From IMG/VR virus record IMGVR_UViG_3300021365_000003: a DNA stretch of 64,000 nucleotides; one strand, written 5' to 3'. This document shows positions 1 to 64,000 of this stretch, one piece after another. The position numbers were made by a program, and so were the translations under genes. Position 1 is the first letter of the stretch. Every line of letters starts with the position of its first letter. The notes under the pieces were generated by a model that saw only the letters and a list, made by a program, of their open reading frames with translations, was not told the DNA's origin and searched no databases. This DNA is from a virus.

Positions 1-1
1 C

Positions 2-91
2 TATCCGGATCACGTGGAGGATCTCCCGGAGCTCCCTAGTTATAAAGATCTCAGAGAGTTTAAGTTATTTAAGGACCATAAAACCGTCTAG
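2..91 (+). CDS. 3' end of an upstream gene of the sugar cluster (truncated by window edge)
   Basis: Open frame YPDHVEDLPELPSYKDLREFKLFKDHKTV ends at TAG 89-91, just before ATG 93; product not identifiable from 29 aa. Confidence 0.55.
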   Translation, partial: YPDHVEDLPELPSYKDLREFKLFKDHKTV

Positions 92-92
92 T

Positions 93-776
93 ATGAAGAT
101 AGCTATCAATCAATCAAATTATATATCCTGGAAAGGTTATTTTGACATGATCCAGTCAGTCGACACTTTTGTGCTGTACGACGACGTACAATACACTAAA
201 CGTGATTGGCGAAACAGGAACAAGATTAAGACATGTCATGGCCTGAAGTGGCTAACTGTGCCGGTAGGCGTCAAGGGGCGGTATCATCAAAAGATAAAAG
301 ATGCAATAATTATTAATGATGGAGATTGGAGAAGCAGTCATCTTAAGTCAATCAAAGAAGCATATTCTAAAGCCCCAGACTATAAGAAAGTCCTTCCATA
401 CATCGAGAATTTATATACGACATCTAATTATAACACCATCTCTGAAGTTAATCGGCATTTTATAGTCGGTATATGCGACTACTTGGATATTAATACAAAT
501 ATAGTTTCTTCTGCAGAGTATAATTTGTCAGCTGAAGACAAAACTGATAGGCTAATCGACATATGCACTCAGGCCGGCGCATCTGAGTATGTCTCCGGTC
601 CTGCCGCTAAAGATTATATCGATCGAGATAAGTTCGAATTGGCCGGGATCAAGTTAACATGGATGGATTACAGCAAATATCCAGAATATCCGCAGCTGCA
701 TGGTGACTTTGTGCACAAGGTGAGCATAATAGATTTGCTATTCAGCTGTGGGAAACAATCGATCAATTTTATATAA
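93..776 (+). CDS. WbqC family protein
   Basis: AINQSNYISWKGYF, YDDVQY..RDWRNRNKI, YVSGPAAKDY, YPEYPQLHGDF..VSIIDLLF are typical WbqC motifs. Confidence 0.92.
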   Translation: MKIAINQSNYISWKGYFDMIQSVDTFVLYDDVQYTKRDWRNRNKIKTCHGLKWLTVPVGVKGRYHQKIKDAIIINDGDWRSSHLKSIKEAYSKAPDYKKVLPYIENLYTTSNYNTISEVNRHFIVGICDYLDINTNIVSSAEYNLSAEDKTDRLIDICTQAGASEYVSGPAAKDYIDRDKFELAGIKLTWMDYSKYPEYPQLHGDFVHKVSIIDLLFSCGKQSINFI

Positions 777-789
777 ACTGAATTAAAAA

Positions 790-1770
790 ATGACAAACAA
801 CATAGAAAATTATGCTTTTCGAGATGGCCTCTCAGCTGAGTTTCCATCTCAATTGATAATGGACATTACAGAGATTTGCAACTTGGCGTGTATCCATTGC
901 CCCCATCCAGTGTTCAAAAAATCAGAGTATTATGCAAAAAGATATTTAGAGCCAGCACTAAATAAAAAAATGGTGCACGAAGTACGAGACGATGCAGCCG
1001 GCGCTTGTAAATATATACGTTACACTAGTAATGGAGAACCCTTAATACACCCAGAAGGCTATAAGATGGTAAAATACGCCGTGGATAATTCAAACACTTT
1101 TGTGTGTTTGACGACGAATGGCACCATCATGAGAGAAAGAAAAACACGTGAGCTTCTAGACTCCGGAATTCACATGATTGATATTAGCATTGATGCCCAC
1201 ACGCCGGAGACCTATTCGAAGGTAAGAGTCAATGGTGACCTGACAAGAACTAAAACCAACGTCCTTAGACTCATTGACTGGGTAAGGCGGGACCAACTAG
1301 GTACAAAAGTGGTCGTTAGTTTCGTAGAACAACCACAAAACACCCACGAGATCAACAACTTCCGGAAGTTTTGGACAGAAAATGGAGCAGATAAAGTTAT
1401 TATTAGGCGTCTTCATTCAGCCGCCGGGGCTGTCGACAACATCGCCAAAAGAATGCATCATGAACAAAAAGAAGAAGAGAGGTACCCTTGCCTTTACCCA
1501 TGGGAAAGACTGACTCTCGACCCCAAAGGATACCTGTCCTTCTGCCCTACAGACTGGAAGTATAAATCAACGTTTACGGATTTTCGCAAGACCACGATCA
1601 AAGAAGCTTGGCAAGGCCCTTTTCTTAAATCTCTAAGAGAGGCTCATGTCCGTAATGAGTTTGGCTGTCATAAATTTTGCGGTCAATGTCCGGATTGGAA
1701 GCAGACTAGATGGCCAGGCGAAGGAAGACGGTATGCAAATCTAGTTGATCAACTCAAAGGTGATTCATGA
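790..1770 (+). CDS. Radical SAM protein with SPASM/twitch domain
   Basis: CNLACIHC (CxxxCxxC), GEPLIHP, TTNG, ISIDA; C-terminal CLYPW..FC..CGQC. Confidence 0.9.
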   Translation: MTNNIENYAFRDGLSAEFPSQLIMDITEICNLACIHCPHPVFKKSEYYAKRYLEPALNKKMVHEVRDDAAGACKYIRYTSNGEPLIHPEGYKMVKYAVDNSNTFVCLTTNGTIMRERKTRELLDSGIHMIDISIDAHTPETYSKVRVNGDLTRTKTNVLRLIDWVRRDQLGTKVVVSFVEQPQNTHEINNFRKFWTENGADKVIIRRLHSAAGAVDNIAKRMHHEQKEEERYPCLYPWERLTLDPKGYLSFCPTDWKYKSTFTDFRKTTIKEAWQGPFLKSLREAHVRNEFGCHKFCGQCPDWKQTRWPGEGRRYANLVDQLKGDS

Positions 1771-2423
1771 TGAAAGCTTATGTTTTTTACACCAACTCTG
1801 TGATATCATGTTTAGAACTGCTAGAACAAAGCTGCGCAGAACTTGAGGACCTAGAGATAGTCCGGTTACTAGGGGGTGACGACTCAACCAAGAGCCTCGC
1901 CGGCCAAACTGGAACGATTGAATATATGAAGTTAATGCTGTCACGATGGCTGCGTTTACCCGAGTTGATCGAGGAGAACGTGGGATCTAAGATCCTGTTT
2001 ATCGACTCCGACATTGTGTTTAACAGGTATAAGAAAGACACTATCCGAAACATCGAGTTGTTTCTAGATGACTACGATTTAGTCACACAGTATGATGACA
2101 ACAGCGGCATGTCGGCCGGTGTAAATATGGGTTTTCTTGGGATCAACTGTACCTCAAAGGCTTTGGTTAAGTTTTCAGAATTCATGGATCTGATATCTAC
2201 ACTGATCACTGAAAACCCTCCAGCTGGATACCCTCAGATTCAGTTCAATGATTATCTCATCGCCGGCGGCGGTACCCCGCCGTTAGATTATAAAGTGCTG
2301 TCATGTGACTACGGGCAGCGCACGTCTAACTGCCGCTTTTATCACGCAATAGGTGTAGGTGGCTGCGGTGAGAAGGTGAATGCTATGAAATCAGCCTTAT
2401 ACAGCTTTGATCAAAATAAATAA
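1767..2423 (+). CDS. Putative nucleotide-diphospho-sugar transferase (GT-A type)
   Basis: ILFIDSDIVF (DxD), VNMGF, Q..FN and FYHA motifs; sugar-cluster context. Confidence 0.65.
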   Translation: MMKAYVFYTNSVISCLELLEQSCAELEDLEIVRLLGGDDSTKSLAGQTGTIEYMKLMLSRWLRLPELIEENVGSKILFIDSDIVFNRYKKDTIRNIELFLDDYDLVTQYDDNSGMSAGVNMGFLGINCTSKALVKFSEFMDLISTLITENPPAGYPQIQFNDYLIAGGGTPPLDYKVLSCDYGQRTSNCRFYHAIGVGGCGEKVNAMKSALYSFDQNK

Positions 2424-3176
2424 ATGAAAATAGCGCTTGTAATTAATACAATAAGTAAAAATAATGATGTATGGAAAGCCTTCTTTGACAGGCTTGATCG
2501 TCATATACCAGAAGGTTTTTTTCATAAAAAGTACGTCTTTGTCGACGATGATTTAGGTGCCATGCCTGCAGGGTATGACATAGTAAAGTACGATTCGACC
2601 AAAAAATACCAGGAACAATTTAGCTCGTGTATTGAGTCTGTTAAAGAGGAGTATTGTATATATATATCCGAAGATTACATACTTTACGAAAATGTGCGCA
2701 TCGATCTCATTAGCGACTTTGTTTCGTTGTTGAGTAAAGAAAGTAACTTATCATTCATAAGGCTTATGAAAGGAGGTCTAGTTGATGTTGATTACCCAAA
2801 GTATAAAAGATGCGATAATATACACCATCTTTACAATGAAGTTCCATACTTCTACACCAACCAAGCAGCGCTTTGGCGAACGGAAAAGTTGAAACTAATC
2901 CATAAAAAAGGACCCGATGCACACATTGCAAATGTTGATTGGGAGAATTCTTTTGAATTCAAAGCGACCAAGACATGTCAGGAGTTGGGGATTAGGGGAT
3001 CTTATTGTTATTATGGTGAACAAAAGAGAGGCCTTTATCATTATGATTCAATAGTTTTTCCACATATATCGACTGCTTTGGTGAAGGGGAAGTGGAACCT
3101 AGCCGAATATCCGGATAAAATGGCCACTATGATTAAAGAATATAACATCGATATCAACAAAAGAGGGTTTGTATAA
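2424..3176 (+). CDS. Putative glycosyltransferase-like protein
   Basis: GT-A-like N-terminal strand, YISEDYIL acidic motif, QAALWR; context. Confidence 0.5.
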   Translation: MKIALVINTISKNNDVWKAFFDRLDRHIPEGFFHKKYVFVDDDLGAMPAGYDIVKYDSTKKYQEQFSSCIESVKEEYCIYISEDYILYENVRIDLISDFVSLLSKESNLSFIRLMKGGLVDVDYPKYKRCDNIHHLYNEVPYFYTNQAALWRTEKLKLIHKKGPDAHIANVDWENSFEFKATKTCQELGIRGSYCYYGEQKRGLYHYDSIVFPHISTALVKGKWNLAEYPDKMATMIKEYNIDINKRGFV

Positions 3177-4138
3177 TGCAAATAGTCGAAGACCTAACAG
3201 CAGAAGTTCCTGATACGAATGCATTTCATTGGGGTTTTAAAGATTTTTCTGAACCCTCCAATGAAAACGTATTGTTTTATGGTTATAACTCTGCAACAAA
3301 TACCATCTTACATAATAGATATGCTGACTTTAAGAGACGAATTTTTTTCAACAACTGGGCACCGTGCGAATTTGCGCAACCCTCGGTCATCGATGGCGTA
3401 CATACTTTTGACAGAGAGTCCTTTTTTAACGAGGTCTATTCTATTTGCCCATACACAAACCAGTGGTTGAACTCACTTGGATTAGATCGAGAGTACGCTA
3501 ACCTTTTCTATCCATACAGCCCTTCGCTAATACCAGAGAGGCAAGAAAAGCAATACGATGTGATATATCATGGTGGTATCCACGGGATCGAGCACGTGCA
3601 GTGCTTGCAAGTTATGAAAAATTTTGCTTATCGCTATTGCACAATGACAAGCCACATAAACAACCTAACTATCGCATGTATAAAAAATGGCTATGCTACA
3701 AACTTAAATTTAGCGTTCCAAGAAAAAGTTAATCTTATTGCGAAAACAAAAATATCTGTATGCTACAACATAGTACACGTTAACCAGGAGCACATTCCAA
3801 ACATAATGTCCTTTGATAAATGGAATGAAAATGAAGCTTTCAAAGAGGTTGGAGAAAATCGATGGAATATAATGCCACAATTTAAAACCAGGATGCACGA
3901 AGCCGCCTTTTCGAGAACTTTGAATCTTGTTATGAGAGATCCGTGGAATATTGCCGAGCTTTACTACAAGCCTGGTGAAGACTTTGTTTATTTCGAAGAT
4001 CAAGAAGACTTAAACAAAAAAATAAAAGACATAGTTAATAATTGGAATGACTATCAACACATTGTTGATAATGCATATGAAAAATCTAAATCTTATCAAG
4101 TTTCAAACTTTTTAAGCACAATAAGGAATAAACAATGA
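3176..4138 (+). CDS. Putative glycosyltransferase (CgeB / Glyco_trans_1_2-like C-terminus)
   Basis: YDVIYHG; KTRMHEAA...YYKPGEDFVYFEDQEDL...IVDNAYEK. Confidence 0.7.
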   Translation: MQIVEDLTAEVPDTNAFHWGFKDFSEPSNENVLFYGYNSATNTILHNRYADFKRRIFFNNWAPCEFAQPSVIDGVHTFDRESFFNEVYSICPYTNQWLNSLGLDREYANLFYPYSPSLIPERQEKQYDVIYHGGIHGIEHVQCLQVMKNFAYRYCTMTSHINNLTIACIKNGYATNLNLAFQEKVNLIAKTKISVCYNIVHVNQEHIPNIMSFDKWNENEAFKEVGENRWNIMPQFKTRMHEAAFSRTLNLVMRDPWNIAELYYKPGEDFVYFEDQEDLNKKIKDIVNNWNDYQHIVDNAYEKSKSYQVSNFLSTIRNKQ

Positions 4139-5343
4139 AATGTAGAGGCTGTGGCTCAAAAGAGCTAGAATTAATTTTGGATCTCGGGGAGCACCCTTGG
4201 TGTAATGATTTTCTAAAAGAAGAGGAAGTTGGGAGAGAAGAGACGTTCCCACTCAGGCTTAAGTGTTGCGAGGGATGTAATTTGCTGCAGCTAGACCATA
4301 CGGTACCGAAAGAAAAAATGTTTGCAGATCATTGCTACCTGTCTGGTGTGACATCGACACTGCGAAATCATTTTTATGAGGTTGCAAGTGAGAACGTCGA
4401 ACAATTTGATATGAAGTCGGACGATCTTGTGGTTGATATTGGTGGGAATGACGGCTCGCAACTATTACAATACAAGGAGTGCGGCATTGAAAATGTTTTA
4501 AACGTTGAGTCTTCTAGTAGGGTATCAGACTACTCTAAGATGAGTGGCGTCCGGACTATTAATGAATTTTTCAACAGGGAGTGTGTAGACCAACATCTCG
4601 GAAACAACTCTGTAAAGCTTTACAATGCATCCGGCGTGTTCTTTCACCTGGAGGAACTGCACAGCGTTATTGACGGTATCAAGGTATCACTTAGAGACGA
4701 TGGTGTATTGATCGTACAGTTTATGTATGCCGGCACAATGATTGAGAAGATGAATTTTGACACAATCTACCACGAACACCTCTGCTACTACACTCTTGCT
4801 AGCCTTAAGAGCCTCTTGCAACGATATGATTTAGAGATCTTCGATGCTTACTACTCTGAAATCCACAGTGGTTCGATTATTGCAAAGGTTACACATAGGG
4901 GCGGGAGCTATGATGTAAAGACCGATCGGTATCTTGAGCTGCATGAAAATGATAAAAAATACACAACAGACAGCTTTAAAGAGTTTGCGCAAAAGGTTGA
5001 GAGCAAGAAAGGTGATTTAAAAGATTTCCTACAAAAGCTCAAAGCTAGCGGCAAAACCATTTACGCTTATGGTGCACCGGCAAAAGGAAACACCCTACTT
5101 AATTACTTTGGCATTGATAACTCTCTAATCGACATGTCTGTCGAGATAAACGAGCTTAAAATTGGCCATTACTTACCGGGTTCCCACATCCCTATTATCG
5201 ATGAAAAGACTGTCGAACACCCAGATTACTATCTTCTTTTGTCTCACAATTTTGAAAAAGAGATAATAGAGAAAAACAAAGACTTGATCGATCGTGGTGT
5301 AAAATTTATTATTCCATTTCCCACATTGAGAGTTGTAGAGTGA
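4135..5343 (+). CDS. SAM-dependent NDP-sugar C-methyltransferase
   Basis: Zn motif CRGC..CEGC, VVDIGGNDG, FDTIYHEHLCYY, HSGS, YGAPAKGNTLLNY, LPGSHIPI. Confidence 0.92.
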   Translation: MKCRGCGSKELELILDLGEHPWCNDFLKEEEVGREETFPLRLKCCEGCNLLQLDHTVPKEKMFADHCYLSGVTSTLRNHFYEVASENVEQFDMKSDDLVVDIGGNDGSQLLQYKECGIENVLNVESSSRVSDYSKMSGVRTINEFFNRECVDQHLGNNSVKLYNASGVFFHLEELHSVIDGIKVSLRDDGVLIVQFMYAGTMIEKMNFDTIYHEHLCYYTLASLKSLLQRYDLEIFDAYYSEIHSGSIIAKVTHRGGSYDVKTDRYLELHENDKKYTTDSFKEFAQKVESKKGDLKDFLQKLKASGKTIYAYGAPAKGNTLLNYFGIDNSLIDMSVEINELKIGHYLPGSHIPIIDEKTVEHPDYYLLLSHNFEKEIIEKNKDLIDRGVKFIIPFPTLRVVE

Positions 5344-6257
5344 AAGTTTTAATAACGGGCGCCACTGGTTTCCTCGGAAAACACTTAGTCAAAAAGGTCG
5401 AGCGCTTAGGATGGGATATCTCAATCTCTAACTCAAAGATAGCAAACCTTAAAAATATTGAGAACCTATACCGGTACAATGACATACGGTTTGATCTTAT
5501 CTTCCACTTAGCCGCAGTAACGAAAGCCGGTGATTATTGTTTAAAACATCCGGGAGATCAATGGCTAGCGAATCAAGCCATCAACACTAATATCCTTGAG
5601 TATTGGAAAACAAATCAGCCGCATGCAAAGATGATCTGTATGGGGACTAGTTGTTCGTACAGTCCGGACTTAGAGATGGTTGAGGAAAATTACCTCTTAG
5701 GAAAGCCAGAAAAGTCTCTCTACACCTATGCCATGACGAAGAGGATGCTCCTAGCAGGCCTGCATGCAATAGAGAAACAATATGGATTGAAGTGGCTGTA
5801 TTTTGTCCCCTCAACGCTGTATGGGCCTAATTTTGAACTAGATGATAATCATTTTATTTTTGATTTTATTCGTAATTGTTATAATGCTAAAAACTACAAT
5901 AACGAGTTTGTTGTCTGGGGTGATGGCGAGCAAAGAAGGGAATTGGTTTATGTTGATGACGCCGTCGATATCATGTTAAACCTACTTGATAAAGAAAATG
6001 AGATTTATAACATAGGCACAGGCCAAGATAATTCAATTAATGATTTTGCTAGCATGGTAGCTGAGAATTTTAACTTTGATCAAACTTTAATTGGCCATGA
6101 TTTAACAAAATACGTAGGAGTAAAAGAGAAAAAAATAAATATACAAAAAACACTAGCTGCTTTAAACAAAGATTTTTTATTTAAATTCTCTCTTGACACC
6201 GGTATAAAAAATAGTGTAAAATACTTTATAGAGGAAACAAAAAAACAAAATGAATAA
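5340..6257 (+). CDS. NAD-dependent epimerase/reductase, GDP-fucose synthase-like
   Basis: TGATGFLG, HLAA, GTSCSY, YAMTK (YxxxK), LYGP, WGDGEQRRELVYVDD. Confidence 0.85.
   Translation: MKVLITGATGFLGKHLVKKVERLGWDISISNSKIANLKNIENLYRYNDIRFDLIFHLAAVTKAGDYCLKHPGDQWLANQAINTNILEYWKTNQPHAKMICMGTSCSYSPDLEMVEENYLLGKPEKSLYTYAMTKRMLLAGLHAIEKQYGLKWLYFVPSTLYGPNFELDDNHFIFDFIRNCYNAKNYNNEFVVWGDGEQRRELVYVDDAVDIMLNLLDKENEIYNIGTGQDNSINDFASMVAENFNFDQTLIGHDLTKYVGVKEKKINIQKTLAALNKDFLFKFSLDTGIKNSVKYFIEETKKQNE
6193..6222 (+). promoter_or_regulatory. Putative sigma70-type promoter inside a gene 3' end
   Basis: TTGACA (6193-6198), 18 nt spacer, TAAAAT (6217-6222); next ATG at 6250. Confidence 0.45.
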
Positions 6258-6672
6258 TAGATTATATTTACCAACTTTATCTGAACTAATAGATAGATTA
6301 TCAATTGCACAATTAAAAGAAGTTTTTATAACCGAGCACAAGAAAGAATATGCTGGTGAGATATCAGATATCGTGCATGATATTCAACTATTGTTAGAAG
6401 CAAGCGAGCCCATCACAGCCGAGACCATTCGTGCTATAGTTGTTTTGTCTCAAATGAATCTGCACATCTGGCACAATGAAGCAAACTATAGAAAAGGTAT
6501 CAAAGATGGAAACAATTTAGAGTTAACTCATGGTCTCAATGGGATAAGAAATGTGGCAAAGAACAAAATTCAAGAAGTCGCCGGCGGCCGAAAAGATTAC
6601 AAGATTGATTGTTTAGCAGCCGACTTCAAGGACTGGGATATATCATGGCCCCGGAGAATGAAAAATGAGTAG
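6250..6672 (+). CDS. Hypothetical helical protein
   Basis: 140-aa ORF overlapping both neighbours; LSELIDRLSIAQLK motif; function unknown. Confidence 0.7.
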   Translation: MNNRLYLPTLSELIDRLSIAQLKEVFITEHKKEYAGEISDIVHDIQLLLEASEPITAETIRAIVVLSQMNLHIWHNEANYRKGIKDGNNLELTHGLNGIRNVAKNKIQEVAGGRKDYKIDCLAADFKDWDISWPRRMKNE

Positions 6673-7411
6673 GATTCTAGTTGTTGGTGATAGCTGCAGA
6701 GATGTACATGTATATGGGAGTTCTCATCGCCTTTGTCCAGATGCGCCTGTGCCTGTTTTTATACCATCTCATGAAAAACAAAACTTAGGCATGGCTGGGA
6801 ACGTTTATCAAAACGTAACTTCCCTAGGGGTTCCGGCAATAATAAAAACAAATAAAATTTTAATTGAAAAAAAAAGATTCGTGCACGAAGAGACAAACCA
6901 TATGTTTCTTCGGGTAGACTCCGGAGAAGCAAAAATTGAAAGAATCCAAAATTTAGATCGTGATTTCTTATCAGATTTTGAGTTGATTATAGTGTCAGAT
7001 TATAATAAAGGTTTTCTGCTTGAAGAAGATATTAGATTTATTTGTGATAATCATAATTTGGTTTTTATTGATACAAAAAAAATTATAGGAGATTATTGCA
7101 AGGGGTGCAAATACATCAAGATCAACAAGCACGAATACGAAGCTTCGAAGGGATTCATTGAAAAAACAAAATGGGCACAGGAAAAAGTAATCGTGACTCT
7201 TGGTTCTGGTGGTTGCCGGTTGGGCAAGACACACTTCCCAGTTGGGAAGGTAGAAATTAAAGACGTCTGTGGCGCTGGGGATACCTTCTTGGCCGCCTTG
7301 GGCGTTGATTTTATAAAAAATAAAGATATTGCTTGTGCCATACAGTTTGCAAACGAGTGTGCAACAAGGGTTGTTCAGACAAAAGGAGTTAATACAATAA
7401 ATGAATTTTAA
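6665..7411 (+). CDS. Heptose-7-phosphate kinase-like (HldA / RfaE domain I, PfkB family)
   Basis: ILVVGDSCRD, RLCPDAPVPV, GMAGNV, SDYNKG, DVCGAGDTF. Confidence 0.88.
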   Translation: MSRILVVGDSCRDVHVYGSSHRLCPDAPVPVFIPSHEKQNLGMAGNVYQNVTSLGVPAIIKTNKILIEKKRFVHEETNHMFLRVDSGEAKIERIQNLDRDFLSDFELIIVSDYNKGFLLEEDIRFICDNHNLVFIDTKKIIGDYCKGCKYIKINKHEYEASKGFIEKTKWAQEKVIVTLGSGGCRLGKTHFPVGKVEIKDVCGAGDTFLAALGVDFIKNKDIACAIQFANECATRVVQTKGVNTINEF

Positions 7412-7691
7412 GGAGTACTATAATAAATATTTATCTTTACATCAAAACTTATGGTGTCGAAGACTGCACGTGCTGGGCCAACTTGTAACAATGAGTTACA
7501 TAATTTACTGTATTATAACATTTAAGTTTTTATTACTATTCTTAGCACCACTGGTTGTGTATCCTTTTGCTTGGTCCGGACATTACTTTTTTGAGCAAAA
7601 CACTCCTGCGGCCTTTAGAAACCCCCTGTTTGCGAAAATGTCTGATGCAGTTATGTTTAAACAGTGGATCTTTGGAGAAATAGAAAGATGA
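7401..7691 (+). CDS. DUF962/Mpo1-like membrane protein
   Basis: YLSLHQN..CRRLHVLG; YPFAWSGHYFFEQNTPAAF. Confidence 0.85.
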   Translation: MNFKEYYNKYLSLHQNLWCRRLHVLGQLVTMSYIIYCIITFKFLLLFLAPLVVYPFAWSGHYFFEQNTPAAFRNPLFAKMSDAVMFKQWIFGEIER

Positions 7692-8650
7692 AAGCAATAA
7701 CAACAGATTTTACAAAAAAATTAAATATTCTTATAACCGGGGGTGCTGGATACATAGGAAGCGAGCTGGTTGGCTTCTTTCTCAAGGAAGGCCATACAGT
7801 TAAAGTTGTTGACACACTAGAATATGAGCCAACATCTTTATTGAGGTATGTTGGCGACCCCAATTTTTATTTTAAAAAACTGGACGTCCGCAAAAAAGAA
7901 CCCTTCCGACATCTACTAGCAGAGGCGAACGTCATCATTCCTCTTGCAGCCCTGGTCGGATTTCCTCTTTGTGACAAGAGGGAGCGTGACGCCGTTGAGA
8001 TTAACTTCGAGATTAATAAATGGATAGCAGAAGTTAAAAGACCAGAGCAGATCTTGATTTACCCGTGCACCAACTCTGGATATGGTGTTAGCAAGAGCGG
8101 ATCTGTATGTACTGAAGAGTCCCCTCTAAACCCGGTTTCTCTCTATGGAAAAACAAAAGTTGAAGCAGAGAAAGTCTATCAAGATACTGATGGCAGCTGT
8201 ACACTTAGGTTGGCAACTGTTTTTGGACCATCAAGCAGAGCTAGAACGGATTTGCTAGTTAATAATTTTGTTCTAAAGGCGCTCAAAGACAAGGTTTTAG
8301 TACTTTATGAGTGTGAATTTATGAGAAATTATGTGCATATTTGGGACATATGTCGTGTTTTTCAGTTTGTTATCAACAATTGGGACAAATGTAAAAATGA
8401 GACATTTAACATAGGAAATGACTCTATTAATATGAACAAATTACAATTAGCTAAAAAAATTCAACAGCATATACCGGTTGAAATCATAAAAGCTGAATTT
8501 ACTCAAGATCCGGACAAGAGAGACTATATTGTTAGCAGCCAAAAGCTTTATGATCTGGGTTTTGAATGCAAATATGATCTAGACGATGGTATCCGACAGT
8601 TGATTAAAATGTACAAACTTATAGATGAGCCATGGTATGGAAACTATTAA
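7688..8650 (+). CDS. NAD-dependent epimerase/dehydratase
   Basis: TGGAGYIGS, PLAALVG, YGKTK, RLATVFG; start placed at ATG 7688 (ATGA overlap with upstream stop). Confidence 0.9.
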   Translation: MKAITTDFTKKLNILITGGAGYIGSELVGFFLKEGHTVKVVDTLEYEPTSLLRYVGDPNFYFKKLDVRKKEPFRHLLAEANVIIPLAALVGFPLCDKRERDAVEINFEINKWIAEVKRPEQILIYPCTNSGYGVSKSGSVCTEESPLNPVSLYGKTKVEAEKVYQDTDGSCTLRLATVFGPSSRARTDLLVNNFVLKALKDKVLVLYECEFMRNYVHIWDICRVFQFVINNWDKCKNETFNIGNDSINMNKLQLAKKIQQHIPVEIIKAEFTQDPDKRDYIVSSQKLYDLGFECKYDLDDGIRQLIKMYKLIDEPWYGNY

Positions 8651-9035
8651 GACGGTTTGGACAAATGGATGTTTTGATGTCCTGCATCGAGGTCATTTAG
8701 AACTTTTCAAGTTCGCTCAATCGTTCGGTGAGCGGCTCATTGTCGGAGTTGATACCGATGATAGGGTTAGAGGGTCCAAAGGCCCTGAGCGACCATATAA
8801 CAACCTGCAGGACAGGGTGGCGATGTTGAAAGCAATTAGGTTTATTGATGAAGTAAAAGTTTTTGGTACAGACGCCGAGCTTGAAGACCAAATAGTACTT
8901 TGCGATGCCAAGATAATTGTTATTGGTTCTGATTATAAAAATAAAAAAATTATAGGTAAAAATTTAGTTGACAAAATAATTTTTTATGATAGAATAAGTA
9001 AGTATTCAACAACTAAGATCTTAAACGGACTATGA
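8637..9035 (+). CDS. Heptose-1-phosphate adenylyltransferase-like (HldC / RfaE domain II)
   Basis: WTNGCFDVLHRGH, KGPERPYN, GSDY, YSTT. Confidence 0.88.
   Translation: METIKTVWTNGCFDVLHRGHLELFKFAQSFGERLIVGVDTDDRVRGSKGPERPYNNLQDRVAMLKAIRFIDEVKVFGTDAELEDQIVLCDAKIIVIGSDYKNKKIIGKNLVDKIIFYDRISKYSTTKILNGL
8968..8995 (+). promoter_or_regulatory. Putative sigma70-type promoter inside a gene 3' end
   Basis: TTGACA (8968-8973), 16 nt spacer, TAGAAT (8990-8995) with extended -10 TG at 8987-8988; next ATG at 9032. Confidence 0.55.
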
Positions 9036-9367
9036 AGACATATGTATTCGATATAGATGGTACCATTTGTACAAACGTTGATGGCGTGTATAAGAATTCA
9101 GAGCCACTACAAGAGAGAATAGATGAAATTAATAAACTATTTGAAGAAGGTAATACTATAATTTTTCAAACAGCACGAGGAATGGGACGAACTTGTAATA
9201 ATGCAATCGAGGCCCATAAACTGTTTTTCACCCTTACACAAGAGCAGTTAGAGAATTGGGGTGTTAAATACCATAGCTTATTTCTAGGTAAGCCATCCGG
9301 AGATGTGTATGTTGATGATAAAGGAATAAATGATGAAGAATTTTTTAGAAATGCACTTTGTCCCTAA
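9032..9367 (+). CDS. Small HAD phosphatase (capsule-biosynthesis phosphatase type)
   Basis: FDIDGTIC, TARG, GKP..DVYVDDK. Confidence 0.88.
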   Translation: MKTYVFDIDGTICTNVDGVYKNSEPLQERIDEINKLFEEGNTIIFQTARGMGRTCNNAIEAHKLFFTLTQEQLENWGVKYHSLFLGKPSGDVYVDDKGINDEEFFRNALCP

Positions 9368-9692
9368 AGGTTGGGGTTATGAAAAGTGGATTGTTAACAA
9401 AGAAGAATATTGCGGAAAGCTTTTATTTTTTGTGAAAGGAAAAAAATGCTCTTGGCATTACCACGAACTGAAAGATGAAGTCTTCTATATACAGTCCGGA
9501 AAGGTCCTGGTTAGATATTCTGATCAGGATGACATTGAGAAGGCAGATGAAGTTGTGCTAGAGAGAGGAGATAATTTTCATGTGCATCGAGGTCTAAGAC
9601 ACCAGATGATAGCATTAGAAGATACTGAGTTGTTTGAGTTCTCAACTCAACATTTTGATGATGACAGTTACAGAATAATTAAAGGTGATTAA
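9330..9692 (+). CDS. Cupin-domain protein (sugar isomerase-like)
   Basis: VPKGWGYE, SWHYH..KDE.F, H.M.A.EDTELFEFST. Confidence 0.82.
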   Translation: MMKNFLEMHFVPKGWGYEKWIVNKEEYCGKLLFFVKGKKCSWHYHELKDEVFYIQSGKVLVRYSDQDDIEKADEVVLERGDNFHVHRGLRHQMIALEDTELFEFSTQHFDDDSYRIIKGD

Positions 9693-10643
9693 ATGAAGAT
9701 AGTTATTGTAACCGGATGCCTGGGCCTAATAGGATCGCACGTCACTAGAAAGTGCCTGAGTGAAGGGTGGAAAGTGTTGGGCATTGATAAATGCTCATAT
9801 GCCGCAAACCAAAATTTAATTTATGAGTTTAAAAAGCACAAAAATTTCTCTTTTTTGAAAGAGGATATAGCTTCTTTGAAACACCTACCAGATTGTGATT
9901 ATGTTATCAATCTAGCTGCTGAATCACATGTAGGAAATAGTATTGTCGACAGTAATGATTTTCTTCATTCAAATATTAATGGAGTTAAAAATCTTTTAGA
10001 CTTAATTCGCAATAAACAAAAAAACGTTTTCAACCAGCCGATATTACTACATTTTAGTACCGATGAAGTGTATGGAGACATCGTTGAAGGAGAACATTTT
10101 GAGACAGATACATTGAACCCTAGTAACCCTTACTCGGCATCTAAAGCAGCTGCAGATATGTTGATAAATGCATGGGCGAGAACTTATAACATTAATTATG
10201 TTATTGTAAGACCAACAAACAACTATGGGATAAATCAATACCCGGAAAAATTGATACCAATTTCAGTTAAAGCTTTGCAATTAGGAAAAAGAATAAAACT
10301 TCACAATAAAGGGGAGCCGGTTAGAAATTGGCTTCACGCTGAAGATACTGCCGAAGCCGTGTTAGCAATTATTAATTCTGGCAAAGTAAATGAAATTTAT
10401 AACATTTCAGGTAATTTAGAACAAAAAAACAAAACAACAGTTCAAAAAATAATAAACGCTTACTTTGGCAAGGAATTGCCTATAGAATCTTATGTTGATC
10501 TAGAACACACCAGAGAAGGGCAAGATGTTAGATATTCCTTAAATGATAACAAACTAAGGCAGCTGGGGTGGAGTCCGCAAAAACAGTTCGATGAAGAAAT
10601 AAAAAATATAGTTAATTTTTTTAATATTAACTTTAGATGGTAA
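9693..10643 (+). CDS. rfbB: dTDP-glucose 4,6-dehydratase-like
   Basis: TGCLGLIGS, AAESHV, STDEVYG, PYSASKAA, NNYG..QYPEKLIP, RNWLH. Confidence 0.88.
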   Translation: MKIVIVTGCLGLIGSHVTRKCLSEGWKVLGIDKCSYAANQNLIYEFKKHKNFSFLKEDIASLKHLPDCDYVINLAAESHVGNSIVDSNDFLHSNINGVKNLLDLIRNKQKNVFNQPILLHFSTDEVYGDIVEGEHFETDTLNPSNPYSASKAAADMLINAWARTYNINYVIVRPTNNYGINQYPEKLIPISVKALQLGKRIKLHNKGEPVRNWLHAEDTAEAVLAIINSGKVNEIYNISGNLEQKNKTTVQKIINAYFGKELPIESYVDLEHTREGQDVRYSLNDNKLRQLGWSPQKQFDEEIKNIVNFFNINFRW

Positions 10644-10658
10644 TAAAGGAGAAAACTA

Positions 10659-10862
10659 ATGAAACTATCAAATCAAGCAGCCGGAGCCCTGTTAATGGTT
10701 CTACAAAAATGTCTTTGGGAGCAAGCAGATATTATGCCGCTTCTTAACGATATGGTTTTTGAGATGTCCGATGATGGGCTTGTGGTAACCAATCCGCCTG
10801 TCGTATCCGGAGACCTTTCAGAGCTAGAAGAGGCAGTAGAAGGTGATCTTGAAAGAGAATAG
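10659..10862 (+). CDS. Hypothetical protein
   Basis: Strong AAGGAG RBS; fills the gap between neighbours. Confidence 0.7.
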   Translation: MKLSNQAAGALLMVLQKCLWEQADIMPLLNDMVFEMSDDGLVVTNPPVVSGDLSELEEAVEGDLERE

Positions 10863-11259
10863 AACAGTCGTGGCCAGCGGTTATTTTGATCCGATTCACG
10901 TTGGTCACATTGAGTATTTAGAGATGGCCGCCAAGCTTGGAGATAAGTTGATTGTTATTGTTAATAATGATAATCAGGCAGTACTCAAGAAGGGCACCCC
11001 GTTTATGACCGAGGGAGATAGACTTAAGATCGTCTCCTCTCTCAAGTGTGTCGACGAGGTGTTCCTTTCTATCGATGAGGACCCTACGGTATGTAGGTCT
11101 TTACAAGCCGTTAGCCCCGACATCTTCGCAAAAGGCGGAGATCGCTTTGTAGATGAGATTCCAGAAGCTACAACTTGTAAAGAGATTGGAGCAGAAATAG
11201 TTGATGGACTTGGAATGAAGATCCGTTCATCTTCTGATTACTATAACAAAGAAGAATAA
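10843..11259 (+). CDS. Cytidylyl/adenylyltransferase family protein
   Basis: SGYFDPIHVGH (HIGH-like), KKG..FM, FAKGGDR, SSS. Confidence 0.88.
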   Translation: MILKENRTVVASGYFDPIHVGHIEYLEMAAKLGDKLIVIVNNDNQAVLKKGTPFMTEGDRLKIVSSLKCVDEVFLSIDEDPTVCRSLQAVSPDIFAKGGDRFVDEIPEATTCKEIGAEIVDGLGMKIRSSSDYYNKEE

Positions 11260-11525
11260 TGCCCATTTACGCTTACGAATGTAAAAAATGTGGTTCATCC
11301 TTCAAGGCAATGGTTGGGTCCGACGAAACCCCAACCACTTGCTCAGAAGTGTATGATTGCGCCGATAAAGGCGAAATAACAAAACAATTATCTACTGTTA
11401 GTATCCGAAGAACCGCCGAAGAAACTTCAAAAAAGACCGGCGAACTAACAAAAGATTACATTGAAGAAAACAGAAAAATTCTTCAAGACGAAAAAAATAA
11501 TTTAGCAAATAGGATGTTGGATTGA
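11259..11525 (+). CDS. FmdB-type zinc-ribbon protein
   Basis: MPIYAYECKKCG N-terminus plus a second Cys pair. Confidence 0.75.
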   Translation: MPIYAYECKKCGSSFKAMVGSDETPTTCSEVYDCADKGEITKQLSTVSIRRTAEETSKKTGELTKDYIEENRKILQDEKNNLANRMLD

Positions 11526-11911
11526 TGATTTATGGTATTATAACAGTTTCGGTATTACTTAATGTAATTCTAACTTGGTATGGCCGCCGCCTTGTAACCG
11601 ACCTTTCAGACCTTTCATTAGAAGTCGAGGAAGTGATTACAGACCTCAACATTTATCATCGCCACGTCGAACAAGTATACCAGCTTGAATCCTTTTATGG
11701 AGATGAAACCTTACGTGCCTTGTTAGAGCACTCAAAGGCCGTCTCAGAGAGAGTTGGAGACTTTACAACCCTGTTTAGCAGGTTAGAGGAAGAAGAGCTT
11801 ACAGATGCCCTAGAGGAGCAAATAGATGACAGTGAAGAAGAGAAGGAAGAGCAAGTATCCAAAGAAAAAAAACATGTATTTTACGCAGGTACACGAGGAC
11901 GCAATCCTTGA
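11525..11911 (+). CDS. Hypothetical membrane-anchored acidic protein
   Basis: Hydrophobic N-terminus; TGATG overlap with the upstream stop. Confidence 0.65.
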   Translation: MIYGIITVSVLLNVILTWYGRRLVTDLSDLSLEVEEVITDLNIYHRHVEQVYQLESFYGDETLRALLEHSKAVSERVGDFTTLFSRLEEEELTDALEEQIDDSEEEKEEQVSKEKKHVFYAGTRGRNP

Positions 11912-12530
11912 ATACTGTAAATCAGAATCAAAAGCTAGAAGAGAAGAGCTATACGGCACACTAATCCAACCTGCTTTTGACGAGTTAGTTGATAAGATTG
12001 TTTATACCTATAAGTTTAACTCACTTCCAAATTGCGATATTCTAAAAGAAGATTGTAAAGTCTTTTTGGTTACAATCTTAGAAAAGTTTGATGTTGAAAA
12101 GGGTTATAAAGCCTTTACTTACTTTTCAGTGATCACAAAGAACTGGTTTATTGCCGAGACCAAGAAAAGAAAAAAGAAGCTTCAAAAAGAAGTTGCCTTG
12201 GATGTTTCTGATACAATGATGGATGAAAAGCTTATCGTTCGAAACACTTACATCCAAGATCGCACAAAAGCAGAGTTCATTGAGGTGCTCCACGAAGAAA
12301 TAGTATGGTGGAAGGAAGAAACATCCAGCGCTCAAGATAGAAAAATCTTAGAAGCAGTCGAAGTTTTATTTGAGTCAGTAGAGCAGATTGACATTTTTAA
12401 CAAAAAAGCTGTGTATGTTTACCTGCGGGAGATTACCGGCTTTAGCACAAAGCAAATAACTTCTTCTCTAACAAAAGTAAGAAAAAAATATCGAAATCTA
12501 AGAGCCGAGTGGGACAACGGAGAAATCTAA
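11826..12530 (+). CDS. Phage sigma factor, gp55-like (late transcription)
   Basis: KFDVEKGYKAFTYFSVITKNWF resembles sigma region 2; C-terminal HTH-like LREITGFSTKQITSSL; sits directly before the structural module. Confidence 0.72.
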   Translation: MTVKKRRKSKYPKKKNMYFTQVHEDAILEYCKSESKARREELYGTLIQPAFDELVDKIVYTYKFNSLPNCDILKEDCKVFLVTILEKFDVEKGYKAFTYFSVITKNWFIAETKKRKKKLQKEVALDVSDTMMDEKLIVRNTYIQDRTKAEFIEVLHEEIVWWKEETSSAQDRKILEAVEVLFESVEQIDIFNKKAVYVYLREITGFSTKQITSSLTKVRKKYRNLRAEWDNGEI

Positions 12531-12536
12531 GGCGGA

Positions 12537-12545
12537 ACTATTTAT
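12537..12545 (+). promoter_or_regulatory. ACTATTTAT motif, putative late promoter
   Basis: Intergenic copy starting 27 nt before ATG 12564. Confidence 0.65.
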
Positions 12546-12563
12546 CTTAAGAGGTAGTTTTGT

Positions 12564-14084
12564 ATGGCAAATACACCACGTCGACAAAGACCAGAAAGAT
12601 TTGGGTCTTATAATAATATAAGTCCAAATAACTATTCAAACTCTGAAAAGGTTTTGGATGTAAGAACCGGAATATTAGAACCTTTTTATCAAATGGTTCA
12701 AAGCACCCTGCAAAATTCTTATAGTACCGACACTTTATCAAGTTTCGGGAACCTGTTCAGGGCAAAAGTACTTGGCGTGACAGCCGGCCGCCCAGCCCGC
12801 CATCTATACCCCGGTTTGTATGCCAGTTCGGCAAAAATGCCAGAGGAAATGCCTGAATATTTTATTTTTTCCCTGAGAGATGAATCTGATCAGTTTGCGC
12901 CAGATCCTTCTAATTACGCAAACTCACCCGAGCAACATGTTGATATGATGGGGCTTCAAGGTAATGCAATATCAGAAAAGCCGGTTAGTGAAACAATAGA
13001 GTCTTTTGGTCGTGGTGACATTGTTGAGGTATATAAACCAGAACAAAACTCATGGAACGGCGCCGTAGTTAGAAAAGTTGTCGTAAGAAACAACTTTTCT
13101 GAAGGTGTTGTACGAGGCGGTGGAGCGGCATCTCATTTTGGAACCAATCCGTTGGCCGATGGGTTATTTAGAGTTTTCGGAAGTGCGCTAGGCAGCCCGG
13201 GAGGCTTTTTCACACCCAGACTAGCCACTGCGTCAGACATAGAAGGGCGCCTAGGCACACCAGCAGATTGGGAGGTGTTTAGCCCTGGAGTTGTCTATCC
13301 ACCTGGCTCCACACAGTTAACGGAGTTATTTGTCGAAGCCGCCAGAAGAGAAGAAGGTATGCCTGAGCAATGGGGGCGCCTCCCTGGCCTAGTCGGCTCT
13401 AGAAGAGATATAGATGGCGGCGGGTTGGTTTCACGTGAGTCTGGTGGTGTTGTTGGTCGACTAAACTACAAATTTGAATTTTCACGTGATCCCAGTTTTA
13501 GACTGCCACAACCATGGACGGAAGACATCGACGGAGGCAAGAACCCAGAAAATATAGTAGCCGGAATAAATTGGGTCCAGAACCCCTCGCACCTGCGATC
13601 TGCGTCTCACCCCGAACGGGGTGTTAGACTACCAGACGGAATAAACTCATCAGCTATAGGCCTAGGACAGCTGCTTTCTTCTGTTGGTTATGTTAACATG
13701 CCACTAAATTATGGAGGCTATGGTATACCAATGCAAGAAGCGAGAGGTATGCTAAAATATATTAAAGGGCGATATGGGCACCCTACCGCCGGCTACTCGT
13801 TTCACAACTTTCCTGGCCCAACCGGCGATCGTGTATATTATATTGGAAATGCCGGAAGACACCATAGCGAGGCAGTCAGGGTAGAAAAACGTGACGGGGA
13901 TTATTATCGCACTGATACTGGCGCAGAGGTGGCCAGAGGTGACATCCACTTTACTCTCGACGAAGCTCACAACCGGGTGCGCTACTCTGGTTTCTTTAAA
14001 GAAAGGAGCGCATCAGGCCAAATGATAACATCTGGCTTCGACGAATTCGGCCGACAAGAAGTCAAAGCGCACGAAGGATATTAA
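12564..14084 (+). CDS. Baseplate hub-type protein with C-terminal lytic transglycosylase-like domain
   Basis: N-terminal FRAKVLGV..GDIVEV (OB-like); RESGG, SSAIGLGQLL, YIKGRYG lysozyme-fold motifs. Confidence 0.6.
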   Translation: MANTPRRQRPERFGSYNNISPNNYSNSEKVLDVRTGILEPFYQMVQSTLQNSYSTDTLSSFGNLFRAKVLGVTAGRPARHLYPGLYASSAKMPEEMPEYFIFSLRDESDQFAPDPSNYANSPEQHVDMMGLQGNAISEKPVSETIESFGRGDIVEVYKPEQNSWNGAVVRKVVVRNNFSEGVVRGGGAASHFGTNPLADGLFRVFGSALGSPGGFFTPRLATASDIEGRLGTPADWEVFSPGVVYPPGSTQLTELFVEAARREEGMPEQWGRLPGLVGSRRDIDGGGLVSRESGGVVGRLNYKFEFSRDPSFRLPQPWTEDIDGGKNPENIVAGINWVQNPSHLRSASHPERGVRLPDGINSSAIGLGQLLSSVGYVNMPLNYGGYGIPMQEARGMLKYIKGRYGHPTAGYSFHNFPGPTGDRVYYIGNAGRHHSEAVRVEKRDGDYYRTDTGAEVARGDIHFTLDEAHNRVRYSGFFKERSASGQMITSGFDEFGRQEVKAHEGY

Positions 14085-14375
14085 ATGAAAAACCTAGACG
14101 AAACATTATCAAGCGCCCTAGACAACATTGAGGAAGACAGGGCAACAACAAAAGAACTTCTCCAAGACCTAATGAAATACCTAGGCGCAGCCGAAGAACG
14201 TCACAGAGAAGTTGGCCCTGTTGCTGCTAAATATGTTGAAACTCTACAACGATCCAATGAGCAGTTAGTAAAGGTTGCTGCTTTGATGCAAAAACAAAAA
14301 ACTTCATCTTTTGAGTTCTCGTCATCAGACAAAGATCAGTTATACGACATTATAAACGATAAAGAAGAAGAATAA
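14085..14375 (+). CDS. Hypothetical helical protein
   Basis: 96-aa ORF abutting both neighbours. Confidence 0.7.
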   Translation: MKNLDETLSSALDNIEEDRATTKELLQDLMKYLGAAEERHREVGPVAAKYVETLQRSNEQLVKVAALMQKQKTSSFEFSSSDKDQLYDIINDKEEE

Positions 14376-15277
14376 TGCCAAGAATAGAAAAACTAAATGA
14401 AAACAATGTTGTATCCAAAGAAGCCAACAAACAGATAGAAGAAAAAACTTTTGAAAAGAACAGTACAGGCTCAGGTATTGGATGCGCCGAAAAGTTTGAG
14501 CCCTTACCAGAGTTTATTTCTGCCAAGTGTGAAAAAGTATTCTCAAACGCAAACTCTTTTATTGTTTTAGGAAGGGACCGCCCAAAGGACCGCCTAACCG
14601 GTTACGGCGGCATTGGAGCACCGGGCGCCCATTCTATTGACTTAGTTGTCGGCCGCAGAGCGCCGGGTGCGCCAAAAGACGAAAAGGTTTTTGTCGATCC
14701 TAACTTTATAACAGACGCTGCCAGAGTTTACATTGCCGAGAAGACAGACGTAGATCAAAACTTTAAAATCACCAGCAAGAATTCTCCAAACGCCATTGCT
14801 CGCTCTGCCGTCGCTCTAAAAGCAGACGCTATAAGAATAATAGCAGACGACGCTGGAATAAAGCTTGTAACAAAGGTCAATAACAGAAACTCCAATGGAA
14901 AACTAATCAACCGGTCTCTTGGAGTGGACCTGATAGGTGGGAATGATGACTCGGATCTACAGCCTATGGTAAAAGGAGAGAACTTAGTTGAGTTTCTAAA
15001 CAAACTTATAAAGCAGATCAGCGATACAAACGGTCTTGTAATGGAAATGTCCAAGGCGATGCTTACTTATGAAACCGGCATCTTGTTAGCTCTAGGAGTG
15101 CCGTGGCCAGGAAATGGCACCGTCGCAACCGTCCCCACTGTGCTCAAGTCCCTAGAGGACACAAAGATTATCTTAAAAGGTATCTCACAAAAGATAAGTT
15201 TGACATCAGACACAGTAAACTATTTAACTAGCATTGGCTATAAAGACATACTTTCTAGTTATCATAGAGTAAACTAA
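14375..15277 (+). CDS. Putative baseplate hub/spike-associated protein
   Basis: Beta-rich FIVLGRDR, IDLVVGR, ALKADAIRII; QPMVKGENL resembles spike C-terminal regions; upstream of gp25. Confidence 0.5.
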   Translation: MPRIEKLNENNVVSKEANKQIEEKTFEKNSTGSGIGCAEKFEPLPEFISAKCEKVFSNANSFIVLGRDRPKDRLTGYGGIGAPGAHSIDLVVGRRAPGAPKDEKVFVDPNFITDAARVYIAEKTDVDQNFKITSKNSPNAIARSAVALKADAIRIIADDAGIKLVTKVNNRNSNGKLINRSLGVDLIGGNDDSDLQPMVKGENLVEFLNKLIKQISDTNGLVMEMSKAMLTYETGILLALGVPWPGNGTVATVPTVLKSLEDTKIILKGISQKISLTSDTVNYLTSIGYKDILSSYHRVN

Positions 15278-18200
15278 TGATTTTTGAAGAACTAATACTA
15301 AATAAAGTTAGCGAAATAGAGACGTCCAACCCTGGAGGCTTATCCTCAGTTGCAGCAATCTATGTAGAAACTAGATTCAGCATAAAGAACTCAGGCGGAA
15401 TTGACCTACCTTCTTTGAGGACCAACCTAAAAACAGAAGCTATTAACATTTTCTCCTTATATTATGCAAACCTTGGAAAGGGTGCGGCCTTCTTTACAAA
15501 CAATACAGTTGACGGAACTGCAATAACGTCAGAGGGGGATAGGATCACACTAGAAAGGGTTGAATTTATAAACCTAGGCGAAGAAGAATGTGAAGATGTT
15601 GTATTTAAAAAGGTTTTCTTCATACCACTAGACTTACTGAAGCCCCCTGCCGGCACAGGCTCTGCTGGTGAAGACCCTATTTTATACCCCAGCGAAGATT
15701 TACCGACAATTGCAAGAATAAAGATCTGCAACTATAGAGACTTTAAAAAGAAAGTTAGGTTCATACAAACGTTTATGAAGATCAACTTCCTAGCGTTACA
15801 AAGGCCAACAAGCCGTAGCATAGTAAAAGGAATCAACTTTAGAAAGTTCTCAACTAAAAAGAAGCAGCTAACCAAGCTTGCAAGCTTCCTAGACACTGTT
15901 ATCCCAAACAAGCCAAACAAAGATGGTGAAAGCATAACCATACACTTTGCAGACAACTTTCAGACCATATCCAAGATCGAGTATGTAAACGAAAAAGTAA
16001 GTAACGAAATACAATTAGTTTTTCGTCAATCAGCTGAAGAGTTTGAGACTAGGAAATACAAAGCCCTCAATGACGCTCGGGCAAACTTTTATCTTTATAA
16101 CTTTGAATCAATTTATCCAGACCTATTTGCGACAACATTCAGAGGGCTGAACATAAAGTTTGACAACCTGGTAAGAAGAAACTTTATAGCGCCCAATGTA
16201 GAAATCGTACAAAATGATTGTTTGGCTGCTGCTAACTCCCGCCAAAACGTATCCGCTGCTGACATTACAGCAAGGATTAGACAAAGTTTATCAGACGTGC
16301 CCACGAAAGAAGCCAGATCTCTACTGAAGGACAACCCCTTCAAAACCGCCGAGGACCTTATAGACGAAAGCGGATTCCTAGAAAATAGTGATATTAGGGA
16401 CGCTATGAAGCAAACTCTGAGAAAAGAGTTTCTTGTTGGGGGAAGTTCAATAAAGGACGAGGTGACAGACTTCTTCGAACAACTTCAGAAGGCTGGCAAT
16501 TTTATTAGTAGCGATCAGGACTCAAAAAAACTCTCAAAGTTTGGCCAGTTTGCAAACTCTATAGAATGGCAGCAAATTTTAGCAATTGCATTAGCGAGCA
16601 CAGCCTCAAGATATGGTATCGACGAAATCTTAGATGATAGTTTTGTCAAGAAAATAATGGCTGAACGCATTTCTAAGTTTTTCAATGATCCAAGAACTAT
16701 AAACACTTTAATGTCAGGGCTTCCACCCGCTGCCCTGCAAAGAGCTGCTTTATTTTTTGCGAGTATCGACTTGGCCAACTCGGTAGGTGGTGGATTCTCC
16801 ATAGAGGAAAGAAGACTACGAAGACTGAACACCTTGCTTGATGAGCGTGCAGGTCTAGTGGAAGAAGAGCGACAAATAATACAAGAAGGAACAGCAGAAG
16901 AAATAGCAGAAATCCGTAACCGTCGAGATGAGTTAGAAGCTAGGATCGAGATAGCAAAAGAAAGGTTGAATGGGCCAGCTGGTTTAGCCGGCCTATCAGC
17001 CGATATCGAAGCCGAACAAGAGGAAGAAAATAAAGATGATATATATATCGACGAGTTACAGAGTGTATTAGAAACACTTGAAGGCATCGGAGATCTATCA
17101 ACCGTTGAGATGCCAGAGTCAGAAGGGTCTTTCCTCGCAAGGCAATTTCTTGGCACCGATCTAGATGAGACAGCTAATCTCGAAGACATTGAAGCTGAAG
17201 AAGAGCCCGGCGCTGGTAATTCACGTGAACCCCAAGCCGGACTTGAACTGAATTCTACAAAAAAAGAAAAGAGAACAAGACTAGTCAACATAGCAAGGGG
17301 CACCGATTTTACACCCGAAATGAAAAACGAACTAATCGATTTAATTATTGGTTTGTCAAACTGCGATCGTCAAAACAATGCTGAGGTCTATACAGAGTTT
17401 ATAATGTTCTTAGTTGACGAACTAGGTGCGCCCATCTTGGAATACTTTGATGAGTGGTCTGAGTGGCTAAATGCTTGGGACGTGAAAAATTTAGACTTCT
17501 GTAACCTACCAGATCTAAATTTACCAGACTTTAAGTTATTTCCTTTAAACATTAGATTACCAGAAATATCAATGCCTGACATTTTTGGTTTCATTTTAGG
17601 CTCAGTTTTATCAATTCTGTATGCTCTCTTGTTAAGGTTGATAAATGCACTGGTTCAGTTCTTATTATCACTGATACCTGACTTTATTTTTGATTTTGAG
17701 CCCTGCGAGTTTGCAAACGCCCTGCGTGATTTTGGCCAAACTCTTGCCGGTGCTATTTGTGCTGGTCTAGATGGTGTCGACCTGCCTTCTGTCGCTGCCT
17801 GTAGCGTCCTAACACCGAGAATAGGCAACCAAAGAAACAATCGTGACTTGCTCAACTTTTTTAAAGATGCTTGCGGAAAAGGCATTTTACCTGGACCCGA
17901 TCTAGCACGCCTGCTTGATGGCGATGCCAGTGAGGGCACCTTCCAAAGAGCAGACGTCTATTTCAGAGCAATCAATTCCGATTTAGCATCAGAAATAAGG
18001 CTAAACCCAAGTATCCTTTCAGATGCTGGCTCAGCAATGGGTAGTATCATTGGCATAGGCGACTTGCTTGACACACTAGATGGCTTCTCACCCCAACTAC
18101 CGGGCCTGAGCGCAAACGGCTTTGTAAACAACTTAGACTTATGTTCAGATCCTAGTATTTCTGACTTGATTGATCAACTGTGCACAGAACCAAATCCAGC

Positions 18201-20877
18201 ATTGAGAGAAGAGCTAGAAAAGATTTTACAACAACAAAGAGAAGCAGATAAGGACGATGCCGCAAAGATCTTTAAATATCTTACAGATCCAGAAAGCCTT
18301 ACAAGGGAGATAGAGGATCAACTTCCAAACCAAGCTCACCCCTCACTATTGATCCCACAGTTAGCAGCTGCCGGACAAACCAATGAACTACCGGTAATCA
18401 AGAACACACCAAAATTCGCCCTAAACAGAGACCAGGAGGCCCTAGGAGAGCTTCATGAAGATGGCATAAAGGCTAGATTAGGCAGCTTGGATGCTTGCAT
18501 AACAGCGTATGGCAAGTCCCTTATGAAAAGATCAAAAAACTATGAGGACAAAATTGATAAACTAAGTTCTCCTCTGAGGTCGGGTGTTGATCCAGAGAAC
18601 GGCCCGATTGACGTTCCGCTTCCGCAAGGCGCTGGTGGTGGCTTCTTAACAGCAGCTTTTAATAATGACTTATTTTACTTAGATGAAATGCCAGAAGCCG
18701 CAAGAGAGATGGCAGCGGGATATGCAGATTTGCCTAAAATAGTTGATTGGTCAGAAAGTTTTGACATAGGGTTAAAATTCTATGAAGAACAAGTATACAC
18801 CCCGCTCACAGAGGCGCTGTCGATTCCCGTTTTGAACAACCCCCTCAATGGCCTACTTACCGATGAGGATTTGTACAGCACATCATTTGGCGCCCTGAAT
18901 ACCCAAAGGATAAAAGAAGGTCAGTTTGTTAGGCAGGCCCTGGAGAAAGTTCGATTTCACGATGAAGTCGACTTTAATGCTTTATCTAGGCAAATAGAGG
19001 CGATGGGCAAAGACATAACTATCGCTTCTTTGAGAAATCGATTAGAAAATGCCGGCATTGACTTAGAGCCCGCCGTTGTCGACGAGCTAATGACAGAAAG
19101 CGAAGAGCTTCCGCCAGCAGCTGCAGAGGGCGATGAGCGAGAGCTTCCGGTTGCTGATAATTCAAATCTTCTACCATCTTCGCAGTTAGAAGGCATAATG
19201 GAAAATTATCTGAACGGATCTTTTAAACAAGAAAAAACTTATAAAAGATTTATCAAGGAACTTCCAGAATATTCCCAACTTTTATTAACAAAAACAGATG
19301 ATGAAGTTGTTAGCATACAAGAAAACATAAAAGCAATCTTTACTTGCATTCTTCTTGAAGACGCCCATTTAAGATTTGCGGTCTTAGATGCAGGAGGAAG
19401 AATTTTTTCAACTAACAATCTCTCAACGGCTACTTACAATCGATCGCTCTTGGCAAAAACGCTAGAAATAAAGAAAAAAATCAATATGTTATTTTTTGAT
19501 TTTGAGGTTAATTATCTTAATAATAAAATTCGTGGCTGGAATGCTATCTCATATTATGTATATGAAATAGCAAAAACAACCAACCAGCTAACTTCTCTTA
19601 ACAATACACTGGGCCGCCGTGCCACGCCTCAAGATTTAATGTATCTATTATTAGAAGAGGCTATTTCTTCTGTATCTAAATCTTTTATTACAAATCGATC
19701 TGTCTTAAGAGATGACAACTTACAATATTCGAACGTTATTGAAGGTAGCACAGATAATTCAATTATATACAACTTTAAAACACCAAATCTTTTAGTGGGC
19801 CATCTTAGCGAGACGGTATATGACTTGGCGATGGGCGAGCCGGACACCATTGGCGGCTTGGTCCCCCTCGTCGAAGAGCCGAGGCAGACCTTTCAATCTT
19901 TGACAAAAATGCTTAAATACTCACTAGCGCCCGATGGCTCAGAGCAGACTTTCTTGACGTCAAATGTGTCTTTTGTTGTCACTCTCAAGTCCCCACACAC
20001 TCTGGGCGACGCCCTTAATGGAGTAGATCTTGCTAGCATTACTTCAGAAGAACAACGCAGCGGCACAAATTCGTCAAGTACTTCGGTTACCGCCGATGGC
20101 GCCGGCAAGGGACTCTTACAGGGTGCGGTCCTCAACTCTCTCATAGATGGAGAACCTGTTCTTTTGAGTTATGATGATGTTTTTGGGGACAACGAAGGTA
20201 GCAAACCTTTGATGCATAAACTGTATGACTATGCGGAAAGGCAGCCTAATCTTCCAGCGGGGTATGAACTTGCCGACGATCTAAACGATTTTATATTTAA
20301 AAATTTTAATATTAAAATAAAGTATAGAGTGTTTGTTTCCTACGCAACAAAGCGTTTGCCAATTTTCAACCCCACCCGTCGCTTAAGGAGTGATCCTTTT
20401 CTGGAGATTCGTAGGGAGTACTCTGAGCTTGGTACCGATGGAGAAGCTGATACTCTAGGCCTGTACAAAGATCAAAAGATAAGCGTTATGTTTGCTAGAC
20501 ACAATGAAGAATCATATGGTGCTACTTTTATAATGACTGAACTTTGTTCGTTCGAATATCCAGTTCCTGACTATAGCATGATTGAAGACAATCAAGATTT
20601 ACTCACCGAAGGTAATTTTATTTCAAAACTAATGATAGCCGATAACGTCACGGAATTAGCTAATAATTTCAAAGGTGATGCTTCTATTAACATTTTCTTA
20701 TCTTGTATGCTACCAGTTCCAAACATTATAAATCAAGCAACTAGTTATTCTGTAGAGGGAGTTCAAGACCAGCTAGGTAGTTCTTCGGGTGAGGTTAGGG
20801 ACATAATCTTCAAACCTGTAAAAATACAAAATATGATTTGCGCAATGGTAAGCAAGAGGCTCTTAAAGAATGTCTAA
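15277..20877 (+). CDS. Large hypothetical virion-module protein (1866 aa)
   Basis: Long ORF in baseplate module; coiled coil, acidic tract and one long hydrophobic segment. Confidence 0.75.
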   Translation: MIFEELILNKVSEIETSNPGGLSSVAAIYVETRFSIKNSGGIDLPSLRTNLKTEAINIFSLYYANLGKGAAFFTNNTVDGTAITSEGDRITLERVEFINLGEEECEDVVFKKVFFIPLDLLKPPAGTGSAGEDPILYPSEDLPTIARIKICNYRDFKKKVRFIQTFMKINFLALQRPTSRSIVKGINFRKFSTKKKQLTKLASFLDTVIPNKPNKDGESITIHFADNFQTISKIEYVNEKVSNEIQLVFRQSAEEFETRKYKALNDARANFYLYNFESIYPDLFATTFRGLNIKFDNLVRRNFIAPNVEIVQNDCLAAANSRQNVSAADITARIRQSLSDVPTKEARSLLKDNPFKTAEDLIDESGFLENSDIRDAMKQTLRKEFLVGGSSIKDEVTDFFEQLQKAGNFISSDQDSKKLSKFGQFANSIEWQQILAIALASTASRYGIDEILDDSFVKKIMAERISKFFNDPRTINTLMSGLPPAALQRAALFFASIDLANSVGGGFSIEERRLRRLNTLLDERAGLVEEERQIIQEGTAEEIAEIRNRRDELEARIEIAKERLNGPAGLAGLSADIEAEQEEENKDDIYIDELQSVLETLEGIGDLSTVEMPESEGSFLARQFLGTDLDETANLEDIEAEEEPGAGNSREPQAGLELNSTKKEKRTRLVNIARGTDFTPEMKNELIDLIIGLSNCDRQNNAEVYTEFIMFLVDELGAPILEYFDEWSEWLNAWDVKNLDFCNLPDLNLPDFKLFPLNIRLPEISMPDIFGFILGSVLSILYALLLRLINALVQFLLSLIPDFIFDFEPCEFANALRDFGQTLAGAICAGLDGVDLPSVAACSVLTPRIGNQRNNRDLLNFFKDACGKGILPGPDLARLLDGDASEGTFQRADVYFRAINSDLASEIRLNPSILSDAGSAMGSIIGIGDLLDTLDGFSPQLPGLSANGFVNNLDLCSDPSISDLIDQLCTEPNPALREELEKILQQQREADKDDAAKIFKYLTDPESLTREIEDQLPNQAHPSLLIPQLAAAGQTNELPVIKNTPKFALNRDQEALGELHEDGIKARLGSLDACITAYGKSLMKRSKNYEDKIDKLSSPLRSGVDPENGPIDVPLPQGAGGGFLTAAFNNDLFYLDEMPEAAREMAAGYADLPKIVDWSESFDIGLKFYEEQVYTPLTEALSIPVLNNPLNGLLTDEDLYSTSFGALNTQRIKEGQFVRQALEKVRFHDEVDFNALSRQIEAMGKDITIASLRNRLENAGIDLEPAVVDELMTESEELPPAAAEGDERELPVADNSNLLPSSQLEGIMENYLNGSFKQEKTYKRFIKELPEYSQLLLTKTDDEVVSIQENIKAIFTCILLEDAHLRFAVLDAGGRIFSTNNLSTATYNRSLLAKTLEIKKKINMLFFDFEVNYLNNKIRGWNAISYYVYEIAKTTNQLTSLNNTLGRRATPQDLMYLLLEEAISSVSKSFITNRSVLRDDNLQYSNVIEGSTDNSIIYNFKTPNLLVGHLSETVYDLAMGEPDTIGGLVPLVEEPRQTFQSLTKMLKYSLAPDGSEQTFLTSNVSFVVTLKSPHTLGDALNGVDLASITSEEQRSGTNSSSTSVTADGAGKGLLQGAVLNSLIDGEPVLLSYDDVFGDNEGSKPLMHKLYDYAERQPNLPAGYELADDLNDFIFKNFNIKIKYRVFVSYATKRLPIFNPTRRLRSDPFLEIRREYSELGTDGEADTLGLYKDQKISVMFARHNEESYGATFIMTELCSFEYPVPDYSMIEDNQDLLTEGNFISKLMIADNVTELANNFKGDASINIFLSCMLPVPNIINQATSYSVEGVQDQLGSSSGEVRDIIFKPVKIQNMICAMVSKRLLKNV

Positions 20878-21403
20878 TAAAAAACAAACAACAAATATTG
20901 ATTTTGATATCTTTGAAAACGATCAGGTTTTCGATACAGCCACTGATGCTGACCGGTTAGTAGACAACTCGCTTGTAATTCCGTCGGACGATCAGATCTT
21001 AACAAGATCTCCTTTCTTATCGGTTAATCTGCCTCTAGACAAGAACACAACAAATGCATCTGCAGACGGATATCAGATGATTCGTGGTTATAGAAACCTA
21101 GTTGTACAAAATTTTAAAAATCTAATGTTAACATCACCAGGTGAAAAGATTATGGATCCTTTATTTGGAGTTGGCGTAAAAAAGTATTTGTTTGAATTGA
21201 GGCAACGTGGGCTGGAGGCAAAATTGGAAGGCCGTATTTATTCACAAACTAAGAAATACCTTTCCTATATAACAATCAGACAAGTGAGTTTTGGCGAACA
21301 ACAGAATGATAACCTTTTGGGTGTAAGCGTGTCTTACCTCATCAACCCATTAAACGTTAGTGCATTCTTTAACTATTCTACAAACACCGAACAAAGCTTA
21401 TAG
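20870..21403 (+). CDS. Baseplate wedge protein, GPW/gp25 family
   Basis: QNFKNLMLTSPGEKIMDPLFGVGVKKYLFE. Confidence 0.88.
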   Translation: MSNKKQTTNIDFDIFENDQVFDTATDADRLVDNSLVIPSDDQILTRSPFLSVNLPLDKNTTNASADGYQMIRGYRNLVVQNFKNLMLTSPGEKIMDPLFGVGVKKYLFELRQRGLEAKLEGRIYSQTKKYLSYITIRQVSFGEQQNDNLLGVSVSYLINPLNVSAFFNYSTNTEQSL

Positions 21404-21422
21404 GCCCTAGAGGAGAAACCAA

Positions 21423-23237
21423 ATGTCAAAGGTCACAAAACCAGCGATACGCTACACATCAAGAGAATTTGATACAATTAAGCAGGATTTAGTATCTTTC
21501 ATTAAAAGATATTATCCGGATACTTTCCAAGACTTCCAAGAAGCCGGCTTTGGCTCAATGGTTCTTGACACCACTGCTTATGTTGGTGACATTCTTTCTT
21601 TTTACTTAGACTATTCTGTTAACGAGTCTTTTTTAGACACCGCCGGCGAGTTTGAGAACATAATAAAGATCGCTAGGCAAATGGGTTATCGATATCAGCC
21701 AAACAAAACATCAACTGGTATTTGCTCGTTTTACATTTTAGTCCCGGCAATAACCTCCAGCGACCTAGAAGGCGGCGCAGCGCCAAACTATAGTTATGCT
21801 CCTGTTTTATCTAGAGGGACATCGCTTAGATCGTCATCCGGAATAGCATTTACTCTCTCAACAGCTGTTGACTTTTCTAATCTCAATAACGAAGTCGTTG
21901 TAGCTGAGAGGGACGACGAAACCGGTCGGCCAACCAGGTTTGCGATAAAAGCATTCGGCCGTGTTGTTTCTGGAAAGAATTCAGTTCTGCAAAGAACTGT
22001 TGGCAACTTCAAGCCTTTTCAGAAAATTAGATTAAACAACAACAACATTATTGAGATACTTTCTGTCACAGACTCAAACAACAACGAATATTTTGAAGTT
22101 CCGAACTTGGCGCAGGATACAATCTATAGACAAGTACCTAACAATGGTCCAGATAAAGCGTATGTAAAATACCTCCTACAACCAAAAGCAACCCCAAGAA
22201 GATTTGAATTGCTTCGAGAACAAGGATCTGTTTATCTTAGGTTTGGATATGGATCAGAAGAAAATGTCGAGAGCCAAGAAAAAACAATTATACCAAGCAA
22301 GAAAACATTAGATTTATTCGGCAAAGAATACATTTCAGACACTTCCTTCGATCCAAACGTTCTTCTTAAGAGTGGCAAGTTTGGAATCTCTCCAGCAAAT
22401 ACAGTTCTTAACGTGGTGTATAGAGAGAACACCAATGCTAATGTCAACATTGCCGCCGGCACTCTAAACGCAATTGCAAGACCTTATTTTAAGTTTACTG
22501 ACGATGCGACTAGCGATAGTTTAAAATCACAAGTAATAAACAGTCTAGAAGTCACCAACGAGGAGCCTATCACCGGTGACCTATCTCCGCTAACAACTAG
22601 TGACATAAAAGTTCTTGCTTCTAACTCCTTATTCGCACAAAACAGAGCGGTAACAACAGCCGACTATAAAGCCCTGCTATCAGCAATGCCTTCTGGTCTC
22701 GGAGGGGTCAAACGAGTTGCGGCTTATAAAGATTCTGCAAGTTTGAAAAATAATATAAACTTATTTATTTTGTCAGAGGATGATTCCGGAAAGTTATCTA
22801 CACCTACCGATTCAATGTTCAACAACACTAAAGCGTGGTTGGCTAGATACAAACTAATAAACGATTCAGTTGACATCTTTTCTGCAAAAATCGTAAATGT
22901 TAAAGTAGACTTTGTTGCCGTAGCTGAAGAAGGGTATGACAAAGCTTCTGTCTTGGCACGAGTTAAAAGGGACCTCACTAGATACCTACGGCAAAACCCA
23001 AATGAAATAGGCGAGTCGGTTCAAGTAACAAAGCTTGCGAATGTTATTAACGAAACAGAAGGTATTGCTGATGTTATAAAACTTTTCTTGGAAAGAAAAA
23101 CAGGAGCAGATTATTCCTCAACTGTATACAATCTAAACGCAAACTATTCATCTGATGGTAGGAAGATCTTTATACCAAAAAATGTTATTTGGGAAGTTAA
23201 GTTTCCAAATCAAGATATCAACGGAGAGGTAAGATAA
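21423..23237 (+). CDS. Baseplate wedge subunit, T4 gp6 / baseplate J-like
   Basis: EFDTIKQDL..F, DILSFYLD..NESFL, YLRFG.G, QNRAVTTADY. Confidence 0.88.
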   Translation: MSKVTKPAIRYTSREFDTIKQDLVSFIKRYYPDTFQDFQEAGFGSMVLDTTAYVGDILSFYLDYSVNESFLDTAGEFENIIKIARQMGYRYQPNKTSTGICSFYILVPAITSSDLEGGAAPNYSYAPVLSRGTSLRSSSGIAFTLSTAVDFSNLNNEVVVAERDDETGRPTRFAIKAFGRVVSGKNSVLQRTVGNFKPFQKIRLNNNNIIEILSVTDSNNNEYFEVPNLAQDTIYRQVPNNGPDKAYVKYLLQPKATPRRFELLREQGSVYLRFGYGSEENVESQEKTIIPSKKTLDLFGKEYISDTSFDPNVLLKSGKFGISPANTVLNVVYRENTNANVNIAAGTLNAIARPYFKFTDDATSDSLKSQVINSLEVTNEEPITGDLSPLTTSDIKVLASNSLFAQNRAVTTADYKALLSAMPSGLGGVKRVAAYKDSASLKNNINLFILSEDDSGKLSTPTDSMFNNTKAWLARYKLINDSVDIFSAKIVNVKVDFVAVAEEGYDKASVLARVKRDLTRYLRQNPNEIGESVQVTKLANVINETEGIADVIKLFLERKTGADYSSTVYNLNANYSSDGRKIFIPKNVIWEVKFPNQDINGEVR

Positions 23238-24658
23238 TGGCTTATAAAAAGTTTTTTGCAAATAAAGACAATACAATAACAAACGCCTCAAAGTTTGGTG
23301 GCACAACAAGGGCAACCGGTTCTAACATGGGTCTAGCAGACTCTGTTGAGATCTTTAAGCTCTATGGCAACATAACAACCTCGTCAGTAGAACAAAGCCG
23401 TGCCTTATTTGAGTTTGACACCGCAGAAATAAACACAGCAAGGACCAACGGTCAGATTCCTGCCTCTGGATCCGTTTCATTTTATCTCAACTTATTCAAT
23501 GCTAAGACCCCATTCACAACACCGAGAAACGTCGATCTAATAGTTCAAACAGTCTCTCGGGAGTGGGACGAAGGTCGTGGAATGGATATGGACGAATACA
23601 AAGATCTGGGCGAGTCAAGCTGGGTTTCCGCTTCCACCACTGCCGCCTGGACAACAGCAGGTGGTGACTTTCTTGATTCAGCCACTTACAATAAAACTTA
23701 TCGCCTAACAGAAGGAACTGAGGATTTATCAGCTGATATTTCAGACCTTGTAGAGGATTGGATTGATAGCACCGTAGCAAATTATGGAGTTATTGTAAGA
23801 CTCTCAGGCTCTTTGGAAACAGACTCTGACTCTTATTACACGAAAAAGTTCTTTGCTCGATCATCAGAGTTTTTCTTTAAACGCCCAACAATAGAAGCTC
23901 GTTGGGACTCTTCTGTGAAGGATCAAAGAGGAGACTTTTATGTTTCATCCTCAATGTTATCAACAGAAAATCTTCATACTGTTTATCTTTATAACAACTT
24001 TCGTGGTATCGCAAAAAACATTCCAGCAATAGGAACCGGCCCGATTTATGTAAAAATTTTTGATGCTGAGTCAGGCGGCACAGAACTAAACTCAGCAGTA
24101 TCTGTTAGTTATCCAGTGACTGGCGGCTATGCTGATACTGGTCTTTATTCTTGCTCATTTGATCTGAACACAACTTCGTCAACAGTGTATGATCGATGGT
24201 TTAACGCAGATTACTCAACTTGTTTCCACACAGGCACAATAGAGCTAAAAACTTATAATGCGCAAGAAGATAATAAAATAGAACCTTTAATTCTTTCTAT
24301 TACAAACTTACAAGACATTTATAGTCGAACAGGAATAGACACAAGGGTAAGGCTCTTTACTAGAAAACGCAACTGGTCCCCAACTGTTTATACGGTGGCG
24401 AGCACAGCAATAGAAAACTATTTTGTCGACAACATCTACTATAAAGTAGTAAGAAAGGTTGATAATGCTGATGTTGTTCAGTATGGCACAGGCTCAGTAG
24501 AACACACTCTTTTGTCTTACGATAAGCAAGGCTCTTATTTCGATTTTGACTTCTCTAGCTTAGAAGCGGGGTACCTCTATGAATTCAAGTTCATTATTAA
24601 AGAAGGAACTATTTATAATGAATACCCAACTGGCTTTAAGTTTAGAGTAGACGAATAA
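23237..24658 (+). CDS. Structural protein with DNRLRE-like domain
   Basis: RALFEFD, VSREWDEG, W..AGGDF, DISDLVEDW...NYGVIVR, PTIEARW. Confidence 0.65.
   Translation: MAYKKFFANKDNTITNASKFGGTTRATGSNMGLADSVEIFKLYGNITTSSVEQSRALFEFDTAEINTARTNGQIPASGSVSFYLNLFNAKTPFTTPRNVDLIVQTVSREWDEGRGMDMDEYKDLGESSWVSASTTAAWTTAGGDFLDSATYNKTYRLTEGTEDLSADISDLVEDWIDSTVANYGVIVRLSGSLETDSDSYYTKKFFARSSEFFFKRPTIEARWDSSVKDQRGDFYVSSSMLSTENLHTVYLYNNFRGIAKNIPAIGTGPIYVKIFDAESGGTELNSAVSVSYPVTGGYADTGLYSCSFDLNTTSSTVYDRWFNADYSTCFHTGTIELKTYNAQEDNKIEPLILSITNLQDIYSRTGIDTRVRLFTRKRNWSPTVYTVASTAIENYFVDNIYYKVVRKVDNADVVQYGTGSVEHTLLSYDKQGSYFDFDFSSLEAGYLYEFKFIIKEGTIYNEYPTGFKFRVDE
24608..24617 (+). promoter_or_regulatory. ACTATTTATA motif inside a gene 3' end, putative late promoter
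   Basis: Exact copy starting 50 nt before ATG 24658. Confidence 0.6.
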
Positions 24659-27600
24659 TGACAATAAAAAAGTATTTTGAAAACAATTCTTTTTCGAATA
24701 ACTCATTAACCGACCTAGAAAACAAGGAAGGGATAGACTTTGAGTCGTTTGAGTATCTTGATGAGTTAGAAAAGCAAAGAACAAGGTTTATCCCCAACGT
24801 TGACTTTTCTAAGCCGGAAAACTTTGCTTTTTACGGTCTTGCTGAACAGTATTATAAAGATGCTACGTCAAGAGTTATCAACAACTATCCTTATGATGGT
24901 TCTAAAAAAGAGTTGACCGAATGGTATAATGACTCAACCTACTTTGACTTATATGTCTTTGAGAATGAATACCCCAGGTCTAATGGCTATGGTATCTTCG
25001 CCGCAAATGGTTGGGGTACAAAAGTATCAGTATCGCCCGACAATTATCGTTTAGATGAAAGCTTAGAATACATCTCTATCAAGGGCGGCCCAAACGCAGG
25101 CCCTGGCAACACATACGCCGGCGGCAACATTTATGACCCGTCTAAACAAAGAAACTCAAATTTAGCGCTAAACCTAGACACAAAAGGTGCCACGGTTGAG
25201 TTCTGGCTCAAAAAAAGTATTGTCGATCACCAAATCCGAGAGGTTGTCTTTGATCTCTGGAACAACGAGGTAAGCGGCACATCTGGTGTAGCCAATGAAA
25301 ACTATGGCCGGTTTAGAATCGAAATAAACACCTCAAGCGCCGGCAGTTTCGCTTCTCATAAGGCCTTCAGAGCCATTGTGCACTCTGGATCCAACAGGCA
25401 AGAGGTCTTACTAGGGGACTATACAACTACTGATTCTTTTGACAACCAAGGGTGGACCCACTTTGCTTTTGCGACATCAAAAAGCACCATAAAGCTTTAT
25501 AAAAACGGCGAATTAGACTCCTCTGCGGCCTATGGAACAGACTTTGGGAATGTTTCTGGTACACTAAACGCTTTTGTTGGCGCACTTATAACAAACCCTT
25601 CTGGCTCTACCGCAACAACCGGCTCTGGCAAGCTTTCAGGTTCAATTGACGAGTTTAGATACTGGAAAACTACTAGAACTGAGCGAGACATAGAAAGAAA
25701 CTGGTATACAAACGTCTATGGTGGCACTAATACAGACGACGCAAACACAGATCTTGGTGTTTACTTTAAGTTTAACGAAGGAATAACGGGAGATGCCACA
25801 ACGGATGCAACTGTCCTAGACTATTCAGGACGTATCTCTAATGGCACTTGGATCGGCTATACCTCCAACTCACGCAACATAGGCTCAGCGATTGTTTCAG
25901 CCTCTGCCGCCGAGAAAGAGTTTAAAGATCCAATCCTAAGAACCACAAACGCTCTTTATACCACTTATTATAATGATTCCCTAGAGAAAGGAAAGCGCCA
26001 CGATCTAAATAACTCATCAAACATTTACTATTCATTCCCTGATTGGATTATCGATGAAGACTTAGAAAGTGGAGAGAAGCTGCTCCAACTAGCACAAGCA
26101 GCCGCAAGTTATTTTGACACGGCCCAACTACAAGTTCAGTCTCTTAGAGAGCTAAAGGACATAGAATACTCTTCACAAACTGACGCACTAGACGATAAGC
26201 CAAATCCTTTTGCGGAACGCCTCTTGACCGAAAGAGGAATGATAGCACCCGACTTCTTTGTCGAGAGAACAGTATTAGAAGATCTTTCTCAAAAGACAGC
26301 AGGAGATGCTTTAGAATCAGATCTGTTCGATCTAAAGAACCTTATTTATCAAAACATTTATAACAACTTAGCGGATCTAGTAAAGCAGAAAGGCACAAGA
26401 GAAGCAATACGAAACGTTCTCCACACTATGGGAGTCGGTGAAGAGCTAGTTTCTGCCAAGACCTACATAACCAGTGAGAAACTAGTATTAGAAGACGAAA
26501 AATCTTACAGCAATCAAAGTATAAGGTTTATTGACTTTTCCAAGAAAAACTTTAGAGATGCCGTTGTTTACCAAACCGGCTCAACCTCAAACGAACTAGG
26601 ATACATAAGTTCTTCATCAGATAAAAATGCATTATGTGTAGAATCTTTTGTTCGATTCCCAAAAATAGATGAAAATACAGACACTGATCTTATACCAAAC
26701 TTTTTAGTTTCTTCTCTTTTTGGTTTTCACGACATTGATGAAACGTCAGCGCCATACAACACTTGGGAGTCCACATCAGCTGCCAGTGCTTTCGTAAGAA
26801 CGGTTAAAAATAACTTTCTTGCCGAAAAAGTATACTTTGAGCTAAGCTCTTCTGTAGTGGGTGTCACCGCTCTGACATCTTCTAATTTCTACAATGTATA
26901 CAACAACAGCGACTGGTACTTCTCGGTCCAGTTGGAGCCGCAAAACATTTTATTTCCTTCCTCGTCAGTTCCTGATTATGACCTAGTCTTTAGCGGATAC
27001 TCTTATATAGGAAACAACCTAAATGAGTCTTTTGTTGTTTCTTCATCAGTAAGTCGAGCAACAGCACTTTCATTCCTACAGACCAACCAAAAGGCCTACA
27101 TAGGCGCAGAGCGAACAAACTTTACTGCTGGAACGGTAAATAGCTCAGACGTTAAAAATGCTGGTTTGAGATTTTGGCTTAGAAACCTAACAGCCGACGA
27201 ACAAAAAAGCCATGCCCAAGACTTCCTAAACTATGGGTCTTCGACAAGGTTAAACAATTCCTATTCTTTAACTAGTTCCGTAAGACAAGGAGATCTAGCG
27301 CCAACTGACTATCTTGCTCTTAATTGGCAGTTTGACAAAATCACCACAACAGATGCGTCCGGATTGATTGAGGTGCTAGACTCAACCTCTGGTTCGGCCG
27401 AGAGAAGATCAAGAGGAACGTTCGTCAATAAAATAGCCGGGTATCACCATCCAGCCACATCATACGAGTTTCCGGTATCATCGACAGATGTTGTTCAGAC
27501 CTTATTTATTGACTCTTACTCACCTGTAGAGTTTGATGGCTACAACTCTGACAATTTGATTCAGATCAAGACAACAGAAGATGAAAAATACGGCCTAAAC

Positions 27601-30600
27601 TCACGTTTTGTTTCATTTGTAAGCACAGTAGAGAAAAGTGCGCAAGCAGGCATCAATGAAGAAATGCTAAAAATGTTTGGCTCTGTCAAGGAACTAGCAT
27701 CAAACTTTGCTCAGCCGTCAGATCGTTATAAAAAAGAATACAAAAACCTAAGATTCCTAAGAGAGAGGTTCTTTAAGAACGTTGCAAACGACGTTGATGT
27801 TGAGGACTTCCTACACTTCTATAAATGGATTGACAGCGCAGTCCAGGCGCTTGTCGGGCAGTTCATACCTGCAGCTGCGGACTATAATGAAGATGTATTT
27901 AACGTTATAGAATCGCACGTTCTTGAAAGAAACAAATACCAAACCAAGTTCCCGACTCTAGAAACGATGGACCGAGATCCGATAGCTGGCGCCGGCTCAA
28001 CGGCGTCGTCAATGACCATCTCACAAATGGGCGGCGTCTCCGAGCGAATTCCGACAGAGTATACCCTGGCTCCGGTTCAAAGTGTAAGCCCATCACCCGA
28101 AGACCAAAGCAGCCATACTGCCTGGTGGAAGGACAAAGTTAAACGCACTAACCCTGTTGTGTCTTCTGGTGATGCTGATGTTGATGCTGATCGAGAACAA
28201 ATAAGGCTGGTTAAACAGTCAGCTGCTGGCCGTTCTTATACAACCCCCCAAACTTTAGTTACTGATGATCTTAAGAATGAAAAAGATACAAGAGAAGCAA
28301 CTTATTGGGACGCATCAGTAAAAGAGTTCGGAGAGATTGTAGATGGAGAGTCTGAAGATTATCTTATTTCGTACGCTGATGATGTTGCTGCTTTAAAAGA
28401 TGATAATGATGTTATAGATCCGAACAAGAAAACTAAAATGGACTTCAAGGTTGAGAACGCTAGCGATCCCGATGGTTCCTATTCTCTTGGTAAAGGATCT
28501 TTGTTGGCGCCATACACAATGTGGGAATCCTCTGTTGATACGGGTTACCAAGCCGACTTATCAAATAACTTCAAAGCAGGCATTGGTATCAACAACCATC
28601 ACGACGATGTCTACTCAAAGTTCCGCAATGCCCCGATGCAGTCTCCGGTTACCCAACAATGGGTCGGTGGTAGAAAATACCGACATGTCCCTTTAAACAA
28701 AGGCTCAGACGCATTTGGAACACGCCCGGAAGGTTTTTATGTAAAAACAGTACCAATTGGCACAGTAACAGCAGTCCAGGCCAGCGGCACAATAAATTTA
28801 AACTCAAACCCAAACAACAATGATACAATAACAATCCCGTATACTTCTACCGATTCCGTTGTCTTTATTTTCAAGTCTAGCGCAAGTGGCGGCTCTACTA
28901 CACAAATACAGATTGGTGGAGGAGCCGGCTCAACGGCTACCACCGCAAGAAGTAAAATAAGTGCACACCCAGACCTTACTAGTCTTCTAACCGTTGGTGG
29001 TTCGGGAGCTAACATAACCTTGTTGTTCAATTCGGGCGAGGCAGAGCGCAACAACACGATAAGCACAACCGGCGGCGGCCGTATTACAGTTGCCGGGTTT
29101 GCCGGTGGGGTTGCGGCAGTAGCTGGCGTCAAGAACTTAAAAATTACAAAAACATCTTACACCATCGATGGAACGGCCGACTTTGATACTCCTCGTGGTT
29201 CTTTATATCGTGAAGAGCTAGCAAAAAGATCTGTTAACATAAAAAACAGGCCGTTTGAAAGCCCTGGTAACTTCAAGAAGAACTATGAAATTGTAATGGT
29301 TAACGGAAGAACCGAGAACAATCTCTGGTATCGCCATAACTCCACAGAAGTTTTGACAGAGGCTGAAGTTTGGAGTTTAAACAGAGGAACAACTTCACCC
29401 TATTTGAACGCCACGCTGCCCACAAGAGGCGTTGTAGAATCGGTTATAGTAAACCGCTTCTCTGCTCCTGGAGGCCCTGAGATCCAATCTCGTGGCTATT
29501 TAGAGCCTACTGGTGAAGAACTCTCACCTTATAATGCCTATCCTTTCCGAAACACAAGCGTTATTTACTCAAGTGGATCAGGAAACAATGATTTTACTGG
29601 CTCAACAGGTCCAAGAGTTAACGTTTATACAAACATCCACACACAAAATGATGGATTGAGAATACTTCTTTCCAGACGAAGAGGCAAATATGGTGTCGAC
29701 TCTGTCTTTGGAGCTGTAAGAGAACTTGACTACAACACAACTGGCTCTTATCACAAGATCTATGATAACCCAATAAGCCAATCAACAGGGATTAACTATG
29801 ACAACTTTTTTGTTTCACACCAGATCCCAAGAACTCCAGCCAGTTACTCTTGGGTTGCTAGTGCTCTAAACGGATCTAGTGGATCTTTCTCATACTCTAG
29901 AAACGCAACAGTCCCAAGTGGATCGACCTCACAAGCAGTTCCGTTTGCTGAGTTGATCAGCTCCATAGAAAGAACCACAACAGACAACAGAGCATTCACT
30001 GGTTTATTTAGTGGTTCTTCAACACCAACTAGTGCAGTATTGACCTCTTCTCTTTATGCCTCGATGGTCGATCAGGGAACCACAGAAATCACAAACGAAC
30101 TTACTGCTCCAAATGTTGGTATAGACAACTTCCACGTCTATACACACGCAATAAACAACTCTATCTTTGGGAACAACTCATTTAGCCAAATAAGAGGCGG
30201 AGACACAAGACAAGCAAGATCACTAAGAGAGAATAATACTTTATCATTTAGCTATCTTGATTCTCGTCGTTTGGCGGGAGGTGTATCAATACCGATAGAG
30301 TTGGTAAGGAACATCTCAATGGCGCCGATAGTAGAACATTATCCTGTAAAACAACAGTTGCTAATTGGCGCCACTACATCCAGTTTCCAATACTCATTTG
30401 GAAACGAGCTTGAGTATCTTCCACTATCAGATCCGCAACTTAATGCGCTGACCAATGTTCGTGAGATCCGAAGAAAGAAAAAAACAAACTTTAACTATAT
30501 TTCCGATTCTTATACCATAGGAACTCTAGCACAATTAAAAAGTATTACCTATAAGCAAAACATTTGGCCAAAGACTGAAAGAACATATTTAAAAGAAACC

Positions 30601-33600
30601 CGACAAAGAACGCAATTTACAATTAACTGGTGGAGTACTGGAAGGTCAACAAGAGATAGAGCATCAGATCCTTTATTGAACTCGTTAGGAAACAACGTTC
30701 TTTCTCAGTCAATTTGGGTTCTTGATGGCGTTAGTGATGTTGATAATCAGCCAAAAGATTTATTTGATTATAGTGGCTCCTACGCAGAAATTGACTTATA
30801 CAGCAGGAAAAACTTATTTAGCGCCGGTGAGTTAAACAACAATACCCAACTTAGTTATTTAATTGTTGGCATGCCCACTGGTCAAACTCTAGGCAGCCAG
30901 CCGTTCGTAAACAACCATTGGAAAAAGCTCTATATGGACTCACAAATTAGGCCAGGAGTTCAGTATGCTAGAGATTTCACAAGCTTTACCGGTAGTTTAA
31001 TCTTCTCAGCTAGTGCTGCTCCTGGTAATAATGTTGATTACTTTGTCCCACATCAAACAGTGGGCGGAACACCTTGGTCAGCAGCAGAAGAGGCCGGCAA
31101 AGAGCCTTTCTACTATGAGAACTATGATGCGTATATCCAAGAAGCAAAATCTGCTGGAAAAGAATATTCCGTCATTCCGGAATTTAGAATAAGCGAAACA
31201 ATAGATCAGATCCTAGCCGGCGAAGAAGGGGAGTCAACAATTCTTTCACCAATGCTTTCAATTACTGGCGGCTTCGTGGCGGATGATACTGAAAACAATT
31301 TCTATGCGGATTATACAAACTCAGATTTCTTAAAATATTTTAATATCATAAAAGACAAGCACGATTCGGCTGGTATCGAAAACCAAGGAACCCTAAGACT
31401 TTCTTGCGAAGCGATTAAAAAATTCCTTCCCTACGAAGGCTTCTACCCGGCTCAACGTGTTGTGCAACTAGGCACTCTATTCAGTCAATCATTTAGTGAT
31501 GTTATAACTATTAGCGGCGAGGGCAACCCTTACGATACTGGCGCTTCTAATCTTAACAATGGCGGCAGCTTTAGAACCGCTATGGCGCCATTCTATAGCC
31601 CAGGAATACTTTGCAACAGCATTAAATCAGGAATTTCAGTTGGATATCCTGTCTTTACATCAAGTTTTGACCCGGAATTAAATGTAACCGGCACTTATTT
31701 GTCCAACTCTTCAGGAACCTCCGTATATGATGATGAAGGGCCTAGAATCTCTGGATCGTTTAATTATAGGCTTCCTTTTGAGTCAATAACAGACCCTTTG
31801 GCTTACATCACTACAATGGTTGACTCGGAGCCCGATCCAACTGCTATTATAATCTCTACAGCTAGTTACGATTCTAGTCGTGGTGGATCTCCGCTTTACT
31901 CATTTGCTATTAATAACTTCTTAGCAGAAACAATGAACCTTTTCTTAAAAAACCGGTCTGTTTCTTCCTTGGTTTCAGCTGGTGAGAACGACTTTAGTTT
32001 TGATCCTAGAAAAGAATACAGAATGAAAGTTCGTGTTTTTGAAGAAGACATGGATATATACAGCGGAAGCAAATCATACGGCCCAGCGATGGACGACAGC
32101 CTTTCTCTTAACGGTACCAGGGCCTCGCACCTGCCCTTCCTCCCTCCTTACGACATTGGATCGACCACAGAGGAAGAGGGTATCGAACTTGTGTTTAACC
32201 CAACATCCGATAACCACAGCGTTGACTTTATTTTAGGCAATCTAACAGAGTCATTCACGATTTATGAAGACCTCAGTACTTCACCCGGCGTGTCTCTTGC
32301 TTTGGATGGTCGAACAAAAATTACAGACTCTATACAACTAAACAGAAAAGTTAAAGTTGGAGACTCTTCTCGTGCTGTACCATCAGCACCCGAGTATGCA
32401 ATCTCAATTCAACCAAAATGGGAATCCCCCGTATTGGATTTCAGCCACAGAACAGCATCGATTTCTGTTGCTAGTAACACTCAGGCTACTCACGTTATAA
32501 CAGTTAATGGCGCTCCAGTTACAGCCGGCAAAAAATTAACAATAAGCGATGGTTTTAGCGACGTCGAATATACATTTGTCAGCGGAACACCTGGAGATTA
32601 CGAAATACAAAGAACCTCCGGAACAGGCACACAGGCTCAAAACATATTAGATGCAATTTTAGTTAATAACTCTTCTATAAAATCAAACTTTACTGCAGCC
32701 CGTGTTAGTAATGTGGTTACACTGACAGCTATAGCGCCCGGTAAATTTCCGTCTTTCTCCTCAAGCACAAACTTTAGCGGAATTGATATGGCATCGACCA
32801 ACGGCACTGGGTTTTATAATGGATCCTCAAAAGCTGACAACTACTATGTTGGAATGTGGCATCAGTATGGCCAAATCCCAACTGGATCAGGTAGAATGGA
32901 TCAGGGTATCAAGATGCAGATCACAGAACCAATCCTAACAGACACAACTGGTTCTCTAGCGGAAGCACTCGGCTTTACCAACCAGCCGGTAAAACTAGGT
33001 GAAATTGCCGACTCAAGGACTGTGAAAGAAGCCATCGTTGCTATTCCGTATACAGTTGTTGAAGGAGAAAAAAGATTATTCCCAATAAATCCTGCAGAAT
33101 TACAATCGGCCATCTCCTTTGTTAAACACGGCGGAGAACGACCAACAATAAGAGATGAGTATATCAACTTGGCCAGGAAGGGGCACGAATTTGTCCTACC
33201 ACCTAAGTATGATTTCTTTTACAATTTATTACAACCAGACAATCCCGAAGGAGTGTTACCATTCGCAATGTTTGTTTTTGACTTCAATATGAAACTCAAC
33301 AGACAAGACCTTGCGGACATTTGGCAGAACTTGCCACCAACATCAACAAGCGGCAAAAAAGATCTAACTTCTGGATTTGACAAAGAAGAAAGCATTGTAA
33401 ATGTAGCTTATGGCGAAGCAGGTTCTTGGTTCCCTGAAGGCCTCCCGACCGACACACGCTGGATGGTGTTCAAAGTCAAGCAAAGAGCTGCTTACGACTA
33501 CTACGAACAGGTAAGAAACTCCTCATTGGCGAAAGGCCTCAGAGAGAGAGTTAACGTACAAGGCGCATTCGTCGACCCGACTTATAGTTATAACTGGCCT

Positions 33601-33687
33601 TATGACTTCTTCTCTTTCGTGGAACTAGCCAAAATAAATACTGCTTTAGAGATAACCAACACTACCGACGTTAGTGGATCGTCATGA
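24658..33687 (+). CDS. Giant baseplate/tail protein with LamG-like domain(s) (3009 aa)
   Basis: TVEFWLK, WTHFAF, GSIDEFRYW, YFKFNEG (LamG); KQKGTREAIRNVL baseplate-wedge-like motif. Confidence 0.75.
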   Translation: MTIKKYFENNSFSNNSLTDLENKEGIDFESFEYLDELEKQRTRFIPNVDFSKPENFAFYGLAEQYYKDATSRVINNYPYDGSKKELTEWYNDSTYFDLYVFENEYPRSNGYGIFAANGWGTKVSVSPDNYRLDESLEYISIKGGPNAGPGNTYAGGNIYDPSKQRNSNLALNLDTKGATVEFWLKKSIVDHQIREVVFDLWNNEVSGTSGVANENYGRFRIEINTSSAGSFASHKAFRAIVHSGSNRQEVLLGDYTTTDSFDNQGWTHFAFATSKSTIKLYKNGELDSSAAYGTDFGNVSGTLNAFVGALITNPSGSTATTGSGKLSGSIDEFRYWKTTRTERDIERNWYTNVYGGTNTDDANTDLGVYFKFNEGITGDATTDATVLDYSGRISNGTWIGYTSNSRNIGSAIVSASAAEKEFKDPILRTTNALYTTYYNDSLEKGKRHDLNNSSNIYYSFPDWIIDEDLESGEKLLQLAQAAASYFDTAQLQVQSLRELKDIEYSSQTDALDDKPNPFAERLLTERGMIAPDFFVERTVLEDLSQKTAGDALESDLFDLKNLIYQNIYNNLADLVKQKGTREAIRNVLHTMGVGEELVSAKTYITSEKLVLEDEKSYSNQSIRFIDFSKKNFRDAVVYQTGSTSNELGYISSSSDKNALCVESFVRFPKIDENTDTDLIPNFLVSSLFGFHDIDETSAPYNTWESTSAASAFVRTVKNNFLAEKVYFELSSSVVGVTALTSSNFYNVYNNSDWYFSVQLEPQNILFPSSSVPDYDLVFSGYSYIGNNLNESFVVSSSVSRATALSFLQTNQKAYIGAERTNFTAGTVNSSDVKNAGLRFWLRNLTADEQKSHAQDFLNYGSSTRLNNSYSLTSSVRQGDLAPTDYLALNWQFDKITTTDASGLIEVLDSTSGSAERRSRGTFVNKIAGYHHPATSYEFPVSSTDVVQTLFIDSYSPVEFDGYNSDNLIQIKTTEDEKYGLNSRFVSFVSTVEKSAQAGINEEMLKMFGSVKELASNFAQPSDRYKKEYKNLRFLRERFFKNVANDVDVEDFLHFYKWIDSAVQALVGQFIPAAADYNEDVFNVIESHVLERNKYQTKFPTLETMDRDPIAGAGSTASSMTISQMGGVSERIPTEYTLAPVQSVSPSPEDQSSHTAWWKDKVKRTNPVVSSGDADVDADREQIRLVKQSAAGRSYTTPQTLVTDDLKNEKDTREATYWDASVKEFGEIVDGESEDYLISYADDVAALKDDNDVIDPNKKTKMDFKVENASDPDGSYSLGKGSLLAPYTMWESSVDTGYQADLSNNFKAGIGINNHHDDVYSKFRNAPMQSPVTQQWVGGRKYRHVPLNKGSDAFGTRPEGFYVKTVPIGTVTAVQASGTINLNSNPNNNDTITIPYTSTDSVVFIFKSSASGGSTTQIQIGGGAGSTATTARSKISAHPDLTSLLTVGGSGANITLLFNSGEAERNNTISTTGGGRITVAGFAGGVAAVAGVKNLKITKTSYTIDGTADFDTPRGSLYREELAKRSVNIKNRPFESPGNFKKNYEIVMVNGRTENNLWYRHNSTEVLTEAEVWSLNRGTTSPYLNATLPTRGVVESVIVNRFSAPGGPEIQSRGYLEPTGEELSPYNAYPFRNTSVIYSSGSGNNDFTGSTGPRVNVYTNIHTQNDGLRILLSRRRGKYGVDSVFGAVRELDYNTTGSYHKIYDNPISQSTGINYDNFFVSHQIPRTPASYSWVASALNGSSGSFSYSRNATVPSGSTSQAVPFAELISSIERTTTDNRAFTGLFSGSSTPTSAVLTSSLYASMVDQGTTEITNELTAPNVGIDNFHVYTHAINNSIFGNNSFSQIRGGDTRQARSLRENNTLSFSYLDSRRLAGGVSIPIELVRNISMAPIVEHYPVKQQLLIGATTSSFQYSFGNELEYLPLSDPQLNALTNVREIRRKKKTNFNYISDSYTIGTLAQLKSITYKQNIWPKTERTYLKETRQRTQFTINWWSTGRSTRDRASDPLLNSLGNNVLSQSIWVLDGVSDVDNQPKDLFDYSGSYAEIDLYSRKNLFSAGELNNNTQLSYLIVGMPTGQTLGSQPFVNNHWKKLYMDSQIRPGVQYARDFTSFTGSLIFSASAAPGNNVDYFVPHQTVGGTPWSAAEEAGKEPFYYENYDAYIQEAKSAGKEYSVIPEFRISETIDQILAGEEGESTILSPMLSITGGFVADDTENNFYADYTNSDFLKYFNIIKDKHDSAGIENQGTLRLSCEAIKKFLPYEGFYPAQRVVQLGTLFSQSFSDVITISGEGNPYDTGASNLNNGGSFRTAMAPFYSPGILCNSIKSGISVGYPVFTSSFDPELNVTGTYLSNSSGTSVYDDEGPRISGSFNYRLPFESITDPLAYITTMVDSEPDPTAIIISTASYDSSRGGSPLYSFAINNFLAETMNLFLKNRSVSSLVSAGENDFSFDPRKEYRMKVRVFEEDMDIYSGSKSYGPAMDDSLSLNGTRASHLPFLPPYDIGSTTEEEGIELVFNPTSDNHSVDFILGNLTESFTIYEDLSTSPGVSLALDGRTKITDSIQLNRKVKVGDSSRAVPSAPEYAISIQPKWESPVLDFSHRTASISVASNTQATHVITVNGAPVTAGKKLTISDGFSDVEYTFVSGTPGDYEIQRTSGTGTQAQNILDAILVNNSSIKSNFTAARVSNVVTLTAIAPGKFPSFSSSTNFSGIDMASTNGTGFYNGSSKADNYYVGMWHQYGQIPTGSGRMDQGIKMQITEPILTDTTGSLAEALGFTNQPVKLGEIADSRTVKEAIVAIPYTVVEGEKRLFPINPAELQSAISFVKHGGERPTIRDEYINLARKGHEFVLPPKYDFFYNLLQPDNPEGVLPFAMFVFDFNMKLNRQDLADIWQNLPPTSTSGKKDLTSGFDKEESIVNVAYGEAGSWFPEGLPTDTRWMVFKVKQRAAYDYYEQVRNSSLAKGLRERVNVQGAFVDPTYSYNWPYDFFSFVELAKINTALEITNTTDVSGSS

Positions 33688-33728
33688 AAAGGCTTAAGAT
33701 CCAGATAAAGAATTACAAGGGTAACTAA
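33684..33728 (+). CDS. Micro-ORF MKRLKIQIKNYKGN (14 aa)
   Basis: ATGA overlap with the upstream stop; ends at 33728, next ATG at 33730. Confidence 0.4.
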   Translation: MKRLKIQIKNYKGN

Positions 33729-33729
33729 A

Positions 33730-34764
33730 ATGTCATTATTCGATTCAAAACAAGAAGTAATAAACATAGAACTAACTTCATTTGGAAAAAAGAAATTAGC
33801 AGCAGGAAAGCTCAGGCCTTCCTTTTATGCTTTTTTTGATGATGGCGTTATTTATGATGGTTCTTATGCTGCCTTGACAGAAAACTCAAATGGCGAAGCG
33901 GACGATCGAGTAAGAAAAGAAACACCATACCTAAAAACAACTTATTCTATTGTTGGCGCTGACATCAAACTTAACAATACCCCAGGCGACCAAGAGCTTT
34001 TTGACACCAACCAAGTTCTTTTTGATAACATTCGCTTGTATGAAAATACTAACTTACTCAAATACGGCCTAGGAACGTCAAAAATAGGCGAAGTAACCGG
34101 ATCCCAAATCAGTGTTAGCTTTTTAGATGGCACATTAACAAATGTCCATACTGCTTCTTCCGTATACGTTTTTAAAGGCAGCACGGACGAACGTTTAAAC
34201 AAACCCCAGACAAGGCTAGTTACACAAGACTTGGACCTAACCCCTGAGATAAGAAGTTTACCAGACCCGTCGATGACAATCCCGCCAGAACTGATTGACC
34301 CAGTCAGAATAGAACCAGCTGTTGTTTCTCCAATTCTCCAAGACAACAAATACGTTTTCCTTGAGGTTGACGAGTTGCTCTTGGCGGTCGACGAACTAAA
34401 CTCTGTTGAGGCTTATGACAACTTTGAGATAAGCGTTTACAAGATCGAAACAAAAGAAGACGACAAAGAAGAGTATAAAAAACTAAACTTTAAAGCCAAG
34501 CAAAAACAAGTCAATGAAGAAGGGTTCTTGATGGATGAAGTGGAAATTTCATCACAAGATTCTATTTTAACAGAAGATGATGTTGAGTTTCATCTTGACA
34601 TACAGATAGACGAAGAAATAGACCCGGCACTACTTACTAGTAAGGTGCCAAGAGATTCACTTGGATACCCGATATTAGATGATCCTTTGATTCAGAATAC
34701 GTTTGACATAAGACGAGATGCGGATTTCTCTAGAAGAAGAGACGACGCTGGAGATCCTTGCTAA
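33730..34764 (+). CDS. Hypothetical tail/baseplate protein
   Basis: N-terminal LTSFGKKKLAAG..YAFFDDGVIY resembles the 40754 gene. Confidence 0.7.
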   Translation: MSLFDSKQEVINIELTSFGKKKLAAGKLRPSFYAFFDDGVIYDGSYAALTENSNGEADDRVRKETPYLKTTYSIVGADIKLNNTPGDQELFDTNQVLFDNIRLYENTNLLKYGLGTSKIGEVTGSQISVSFLDGTLTNVHTASSVYVFKGSTDERLNKPQTRLVTQDLDLTPEIRSLPDPSMTIPPELIDPVRIEPAVVSPILQDNKYVFLEVDELLLAVDELNSVEAYDNFEISVYKIETKEDDKEEYKKLNFKAKQKQVNEEGFLMDEVEISSQDSILTEDDVEFHLDIQIDEEIDPALLTSKVPRDSLGYPILDDPLIQNTFDIRRDADFSRRRDDAGDPC

Positions 34765-37481
34765 TGGTTATAACAACAACCGGACTCACCGGCAAAAGAA
34801 TTATTTTTGATAAGTTGTATGTTTCTGAAACGGGAACAAAAATAGATCTAAGCCTTGAAGTGCCAATTAACCAAGTTGTTGCAGGAGTAACGCTTAGCTT
34901 TCGGCTCACGACAGCGTCCCTTGACTCTGATTTAGACTATAACGCATACAAGGAAAATCAAAGCCTTCTCAAAAGAGACACTTTCCTTAAGAACATCCAA
35001 GCAAATTATGTCGACATTGATTTTTCTTTTTCAAGATCTACATTTATAAGAACGTCGTCCGGCCCATCCGGAAACACGAGCATTTATAGGCTTGGGACCT
35101 TTGACGTTCAGCATTCCGTAGAGGACTTTGCAAAAAGAAACATTTTTGCTTTTTGCACCAGTTTAAGCAACCTCACTCTTGATCAACTGGTTGGAAACGA
35201 GCTTCTTTTGAGTTCAACTTTCTTCGCCATTAAAGAAGAAGGCGCTGTGTACATTGCGGAAAATCCTGAAGTTTTAGTGATACAAACTGCTCTGAGCGGC
35301 CCTACAAGCCTATTAAGCCAAGCGCAGGAGGTCAACCCCGCAGACGATGAACTTGAACCGGCAGCGTTTTCTCAGCTGTTTCCAAGCATAAAAGATGATA
35401 GGTTTAACTTTTTATACTTTCTTGATCTAAGAAAAGTCCTAAAAAACAACTCTAATTTGTTTTCTTTATTGTCTGAAAAAGAGCAACAAAAGGCACTAGA
35501 TTCAACAGTCATAAAAAATCAATTATTTATCAAAGAAAGCAATGTTGAAACCAGAGCGCCGGAGGTTTTAAATAACACCATAGAAACTTCACAAATAGCT
35601 GATCGCACAATCTTAAACCTTCCAACCAGCGTTATTGCTTTTACCGGCGCCGACGAGATAAGAGAATACTCAAAGAACCTAAAATACAACTTTAATACAA
35701 ACATTATTTTTCTCAATGGTATTTATCCGGTTGTTGATCAGTTAATAAATAACATAACAGAAATTGAGCGCTTTAGATCCTTTATGGACGACACCTTTAT
35801 AAAGCTAGCATTTTATAATCGTGATGCCCAGACTTTTTATCTCAATGGTATACCGACAATACAAGAAGATCTTCAAAATGAGTTCAATAGCAGTGAAGCT
35901 CAAGATTATCCGGATCGCATAGATTACTTTATGAAGGTTATAGAAGAAATAATCCAAGCAACTGCAAAATTTGATTCGGCCAGCTTGAGCGCCACTATCA
36001 ACGAGACCATAATACAGTTAAGAAAACTAATCTCTTTGGGTGAAAATGCGAATACAAATGAATACTCTTTTGAGTTATTCTTTAGGTTCTTTGATAGTCT
36101 AGTGAAAGAACTTCAGCAAACTTTCCTTGGAGTTGGATTCCAGTTATCGGGCGCCTTTAGCGGTAACGGAAAGAGTGGAAGCTCAACAAACCCTGAGAAA
36201 ACTTTGATAAAAGTTAAGCACTCCTTTGGATACGAGTTTAAACCAGAAGACTATTCTTTAAGGTATTCATACATGAGTGGTGGGCCAACAACTAACTTCC
36301 CGACGATAACCCAAGGCGCTTATGGGCTTTTGATGAACGAGAATGTTCGTAAGTATTTCACAGCAGATACCCCCACTAGGTCTCCTGGGTTAGAGTCAAC
36401 AGAAAGCCGGCTTGGTCTTAAGATTGACCCAACAACGAGTTATCTTACTATCCGCTCAATAAAGAAGAGGAATGAAGTTGTCTTTGATAACACAAGATCA
36501 GTCCTTTCTTCGGAGTTATCAGAAGCCCAGGGTGCAAAGTCTAGCTATCTGGCAGCGTTAAACATCATCAAAAACAAACTGCTAGACATTAACATTGAGC
36601 GCCTCGAAGAAACATCGCCAGAAAGCCCGGCACTCAAGTCTAGCTTATACAATGCGATAAACGAAGTATACAACCTTATCTCCTTTATTCCATTCCCTTC
36701 TATTATCGACAAATCTGATGACTTTAGAAGAGAAACAACTGATTCTATCCTAGAAAGCGCAGTATCAAGTGGCGTTTTACGACCATCAGAAGACGAAAAT
36801 AACGAAATCGTAGAAGCAATCTACAACTTGGATGAAAACTTTGAAGATCTAGACGAACTAAACGCTACTATTGAAAGTAGGCTAAGCGTTCTAACCTTAT
36901 TTTTAGATTATGTTGAAAATCTAATAGAGCACCCGACTAATTACAATGCTGCACTGATAGATGCTGGTTTAAGAAATCCTGTGCAACTTTTAGAATCTAT
37001 AAGATCAATGAAGGGCACCCAAACAAGCGGCCCTGGCGGCACCCTAATTACAGAAATTCAACTGCCCTACCCTTTGTATTCACTATACGAAACACTCCAA
37101 GCAACAGAAGCTGACGGAAGAATCACCTTCTTTTGGGGTGGCGATCGGACAACTTTGCAAAACCCTCTTAATTCTTCATTGATTAGGTTTAATTTTGCAA
37201 ACATTAAAGAAATACAAGTCCTAACAGGCTTTAAAAGCTTGGAGAACGGCCAACCCGATCTTAGAAGTCCTGTTTTCGGTATAAAGCCTACAGATGAGGA
37301 TCTTGAATCAAGTGGTTTATTATTTTGTAAGATGTCTAATTATAACATAGGAAATAAAAACACTATGTGGTACTTAAATAATAGAAATTTATTAAATTTA
37401 AAGTCAGAAACGGAACACTTTTTTATAGACAGTGATGAAGCTGGAACTGTTATCACACCTGATGAACCATCTGCAGGATAA
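34764..37481 (+). CDS. Large hypothetical protein (about 905 aa)
   Basis: Long ORF; TAATG overlap with the upstream stop. Confidence 0.75.
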   Translation: MVITTTGLTGKRIIFDKLYVSETGTKIDLSLEVPINQVVAGVTLSFRLTTASLDSDLDYNAYKENQSLLKRDTFLKNIQANYVDIDFSFSRSTFIRTSSGPSGNTSIYRLGTFDVQHSVEDFAKRNIFAFCTSLSNLTLDQLVGNELLLSSTFFAIKEEGAVYIAENPEVLVIQTALSGPTSLLSQAQEVNPADDELEPAAFSQLFPSIKDDRFNFLYFLDLRKVLKNNSNLFSLLSEKEQQKALDSTVIKNQLFIKESNVETRAPEVLNNTIETSQIADRTILNLPTSVIAFTGADEIREYSKNLKYNFNTNIIFLNGIYPVVDQLINNITEIERFRSFMDDTFIKLAFYNRDAQTFYLNGIPTIQEDLQNEFNSSEAQDYPDRIDYFMKVIEEIIQATAKFDSASLSATINETIIQLRKLISLGENANTNEYSFELFFRFFDSLVKELQQTFLGVGFQLSGAFSGNGKSGSSTNPEKTLIKVKHSFGYEFKPEDYSLRYSYMSGGPTTNFPTITQGAYGLLMNENVRKYFTADTPTRSPGLESTESRLGLKIDPTTSYLTIRSIKKRNEVVFDNTRSVLSSELSEAQGAKSSYLAALNIIKNKLLDINIERLEETSPESPALKSSLYNAINEVYNLISFIPFPSIIDKSDDFRRETTDSILESAVSSGVLRPSEDENNEIVEAIYNLDENFEDLDELNATIESRLSVLTLFLDYVENLIEHPTNYNAALIDAGLRNPVQLLESIRSMKGTQTSGPGGTLITEIQLPYPLYSLYETLQATEADGRITFFWGGDRTTLQNPLNSSLIRFNFANIKEIQVLTGFKSLENGQPDLRSPVFGIKPTDEDLESSGLLFCKMSNYNIGNKNTMWYLNNRNLLNLKSETEHFFIDSDEAGTVITPDEPSAG

Positions 37482-37486
37482 AAATT

Positions 37487-40400
37487 ATGACTATTTCACA
37501 ACAACTTTATAACGCAGCAACTGTTTTTGATTTAAGCCTTAAAAAATCGGGCGGTCTTCCTCGTGGTCCAGTTACCGGAGAGATAGGCTTCGAAGCGTCA
37601 GATGTTTTCCGTTATCTAACCGGCCTAGCTAGGTATAAAACAACGCCGTTCGATGTTGGAGGAGCTAAGATCGGTAACATAGCCAACATACTTGAGGACG
37701 ACTCCCGAGTAACAATTGATGATGTTAATAACAGTATAAAATTTGAAGAAGAATTTCAGGTCGAATACCGCATACCTTTTTGGAAGATTGAGTTTATCGA
37801 CAACCAGGTTGTACGACCGGTCAGCATGCCTTCCTTTGGCCCAGATGAACGATCTTTATTTTATGAATCTTTTCAAGACATTAGATACTATTTTCGAGGG
37901 ATAGATTGGGTCAAGATTTTCCTTAGCCCTGAAGTTTTCAATGAGTTTTTGGATACTGGCGAACTTGGCGGGCCTCTGTATACCTCCGAAGAGGCGGCGC
38001 TGGCGAGTGACGGCCACGGAGGTCGGCGGTCTGGAGGAGCTGTAGAAAGACTGACAATGGAAGCTTGTGAAAGAACAATCCAGATGCTTATGGATCCAAA
38101 AGGTGAAGAGGACCCCACGTCCGGTCCAATAAGATTTATGAGAAGGGCACGCTCTATGACCTACCCTCCCTCCTCTCCTGCGCCGGTGAGCCTTTCGTAT
38201 ACAGACCTAAGCATTAACACCACAATTCAGGCCGAATCAAACATAGCCATAGATGGAAATTATAACTTTTTGTCTAGAGAGTTTGAATTTGGACCACTCG
38301 CACCCGCAAATCGTTTCTATACAGGGTTTGAAGAAAGCTTAATGCCATCAAGTTATCTCTTTAGTGTGATAAAGAATTTTGAGAACCTATTAGACGTCTT
38401 TATGACGAGGCGCCCGGTCACCGGATCCGAGGCCGAGTCCCTCAACCGCTTTCTGCGCAGCCTGCGATTACACATAGCTGCTCTAAAAGACGAGTTGTTT
38501 TTTGGTGAATTTAAATTGGAGCCCTATACTAATGATAGGATGTCCTATAAGACCTCCCCAACGACAGAGCTTTACAACAAGTTCGGTGTTTCAGTCAAGA
38601 ACCTTACAGGTGAACAGTTTGACACTGCTTATGGCGAAGAAGAAGATCAACAAAAAAGAAGGCTAATCTTAATTGATCCCGCAATTTTAAAAGAAAATAA
38701 TTTTCAATCACTTTTCCCGTTTAATAATAGAATAGAAATCACAGATAGAGCAGATCCCTATCGGTATCTAGATATTGCAGGTGTCGACTACCGAGAGGTT
38801 ACTAGAAATTCTTTATTGAGGATCCTAGATGAATACAGCTTAAAAACAGACATAATACTTAATCTAATGGACGGAGTGGTAACTCCGGCCGATGGTATAA
38901 TAACGTCAAATGCCAAGTCTCTCTCTATCACTACCAATTCATCAGAACGCCCGACACCAATAACCTCTACAAGGTCAGTAAGAGAGTTTGATTTTAAAGA
39001 AGTTTTCAATAACTCATCACAACCATTTGTTTTCAATCCGTTTGCACCCTTCCTGGACCCTCGTGACGCCTCAACCTCATACCCCACTCAGGGAACAACA
39101 GTATTTCAGCTAGGCGAAATCAGTCAAAAGTTTACAACCCCTTATTTAAGTGGCGTCAACCTAGGGGGCTATCTTGAAAACGGCTCGGACGGCGCCCGTG
39201 ATAGGCAATTCTTTCTTGATTTTCAGGACACTATTAGAAGCTTATCAGAAGATGCGATCCCAAGCTTAAAAGAAATGTTCTTATCAGAAAGGGGTAATTA
39301 CCATGAAGTTCTTGCCTACCGAGTAATCAAAGAAAACATCTCGACAGGGGCAATACAACAATTTTTTATTAGCAACGGACCAGAAGGGATTACAGAGTTT
39401 TTTGACACACAAGTTAAGCCAAACCAAGAGTATAATTATACTTTATCTGCACTAATGTTTGTCATTCAAAACAGCTATAGATACCAGTTGGCCGAGTCGT
39501 TTGGGTTTGAATACAACGTTCAAGTCGACAGAAGAAGCAAAAGACCCCCCATCAATAACGGCTTAAACGATTTTTTCCTAGGAGCAAAAATAAGAACTAG
39601 GCAACAGCCAAAAATAATAGAAGTTCCTTTGACTTCCGAAAACTCCGTTCTAACAGACGCACCGCCAGTTAGGCCAAATGTCGATTTTTATCCAATGAAA
39701 GGCTTTAATGATCGAGTTAAAATCAGAGTTTCTTCGATGAATTCAACAGAACACGCAATGCCTGTGATAATCGAGGAAGGAGATAGAACTTTATTTCGAA
39801 AAATAATGCAGTCTCAAGGAGTGGCGTTAGGCGGAAAGATAAGATTCCACTCAGACGAAACTCCAGCAGCCTTTGAAGTATTCAGGTTAGATCGAAAACC
39901 AGAAACAATTAAAGACTTTGTTGCAGGAAAAAGGGTTATAAGAAGTGTAACCTCTGAAGACCTAAGCACAGATGGTACTTCCTTTATGGACAGTATAATC
40001 CCTAACACAGATTACTACTATCTTTTTCGGACCTTGGACTTTCACGGAAACATTTCTAACCCAACTGAAGTATTTAAATTTACCATAATTGATAACGATG
40101 GTGCACTCCAACCTTTACTTACTACATTATCTCTTAAAGAAATGTTTGGCTCCCTTAAGAGTGATGGTCTATTTTTAAAAACTAAGAAAGGCGGCTCTTC
40201 GAAAAGTGTAAGAAGGTTTATAAAAATCAGACCTAACACTCAAGAAATTTCTTTTATTCCTGGGCAATTTAATGAAAAAACATCAGCTCAAATTTCATCA
40301 GTAGAACTCGGTAGAGACGGTCTCAAAACTAGAAACAATATTATCGATCAAAGATATATGCTTGAGTTAAAGTCTAAAAAAACAGGCAAGTCAATCTTTG

Positions 40401-40687
40401 TTGAATTTAAATATACTCTAAACGATTTTAACATTGCAACAGAAGAAAGAAGAACTATGGTGCCGGATACTGTCACAGAGCAAGACATACAAGATGCTTT
40501 AGCTAGAAGAAATGAAGGCGACGTCAGCAGAAGGGGCGAGGATGAGTTTACACCCCCTAGTCTGCCTGGATTTCCTGCATTCACCCCTGAAGACTTAGGT
40601 ACCATCGGTCGCCTTACAGACGCCCGAGCCCGGTTTGAAGAGGGTGATAACCTCCCCGGAACGTACTCAGGGACCGAGGATGAATAG
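37487..40687 (+). CDS. Large hypothetical protein with FN3/Ig-like segments (1066 aa)
   Basis: FFDTQVKPNQEYNYTL and FMDSIIPNTDYYYLFRTLDFHGNIS. Confidence 0.7.
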   Translation: MTISQQLYNAATVFDLSLKKSGGLPRGPVTGEIGFEASDVFRYLTGLARYKTTPFDVGGAKIGNIANILEDDSRVTIDDVNNSIKFEEEFQVEYRIPFWKIEFIDNQVVRPVSMPSFGPDERSLFYESFQDIRYYFRGIDWVKIFLSPEVFNEFLDTGELGGPLYTSEEAALASDGHGGRRSGGAVERLTMEACERTIQMLMDPKGEEDPTSGPIRFMRRARSMTYPPSSPAPVSLSYTDLSINTTIQAESNIAIDGNYNFLSREFEFGPLAPANRFYTGFEESLMPSSYLFSVIKNFENLLDVFMTRRPVTGSEAESLNRFLRSLRLHIAALKDELFFGEFKLEPYTNDRMSYKTSPTTELYNKFGVSVKNLTGEQFDTAYGEEEDQQKRRLILIDPAILKENNFQSLFPFNNRIEITDRADPYRYLDIAGVDYREVTRNSLLRILDEYSLKTDIILNLMDGVVTPADGIITSNAKSLSITTNSSERPTPITSTRSVREFDFKEVFNNSSQPFVFNPFAPFLDPRDASTSYPTQGTTVFQLGEISQKFTTPYLSGVNLGGYLENGSDGARDRQFFLDFQDTIRSLSEDAIPSLKEMFLSERGNYHEVLAYRVIKENISTGAIQQFFISNGPEGITEFFDTQVKPNQEYNYTLSALMFVIQNSYRYQLAESFGFEYNVQVDRRSKRPPINNGLNDFFLGAKIRTRQQPKIIEVPLTSENSVLTDAPPVRPNVDFYPMKGFNDRVKIRVSSMNSTEHAMPVIIEEGDRTLFRKIMQSQGVALGGKIRFHSDETPAAFEVFRLDRKPETIKDFVAGKRVIRSVTSEDLSTDGTSFMDSIIPNTDYYYLFRTLDFHGNISNPTEVFKFTIIDNDGALQPLLTTLSLKEMFGSLKSDGLFLKTKKGGSSKSVRRFIKIRPNTQEISFIPGQFNEKTSAQISSVELGRDGLKTRNNIIDQRYMLELKSKKTGKSIFVEFKYTLNDFNIATEERRTMVPDTVTEQDIQDALARRNEGDVSRRGEDEFTPPSLPGFPAFTPEDLGTIGRLTDARARFEEGDNLPGTYSGTEDE

Positions 40688-40723
40688 CAAAAAACCAACA
40701 CAATGGTATAATTTAATTTAACA

Positions 40724-40735
40724 ACTATTTATAGT
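40724..40735 (+). promoter_or_regulatory. ACTATTTATAGT motif, putative late promoter
   Basis: Intergenic, followed by AAGGAG and ATG 40754. Confidence 0.7.
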
Positions 40736-40753
40736 AAGAAAAGGAGTTTATGC

Positions 40754-41701
40754 ATGGCATTTTTAGACAATTCAGGCGACATCATACTCGATGCAGTCCT
40801 AACAGACGAAGGGCGACGACGCCTAGCAGAAGGAAAAGGAACATTTAGAATCACAAAGTTTGCTTTAGGCGACGATGAGATCGATTATGGCCTCTATGAC
40901 AAAACCGCAGTAACAGCCGATGCCGATCTGGAAATTCTTCAAACTCCTATCTTTGAAGCATTCACGAACAATGGCTCGTCAATGAAGTCAAAGATTATAA
41001 CAATCAACAATCCAAACTTGCTTTACCTACCAGTCATCAAGCTTAATACTACCGATGACAGAGGCACGGTCTTAACCAACTTTGGCCAGGACACGTTCCT
41101 AGTCCCTGTCGATAAAGCAACAGATGATCTGTTTACTGCATCCGCCTCAAATGTCGGTGTTATCCGTTCACCAGCCGATGGTGAGCTTCCTGAGACTTTT
41201 GGAGCCTTTATCAGGTTGGACCAAGGCCTGGACACTACTGCTATCAGTCCTGGCGCCGGCCTATCATCAGATCTTAGAGAAGATACATTTATAATTGAAA
41301 TGGATAACCGCTTAGGCACATTGATTTCTGGCATGGGAAGCTCCACCCCGTCAGAAAAGACCCCAAGCAACGTTGACGATGACGATATTGCAACTTATAT
41401 GGCGAGTGCAACAACAGACAGGAACTTTATTGAGGCTATAAGAAACACAACTACCTCTGCTGGCCAGGTTATCAGCGGCCCAAGAGGTAATTTGCTTCAG
41501 TTCCGTGTGAGGCCAAAAATTGATCTAGCAGAATCAGATTACTATTTTGATTTATTTGGTTCTTCTCTAAATAGCCAGACTATTAATGGGATCGACGGAA
41601 CGAAGAACGTTAAATTTATTGACTCTTTTGTTACCGTTTATGGCGCATCGACCGGCTACATGGTCCAGGTACCAATTAGATTCTTTAGAGTTACTTCATA
41701 A
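40754..41701 (+). CDS. Tail/baseplate structural protein
   Basis: DAVLTDEGRRRLAEG..ITKFALGDDEIDY resembles tail-collar/fibre-attachment N-termini. Confidence 0.65.
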   Translation: MAFLDNSGDIILDAVLTDEGRRRLAEGKGTFRITKFALGDDEIDYGLYDKTAVTADADLEILQTPIFEAFTNNGSSMKSKIITINNPNLLYLPVIKLNTTDDRGTVLTNFGQDTFLVPVDKATDDLFTASASNVGVIRSPADGELPETFGAFIRLDQGLDTTAISPGAGLSSDLREDTFIIEMDNRLGTLISGMGSSTPSEKTPSNVDDDDIATYMASATTDRNFIEAIRNTTTSAGQVISGPRGNLLQFRVRPKIDLAESDYYFDLFGSSLNSQTINGIDGTKNVKFIDSFVTVYGASTGYMVQVPIRFFRVTS

Positions 41702-41720
41702 TAAATAAAAGAGAGAAAAA

Positions 41721-42746
41721 ATGGCATCAACATTTAAAACATTCGGTCCGGACGATCAGGCAGTAACAACGACAAACCTACATGAGGTTATTCCGATTAC
41801 TGGTACTATTGTATCCGGAACTTATTCTGACAACAACATTAAAAACTATTCTCATGGTATGTTCCAATCTGTTTATGATTATCCCTACCTAAGCTCTTCA
41901 GCGAATCATATTTTTGATATAACCGTTGGCTACTCTGCGAATTCATCATTATCTGGCGCTGCTAGTACTCAGAACGCTAAGAAAATAAACATCTATAATC
42001 AATTTGCAAAAGTCTTAGTTCAGCCGGATACTACTGGATCAATTCAGGAGTTTGATCAAGACGGCAACATATCAGGCGGCGGCACGAAAATGAAAGAATG
42101 CTTCTTTTTCCCCTTCTCACGCTTGCTCGTCAAGGATGAAATTAAAAAAGGCTCATTTGAAATGACTGCTTTTTTGAGTGGCGCTTACACTAGTTTGTTA
42201 GGAGCTAGCACTGTTTATGATGCCGGCGCTCAGAATAACTATAAAGTTAACTCGCCTGCTGGAGAGTATGGCTTATTATACACCAACTCAGCCGGTACGG
42301 GTGATCCAATTGGCCACGTTTATTATCAAGCTGGAATCTCTGTATTGACAGCTAGCATCTTTAAGCTCCTTGCCCAGCCCGCCGGCTTTAATGCTGCCGG
42401 TGAAACCGTTGATGCAGTTTTAAGCGGCTCATCAATAACCGGCTCAACTGATGGCTTTAGACACAGACTTAAGAACGTTCAGTTTAACAACACAACGGAA
42501 CTCAACTCAAGTATCTATTTCTGTCGAGCAGGGTCTAGTGAGTTTAACTATTCATCAAACCCAACATATCTATCTGGCTCGCAAGTTGTTATGAAAAACA
42601 GCAGAACGGATACCCCTGCGTCTTATGTTACTTCAATCGGCTTATACTCATCAGATAACGTACTTTTGGCCACTGCGAAAGTCTCAGAGCCGCTTAAAAA
42701 AGACCCAACAAACGAGCTTACATTACGAGTCAGACTAGACTACTAA
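41721..42746 (+). CDS. Tail/baseplate structural protein
   Basis: C-terminal FNYSSNPTY..YVTSIGLY..LLATAKVSEPLKK..RVRLDY. Confidence 0.65.
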   Translation: MASTFKTFGPDDQAVTTTNLHEVIPITGTIVSGTYSDNNIKNYSHGMFQSVYDYPYLSSSANHIFDITVGYSANSSLSGAASTQNAKKINIYNQFAKVLVQPDTTGSIQEFDQDGNISGGGTKMKECFFFPFSRLLVKDEIKKGSFEMTAFLSGAYTSLLGASTVYDAGAQNNYKVNSPAGEYGLLYTNSAGTGDPIGHVYYQAGISVLTASIFKLLAQPAGFNAAGETVDAVLSGSSITGSTDGFRHRLKNVQFNNTTELNSSIYFCRAGSSEFNYSSNPTYLSGSQVVMKNSRTDTPASYVTSIGLYSSDNVLLATAKVSEPLKKDPTNELTLRVRLDY

Positions 42747-42747
42747 A

Positions 42748-43908
42748 ATGAAGTTCTATCAGTTTAAGCAAAACGACGTGGTTGACCAACTCCGGGTGGT
42801 CAACCCGTCGTGTTCCTTTTTTATAAACGATAGAACTGTATACTATAACGGAGAATCAAACAGCTCAGCATCATTAGGAACTACTATCAACAGCGTTCCA
42901 TCAGGTTTTGTTTCTCTTTACGAAATGAATGTTGATCGTGCTGACACCAACTTGATCTATCCTGCGATTACAAAAGCGGGATCTTTAGATAACTTTAAAA
43001 CCATTAGCACGGCTTCTTTCTGGGTAGATAGCTACGGAGACGAACTATCCGGAACCTACCCTCTTTCTGCCAGTATCACAAGAAACTTCTATACGGGATC
43101 CGACGAACGAGGGCAGATAAAGGCTTTAAAAAATACTCTAAACAGACGCAGGCTTTATTCTAACCATTTTGCGTATTCTTCATCGCTTGGGGATAAGGAC
43201 ACACAGGATATAGCGCTTATTGATGTCCCTTCCATCTTCTTTGGTTCAGGAATGAAGGCGGATACTCTGAAACTAGACTTCTATGTCACTGGAACGCTCA
43301 CAGGGCGCTTAGAAGCAAACGCTAAGGGAGAGTTAGTCCAAACTCTACCAATAGACACAAACACCGGTTCAGTTGCTGGCGTGATATTAAGAGACATGGG
43401 CGCTATCTTGCTTACTGGTTCTTGGAATGTCACAACCGACAACATTGATAACTATGACCAGGACGGAAGCGAAGAAAGTTTTAGGTGGTATTATTATGCA
43501 GCCGGGATCCAGGGGAATGTATCATACGCTAGTACTGCACTGCCGTCCTCCTCTTTCCATCTTCATTTTGAATCCACCAGCGAAGTCAATACAAAACTAA
43601 TGTTTTGCACAGCGCCTCGTGGAGAGTTAAACCAATCTGAGAATCCAACATTTTATACAAAAGATAGTCACAAGCCTATAGAGTTTACTGGATCTGTTAG
43701 CAGTTTTAAAGAGCCGGAAAGAATAATAAAAAATATAGCATCGGCATCTTATCAAGATCCAACAGCCCCATTTGAGAAAACAACTTATATATCTAAAATA
43801 GGCTTATACGATGAAGATAAAAACCTTATTGCAATTGCTTCTTTAGCCAGACCTGTAAAGAAAACTGAATCTAGAGATATAACTTTCAAACTAAAGCTTG
43901 ACATCTAA
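42748..43908 (+). CDS. Tail/baseplate structural protein, paralogous C-terminus to 41721 gene
   Basis: LNQSENPTF..YISKIGLYDEDKNLIAIASLARPVKK..KLKLDI. Confidence 0.65.
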   Translation: MKFYQFKQNDVVDQLRVVNPSCSFFINDRTVYYNGESNSSASLGTTINSVPSGFVSLYEMNVDRADTNLIYPAITKAGSLDNFKTISTASFWVDSYGDELSGTYPLSASITRNFYTGSDERGQIKALKNTLNRRRLYSNHFAYSSSLGDKDTQDIALIDVPSIFFGSGMKADTLKLDFYVTGTLTGRLEANAKGELVQTLPIDTNTGSVAGVILRDMGAILLTGSWNVTTDNIDNYDQDGSEESFRWYYYAAGIQGNVSYASTALPSSSFHLHFESTSEVNTKLMFCTAPRGELNQSENPTFYTKDSHKPIEFTGSVSSFKEPERIIKNIASASYQDPTAPFEKTTYISKIGLYDEDKNLIAIASLARPVKKTESRDITFKLKLDI

Positions 43909-43926
43909 TAAAATACGTGATAAGAT
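43898..43926 (+). promoter_or_regulatory. Sigma70-type promoter, probably giving a leaderless mRNA
   Basis: TTGACA (43898-43903), 17 nt spacer, TAAGAT (43921-43926), TG at 43918-43919; ATG at 43933 with no SD. Confidence 0.72.
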
Positions 43927-43932
43927 CATTAT

Positions 43933-44451
43933 ATGATTTTAGGTTTAGATATAAGTACAAGTATAACAGGTATAACGTTATTAGATTATAATAATAACAT
44001 TATTTTAAATGATTCTATAGATCTTCGTAAGTATAAGAACTTCTTTTTAAAGAGTGAAAAAGTTGCTGAGTATTTTAAAAGTCTTTCTCAAGAACCAGAT
44101 AAGATTTTTATTGAGCAATCTTTACAATCTTTTCGGTCGGGATTTAGCTCAGCTGCAACTCTTTCTACTCTCTCTCGCTTTAATGGCGTTGTCTCTTGGC
44201 TTGCTTATAAGGAATGGTCCCTAGAGCCAGGATACATTGCCGCAACCTCGGCTCGAAAACTTGCCGGCATCAAAATAAAAAAGGGAACACCGGCAAAGAA
44301 ACAAGTCCTGCAACATTTGCTTGACACGGAGCCCTCATTCGTGGTAGAGTATACAAGACATGGCAATCCCAAGCCCGACACTTTCGATCGGGCTGATTCA
44401 CTTATCATTGCCAGGGCGGGACTACAACTATGCACGGACGAGAAAAACTAA
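43933..44451 (+). CDS. ruvC: RuvC-like Holliday junction resolvase
   Basis: ILGLDISTSITG, IFIEQ, DRADSLIIA catalytic acidic pattern. Confidence 0.82.
   Translation: MILGLDISTSITGITLLDYNNNIILNDSIDLRKYKNFFLKSEKVAEYFKSLSQEPDKIFIEQSLQSFRSGFSSAATLSTLSRFNGVVSWLAYKEWSLEPGYIAATSARKLAGIKIKKGTPAKKQVLQHLLDTEPSFVVEYTRHGNPKPDTFDRADSLIIARAGLQLCTDEKN
44321..44350 (+). promoter_or_regulatory. Possible sigma70-type promoter inside ruvC, upstream of primase
   Basis: TTGACA (44321-44326), 18 nt spacer, TAGAGT (44345-44350) with TG at 44342-44343. Confidence 0.35.
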
Positions 44452-45386
44452 ACATTATAAAACAAGCGTTAGGACATTCTTACAGGTCGGGCGGTGAATT
44501 TTTATTTCACTGCCCTTTTTGTAACCACCACAAACCAAAGCTTTCACTAAATGTTGAAAAAAATGTATATAAGTGTTGGGTATGCGACGCATCAGGGCGA
44601 AACATTCGTCGTTTGGTCAAGAAATTTGGTAACTGGTCGCTTCTAAAAGAGTGGGATCGGTTCTCAAGAAAGATTGACTTTTCTGAATTTGACGAAAAGC
44701 TTTTATTTGAGATCTCAGATGAAGAAGAACAGCAGGTGGTTCAGCTTCCAAAAGAATACCAAGCGCTTCATAAAAGAGAAATACCTCTAACTTTGCGACG
44801 ACCACTCAACTATCTACGCTCCAGAGGTTTGACTGATTTTGATCTTGCTTATTGGAAGGTTGGCTTTTGTGAGAAGGGCATCTATAAAGACCGTTTGGTT
44901 GTTCCATCCTTTGGGGATAGTGGCTCGCCAAACTATTTTATTACCAGGGCCTTCGATAAAAGCGTATGGCCGGCTTATAAAAACCCAAAAGCCAGCCGCA
45001 ACATTGTATTTAACGAACTCTTTATCGATTGGGACCAAGACATTGTGATTACAGAAGGTGTTTTTGACGCTATTGTCTCCGGCCCTAACTCAGTCCCTCT
45101 CCTTGGTTCTACAATGACCGAGAACTCGTTGCTGCTTCGCAAACTTATTGAGAACGATAGCACGGTGTATCTGGCCTTAGATCCAGATGCATACGAAAAA
45201 GAACTAAAGATTATGAAACTTCTACTTGATTTCGAGGTAGAAGTCTTTAAGGTTGACTTATCCGGCTTTAATGACTTGGGAGAAATGCCCAAAAACGAAT
45301 TTTCACTGCGAAAGAAAAAAGCAGCACCTATCCTACAACAGGATTTATTCGAATTAACAGCAAGAAACTTATTGGAGGCGATTTAA
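44430..45386 (+). CDS. DNA primase (Zn finger plus TOPRIM)
   Basis: CPFCNHH..CWVC, YLRSRG, RLVVP, YKNP, ITEGVFDAI, LALDPDA. Confidence 0.88.
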   Translation: MHGREKLNIIKQALGHSYRSGGEFLFHCPFCNHHKPKLSLNVEKNVYKCWVCDASGRNIRRLVKKFGNWSLLKEWDRFSRKIDFSEFDEKLLFEISDEEEQQVVQLPKEYQALHKREIPLTLRRPLNYLRSRGLTDFDLAYWKVGFCEKGIYKDRLVVPSFGDSGSPNYFITRAFDKSVWPAYKNPKASRNIVFNELFIDWDQDIVITEGVFDAIVSGPNSVPLLGSTMTENSLLLRKLIENDSTVYLALDPDAYEKELKIMKLLLDFEVEVFKVDLSGFNDLGEMPKNEFSLRKKKAAPILQQDLFELTARNLLEAI

Positions 45387-48300
45387 TGCGTTTTGCACAA
45401 ATCTCAGACACACACATCCGAAATTATAAATACCAAAAAGAGTATCGACAAGTATTTTCACAACTTTATAAAACTTTAAAAGAAGAAAATGTCGACTTTA
45501 TTATTCACACAGGGGACATCGCACACACAAAGACCCAGATTTCACCCGAATTTGTTGAGTTAGCATCAGACTTTCTATCAAGTTTGGCTGATATTGCGCC
45601 AACTTATGTTCTTTTGGGCAATCACGATGGAAATCTAAAGAACTCAGCACGCCAAGATGCCCTAACCCCCATTGTTCAGAATCTAAAACACCCGGATCTA
45701 CATCTTTTCAAGGGCTATGAGCAAGTAAACCTCTCAGAAAAGTTTGTTTTACACGCTATGTGCGTTTTTGATGACCAAGCCAGCTGGAATCTTGAGCCCG
45801 ATCAGGACTTTATTAACATTGCCCTACACCACGGCGCTGTTCGAGGGTCTGAAACAGATATTGGATGGGTTCTAGAGGGTGAAGTGAACCTAGAAACGTT
45901 TGAGAACTTTGATTATGGCTTTTTTGGGGACATTCACAAGACAAACCAACTATTGGACGACCACGGACGCTTCCGATACCCAGGATCTACAATTCAGCAG
46001 AACTTTGGAGAGTCAAACGACAAAGGTTTTCTTGTTTGGGACATTAAAGACAAAGAAAGTTTTACTTGTAAGCACATTCCTGTCTCCAACCCCAAGCCTT
46101 TCATCACAATCAAGCTTACAAAGACCGGAAGACTACCAAGAGGCACTAATATCCCATCAGGTGCCCGAGTTCGTCTTATTTCAGAGCACAATCACCCGAT
46201 CTCAACCCTGAAAAAGGCTGCCGATGTGGTAAGAACCAAGTTCAAGCCTGAATCGGTTGCTTTTCTCAACCGGTTTTCGGGCGCTCGTGGGTCAGCCACC
46301 TCCGCACACGCAGAAAGAATGAACATGCGTGACGCCAAGGTCCAAGAAAGATTAATGGAAGAGTATCTTGCGGATTATGAGTTAGATAAAGAGCAACTAG
46401 CACAAGTTTTCGCCCTAAATAAGCAGATCTCGACTCTTATCAACGAAGACGAGGAAACAAAGCGAAACATTCATTGGAATCTAGACAAATTTAAGTTTGA
46501 TAACCTTTTTAACTATGGAGAAGACAACTCAATTGACTTTGCGAAACTAAATGGTATTATTGGTATCTTTGGTAAGAACTATTCAGGAAAGTCTTCTATT
46601 ATTGATAGTATTCTATACGCTATTTTCAATTCCAGCTCAAAGTCGGTGCGCAAGAACGTTGATTTGATTAACCAAAACAAAGAACACGCCACAGGAGAGG
46701 TTCAGTTTTCTATTGGAGACAAGGTTTTTACTATCAAACGTGAGGGAAAGAAGTATATCAAACGCTTACACGGAAAGGCAAGCATTGAGGCAAAGACAGA
46801 TCTAACTTTTTCTGTATTTGATCCGGCCACCGGTGAAACCGAATGCCTAAACGGGCAGACAAGAAACGGAACCGACGCAAACATTCGCCGCTATCTTGGA
46901 ACACTAGACGACTTTCTACTAACGTCAATGATTTCCCAGATGAACTCACTAAACTTTATCAATGAAGGTACAACAAAGCGCAAAGAAATCCTCGCAAAGT
47001 TCCTTGACCTTGAGATCTTAGATAAAAAGTTTAAGAAAGCAAAAGAAATCTCACAAGATAAGCGTGCCTTGGTAAAGGGGCTAGAAGGTGTTGACTATGA
47101 TGCTCAGATTGAGGAAGAGCAAGCAGAACTTGAGACGCTCAAAGAAAAGATCTTGTCTGTAAAACTTCACTGTAATGAACTAAACGTTATTTTAGATGGC
47201 CTCAAACAAGAAAAGAGCAAGATCCAGCACCAAGTAGATTCCCAGAAAGAGATCGACATTAACATTGAAAGTGTTTTGAGCGAGATCAAAAACTTAGAAT
47301 CTAAAAAAACAACCTTAGAGGGTGAAATAAAAGAAATCTCAGTTCGCATTGAGCAGTGTGAGATTTTCATCCAGGACTTTGATCTAGAAAGGGTCTTAGG
47401 GCGCAAGGAGGTCCATTCTGAGACACTCAAACAACTTACAGACCTCACAGTAGTGCTAAAAGAAAGAAAGCGGGAGAAGGCCGACATAGAGGACAAACAA
47501 AGGCTACTTTCTTCTGTTCCTTGCGGCGATCAGTTTCCCACTTGCCGCTTTATCAAAGATGCCCACGAAGCAGTCGGCTCTTTTGATGTTGTCGAGCAAG
47601 CAATCAAAGGTTTGGAAGGCAATGTAGAGGAGCGTGAAAATGAAATCAAGAAACTCAACATTGATGAGGCCAACGATCTTCTAAGCAAGTATGATAACAT
47701 TGTAGCAGCCAAAGAAGACACCGAAAACCGCCTCAAGAACAAGGAAATGGAGCTAAAAATGGCTCAAATGTCCTTGACCGCCCTTTTGGCCAAGAAGGAA
47801 ACATACGAGAAGAACGAAGCAGAGATCAAAAAGATCTTAAAACTCAAAGAGCAACTAACTGTTACATCTAGAACAATCAAGAACACTCAAAGTGACTGTG
47901 ATAGTTGCAACGATGACCTTTTAGAACTTCTTGGAGATGAAGCAGGAGCAAAAGCAAGGATTGACTTAGCGAACCAAACAAAAGCAAAGCTCAAAAAAGC
48001 AAGAGAAGAATATTCTACATTTGTTTATTTTATGCGTTGTGTTCATCCAAACGGGATCCCTTATGATGTAACAAAGAAAATGCTACCAGTTATCAATGAA
48101 GAGATCGAGAAGGTACTTTCTGATGTTGTTGATTTCCAAGTATTCTTTGAGGAAGACGGAAACAAACTAAACATCTTTATCAAGCACTCAAAGTTTGACG
48201 CAAGGCCAATCGAACTAGGATCAGGAGCAGAAAAGACTATTGCCGCAACAGCTATTCGCTTAGGGCTTCTAAATGTTTCTTCTTTGCCCATTCCAAACTT

Positions 48301-48490
48301 TGCCGTGCTGGACGAACCGGCAACAGCACTCGACGCCGAGAACATGGATGGCTTTATCAAGATCCTTCAAATGTATCGTGAAAACTTTGAAACAGTATTC
48401 CTTATTTCTCACCTAGATTCTCTTAAAGACATTGTTGATGATGAAGTAATAATCCAGAAGAAGGAGGGATACGCTTTTGTAAATGTCTAA
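45386..48490 (+). CDS. Fused SbcD-SbcC (Mre11-Rad50; gp47-gp46) nuclease/ATPase
   Basis: SDTH, HTGD, GNHD, GDIHK, YPGS..Q.FGE; then GKNYSGKSS, coiled coil, GSGAE, LDEP, ISH in one frame. Confidence 0.92.
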   Translation: MRFAQISDTHIRNYKYQKEYRQVFSQLYKTLKEENVDFIIHTGDIAHTKTQISPEFVELASDFLSSLADIAPTYVLLGNHDGNLKNSARQDALTPIVQNLKHPDLHLFKGYEQVNLSEKFVLHAMCVFDDQASWNLEPDQDFINIALHHGAVRGSETDIGWVLEGEVNLETFENFDYGFFGDIHKTNQLLDDHGRFRYPGSTIQQNFGESNDKGFLVWDIKDKESFTCKHIPVSNPKPFITIKLTKTGRLPRGTNIPSGARVRLISEHNHPISTLKKAADVVRTKFKPESVAFLNRFSGARGSATSAHAERMNMRDAKVQERLMEEYLADYELDKEQLAQVFALNKQISTLINEDEETKRNIHWNLDKFKFDNLFNYGEDNSIDFAKLNGIIGIFGKNYSGKSSIIDSILYAIFNSSSKSVRKNVDLINQNKEHATGEVQFSIGDKVFTIKREGKKYIKRLHGKASIEAKTDLTFSVFDPATGETECLNGQTRNGTDANIRRYLGTLDDFLLTSMISQMNSLNFINEGTTKRKEILAKFLDLEILDKKFKKAKEISQDKRALVKGLEGVDYDAQIEEEQAELETLKEKILSVKLHCNELNVILDGLKQEKSKIQHQVDSQKEIDINIESVLSEIKNLESKKTTLEGEIKEISVRIEQCEIFIQDFDLERVLGRKEVHSETLKQLTDLTVVLKERKREKADIEDKQRLLSSVPCGDQFPTCRFIKDAHEAVGSFDVVEQAIKGLEGNVEERENEIKKLNIDEANDLLSKYDNIVAAKEDTENRLKNKEMELKMAQMSLTALLAKKETYEKNEAEIKKILKLKEQLTVTSRTIKNTQSDCDSCNDDLLELLGDEAGAKARIDLANQTKAKLKKAREEYSTFVYFMRCVHPNGIPYDVTKKMLPVINEEIEKVLSDVVDFQVFFEEDGNKLNIFIKHSKFDARPIELGSGAEKTIAATAIRLGLLNVSSLPIPNFAVLDEPATALDAENMDGFIKILQMYRENFETVFLISHLDSLKDIVDDEVIIQKKEGYAFVNV

Positions 48491-48501
48491 CTATTTATAG
48501 T
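48490..48501 (+). promoter_or_regulatory. ACTATTTATAGT motif, putative late promoter
   Basis: Directly after the sbcCD stop, before AAGGAG and ATG 48520. Confidence 0.7.
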
Positions 48502-48519
48502 AACAAAGGAGAAATAGTA

Positions 48520-48738
48520 ATGGCATGTAAAAATTGTAGCTGTATAACAGTTGATACTGAAAAGGGATTTCTAGACAGAGTTGTAGAAAAAGCTATAAGC
48601 AGAAAGTTTCTTGCTTGGATCACAGCAACCGGGCTTTTAGCTTTTGCCGATCTTACATCTGCAGACTGGGTTACGATCACTGCCATCTTTATCGGCTCAC
48701 AAGCTGCTGTTGATGCGGTAGCAAAACTTCGCTCATAA
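48520..48738 (+). CDS. Small two-TM protein, holin-like
   Basis: SRKFL followed by two hydrophobic helices; AAGGAG RBS. Confidence 0.55.
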   Translation: MACKNCSCITVDTEKGFLDRVVEKAISRKFLAWITATGLLAFADLTSADWVTITAIFIGSQAAVDAVAKLRS

Positions 48739-48741
48739 TAA

Positions 48742-49587
48742 ATGGACTTTGGCATTAAGGATATATTTTTAGTTGCCCTTCTTTTGATCGTCTTTGGGGT
48801 GGCCGCTGGCTCAATCTTCAACAAGAAGCAAAACCAGAGCCTTATCAACGAACTACAAAATAACCTTGCTGCCGCCCAAGGATCAATCGAGATCTTGGAA
48901 GGTGTAGAGTTTAGATTAGCACAAGATCTATCCTTTAAAGAAAGACAAATAGCCAACCTTCTAGGGGAAAATACCAGACTTGACGACGCAGCCAAGGAAT
49001 TAGAAGGAAAGTTAGTTTTTCTAACTCAAGTAAATGCTACACTAAGAGAAAAGATTGAGTTTACCAGCAATGATGAAGACTCTACTGCGACTACAACTGT
49101 TATAGAGTATCGTTGTGATGAAGAAACAACAAACACAACAATAACAGAAGAAACTGAGGGTATACCAAACCTAAGAGTCGACTTTGACTTAGAAAACTCA
49201 GGTTATAGAGTTTTGGGTTTTACGGAAAGCAACCCTCCGCACGCAGAACTATCCTTATCTCAACTTAGTCCTTTTGTATTAGACTTAGCGCTAAATCAAG
49301 GACCAGATGGGGGATGGAGCGCTATAGCAGCCGAACAAACAAACCGGTTGGAAATAGAGATAGGCGAGCTTATCGTGAATAGCAGACGTCTAAGAGAGCG
49401 TTGGTATGAAAGGTTTGGAGTGGGCATTGCTGTAGACGCCGGCTTAGGCACTTTTGCAGTTGGCCCAGCCCTTCACTTAGAGACAAGAACACTTGATTAT
49501 AGTGTGAATACTACTTATGATATAACAAACCAATCTGTTATTGGCGGCTTGACTATTACGTATCGGCCTTTCAGGAGAAGAAGATGA
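48742..49587 (+). CDS. Membrane-anchored coiled-coil protein with C-terminal beta strands, spanin-like
   Basis: N-terminal TM, coiled coil, C-terminal RFGVGIAVDAG...GGLTITYRPF; follows the holin-like gene. Confidence 0.45.
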   Translation: MDFGIKDIFLVALLLIVFGVAAGSIFNKKQNQSLINELQNNLAAAQGSIEILEGVEFRLAQDLSFKERQIANLLGENTRLDDAAKELEGKLVFLTQVNATLREKIEFTSNDEDSTATTTVIEYRCDEETTNTTITEETEGIPNLRVDFDLENSGYRVLGFTESNPPHAELSLSQLSPFVLDLALNQGPDGGWSAIAAEQTNRLEIEIGELIVNSRRLRERWYERFGVGIAVDAGLGTFAVGPALHLETRTLDYSVNTTYDITNQSVIGGLTITYRPFRRRR

Positions 49588-49769
49588 GTATCAAAGACAT
49601 TATAGAAGAAATAACTAAAAAACTTGTTGATGAAACAATAAAAAAAGTTGATGATGAGTATGTTGTTTATCCAAAAAAAGGCGGCGATCGTCTTGGAACA
49701 CACAAAACCAAGAAAGCAGCCAAAAAACAACTTGCCGCCATAGAAATAAACAAGGCAAAGAGAGGATAG
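49584..49769 (+). CDS. Small basic protein
   Basis: YVVYPKKGGDRLGTHKTKKAAKKQLAAIE; AGGAG RBS; ATGA overlap. Confidence 0.7.
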   Translation: MSIKDIIEEITKKLVDETIKKVDDEYVVYPKKGGDRLGTHKTKKAAKKQLAAIEINKAKRG

Positions 49770-49772
49770 TAA

Positions 49773-50606
49773 ATGTTTCAGCAGTTTTGGAAAATATTTG
49801 AGTCTGCAGAAAAAGAAAGAAGCGCTTTGCAGCAAGAACAGAAAAATAAACGCTCTCTACAAAAAGAAGAAATAAGAAAGGCAGTCTTGTCCAAAGAAAC
49901 CTTCAAACAACACGACGGCTTATCATCCAAGGTTTGGAATGAAGACGGCCACCTAAAACTAGAAGTCAAACTTAAACTAAAAAGAATAGCAAATGCATTC
50001 CTTCGAGATCACAACATTGACCCAGACGCTGTGGAAGACATTTACTTCACTGGTTCACTGGCCGGGTACAACTATCATCCTGATTCTGATGTTGACTTAC
50101 ACATTGTGGTCGATTTTTCCAAAGTTAATCAAGACATTGACTTGGTTCGTGATCTTTTTAATTCTCGTAGATTGGTGTGGAATGAGCAACATAACATAAC
50201 CATCTTTGGCCACGAAGTTGAGATCTACATTGAGGACGTCAATGAAGTATACGACGATGAAGACCGCCCTGTATACTCAATAGCCAAAGATCAGTGGATC
50301 AAAAAGCCAAGAAAAGAAGACCGAGACTTTGATTATGATTCTGCGATGAAGAAAGCGCACTTGATTATGCATCAAATAGGTTTGGTCCGAGAGTTGATGA
50401 GCCAAGAAAAGTTTGTTGAGGCAAAACGACAAGCCATCCGCATCTTCGCAAAACTCAAAAGAATGAGAAAAGCCGGCCTTCAACGAGAGGGCGCTTACTC
50501 ACCAGAAAACATTGCTTTCAAGATTCTTCGCAAACAAGGATACATTGATCAATTAGCTCAGTATAGATCTGACTCCTATGACCTAATGATGTCCTTGTCC
50601 CAATGA
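49773..50606 (+). CDS. Pol-beta superfamily nucleotidyltransferase
   Basis: FTGSLAGYNY...SDVDLHIVVD and VEIYIE. Confidence 0.85.
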   Translation: MFQQFWKIFESAEKERSALQQEQKNKRSLQKEEIRKAVLSKETFKQHDGLSSKVWNEDGHLKLEVKLKLKRIANAFLRDHNIDPDAVEDIYFTGSLAGYNYHPDSDVDLHIVVDFSKVNQDIDLVRDLFNSRRLVWNEQHNITIFGHEVEIYIEDVNEVYDDEDRPVYSIAKDQWIKKPRKEDRDFDYDSAMKKAHLIMHQIGLVRELMSQEKFVEAKRQAIRIFAKLKRMRKAGLQREGAYSPENIAFKILRKQGYIDQLAQYRSDSYDLMMSLSQ

Positions 50607-51037
50607 TCAAGATCAAAATAAATAAAATGAAAAAAGACTCTAAGTTCTCAGGTCACGTTATTATTTTCAAGGACAAAGATCATTTCCTTTCGCTGAAAAG
50701 AGGTCCCAACGATCCTTGGATGCCGGGAGCGTGGTGCTCAGTTGGCGGCCACATTCACGTTGGCGAAGACATAAAAGATGGAGCTTGCCGAGAAGTAAAA
50801 GAAGAATCAAACCTGATAATAGACCCAAAAGATCTTATTGATACTAACGTTATAAAAAAGAATAGAGTTTATTTCTTTACAACAAACAAGTTTTCAGGTA
50901 AGATCCATTTAGACGGAAAAGAGCACACAGATTATAAATGGTGTTCTATAAAAGATCTAGATAGTATGGAAACAACACCAAACTTAAAAGAAATCGTATT
51001 TATTGCTAAACAAAAGGTATACAATGCTCCCACTTGA
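50603..51037 (+). CDS. NUDIX hydrolase
   Basis: GGHIHVGEDIKDGACREVKEESNL NUDIX box; EHTDYKW. Confidence 0.9.
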   Translation: MIKIKINKMKKDSKFSGHVIIFKDKDHFLSLKRGPNDPWMPGAWCSVGGHIHVGEDIKDGACREVKEESNLIIDPKDLIDTNVIKKNRVYFFTTNKFSGKIHLDGKEHTDYKWCSIKDLDSMETTPNLKEIVFIAKQKVYNAPT

Positions 51038-51431
51038 TGAAAAAAAACTAAACGAAATAGCAAAACTAGAAAAAGCAATCAAAGAGCGATGGGGTGAAGA
51101 GACAATCAAGACACCTCAAAGCGGATGGGACGAGGAAAAAGAAAAAGATTATAAAGAGCAGCGAAAAGAGTTGGCTCAAAAAATCCAATCTAATGACTCC
51201 GAGACTTTAGAAGAACAAAAAGGATTTTTTATTACGAAGAGACTACTTAGTAAAGAAAGTAAAACTAAATGTCCCACTTGCTCTTCACAGATCAAGACCC
51301 TGAGAGACGAAACTTGTAAAACCAAATGGGATTCTTGTTTCAAATGTTACATTCAGTGGATTGAAGGAAGAGAAGAAAGGTGGAAAGAAGGATGGAGACC
51401 AGATGAGAATCACAAAAGAAAAACTAGTTGA
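51024..51431 (+). CDS. Hypothetical protein with C-terminal Cys cluster
   Basis: CPTC..C..CFKC; start placed at ATG 51024. Confidence 0.7.
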   Translation: MLPLDEKKLNEIAKLEKAIKERWGEETIKTPQSGWDEEKEKDYKEQRKELAQKIQSNDSETLEEQKGFFITKRLLSKESKTKCPTCSSQIKTLRDETCKTKWDSCFKCYIQWIEGREERWKEGWRPDENHKRKTS

Positions 51432-51963
51432 GATAATCAAGGAAGAAATAGCCGACCTAGACGAGGCAACCCTTGGAGGTCTTTTTGGCCGTGGTAAGAA
51501 AGCCTCAACCCGAAGACCCCGAAGAGGTCCAAGTGGAGCGGATGATCTAGATGTTCGTGCTGGCGAGATTGACGCAATGGATTCAGCTGCCGGTCTCAAC
51601 AAAGGCCAAAAGAAAGCTTATAGCGCTGCGATTGCAGATGCCTCATCCGACGCTGCCAAGATGGACACAAAATCATCCCAGAAAGACTTTGAGCGTGTTA
51701 TGAAGTGGGCAAATGATAATGACATTGCCACAGAAAAAGAGATTGAGAGCGCATCTGAGAAAGACTTTGAGCGTGTTATGGGCTGGGCAAATGATAATCG
51801 CATCGCCACAGAGAAAAACATTGCACGTGCAGTAGTTGATGTAATAAAAACAATGGACAGTGGCATGATAGCCAAGATCCAAGAGCCTCTTCTTGCTGAC
51901 GATGATTTCATTGAGCAGCTAGCAAATAAGATTGCTCAATACAAGCACACTCCGGGAGAATAA
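51403..51963 (+). CDS. Hypothetical protein with N-terminal KLVEIIKEE tag and internal repeat
   Basis: GGAGA RBS before ATG 51403 (MRITKEKLVEIIKEEI). Confidence 0.7.
   Translation: MRITKEKLVEIIKEEIADLDEATLGGLFGRGKKASTRRPRRGPSGADDLDVRAGEIDAMDSAAGLNKGQKKAYSAAIADASSDAAKMDTKSSQKDFERVMKWANDNDIATEKEIESASEKDFERVMGWANDNRIATEKNIARAVVDVIKTMDSGMIAKIQEPLLADDDFIEQLANKIAQYKHTPGE
51681..51823 (+). repeat. Two-copy in-frame tandem repeat, 78-nt period
   Basis: GAAAGACTTTGAGCGTGTTATG starts at 51681 and 51759; KDFERVM.WANDN.IATEK occurs twice. Confidence 0.9.
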
Positions 51964-51966
51964 CAA

Positions 51967-52458
51967 ATGACACCAGTCCAAGCACTAGCACAAGCCGCCG
52001 CCCTAGCTTATGATGGCGGCACCGACGCCAACGGCGACCCACTCAAGATTGGTCTTCGCCGTGAAGAAGGTGATCCCATCAAAGATAGCCGCCACATGGA
52101 CGGATTCACTGTTCGGACTGCCGGCGACATTCTTACAATCACTTATCAAACAGACATCAAGCTTAAAGAAGTTTATGGTGGCGGGTTTGAGGAAGAAATG
52201 GAAAGAGTTATGGCCGACATCGCCAAATACCTAACCAATCGAGCTAGCCAGATACTTGGAAAGCGTGTTAGTCTTGGCGCAGACGGCGAAGTTGATGTAC
52301 TTGTTCAGTCAACGTCAAATGTGCGAGTTTTTGCGAATGCGATCAAGAAGTACAAAATTAACGGAATGAAAGGAATAGATGAGAACCCTCCCATTCCAGC
52401 ACAAGACAAGTTGATGGAGACTTACCGACGCTTCGCTAAGGGCGCTAGGAATCTATAA
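51967..52458 (+). CDS. Hypothetical protein
   Basis: GGAG RBS; directly before terminase. Confidence 0.7.
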   Translation: MTPVQALAQAAALAYDGGTDANGDPLKIGLRREEGDPIKDSRHMDGFTVRTAGDILTITYQTDIKLKEVYGGGFEEEMERVMADIAKYLTNRASQILGKRVSLGADGEVDVLVQSTSNVRVFANAIKKYKINGMKGIDENPPIPAQDKLMETYRRFAKGARNL

Positions 52459-52463
52459 CTAGT

Positions 52464-54035
52464 GTGCTTAATAAAGAGCAGGTAATAAAAGAGATTGTTA
52501 GGTGCGGCAAAGATCCCAATTACTTTATTGAGAACTATGTTCGCATCTCTCACCCCGAACAAGGCCCTATACCATTTAGGACCTACCCCTTCCAGAAAGA
52601 CCTTCTTCAGGATTATAACGCTTACCGCTTCAACATAATCTTAAAAGGACGTCAGCTTGGCATCTCAACAATAACCGCAGCATACTCTGCGTGGCTTATT
52701 CTCTTCCACAGGGAAAAGAACATTCTTGTTGTTGCGACCAAACTCTCAACAGCCGGCAACCTGGTTAAGAAAGTTAAGTTCATGATAAAGAACTTACCAC
52801 CTTGGTTGCAAATAGCTGATATATCAATAGACAACAGAAACTCATTTGAGTTAACAAACGGCTCACAGATAAAGGCTTCTTCAACGTCAGGAGATGCCGG
52901 CCGTTCAGAAGCACTATCACTCCTAGTGGTAGATGAGGCTGCTCACGTTGATGGCTTGGACGATCTTTGGAAAGGTTTGTATCCAACACTATCAACCGGC
53001 GGTCGTTGTATTGCCTTGTCAACACCAAACGGGATTGGTAACTGGTTTTACCGTATGTATTCCGACGCTGATGCTGGTCTAAACGATTTCCATCCAACTA
53101 GCTTGCCTTGGCACCTTCACCCTGATCGTGATGAAGAATGGTTTAAAAAAGAAACAAGAAACATGACCAAAAAGGAGATAGCACAGGAGCTAGAATGTTC
53201 CTTCCTATCTTCAGGTGAGACTGTTATTGATGCCGAATACTTAGAATGGGTATTTGAGCAAGCCCAAGAACCCCTATACAGAGACGGCTTTGATAGAAAC
53301 CTTTGGATTTGGCAAGAATACGATCCCGCATCAAAATACTTTATGGCTGTTGACGTTGCTAGGGGTGACGGTGAAGACTATTCTGCTTTTCACGTTTGGA
53401 ACATTACCACAAATGAAATAGTTGCGGAATACCAAGGAAAAGTCGCCATAGATATGTACGCCAACATGGTACATCAGGCCGCAACAAGATACGGCACGTG
53501 TTTGGTTGTTGTAGAAAGTAATAATATTGGGTTTATGCTTATTGACAAGTTGAAAGATCTAAGGTATAATAACTTATACTATTCTAAGGGAGATGAGTTT
53601 ATTGATCCTTTAATAGCAGAAAACATTACCGGCGCAACACCCGGCTTTACCACTTCTTCTAAGACAAGGCCATTAATCATCGCCAAAATGGAAGAAATGA
53701 TTCGCAACCAACTAGTTATAACAAGGTCTAAAAGATTATTTGGAGAATTTAAAACTTTCATCTGGAAAAATGGCCGACCTCAAGCAATGAGATCAAAGCA
53801 CGATGACTTGGTAATGTCTTTTGCGATCGCTTGCTGGATTAGAGACGCCGTATACGAAGAAAGCGCTTATGACCGAGAAAAATCAGAAAAAATGATGAAC
53901 GCATTCTTTACAGATAAAAGAGAACTAAATACAACTATCCCTGGAATGATTGGCCACTTACCAGTTATGAAATCAGGACAGGCAAGCGAAGCAAAAAAAC
54001 AACAGCAACAATATTCTTGGCTATACAAGGGCTAA
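52464..54035 (+). CDS. terL: Terminase large subunit (T4 gp17-like)
   Basis: YFIENYVRI, KGRQLGIST, LVVDEAAH, STPNG, QELECSF, VDVARG..DYSAF, HDDLVM. Confidence 0.96.
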   Translation: MLNKEQVIKEIVRCGKDPNYFIENYVRISHPEQGPIPFRTYPFQKDLLQDYNAYRFNIILKGRQLGISTITAAYSAWLILFHREKNILVVATKLSTAGNLVKKVKFMIKNLPPWLQIADISIDNRNSFELTNGSQIKASSTSGDAGRSEALSLLVVDEAAHVDGLDDLWKGLYPTLSTGGRCIALSTPNGIGNWFYRMYSDADAGLNDFHPTSLPWHLHPDRDEEWFKKETRNMTKKEIAQELECSFLSSGETVIDAEYLEWVFEQAQEPLYRDGFDRNLWIWQEYDPASKYFMAVDVARGDGEDYSAFHVWNITTNEIVAEYQGKVAIDMYANMVHQAATRYGTCLVVVESNNIGFMLIDKLKDLRYNNLYYSKGDEFIDPLIAENITGATPGFTTSSKTRPLIIAKMEEMIRNQLVITRSKRLFGEFKTFIWKNGRPQAMRSKHDDLVMSFAIACWIRDAVYEESAYDREKSEKMMNAFFTDKRELNTTIPGMIGHLPVMKSGQASEAKKQQQQYSWLYKG

Positions 54036-54038
54036 AAA

Positions 54039-56000
54039 ATGGCATATAAAAAAACAATCATACCTAAAAGAAGTTCAGAGAACACAAGAAACCCGGACAA
54101 CCCGCTTTACAAGGCGCTTACACGGCTTTTCTCAGGCCCAATCGTCAACTATCGACACGAGCAGGCAAGAAAATACCGCCGAAAGGAACTTGATAAGTTT
54201 AATTGGACCTCCGCATCAGGAAAAGAGTTCAAAAAAGCCGATTACGAGAAGAACTACTCGTTTTACGGCGACTTTATGCTCAATCAGAACCGGAACGATC
54301 GATATATTGACTTCGATCAGATGGAGTACATGCCAGAACTAAACTCTGCGCTTGATATTTATGCCGATGAGATGACTACCTCAACAGACATTCGTAAAAT
54401 GCTTACGATTGACTGTCCAAACCAAGAAATCAAGACGGCATTACAGATCTTGTTTTACGATGTTCTCAATGTAGACCTCAACCTTTACGGATGGGCAAGA
54501 ACTCTTTGTAAGTATGGAGACTTTTTCCTTTATTTGGACGTTGATGAAAAACTAGGCATCCAAAATGTTGTTTCTATGCCCCTCAGCGAACTAGAAAGGC
54601 TAGAAGGACAAGATGAAAACAACCCAAACTATCTACAGTTTCAGTGGAACTCCGGTGGCTTGACTTTTGAGGACTGGCAGATAGCTCACTTCCGTATTTT
54701 AGGAAATAATAAGTACAACCCCTATGGAACCTCTGTTCTTGAGGGGTCTCGCCGTATCTGGAGGCAACTAACGCTCGTAGAAGACGCAATGATGTCCTAT
54801 CGTATCGTAAGAGCGCCCGAACGCCGAGTGTTTTATGTTGATGTTGGCGCTGTAGCCCCACAGGACGTAAGCACATACATGCAAGAGGTTATGACTACCC
54901 TCAAACGAAACCAAATCGTTGATGCAGACAGCGGAAGAGCAGATCTTCGCTATAACCCAATGTCTGTAGAGGAAGATTATTACATTCCAGTTCGAGGCGG
55001 CCAACAAGGGACAAAGATCGAGACATTAGCAGGAGGTCAGTTCACTTCACAAATCGAAGACGTGAAATACCTTCGTGAAAAGCTATTTTCCGCCATCAAG
55101 ATCCCACAAGCTTATCTAGTCGCCGGTGAGAACGCAGAAGACCGAACATCTCTCTCACAGAAAGACATTCGTTTCGCCAGAACCATCCAACGCCTCCAAA
55201 AGGCCTTGATTTCCGAGCTTACAAAGATTGGAATGGTTCACCTTTATACTTTAGGCTTTAGAAAGTCTGATCTTACAGGTTTCAACCTCAAACTCAATAA
55301 CCCGTCTAGGATTGCCGAACTTCAGGATCTAGAGACAATGAAAACACAGTTTGAGGTTGCCTCATCCGCAACTGAAGGCTTTTTCTCTAAGAGGTACATT
55401 GCCGAGCACATTTTCAACATCTCACAAGAAGAATTCCTTCGCAACCAGCGTGAAATGTACTTTGACCGAAAGTTCGCTTCTGACCTTGACGCTGCAGCAG
55501 CCTCCGATGAGGAAGAAACCTCACTTGGCGGCGGCGACATAGGCGCTTTTGGAGCGGACTCCGAAACACCTGATTTAGGTGGAGAGGAAACACCGGATAT
55601 TGACGCTGCTGAACCAGAAGAGGACATTCTAAAAGTCGCACCGGGCAAAAGGGACGATAAACCTTACATAACCAAAGATGAGGCCGGGCGCTTGGTTACA
55701 ACAACTCCAAAGTCAAAAGGCAAAATGTACAAGCCTAAGAAAGATGGAAGAATCAAGAAGAACCGAATGGCAATGAAATCAACGGCTGTTCCAGAGTTCG
55801 CAACAGGTAACACAAGAAGATCAAAACTAGGTCTTCCAAAACCCTCGGACCTTTTTGAGAATATAGAACCAACCTTAGAGGGGATGGTTGAGAAAAAAGA
55901 AACTAGTTATACAGTAGAGAACGATTTTGAGGAACATTCCAAAGAAATCGACAATCTTTTAGAATCACTGGAGAGAAAAGATGATGACCAAGTACAATAA
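54039..56000 (+). CDS. Portal protein (T4 gp20-like)
   Basis: EDAMMSYRIVRAPERRVFYVDVG, EDYYIPVRG..GTKIETLAGG. Confidence 0.96.
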   Translation: MAYKKTIIPKRSSENTRNPDNPLYKALTRLFSGPIVNYRHEQARKYRRKELDKFNWTSASGKEFKKADYEKNYSFYGDFMLNQNRNDRYIDFDQMEYMPELNSALDIYADEMTTSTDIRKMLTIDCPNQEIKTALQILFYDVLNVDLNLYGWARTLCKYGDFFLYLDVDEKLGIQNVVSMPLSELERLEGQDENNPNYLQFQWNSGGLTFEDWQIAHFRILGNNKYNPYGTSVLEGSRRIWRQLTLVEDAMMSYRIVRAPERRVFYVDVGAVAPQDVSTYMQEVMTTLKRNQIVDADSGRADLRYNPMSVEEDYYIPVRGGQQGTKIETLAGGQFTSQIEDVKYLREKLFSAIKIPQAYLVAGENAEDRTSLSQKDIRFARTIQRLQKALISELTKIGMVHLYTLGFRKSDLTGFNLKLNNPSRIAELQDLETMKTQFEVASSATEGFFSKRYIAEHIFNISQEEFLRNQREMYFDRKFASDLDAAAASDEEETSLGGGDIGAFGADSETPDLGGEETPDIDAAEPEEDILKVAPGKRDDKPYITKDEAGRLVTTTPKSKGKMYKPKKDGRIKKNRMAMKSTAVPEFATGNTRRSKLGLPKPSDLFENIEPTLEGMVEKKETSYTVENDFEEHSKEIDNLLESLERKDDDQVQ

Positions 56001-56805
56001 GAAAAGAAATACCGCTTTTCTTTATGAAGCATTAGTTAGAGAGCTTACAAAAGCGGCTCTTGTAGATGATAAAGAAAAAGCAGCCAAGATAACCAAGATC
56101 GTAAAAGAACACTTCAAGAAAGACACCTTGCTCTATAAAGAGCTTTATCTTTACCGAACGCTCTTAGAGACAAAAGACATGTCCGAGCCTCACTTGGCCG
56201 ACCGTCTAATCCAAGAAAGTAAGTTTTCGTATGCGATGGCCGATCGAAAGCAAACATTCAACGCACAAACAAAGCTTATTGACGCTATAAACAAGCAACT
56301 AGGCACAAGCGTATACAACAACTTTGTTCCAAATTATAGAGATCTAGGCACTATACACAGTATTCTACAAGGTGTGGATAATACCAAAAGCCGTGTTTTA
56401 GTGGAAGACAACCTAGTCAAGAAACTTTGTGGTCAAGAAGCACTCAATGAAAAGAAAGAATATAAGCCAATAGACACATTAGTTTATCGTGAGTTTGTTA
56501 AGAACTTTAATGATGAATACGGCACAATGCTTTCAGAAGGTCAAAAGAAAATAGTTTCTCAGTTCATTACCTCATTTGCTGATGATGGAGTTGAGTTCAA
56601 AATGTTTATTACAGAAAAGCTTAATGAACTAAAATATGCCCTAGAAAGTTTTGAAGCAAAAAACCCAGTTATCTCAGAAGGCATACAAGACATTACAAAG
56701 AAGTTTAATAACTTTGAGAACTTAGAGCTAAATGAAGAGCTTCTTTTGGATACTCTCAAGCTTCAATCCCTAGTAGAGGAGATCAACTATGGCGATTCAA
56801 ATTAA
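55981..56805 (+). CDS. Hypothetical head-module protein
   Basis: 274-aa helical ORF overlapping the portal end. Confidence 0.72.
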   Translation: MMTKYNKKRNTAFLYEALVRELTKAALVDDKEKAAKITKIVKEHFKKDTLLYKELYLYRTLLETKDMSEPHLADRLIQESKFSYAMADRKQTFNAQTKLIDAINKQLGTSVYNNFVPNYRDLGTIHSILQGVDNTKSRVLVEDNLVKKLCGQEALNEKKEYKPIDTLVYREFVKNFNDEYGTMLSEGQKKIVSQFITSFADDGVEFKMFITEKLNELKYALESFEAKNPVISEGIQDITKKFNNFENLELNEELLLDTLKLQSLVEEINYGDSN

Positions 56806-57325
56806 AGTAAGCGACTCCTCAACACCGGACACTCCTCCCGATCGGACCATCAAGCTAAAAGCGAAGAAAGCGCTCAACGGCGACATCTTGGTCAACGATC
56901 ATCCAGAGCTTCACGTAATCGTCTCACGTAAAGACGCTAAAATAACAACTTTTCCAAAAACGGAAATGGGGGATCATACTTATCATTCACAGGATGATCT
57001 TTTCTCCTATCTTGCAGACTATGGCGTTATCGCACACGGCTCAATGCAGGGCGGTATTATGATGGGGTCTATGGAGGCTGCTATAATGAAGCCGGCGGAA
57101 GGCTCTAAGATTGATTTTGTAGAAGTTACCCTATCAAGACTTTATGACTATTTCCAAATGGAAGAGCCAAGCTTTGCAATGAACGATAAGTTTGAAGACA
57201 ACGAGCAAGAGCGTCTTACAGATCCAGAGGTTTATACAGATCTAGGGAACGTTCCGCAAGCAGAGAAGAAAGGATCAATCGATCCTCGGTTTGCTCGCAG
57301 GTATTACATTACTTACCACTTCTAA
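56789..57325 (+). CDS. Hypothetical protein
   Basis: GAGGAG RBS; overlaps both neighbours. Confidence 0.72.
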   Translation: MAIQIKVSDSSTPDTPPDRTIKLKAKKALNGDILVNDHPELHVIVSRKDAKITTFPKTEMGDHTYHSQDDLFSYLADYGVIAHGSMQGGIMMGSMEAAIMKPAEGSKIDFVEVTLSRLYDYFQMEEPSFAMNDKFEDNEQERLTDPEVYTDLGNVPQAEKKGSIDPRFARRYYITYHF

Positions 57326-57594
57326 TGCCGCTGCTGCTTTTTATTCTGGCTAGTTATGGATTGACACAGATCTTGGTCTATGGATCAATCTTTAATAGTA
57401 TCAGGCCAAAGCACCACTTTTTCCACTGCCCTATGTGCGTTGGTTTTTGGGCTGGCTTGCTTATTTACTGTATTCTAAACACACCCGAACTCTCATACAG
57501 CTTTGCTTATGGGTGTCTTTCATCAGGCACCTCTTATGCTCTTTGCCAAATTTTCGGTGATGAAGGAATAAATTTTAGAACTAATAAAACTTAA
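57325..57594 (+). CDS. Small membrane protein with CxxC (DUF1360-like)
   Basis: Hydrophobic helices around HCPMCVGFW. Confidence 0.65.
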   Translation: MPLLLFILASYGLTQILVYGSIFNSIRPKHHFFHCPMCVGFWAGLLIYCILNTPELSYSFAYGCLSSGTSYALCQIFGDEGINFRTNKT

Positions 57595-57595
57595 C

Positions 57596-57605
57596 ACTAT
57601 TTATA
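57596..57605 (+). promoter_or_regulatory. ACTATTTATA motif, putative late promoter
   Basis: Intergenic, before AAGGAG and ATG 57635. Confidence 0.7.
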
Positions 57606-57634
57606 AGGCAAGAAACATTTTAAAGGAGAATTAA

Positions 57635-57862
57635 ATGAAAACCACAAAAACAAAGCTTGTAGAGATTATCAAAGAAGAGCTTTCCGCTGCGATGAACGAG
57701 CGTCGCATGACGCCCGAAGGACTTCTTGCTACAATAAAAGATAAGTTAGAATACCTAAATCAAGAAGTCCTTATCGTTGGCGCCGGCGAAAACGAGCTTA
57801 ACGAAGCCGCCGAAGCCATTGGTGAACTAGTTGAAATGATTAATACTCTTCTTTTTACTTAA
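57635..57862 (+). CDS. Small protein with N-terminal KLVEIIKEE tag
   Basis: MKTTKTKLVEIIKEEL; AAGGAG RBS. Confidence 0.75.
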   Translation: MKTTKTKLVEIIKEELSAAMNERRMTPEGLLATIKDKLEYLNQEVLIVGAGENELNEAAEAIGELVEMINTLLFT

Positions 57863-57882
57863 GAAATTTTTGAGTTTTTAAG

Positions 57883-57892
57883 ACTATTTATA
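57883..57892 (+). promoter_or_regulatory. ACTATTTATA motif, putative late promoter
   Basis: Intergenic, before GGAG and ATG 57910. Confidence 0.7.
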
Positions 57893-57909
57893 AAAGAATG
57901 GAGATTATT

Positions 57910-57969
57910 ATGCCTTGGACACAAAAATGGGCTCTACAGCCGGTTCGTCGCTGCTGCAAAGGGTCTTGA
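57910..57969 (+). CDS. Micro-ORF MPWTQKWALQPVRRCCKGS (19 aa)
   Basis: Own upstream motif, GGAGA RBS at 57900-57904, TGA at 57967-57969. Confidence 0.6.
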   Translation: MPWTQKWALQPVRRCCKGS

Positions 57970-57974
57970 ACCGA

Positions 57975-57989
57975 GCGGGTGACGCCCGC
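57975..57989 (+). promoter_or_regulatory. GC-rich hairpin between micro-ORF stop and protease RBS
   Basis: GCGGG-TGACG-CCCGC with no following U tract. Confidence 0.55.
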
Positions 57990-58003
57990 CAAAGGAAATT
58001 TAG

Positions 58004-58627
58004 ATGCGTAAACAATTATTGAGAGAGTTTTATGAGCTTTGTGATGGTGGGGTCTGTCAAGACTTTCTAACAGAAGGCGAAAAGATTAGAATCAACGAAG
58101 GCGCCACTATTCTTACCGGTGTTTTACAAAAATACGGAGAAAAGAACGGCAATGGTCGTGTGTATCCGGAAAGAACACTACGAAGAGAAGTTGATAATTA
58201 TAAAAAAGTAGTGGCTGAAAGACGATCGGTTGGCGAACTTGACCATCCGGACGATTCAGTTGTTAATCTTAAGAACGTTTCACACCTAGTAACAGACATT
58301 TGGATGGACGGCAATAAGGTAATGGGTAAGTTAGAAGTTCTTCCAACGCCCTCCGGAGACATACTCAAGGGTTTGGTCAATGCCGGTGTTAAAATCGGCA
58401 TCTCATCAAGAGGTTTAGGCTCAGTTCGTGAATCACGTGAAGGAACAATGGTAAATGAAGATTTCCAGCTTATTTGTTTTGACGTAGTTCAGGAGCCATC
58501 AACATCAGGTGCTTTTGTTGGCCCCACAAGAACTTCTTATATGAACGAGGACCTTACAAGAACCGCTTTGGACAACACCAGAGAACAAATAATACTTTCG
58601 AAAATTTACGACCTAGTAGGACTATAA
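58004..58627 (+). CDS. Prohead core protease (T4 gp21-like)
   Basis: NGNGRVYP, GELDHP, VSHLV, TPSG, GISSRGLGS, DVVQEPST. Confidence 0.95.
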   Translation: MRKQLLREFYELCDGGVCQDFLTEGEKIRINEGATILTGVLQKYGEKNGNGRVYPERTLRREVDNYKKVVAERRSVGELDHPDDSVVNLKNVSHLVTDIWMDGNKVMGKLEVLPTPSGDILKGLVNAGVKIGISSRGLGSVRESREGTMVNEDFQLICFDVVQEPSTSGAFVGPTRTSYMNEDLTRTALDNTREQIILSKIYDLVGL

Positions 58628-59019
58628 TGAATAAAGATGAACTCGCAAAGATCTTGAAGCCTCTTATTAAAGAGTGTGTAAAAGAAGTGATTATGGAAGA
58701 GCCAGGAGTTCTTGCTCACATAATCAAAGAATCAGTCCAAGGCGTCTCTGTCTCGACTATAACTGAGAGCAGAGATGAAGAACCTATTCGTAAGTTTATG
58801 AAAAAAGCACAAAAAGCCAAGCCAAAGAAAAACATCAACGAAACCAGGAAACGACTCTTGGACTCAATTGGCGGCGCAGGCAACTTTGGCGGCGTGAACA
58901 TTTTTGAAGGAACGGAGCCGTTAGCAGCCGCACCTTCCTCGCAACAAGAAAAATTCGGTGCTCTAAGGGACTCAGATCCTAATGACTCCGGTGTAGATTT
59001 ATCAGCTTTCGGACTATAG
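58627..59019 (+). CDS. Hypothetical head-module protein
   Basis: MNKDELAKILKPLIKECVKEVIMEE N-terminus; TAATG overlap. Confidence 0.72.
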   Translation: MNKDELAKILKPLIKECVKEVIMEEPGVLAHIIKESVQGVSVSTITESRDEEPIRKFMKKAQKAKPKKNINETRKRLLDSIGGAGNFGGVNIFEGTEPLAAAPSSQQEKFGALRDSDPNDSGVDLSAFGL

Positions 59020-59026
59020 GAGACCA

Positions 59027-59353
59027 ATGAGAAAGTACAACAAGTCAAGTAAAGGAAATTTCGAAGAATACGATCGAAAACTTGACAAGAAAAGAAAGAA
59101 GTATGGAAAGAAAATCAATGCCCTAGACGGAATTGAGCCATACCAAGTGGAAGTAAGGAACGGAGATGTCATGAAGGCATACAGAGTCCTAGAAAGGATG
59201 CTAAAGAAAGATCGTGTCCTTGAGAACCACAGAGAAAGACAGTATTACAGAAAACCTTCGGAAATTCGCAGCGAAGAAAAGCGAAGAAAGAAGAGAAAAC
59301 AAGAAAAAGAAAAAGTAAGAAGGCAGCTTGAAGAAGCGCAAGATAATTCTTAA
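59027..59353 (+). CDS. rpsU: Ribosomal protein bS21 homolog with N-terminal extension
   Basis: VEVRNGDVMKAYRVLERMLKKDRVLENHRERQYYRKPSEIR matches the bS21 pattern. Confidence 0.82.
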   Translation: MRKYNKSSKGNFEEYDRKLDKKRKKYGKKINALDGIEPYQVEVRNGDVMKAYRVLERMLKKDRVLENHRERQYYRKPSEIRSEEKRRKKRKQEKEKVRRQLEEAQDNS

Positions 59354-59369
59354 CTTTAGGAGATAATTA

Positions 59370-59759
59370 ATGAGCGTTTTTCAATACAAAACAGGCCTAG
59401 GAAATTCTTCGGCATACCAAGTAAGTGCAATACCTTTTATTATAAGTCAGAATATAACAGCAGGGACTATAACTCAAATTACTTTTCCGCAAGTTACAAA
59501 ATTTATAAAAATTGTTAACAACCATGGCAGTAGAACTTTGGATGTAGGCTTTTCATCCTTGGGTATAAGCGCTAGTAGCAATTATTTTACAATTGCTGCA
59601 AACAGTGAATCTGTCATATATTATTGGAGAGTTTCAAGTGTCTTTATAAAGGCTAGCGGCGGCGCTACCTCTGTGCCCATAGAAATTCACGCTGGACTAA
59701 CAACAGTTTCAGATCTAGAACTAACCAATAACTGGTCTGGATCGGTAGGAGTAGGATAA
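59370..59759 (+). CDS. Small beta-rich protein, paralog 1
   Basis: MSVFQYKTGLGNSSAYQVS...NNWSGSVGVG. Confidence 0.78.
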   Translation: MSVFQYKTGLGNSSAYQVSAIPFIISQNITAGTITQITFPQVTKFIKIVNNHGSRTLDVGFSSLGISASSNYFTIAANSESVIYYWRVSSVFIKASGGATSVPIEIHAGLTTVSDLELTNNWSGSVGVG

Positions 59760-59760
59760 G

Positions 59761-60165
59761 ATGAGTGTTTTTCAGTATAGAAGTGGGTTAGGAAACTCTG
59801 CTTCTTATCAAGTAAGCTCAATACCTTACTTGTTAAAGGGCAACCAAATTACCAACAATACTATAGTTGAAATAGCTTTCCCAAATGTAACTAACTTTAT
59901 AGAAATTTTTACAGCGGCCGGTTCTGCAGATTTAAGAATAGGGTTTTCATCTCTAGGGATTAGAAAAAGCCCTTCCCCGGCCGGCACTAACTATATTCTA
60001 CATTCAGCTGGGACAAGTGAAATTTACGATTGGCGTGTAACATCTTTGTTCCTACAGAGAAACGGATCGTCTGGAACCGTGGATTATGAGATTCGTGCTG
60101 GCCTAACAACAATCGCCGGAAGCGATCTAAGCAACAACTGGTCAGGTTCTGCCGGCGTAGGATAA
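59761..60165 (+). CDS. Small beta-rich protein, paralog 2
   Basis: MSVFQYRSGLGNSASYQVS...NNWSGSAGVG. Confidence 0.78.
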   Translation: MSVFQYRSGLGNSASYQVSSIPYLLKGNQITNNTIVEIAFPNVTNFIEIFTAAGSADLRIGFSSLGIRKSPSPAGTNYILHSAGTSEIYDWRVTSLFLQRNGSSGTVDYEIRAGLTTIAGSDLSNNWSGSAGVG

Positions 60166-60216
60166 GGCTGATATAACCTAATTTTAGGAAAAACCAGTAT
60201 TTTTAAAAAAAGACGC

Positions 60217-60226
60217 ACTATTTATA
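60217..60226 (+). promoter_or_regulatory. ACTATTTATA motif, putative late promoter
   Basis: Intergenic, before TAAGGAG and ATG 60259. Confidence 0.7.
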
Positions 60227-60258
60227 AGTGGTATTATATTTTATTAAGGAGTTAGTTA

Positions 60259-61332
60259 ATGTCAATGCTTGAACAAGCCATCGTAGATGCAAAAGACCTT
60301 CGTGAGGTTGCAAAAGCAAACGCCGAAGCAGAGGTTCTTGAGAAATATTCATCACAAATCAAAGAAGCTGTCGACCGCCTTTTAGAGCAGGACGACGAAG
60401 AAGAAATGGAAGCAGGAGATCTTGGAGCCGAAGCGGAAGCTGAAGTTCTAGACCTTGATGGTGACGAAGAGACAAGCGAGATCGAAGACGATCTACCAAT
60501 GTCTTATGAAGCCAAGCCGGCCGACGAAAAAGAAGAAGCCGAGCAAATGATTGACGACGTTTCTGACTCAATCGAACAAGCCCAAAACGTTCTTGACCAA
60601 CTCGCCGTAAAAGTAGCGAAAATGGGCGAGGAAGATGGCGACGAAGAAATGGTCACAATCGACCTAGACAAACTTGAGGACTCCGGAGTAGAAATAGAAG
60701 ACGGTGTTGGCGAGCCAGATGCTATAGCCGAAGAGATCGACATTTCCGAAGACGATCTTCTTGGCCTCATGGAAAAACTTACCGTTGATACTTCAGCACA
60801 AAAAGGTGGCTGGGCAGGACGTCCCGACAAGCAAATATTCTTTGAGCAGGAGCTTGAGCTAGCCCGAATGCACTCAACTGATCTTGAAGAAGACAACGCC
60901 ACATTTAAGAAGGCTGTCTTGGAACTCACCGAGAACAAGAACAGTTTAGAAAAAGAAATAAAAGAAAAAAACAATGTAATAAAGAATACAGCAGTATTGG
61001 TTGAGAGCTTACAGAATAAGCTTTCAGAGTCTCATCTCGTAAACACAAAACTGTTTTATACAAACAAAGCCCTGATAGATAACTCCTTGAATGAGCGGCA
61101 AAAAAGTAAAATTGTCGAAACAATCAACCGGGCCGACACGACCGATAAGGTCAAAGCTGTGTTTGAAACTCTATGTGAAACGGTTTCGTCTGAACCTGCA
61201 AAGAATGCTGGCCCAGAAAACTTGACTGAAGCGCTAAAGGTTAGAACACTTGTGGCTCGCTCCGCAAAAAAACAAACAATAAGCGAGTCAAGCGACGTTC
61301 TTCGTATGAAGAGACTAGCAGGCATACTTTAA
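60259..61332 (+). CDS. Prohead scaffold/core protein (gp22-like role)
   Basis: Very acidic coiled-coil protein immediately before the capsid gene; many L/I-x-E sites. Confidence 0.72.
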   Translation: MSMLEQAIVDAKDLREVAKANAEAEVLEKYSSQIKEAVDRLLEQDDEEEMEAGDLGAEAEAEVLDLDGDEETSEIEDDLPMSYEAKPADEKEEAEQMIDDVSDSIEQAQNVLDQLAVKVAKMGEEDGDEEMVTIDLDKLEDSGVEIEDGVGEPDAIAEEIDISEDDLLGLMEKLTVDTSAQKGGWAGRPDKQIFFEQELELARMHSTDLEEDNATFKKAVLELTENKNSLEKEIKEKNNVIKNTAVLVESLQNKLSESHLVNTKLFYTNKALIDNSLNERQKSKIVETINRADTTDKVKAVFETLCETVSSEPAKNAGPENLTEALKVRTLVARSAKKQTISESSDVLRMKRLAGIL

Positions 61333-61353
61333 TAAAAAAGGAGAAATTTTAAA

Positions 61354-63141
61354 ATGTCAGTACTTAAGACACTCACAGAGGGCATCCAGCCCCGTGACCT
61401 TCACCAGGAGTCAAGCGCACTACTTAATAAGTGGGAGCGAACAGGACTACTCGAAGGTCTAAACACAGATGACAAGCGTCACCAGATGGCTCGTCTACTT
61501 GAAAATCAGGCCAAGGAGCTTCTTCGTGAATCATCCACAATGGCCGGCGCCGACGTTGAAGGCTTTGCAGCAGTTGCATTCCCTCTCGTTCGACGTGTAT
61601 TCGCATCACTTGTTGCTCAGGATCTAGTTTCTGTTCAGCCAATGTCACTTCCTTCAGGTCTAATCTTCTTCATGGATTTCACCTTCTCAGCCGAGGGCGG
61701 TATGAACGCCAATGGCGAGCGTCTAGGAAATGCTTCAGCTGACTCAATCTATGGCGGTGGCCGAGTTGCTTCACAGATCACAGGCGGCGTTGTCCTTACC
61801 GGAATCGATGCCGAGCGTGGCCCTTACGCACTCAACAACGGCTTCTCCTCACCGACCGGCACAGTCGTTTCAGCCGGGCTAACCACGCCCGTAGCATCAG
61901 GTACGGTTGGCGATGGCGGTTTTGCTGACTTCACAACTGCGACCGACGGTTTCAGTGGCACGGCAGGCTACGACCTAGCCAACCTACTTCAATTCGATGC
62001 CGACCTTGTATCAGGTTCAGCCTTCGTTGTTGCAACAGCTCCTATCTCTGGTCTTACCGGCGGCGAGTTTAACTTTGACGACTATGTTGCTATTACAATC
62101 ACAGGATCTGGCAAGTCTGATCCACTAGGATTAGGTGCAAACTCAGTTCAAGTTCGACGCCTTACTAGACAAGACCCTGTTAATAGCGCAAATGTTCTTC
62201 TTGTTGCTGCCTCACTAACTGCTTCTGATGCAACTGGTATTGGCCAGCTTAGAACTGCGCTCAACGCTGTAACACACGTTGACATTCCTCTAGCTGACAA
62301 CTTTGATAGTTCCGGCATTGGATCCGTTGTAGGCGCTGCCGAATGGGGACTTGAGAACAACGCTGATATCCCTGAAATCGACATCAAGGTCGATTCCGTA
62401 TCAGTCACCGCAGTCACCAAGAAGCTCAAGGCTAAGTGGACTCCGGAACTTGGTCAGGACCTCAATGCATACCACAACATGGACGCAGAGGTTGAGCTTA
62501 CTTCAATCCTTTCAGAGCAGGTTGCTCTTGAGATTGACCGTGAGATCCTTGAAGACCTTGTCAAGGGATCAACTGCTGGTACATTCTACTGGTCACGTCG
62601 ACCGGGTCGTTTCGTCGACCGTGAGACTGGTGCTGATATCGCCAACGGAACCCAGAACGAGTCACTTCTCGGAGCAGACTTCACTGGTAATGTTTCAGAG
62701 TGGTACGAGACTCTCATTGAGACAATCAATGATGTTTCCGCTCAGATCCACCGTAAGACACTTCGTGGCGGCGCCAACTTTGTTGTTGTCTCCCCCGAAA
62801 TGGCTAACCTTCTTGAGTTCACCGCCGGCTTCCGTGCTGCTGTAACTCACGATGATGACCGTGGTAGCATTGGCGCTGTTCGTGTTGGTTCACTTTCCAA
62901 GAAGTTTGACGTTTATGTCGACCCTTACTTCCTACGCAATGTCGTACTAGTTGGTCGCAAGGGCGCTTCCTTCCTTGAAAGTGGCTACGTGTACGCCCCG
63001 TACGTACCTCTCCAGGTGACTCCGACTATCTTCGGTGTCGAGGACTTCGTACCTCGTAAGGGTGTCATGACCCGATACGCCAAGAAGATGGTTCGTCCGG
63101 ACATGTACGGTCTAGTTATCTGCAAGGACTTCCTTGGATAA
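61354..63141 (+). CDS. Major capsid protein (T4 gp23-like)
   Basis: LLENQ, PLVRR, VQPMSLPSGLIF, KLKAKWTPELGQDLNAYH, EIDREI, YAPYVPL, GVMTRY. Confidence 0.97.
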   Translation: MSVLKTLTEGIQPRDLHQESSALLNKWERTGLLEGLNTDDKRHQMARLLENQAKELLRESSTMAGADVEGFAAVAFPLVRRVFASLVAQDLVSVQPMSLPSGLIFFMDFTFSAEGGMNANGERLGNASADSIYGGGRVASQITGGVVLTGIDAERGPYALNNGFSSPTGTVVSAGLTTPVASGTVGDGGFADFTTATDGFSGTAGYDLANLLQFDADLVSGSAFVVATAPISGLTGGEFNFDDYVAITITGSGKSDPLGLGANSVQVRRLTRQDPVNSANVLLVAASLTASDATGIGQLRTALNAVTHVDIPLADNFDSSGIGSVVGAAEWGLENNADIPEIDIKVDSVSVTAVTKKLKAKWTPELGQDLNAYHNMDAEVELTSILSEQVALEIDREILEDLVKGSTAGTFYWSRRPGRFVDRETGADIANGTQNESLLGADFTGNVSEWYETLIETINDVSAQIHRKTLRGGANFVVVSPEMANLLEFTAGFRAAVTHDDDRGSIGAVRVGSLSKKFDVYVDPYFLRNVVLVGRKGASFLESGYVYAPYVPLQVTPTIFGVEDFVPRKGVMTRYAKKMVRPDMYGLVICKDFLG

Positions 63142-63165
63142 GAACTAGTCTAAACTAGGATAAAA

Positions 63166-63200
63166 GAGGCCTCCGGTGGAAACACCGGGGGTTTTCTTTT
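63166..63200 (+). terminator. Rho-independent terminator after the capsid gene
   Basis: CCTCCGGTG-GAAA-CACCGGGGG stem-loop followed by TTTTCTTTT. Confidence 0.88.
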
Positions 63201-63207
63201 GCCAAGA

Positions 63208-63216
63208 ACTATTTAT
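63208..63216 (+). promoter_or_regulatory. ACTATTTAT motif, putative late promoter
   Basis: Just downstream of the terminator, before TAAGGAG and ATG 63246. Confidence 0.72.
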
Positions 63217-63245
63217 GATAGAGCACTTATAAGGAGAATACACGA

Positions 63246-64000
63246 ATGTCTTTGCCTGTCCTAACACCCACTTCTCAAACATCAGCAATAATACTTCCGC
63301 AGACCGGGACAGCAACTGATGTAACCGTAACTTTACCATACGGCATTTATTCGGCATCAGACTCCTTTCTAACAGGCGCCTCAGACCAAGTTGCCTATAC
63401 ATACAAAATGCTTGGCGGCGACGTTTTGGATATTGAACTTACAGCCGGCAACGTTTATGCGGCTTATGAAGATGCTTGTATAGAATACTCTTATCTAGTC
63501 AATCTACATCAAAGCAAAAACTCTCTTTCTGATCTACTAGGATCCTCAACCGGCTCTTTTGACTCGGACGGCACAATAATAGGTGGCGACGCTTCCGGAT
63601 CAGCAGCTGCTATAAAGTATACTCGCTTTTCATTTGAGTACTCACGAAGAGTTGGTGATGCTGTCGGCACAGAAGTTCGTGTTGGCGGCTTGACTAACAT
63701 TTACTCAGCCTCGATCGATGTTGAGGTCAATAAACAAGATTATGATCTAGAAACCATCCTAAGAGCAGATCCGGTCCATTCATCAAGAGTAGGAACAGAT
63801 AGTAGAATTTTAGTTAGAAAAGTTTTTTATAAGACTCCACAAGCAATGTGGCGTTTTTATGGCTATTATGGCGGCCTAAACGCCGTTGGCAATTTGTCTA
63901 GTTATGGTCAGTTTGCCGATGACTCAACTTTCGAAGTTATTCCAACCTGGCAGAATAAAGCCCAGGCAATGGCTTTTGAGGACGCTATTTATACAAGAAC
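63246..64000 (+). CDS. Neck/head-completion protein (gp13-like), truncated by window edge
   Basis: Not in the ORF track; MSLPVLTPTSQ...YKMLGGDVLDIELTAGNVYAAYEDACIEYS is open to the window end; follows the capsid gene. Confidence 0.7.
   Translation, partial: MSLPVLTPTSQTSAIILPQTGTATDVTVTLPYGIYSASDSFLTGASDQVAYTYKMLGGDVLDIELTAGNVYAAYEDACIEYSYLVNLHQSKNSLSDLLGSSTGSFDSDGTIIGGDASGSAAAIKYTRFSFEYSRRVGDAVGTEVRVGGLTNIYSASIDVEVNKQDYDLETILRADPVHSSRVGTDSRILVRKVFYKTPQAMWRFYGYYGGLNAVGNLSSYGQFADDSTFEVIPTWQNKAQAMAFEDAIYTR

Follow-up and report, generated by a model that had tools for sequence, protein, structure and literature searches.

What do structural proteins of a T4-like phage share when, with no detectable homology among them, they repeatedly carry the same short serine-ending string? 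The question arises in the window analysed here—a stretch of 64,000 nucleotides from an uncultured marine T4-like phage (IMG/VR record IMGVR_UViG_3300021365_000003)—where an initial annotation had noticed the tripeptide [ST][GAS]S in many virion proteins and proposed it as a glycosylation site served by a phage-encoded sugar cluster. Every peptide quoted there is present in the window proteins. We tentatively favour a refined form of this proposal, in which hydrophobic-[Ser/Thr]-[Gly>Ser>Ala]-Ser is a candidate acceptor tag whose last serine would be modified, most probably by O-glycosylation.

When the five families of the 473-, 3009-, 344-, 341- and 386-aa proteins are pooled, [ST][GAS]S is observed 63 times against 25.9 expected from local shuffles (z 7.4), and [ST]GS 32 times against 7.8 (z 9.0). 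The enrichment beyond Ser, Gly and Thr content on which the initial annotation depended is therefore real: the excess survives global, 10-40-residue local and dipeptide-preserving shuffles. In the same pool the Thr-ending variant [ST][GAS]T (23 versus 20.3) and the flanking-class controls [^ST][GAS]S (101 versus 99) and [ST][GAS][^ST] (176 versus 177) are at chance, so that the residue classes of [ST][GAS]S are exactly the enriched set; permuted motifs are likewise all at chance. An unbiased tripeptide scan of the window ranks TGS and SGS first, middle-position enrichment is limited to G (3.9x), A (2.1x) and S (1.9x), and a hydrophobic residue precedes 65% of the sites fixed in family alignments, giving the refined motif hydrophobic-[ST]-[GSA]-Ser. 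Codons at the sites are diverse, which places the signal at the protein level. The Ser specificity of position 3 lends circumstantial support to an acceptor tag.

The carriers are mainly tail and baseplate proteins, all on the + strand. The 473-aa baseplate-peripheral protein (23237..24658), a CBM96-like jelly roll followed by FN3/Ig-like sandwiches, has 8 [ST][GAS]S sites against 2.3-2.6 expected (p 0.001-0.004; dipeptide shuffle 4.5, p 0.03); Foldseek matches 8wab (CBM96) and FN3/Ig chains, the CBM96 lead coming also from the Atlas, and in its AF2 model (pLDDT 85) all 8 sites lie in coil adjoining strands. The 3009-aa giant fibre/baseplate protein (24658..33687), with a Laminin_G_3 domain at aa 171-345, carries 37 sites over its whole length against 16-20 (p<0.001; dipeptide shuffle 24.4, p 0.001), among them a hexad run, SGSTAT-TGSGKL-SGS, at aa 315-329. 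The 386-aa protein (42748..43908), assigned a central Ig-V-like sandwich, has 10 sites against 2.1-2.6 (p<=0.001); a fold search with its AF2 model (pLDDT 73) gave no significant match and no clear known fold. Its C-terminal paralogue of 341 aa (41721..42746; BLASTP E 2e-13) has 6 sites against 2.5-3.1 (p 0.03-0.07), and a 344-aa protein without fold assignment (33730..34764) has 2 in the window copy. At the family level, [ST]GS stands 7x above composition for the 473-aa protein, and enrichment reaches 4.5x for the 386-aa, 3.5x for the 341-aa and 3.2x for the 344-aa family, the last rising to 6.9x with a hydrophobic residue in front; homologues of the 3009-aa protein contain 1509 sites versus 457 expected. 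The motif families are unrelated, the 473-aa and 386-aa families aligning with 0.2% hhalign probability, and BLAST between motif families returned no matches.

The claim that the motif marks unrelated virion proteins holds for the 473-, 3009-, 341- and 386-aa proteins, but not for several other large ones: by the shuffle test there is no excess in the gp6-like (604 aa), gp25-like, 907-, 1066- and 1866-aa proteins. The gp25-like and gp6-like baseplate wedge proteins (20870..23237, +) provide context and negative examples, their families showing the Ser variant at 0.2-0.6x and the Thr variant at about 1.1-1.2x; over the baseplate-core families the Thr variant stands at about 1.0-1.2x, and the contrast is a weak signal of the avoidance expected of non-targets; the 1066-aa virion-module protein (37487..40687, +) has 1 site versus 2.7 expected, its family standing at 0.64x. 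Requiring a preceding hydrophobic residue brings out no excess in these virion proteins, nor in any enzyme. Sites are indeed few in terminase, portal, primase, SbcCD and the sugar enzymes, as initially remarked, but this is not depletion, composition predicting the counts (5 versus 3.1; 7 versus 4.7). The head and neck occupy a middle ground. Two paralogous head-module proteins of 129 and 134 aa (59370..60165, +) both end in NNWSGS and are not enriched singly (2 versus 1.4 each); the gp23-like major capsid protein (61354..63141, +) has 3 sites (aa 220, 250, 289), all inside a lineage-specific insertion domain; and the gp13-like neck adaptor (63246..63998, +), truncated by the window end, has 4, all of them following a hydrophobic or small residue. 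For these proteins together the bare tripeptide is only weakly above chance (11 versus 6.0), the Thr variant equally so, and the original claim stands only in its refined form, with a hydrophobic residue in front (8 versus 2.1, p<0.001); as a mark of capsid and neck the motif rests on few sites.

The bias is common to the whole lineage of the phage. The excess is found again in 43-70 homologues of each family, in 150 distant representatives (Ser variant 3.43x versus Thr variant 1.07x), and in the tail modules of three cultured relatives, Flavobacterium phage immuto, Microcystis phage Mel-JY01 and Rhodothermus phage RM378. Unbiased scans place TGS/SGS in the lead in the tail modules of the window and of these three phages, but not in T4 or cyanophage S-SKS1: the T4 fibre, baseplate and Hoc proteins have 7 [ST]GS versus 9.0 expected, with a top tripeptide of only z 4.6, and S-SKS1 shows no motif bias except in one poly-Ser tract and one tandem-repeat protein. 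Across the genome of a complete relative (G010), these families again score highest, joined by the tail sheath and by the gp13-like neck protein, whose orthologue there matches phrog_211. The 12 sites of the sheath all lie in aa 142-605, with none in the conserved core at aa 618-966, and the 4 capsid sites fall between stretches matching the capsid profile; the remainder of the genome stands at 1.04x, without genome-wide avoidance. This confinement to outward-facing proteins or domains is circumstantial support for a displayed tag, as is the behaviour of the motif at deep divergence: a 369-aa immuto protein, remotely homologous to the 473-aa family (hhalign 96%), keeps about 1/5 of the aligned sites yet has 7 versus 1.4 expected, density being kept while positions turn over. 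Within the 473-aa family, too, positions vary: 20 alignment columns are polymorphic for the Ser variant, versus 8 for the Thr variant.

The window also holds the right-hand 11 kb of a nucleotide-sugar and glycosyltransferase island (93..11259, +; Pfam scans), encoding WbqC, a radical SAM/SPASM enzyme, a GT1-like protein, a sugar C-methyltransferase, three SDR epimerase/dehydratases, a PfkB kinase, two cytidylyltransferase-like proteins and a cupin; HldE-like kinase and nucleotidyltransferase halves are encoded in the window as well. Throughout the lineage, variable sugar genes accompany a virus-only gene pair, GT4a-GT4b, which is syntenic in the marine clade, immuto and Mel-JY01, phages with hosts from three phyla, RM378 having GT4a alone. 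The two are adjacent paralogues, the second more degenerate (Pfam E 4e-14 versus 2e-6). Among cultured-phage records GT4a is found in this lineage only, and its nearest Atlas clusters are all viral. Nucleocytoviricota CgeB-like clusters are among these neighbours, as a lead only. In the nearest relatives GT4a lies ~24 kb upstream of the 473-aa gene and is thus expected just left of the window edge. Against a role as protein glycosyltransferases, the pair resembles only generic GT4 enzymes, with no GtfA-, OGT-, Maf- or BAHT-like signature found. In G010, the GT2 multidomain protein weakly matches TagF entries at its N-terminus, and a sulfotransferase-like gene scores below the Pfam cut-off.

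DNA, or a self-contained lipid-linked polysaccharide pathway, is an unlikely destination for the glycan, because a ThyA-family hydroxymethylase, a Bac_transf priming enzyme and a Wzx flippase are found in 0/12 large relatives, and because digested immuto DNA contains canonical dA, dC and dT together with fdPreQ1 and is not glycosylated (bioRxiv 10.1101/2023.04.13.536721). Outside the lineage, motif and transferases are absent together, as the sequon proposal predicts: T4 and S-SKS1 lack both the GT pair and the motif bias. Within it, the expected co-occurrence is found in the marine clade, immuto and Mel-JY01, but only in part in RM378. Since no complete relative without the transferases exists, this association rests on a single lineage and counts as one evolutionary event.

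What we infer from sequence about the serine, the enzyme that would modify it and the purpose of the resulting coat may be put as follows. The acceptor tag would be displayed on outward-facing virion proteins of a deep T4-like lineage, and soluble phage glycosyltransferases would modify newly made structural proteins in the cytoplasm, before or during assembly. Priming would fall to the conserved adjacent GT4a-GT4b pair, and extension of the glycan to other island transferases (a ~690-aa GT2 multidomain protein, GT10-like and GT1-like proteins), all drawing on unusual nucleotide sugars supplied by the variable part of the island, at 1-11 kb of the window. Virions would thereby acquire a phage-specific glycan coat that covers the baseplate periphery, the fibres, the outer domains of the sheath, the neck and the insertion domain of the capsid.

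A purely structural role, which we rank second, is very nearly as probable. The motif would then serve as a thin spot or tight arc between beta-strands, reused in the beta-sandwich and fibrous domains of the lineage, where small residues permit close packing, nothing is modified and the sugar island has another purpose; its location in coil would account for the choice of Ser over Thr at position 3. The profile hydrophobic-hydroxyl-small-Ser-hydrophobic fits a strand edge or tight arc, and in both AF2 models, of the 473-aa and 386-aa proteins, the sites lie in coil at strand boundaries. The majority of instances fall in fixed columns, which speaks against a sequon since structural constraint gives the same pattern: in the 473-aa family (homologues ~45% identical) the motif is fixed in 10 columns holding 7.4 of the 13.3 instances per sequence, and three families together have 27 fixed sites with flanking hydrophobic anchors, position 1 being exchanged in some columns for Asp/Asn, as in Asx/ST-turns. 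Enrichment in the 473-aa family resides mainly in the conserved core (3.7x), inserted accessory domains showing a weak 1.66x and the largest insert cluster none. In relatives, fibre repeats of 5-6 and of 34 residues are built on the motif, and the tailspike of immuto has Hep_Hag/YadA-type repeats matching trimeric-autotransporter head repeats (7o23, 3s6l), whereas no window protein matches Hep_Hag or any repeat family (Pfam, PHROGs). The Ser/Thr-Ala-Ser-Gly of such repeats is structural, and antibody light-chain framework 3 keeps Phe-Ser-Gly-Ser through packing alone. A structural role is harder to reconcile with the lack of signal in T4 fibre, baseplate and Hoc proteins, with absence or depletion of the motif in other beta-rich virion proteins (gp6-like, 1066 aa, sheath core, capsid core), with its presence in families without detectable homology, with the turnover of positions between the 473-aa family and its immuto homologue, and with the heterogeneous local structure of the sites (2-residue hairpin, coil preceding a strand, coil following a strand). 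As a glycosylation site, the tripeptide withstands the composition and outside-lineage tests, but fixed columns, strand edges and fibre repeats fit structure as well, and it is because more than half of the sites lie in fixed columns, and because the motif also forms fibre repeats, that we place modification first only tentatively.

Far less probable is an unmodified surface patch, in which paired hydroxyls on exposed strands would weakly bind host or environmental polysaccharides or improve solubility; restriction to outward-facing proteins and the carbohydrate-binding-module-like domain of the 473-aa protein agree with it, but binding needs neither Ser over Thr nor a small middle residue, and the sites are scattered rather than clustered. 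About as little credence goes to a tag for a non-glycan modification (glycerol- or ribitol-phosphate from CDP-activated donors, phosphorylation or acylation): a Ser-specific position 3 after a small residue suits many Ser-directed enzymes, and the island's cytidylyltransferase-like proteins and kinase, together with the TagF match and sulfotransferase-like gene of G010, point the same way, but no kinase, phosphotransferase or acyltransferase is conserved in the lineage as the GT4 pair is, and the TagF match is confined to the generic nucleotide-binding region with which that protein begins. A post hoc choice of a Ser/Thr/Gly-rich triplet in proteins that are indeed rich in these residues is rejected, given the shuffles, the permuted and Thr-ending controls, and the out-of-sample replication in homologues, 150 representatives and three cultured phages.

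Glycosylation of virion proteins by phage enzymes has precedents, among them virion O-glycosylation in Che8-type mycobacteriophages, reportedly described by Freeman et al. in 2023 in Cell Host Microbe. According to papers that cite this work, the glycans, proven by mass spectrometry, sit on C-terminal extensions of capsid and tail-tube subunits (PMC12619734, PMC12801897). As in that system, soluble phage transferases encoded near structural genes are proposed here to act in the cytoplasm on virion proteins of the phage itself. Unlike there, the candidate acceptor is a tetrapeptide inside proteins of the baseplate, fibres, sheath, neck and capsid insertion, the candidate enzymes are a virus-only GT4 pair, and the phages, all myoviruses, infect Gram-negative and cyanobacterial hosts. 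The TibC/AAH heptosyltransferases hyper-O-glycosylate patterned Ser of the beta-rich repeat surface proteins TibA and AIDA-I in the cytoplasm (PMC4358343). Cytoplasmic Ser glycosylation at patterned sites is likewise proposed here, and the window has HldE-like halves, but a GT9-family gene occurs in only 1/12 large relatives, no iron-finger or dodecamer features are seen, and the conserved enzymes are GT4. GtfA/GtfB, which glycosylate serine-rich repeat adhesins of Gram-positive bacteria, resemble the system proposed here in their two adjacent paralogous GT4-type proteins, Ser-small-Ser acceptor strings and further extending transferases, yet they gave no match to the GT4 pair in PDB sequence searches, long Ser-rich repeat tracts are missing from the window, only the immuto tailspike having arrays, and there is no accessory Sec system here. 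Chloroviruses and mimiviruses decorate capsid or fibril proteins with virus-specific glycans, independently of the host ER/Golgi and of lipid carriers, and in chloroviruses these are N-linked at non-canonical sites; they too encode sugar-nucleotide pathways and several soluble multidomain transferases, but infect eukaryotes, and homology among acceptor proteins was not found. Finally, the YadA/Hep_Hag repeats (7o23, 3s6l) and the antibody Phe-Ser-Gly-Ser have similar hydroxyl-small-hydroxyl strings with hydrophobic flanks, whereas the motif described here calls specifically for Ser at position 3 and is spread over several unrelated folds.

The tripeptide [ST][GAS]S, proposed in the initial annotation as a recurrent mark of virion proteins, is enriched beyond composition in the structural proteins of 473, 3009, 386 and, more weakly, 341 aa, which with a 344-aa protein represent five families on the baseplate, fibre and tail side of the window (23237-34764 and 41721-43908, + strand, as are all genes of the window). 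Every peptide quoted there is present in the window proteins, and against global, local (10-40 residues) and dipeptide-preserving shuffles the sites number 8 versus about 2.4 expected (473 aa), 37 versus 16-24 (3009 aa), 10 versus 2-5 (386 aa) and 6 versus about 2.7 (341 aa). Pooled over the five families, [ST][GAS]S occurs 63 times for 25.9 expected (z 7.4) and [ST]GS 32 times for 7.8 (z 9.0), with the control patterns [ST][GAS]T (23 versus 20.3), [^ST][GAS]S (101 versus 99) and [ST][GAS][^ST] (176 versus 177) at chance, and [DN][GAS]S and [ST][GAS][DN] at or below it; an unbiased scan of all tripeptides ranks TGS and SGS at the top. Composition, local composition and dipeptide content are ruled out as causes of the excess by the shuffles, and a DNA-level motif by the diverse codons at the sites.

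Preceded by a hydrophobic residue, the motif is found 32 times in the five families for 8.0 expected, and at expectation in sugar enzymes and in replication and packaging proteins. The suggestion that it also marks the capsid, two small paralogues (129 and 134 aa; 59370..60165) and the gp13-like neck protein (63246..63998) stood only in this extended form: the bare tripeptide shows no individually significant excess over shuffles in these proteins, nor in the 907-, 1066- and 1866-aa and gp6-like proteins, whereas with a hydrophobic residue in front the head and neck subset has 8 sites versus 2.1 (p<0.001). The sites of the window are internal, falling in baseplate and fibre proteins, in the insertion domain of the capsid and in the neck; a C-terminal WSGS is confined to the two small paralogues. 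The sites stand singly in their proteins apart from one short hexad run; this run, SGSTAT-TGSGKL-SGSI, closes the Laminin_G_3 domain of the 3009-aa protein (24658-33687) at aa 315-329, and similar [ST]-G-S-x-x-x hexads occur at aa 21-37 of a 373-aa protein of the Flavobacterium phage immuto.

PHROGs and Pfam profiles identify a gp25-like wedge protein (20870-21403), a gp6-like wedge protein (21423-23237), the large terminase (52464-54035), the portal (54039-56000), a primase and a prohead protease, while the gp23-like major capsid protein (61354-63141) has its closest records in an uncultured 484-kb phage, Microcystis phage Mel-JY01, Flavobacterium immuto phages and Rhodothermus phage RM378. 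SbcD-like (aa 1-342) and SbcC-like (aa 332-1029) profiles match a single 1034-aa ORF (45386-48490), which is therefore a fused gp47/gp46-type nuclease. Megablast with 24 kb of the window as query returned no match, and tblastn with the 473-aa protein against 50,697 phage records found no cultured homologue.

The enrichment is replicated across 43-70 distinct IMG/VR homologues per family: [ST]GS reaches 4.7-7x its compositional expectation in the five families, as opposed to 0-1.4x in the gp25-like, gp6-like, 1066-aa, primase, SbcCD and terminase families (all except primase <0.5x) and 1.05x in ORFs that are unmatched in the window. Among [ST]-X-[ST] tripeptides the middle residues in excess are G (3.9x), A (2.1x) and S (1.9x) and no others, and serine is needed at position 3, with TGS at 6.4x and SGS at 4.9x versus about 1.9x for SGT and TGT, and TAS and SAS at about 3x versus about 1x for SAT and TAT. 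A profile search extends the 473 family to 2,706 representative proteins, the best 150 of which show [ST][GAS]S at 3.43x and [ST][GAS]T at 1.07x. All-against-all BLAST and hhalign detect no relationship among the families other than the 341/386 paralogy and the pair at 59.4-60.2 kb, ruling out internal repeats or hidden homology between families. About one third of the 473-family members (P0001-P0150) carry insertions of 80-400 residues after profile position ~135 and reach up to 1288 aa; the inserts form several unrelated clusters, and this baseplate protein is therefore a hot spot of domain insertion.

In the baseplate-core families (gp25-like, gp6-like, 1066 aa) the Ser variant stands at 0.2-0.6x, against about 1.0-1.2x for its Thr counterpart. 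The 315- and 300-aa families display such a contrast only with a hydrophobic residue in front (Ser 0.10x versus Thr 0.63x, and 0.19x versus 1.28x, respectively). This contrast, drawn from five families only, suggests avoidance of the motif; a genome-wide avoidance is not seen, the motif standing at 1.04x in the remainder of G010, a complete 185-kb relative.

The top-scoring ORFs of G010 genome-wide are the orthologues of the five families and four further proteins: a 1056-aa fibre (113252-116422, L158/L159), whose 34-residue repeats are based on Q-V-T-A-S-N-G; the tail sheath, whose 12 sites all fall within aa 142-605, leaving the conserved core (618-966) free of them; the gp13-like neck protein; and, more weakly, the capsid, with four sites, all in the insertion region. 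The motif is thus a mark of proteins and domains that are specific to the lineage and face outward. The 1056-aa fibre (…TLTGQVTASNG…), whose gene has the prohead genes on one side and that of the capsid on the other, is without counterpart in the window; its C-terminal domain is shared (E 4e-7) with a fibre of cyanophage S-SKS1 (9990-15173), which also has 34-residue repeats, with T-A-T-N in place of T-A-S-N.

We tentatively favour the reading of the motif as a glycosylation tag on virion proteins, and regard a purely structural motif as almost equally probable. Several features of the sites speak for structure. In the 473, 386 and 341 alignments, 4-10 columns are fixed in half of the sequences or more and hold 3.3-7.4 of the 7.5-13.3 sites per sequence, and so many fixed columns are what a structural constraint would leave; polymorphic columns (n=10-20) supply an additional 2.3-4.6 sites per sequence. 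For the Thr variant 0-2 columns are fixed, and its overall level is near chance, from 1.0x (473 family) to 1.7x (341 family). The profile of 27 fixed sites (hydrophobic in 65% at position -1; S 48% and T 38% at position 1; G 46%, S 30% and A 16% at position 2; S 72% and T 14% at position 3; hydrophobic in ~50% at position +1) suits a strand edge or arc, and the swaps of position 1 with Asp/Asn in some columns, like the weak enrichment of inserted accessory domains, point the same way. In the AF2 model of the 473-aa protein (pLDDT 85), a CBM96-like jelly roll followed by FN3/Ig-like sandwiches, 8/8 sites lie in coil adjoining strands, as read from DSSP strings. Its N-domain matches CBM96 8wab (Foldseek E 5.5e-7, TM 0.67 normalised on the target), and BFVD matches of the model are annotated CBM96; Pfam gave no match for this domain. 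The 386-aa model (pLDDT 73) has an Ig-V-like centre for which Foldseek and VIA-align returned weak Ig-like rows only (Z<=4.6) and no convincing match, and its sites, again placed by DSSP strings, include a two-residue hairpin (T181-G182) and strand-end positions.

A generic property of tail fibres can be dismissed. T4 gp34-37, gp12, gp9-11, gp7, gp8, Hoc and Wac are at chance for [ST]GS (7 versus 9.0 expected), the highest tripeptide z in an unbiased scan being only 4.6, and in S-SKS1 the excess is confined to one poly-Ser tract and one protein of near-identical 34-residue repeats, which uses T-G-T and T-A-T. In the tail modules of the cultured relatives immuto, Mel-JY01 and RM378 the same scan places SGS, TGS and TAS first or close to first (in immuto, below the Hep_Hag-type repeat tripeptides HAE and SHA), and in the enriched proteins of these phages the Ser variant reaches 3.3-4.7x, against 0.7-1.4x for the Thr variant. 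The enriched genes of immuto follow a gp6-like wedge gene, the same order as in the window. For one product, of 369 aa, hhalign indicates remote homology to the 473 family (96%, 213 columns). Of five aligned sites it retains about one in place, yet it has 7 sites versus 1.4 expected, so that motif density is conserved and position is not. The immuto 'tail spike' (L213:13659-16817, 1053 aa) bears 60 [ST][GAS]S sites, and it alone has arrays of them, spaced by 5-9 residues (e.g. ATSASYA/ATTASYS); in its C-terminal region it resembles the Hep_Hag head repeats of trimeric autotransporters (match to PDB 7o23, E 6e-10). This match, and the occurrence of the motif within 5-6- and 34-residue fibre repeats, again favour the structural explanation.

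The left 11 kb of the window holds a nucleotide-sugar island (+ strand), in which Pfam scans find WbqC, a radical SAM enzyme with a SPASM domain (790-1770), a weak GT1-like ORF (3176-4138), a C-methyltransferase, three SDR enzymes, a PfkB kinase, two cytidylyltransferase-like proteins and a cupin. Radical SAM/SPASM enzymes act either on sugars (BtrN-type) or on peptides. The nearest record to the window, the 67-kb fragment G001, is without the WbqC gene. Between the island and the tail genes there is a gp55-like late sigma factor gene (11826-12530, phrog_234, E 5e-4), conserved in immuto and Mel-JY01.

GT1 is found in 11/12, GT2 in 10/12 and SDR sugar enzymes in 11/12 large relatives. No complete relative lacking glycosyltransferases occurs among these 12, and G006 is without them because its contig ends inside the island. 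The constant core of the island consists of two adjacent ~425-aa GT4 genes (GT4a and GT4b) and a GT2 multidomain protein of ~690 aa, whereas the nucleotide-sugar genes are variable. The G010 island further includes a GT10-like gene, a DegT aminotransferase and, with a score below the Pfam cut-off, a sulfotransferase-like gene. The order PD-(D/E)XK nuclease, GT4a, GT4b is the same in the marine clade (L151:3454-6788 in G010), immuto (48008-51927) and Mel-JY01 (81375-86302), and RM378 has GT4a. Among 50,697 phage records GT4a is present only in the marine clade, immuto, Mel-JY01, RM378 and the 484-kb relative, and its nearest Atlas clusters are all viral; in the nearest relatives of the window it lies ~24 kb upstream of the 473-aa gene, a position just left of the window edge. 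The association of glycosyltransferases and motif is one evolutionary event. Against the GT1 profile GT4b scores far lower than GT4a, the behaviour expected of a degenerate partner subunit. Searches of the PDB with GT4a, GT4b and the GT2 protein gave generic GT4/GT2 matches only; this absence of a specific protein-glycosyltransferase signature also counts for the structural explanation.

As to where a glycan could go, immuto DNA digests to canonical dA, dC and dT with formyl-preQ1 replacing dG (bioRxiv 10.1101/2023.04.13.536721), and the immuto transferases therefore do not glycosylate DNA. ThyA-family hydroxymethylase (PF00303) was detected in the control genomes but in 0/12 relatives (G002-G013), including six judged at least 90% complete; these phages probably obtain thymidylate either by another route or from the host. 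The Bac_transf priming enzyme (PF02397) and the Wzx flippase (PF01943) are likewise found in 0/12, which leaves room for transferase action on host glycans, since host enzymes could substitute.

Several points speak for a modification tag: unrelated families share the motif; it is confined to outward-facing parts; position 3 is Ser-specific and the preceding residue small; positions turn over with density kept; throughout the lineage the motif is coupled to a virus-only pair of GT4 genes, kept in phages whose hosts span three phyla; and neither DNA nor a self-contained polysaccharide pathway is a likely target. The rest of the probability is shared by another serine modification, an unmodified surface function and artefact. 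A more specific proposal, which we regard as possible though somewhat less likely than not, is that a deep T4-like lineage (the marine clade, Immutovirus of Flavobacterium, Mel-JY01, RM378 and the 484-kb megaphage) shares a sequon-directed O-glycosylation: the virus-only GT4a/GT4b pair would prime the Ser of hydrophobic-[ST]-[GSA]-Ser on all outward-facing virion proteins, and from the fast-evolving sugar-gene island each phage would then derive a glycan coat of its own.

To our knowledge, virion glycosylation of tailed phages is proven only for some mycobacteriophages, and we know of no acceptor sequon for any phage. An acceptor tag would be the first sequence rule to predict glycosylated phage surfaces, and the system a form of virion glycosylation in which a defined sequon goes with a new pair of GT4 enzymes; it would explain why many aquatic myophages have large islands of soluble glycosyltransferases, and bear on host recognition, particle stability, stickiness in seawater and the reading of metagenomes. 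Both the motif bias and the GT4 genes (in RM378, GT4a) are present in three cultured phages, so that the question can be put to a direct test. Were the motif structural only, it would still be a lineage-specific signature of otherwise unannotatable baseplate and fibre proteins.

Compared with known systems, the D-[ST]-[AILVMT] sequon of Bacteroidota general O-glycosylation differs from the enriched hydrophobic-[ST]-[GSA]-S; T4-type DNA glycosylation needs a ThyA-family dCMP/dUMP hydroxymethylase, and Wzx/Wzy lipid-linked polysaccharide synthesis a priming phosphoglycosyl transferase and a flippase, neither set being found in any of the 12 genomes. Hep_Hag/YadA-head repeats match only the C-terminal part of the immuto tailspike, window proteins having no such Pfam or PHROGs match, while the N-domain of the 473-aa protein is similar in fold to solved CBM96. 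In mycobacteriophage-type virion O-glycosylation the transferases are likewise phage-encoded (here GT1 in 11/12, GT2 in 10/12), but the acceptors are C-terminal extensions of capsid and tail-tube subunits, whereas the lineage sites are internal. BAHT systems (TibC/AAH) place a GT9-related heptosyltransferase beside their substrates, and PF01075 occurs in only 1/12 relatives (0/6 complete ones); for their ADP-heptose donor pathway (kinase, phosphatase, adenylyltransferase, isomerase) a PfkB kinase and two cytidylyltransferase-like genes of the window are possible candidates, with no GmhA seen there. GtfA/GtfB combines a catalytic GT4 with a degenerate GT4-like partner, and the syntenic, adjacent GT4a and GT4b might form such a pair; their sequences gave no match to GtfA/GtfB structures, and the long Ser-rich dipeptide repeats of GtfA/GtfB substrates are absent from the window proteins. 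Because the sites are internal, GT9 is absent, and GtfA/GtfB similarity and long Ser-rich tracts are lacking, the system is not a member of the mycobacteriophage, TibC/AAH or GtfA/GtfB types; if the glycosylation-tag reading is right, however, it would by analogy work like mycobacteriophage virion glycosylation, like TibC/AAH on beta-helical adhesins, or like GtfA/GtfB priming.
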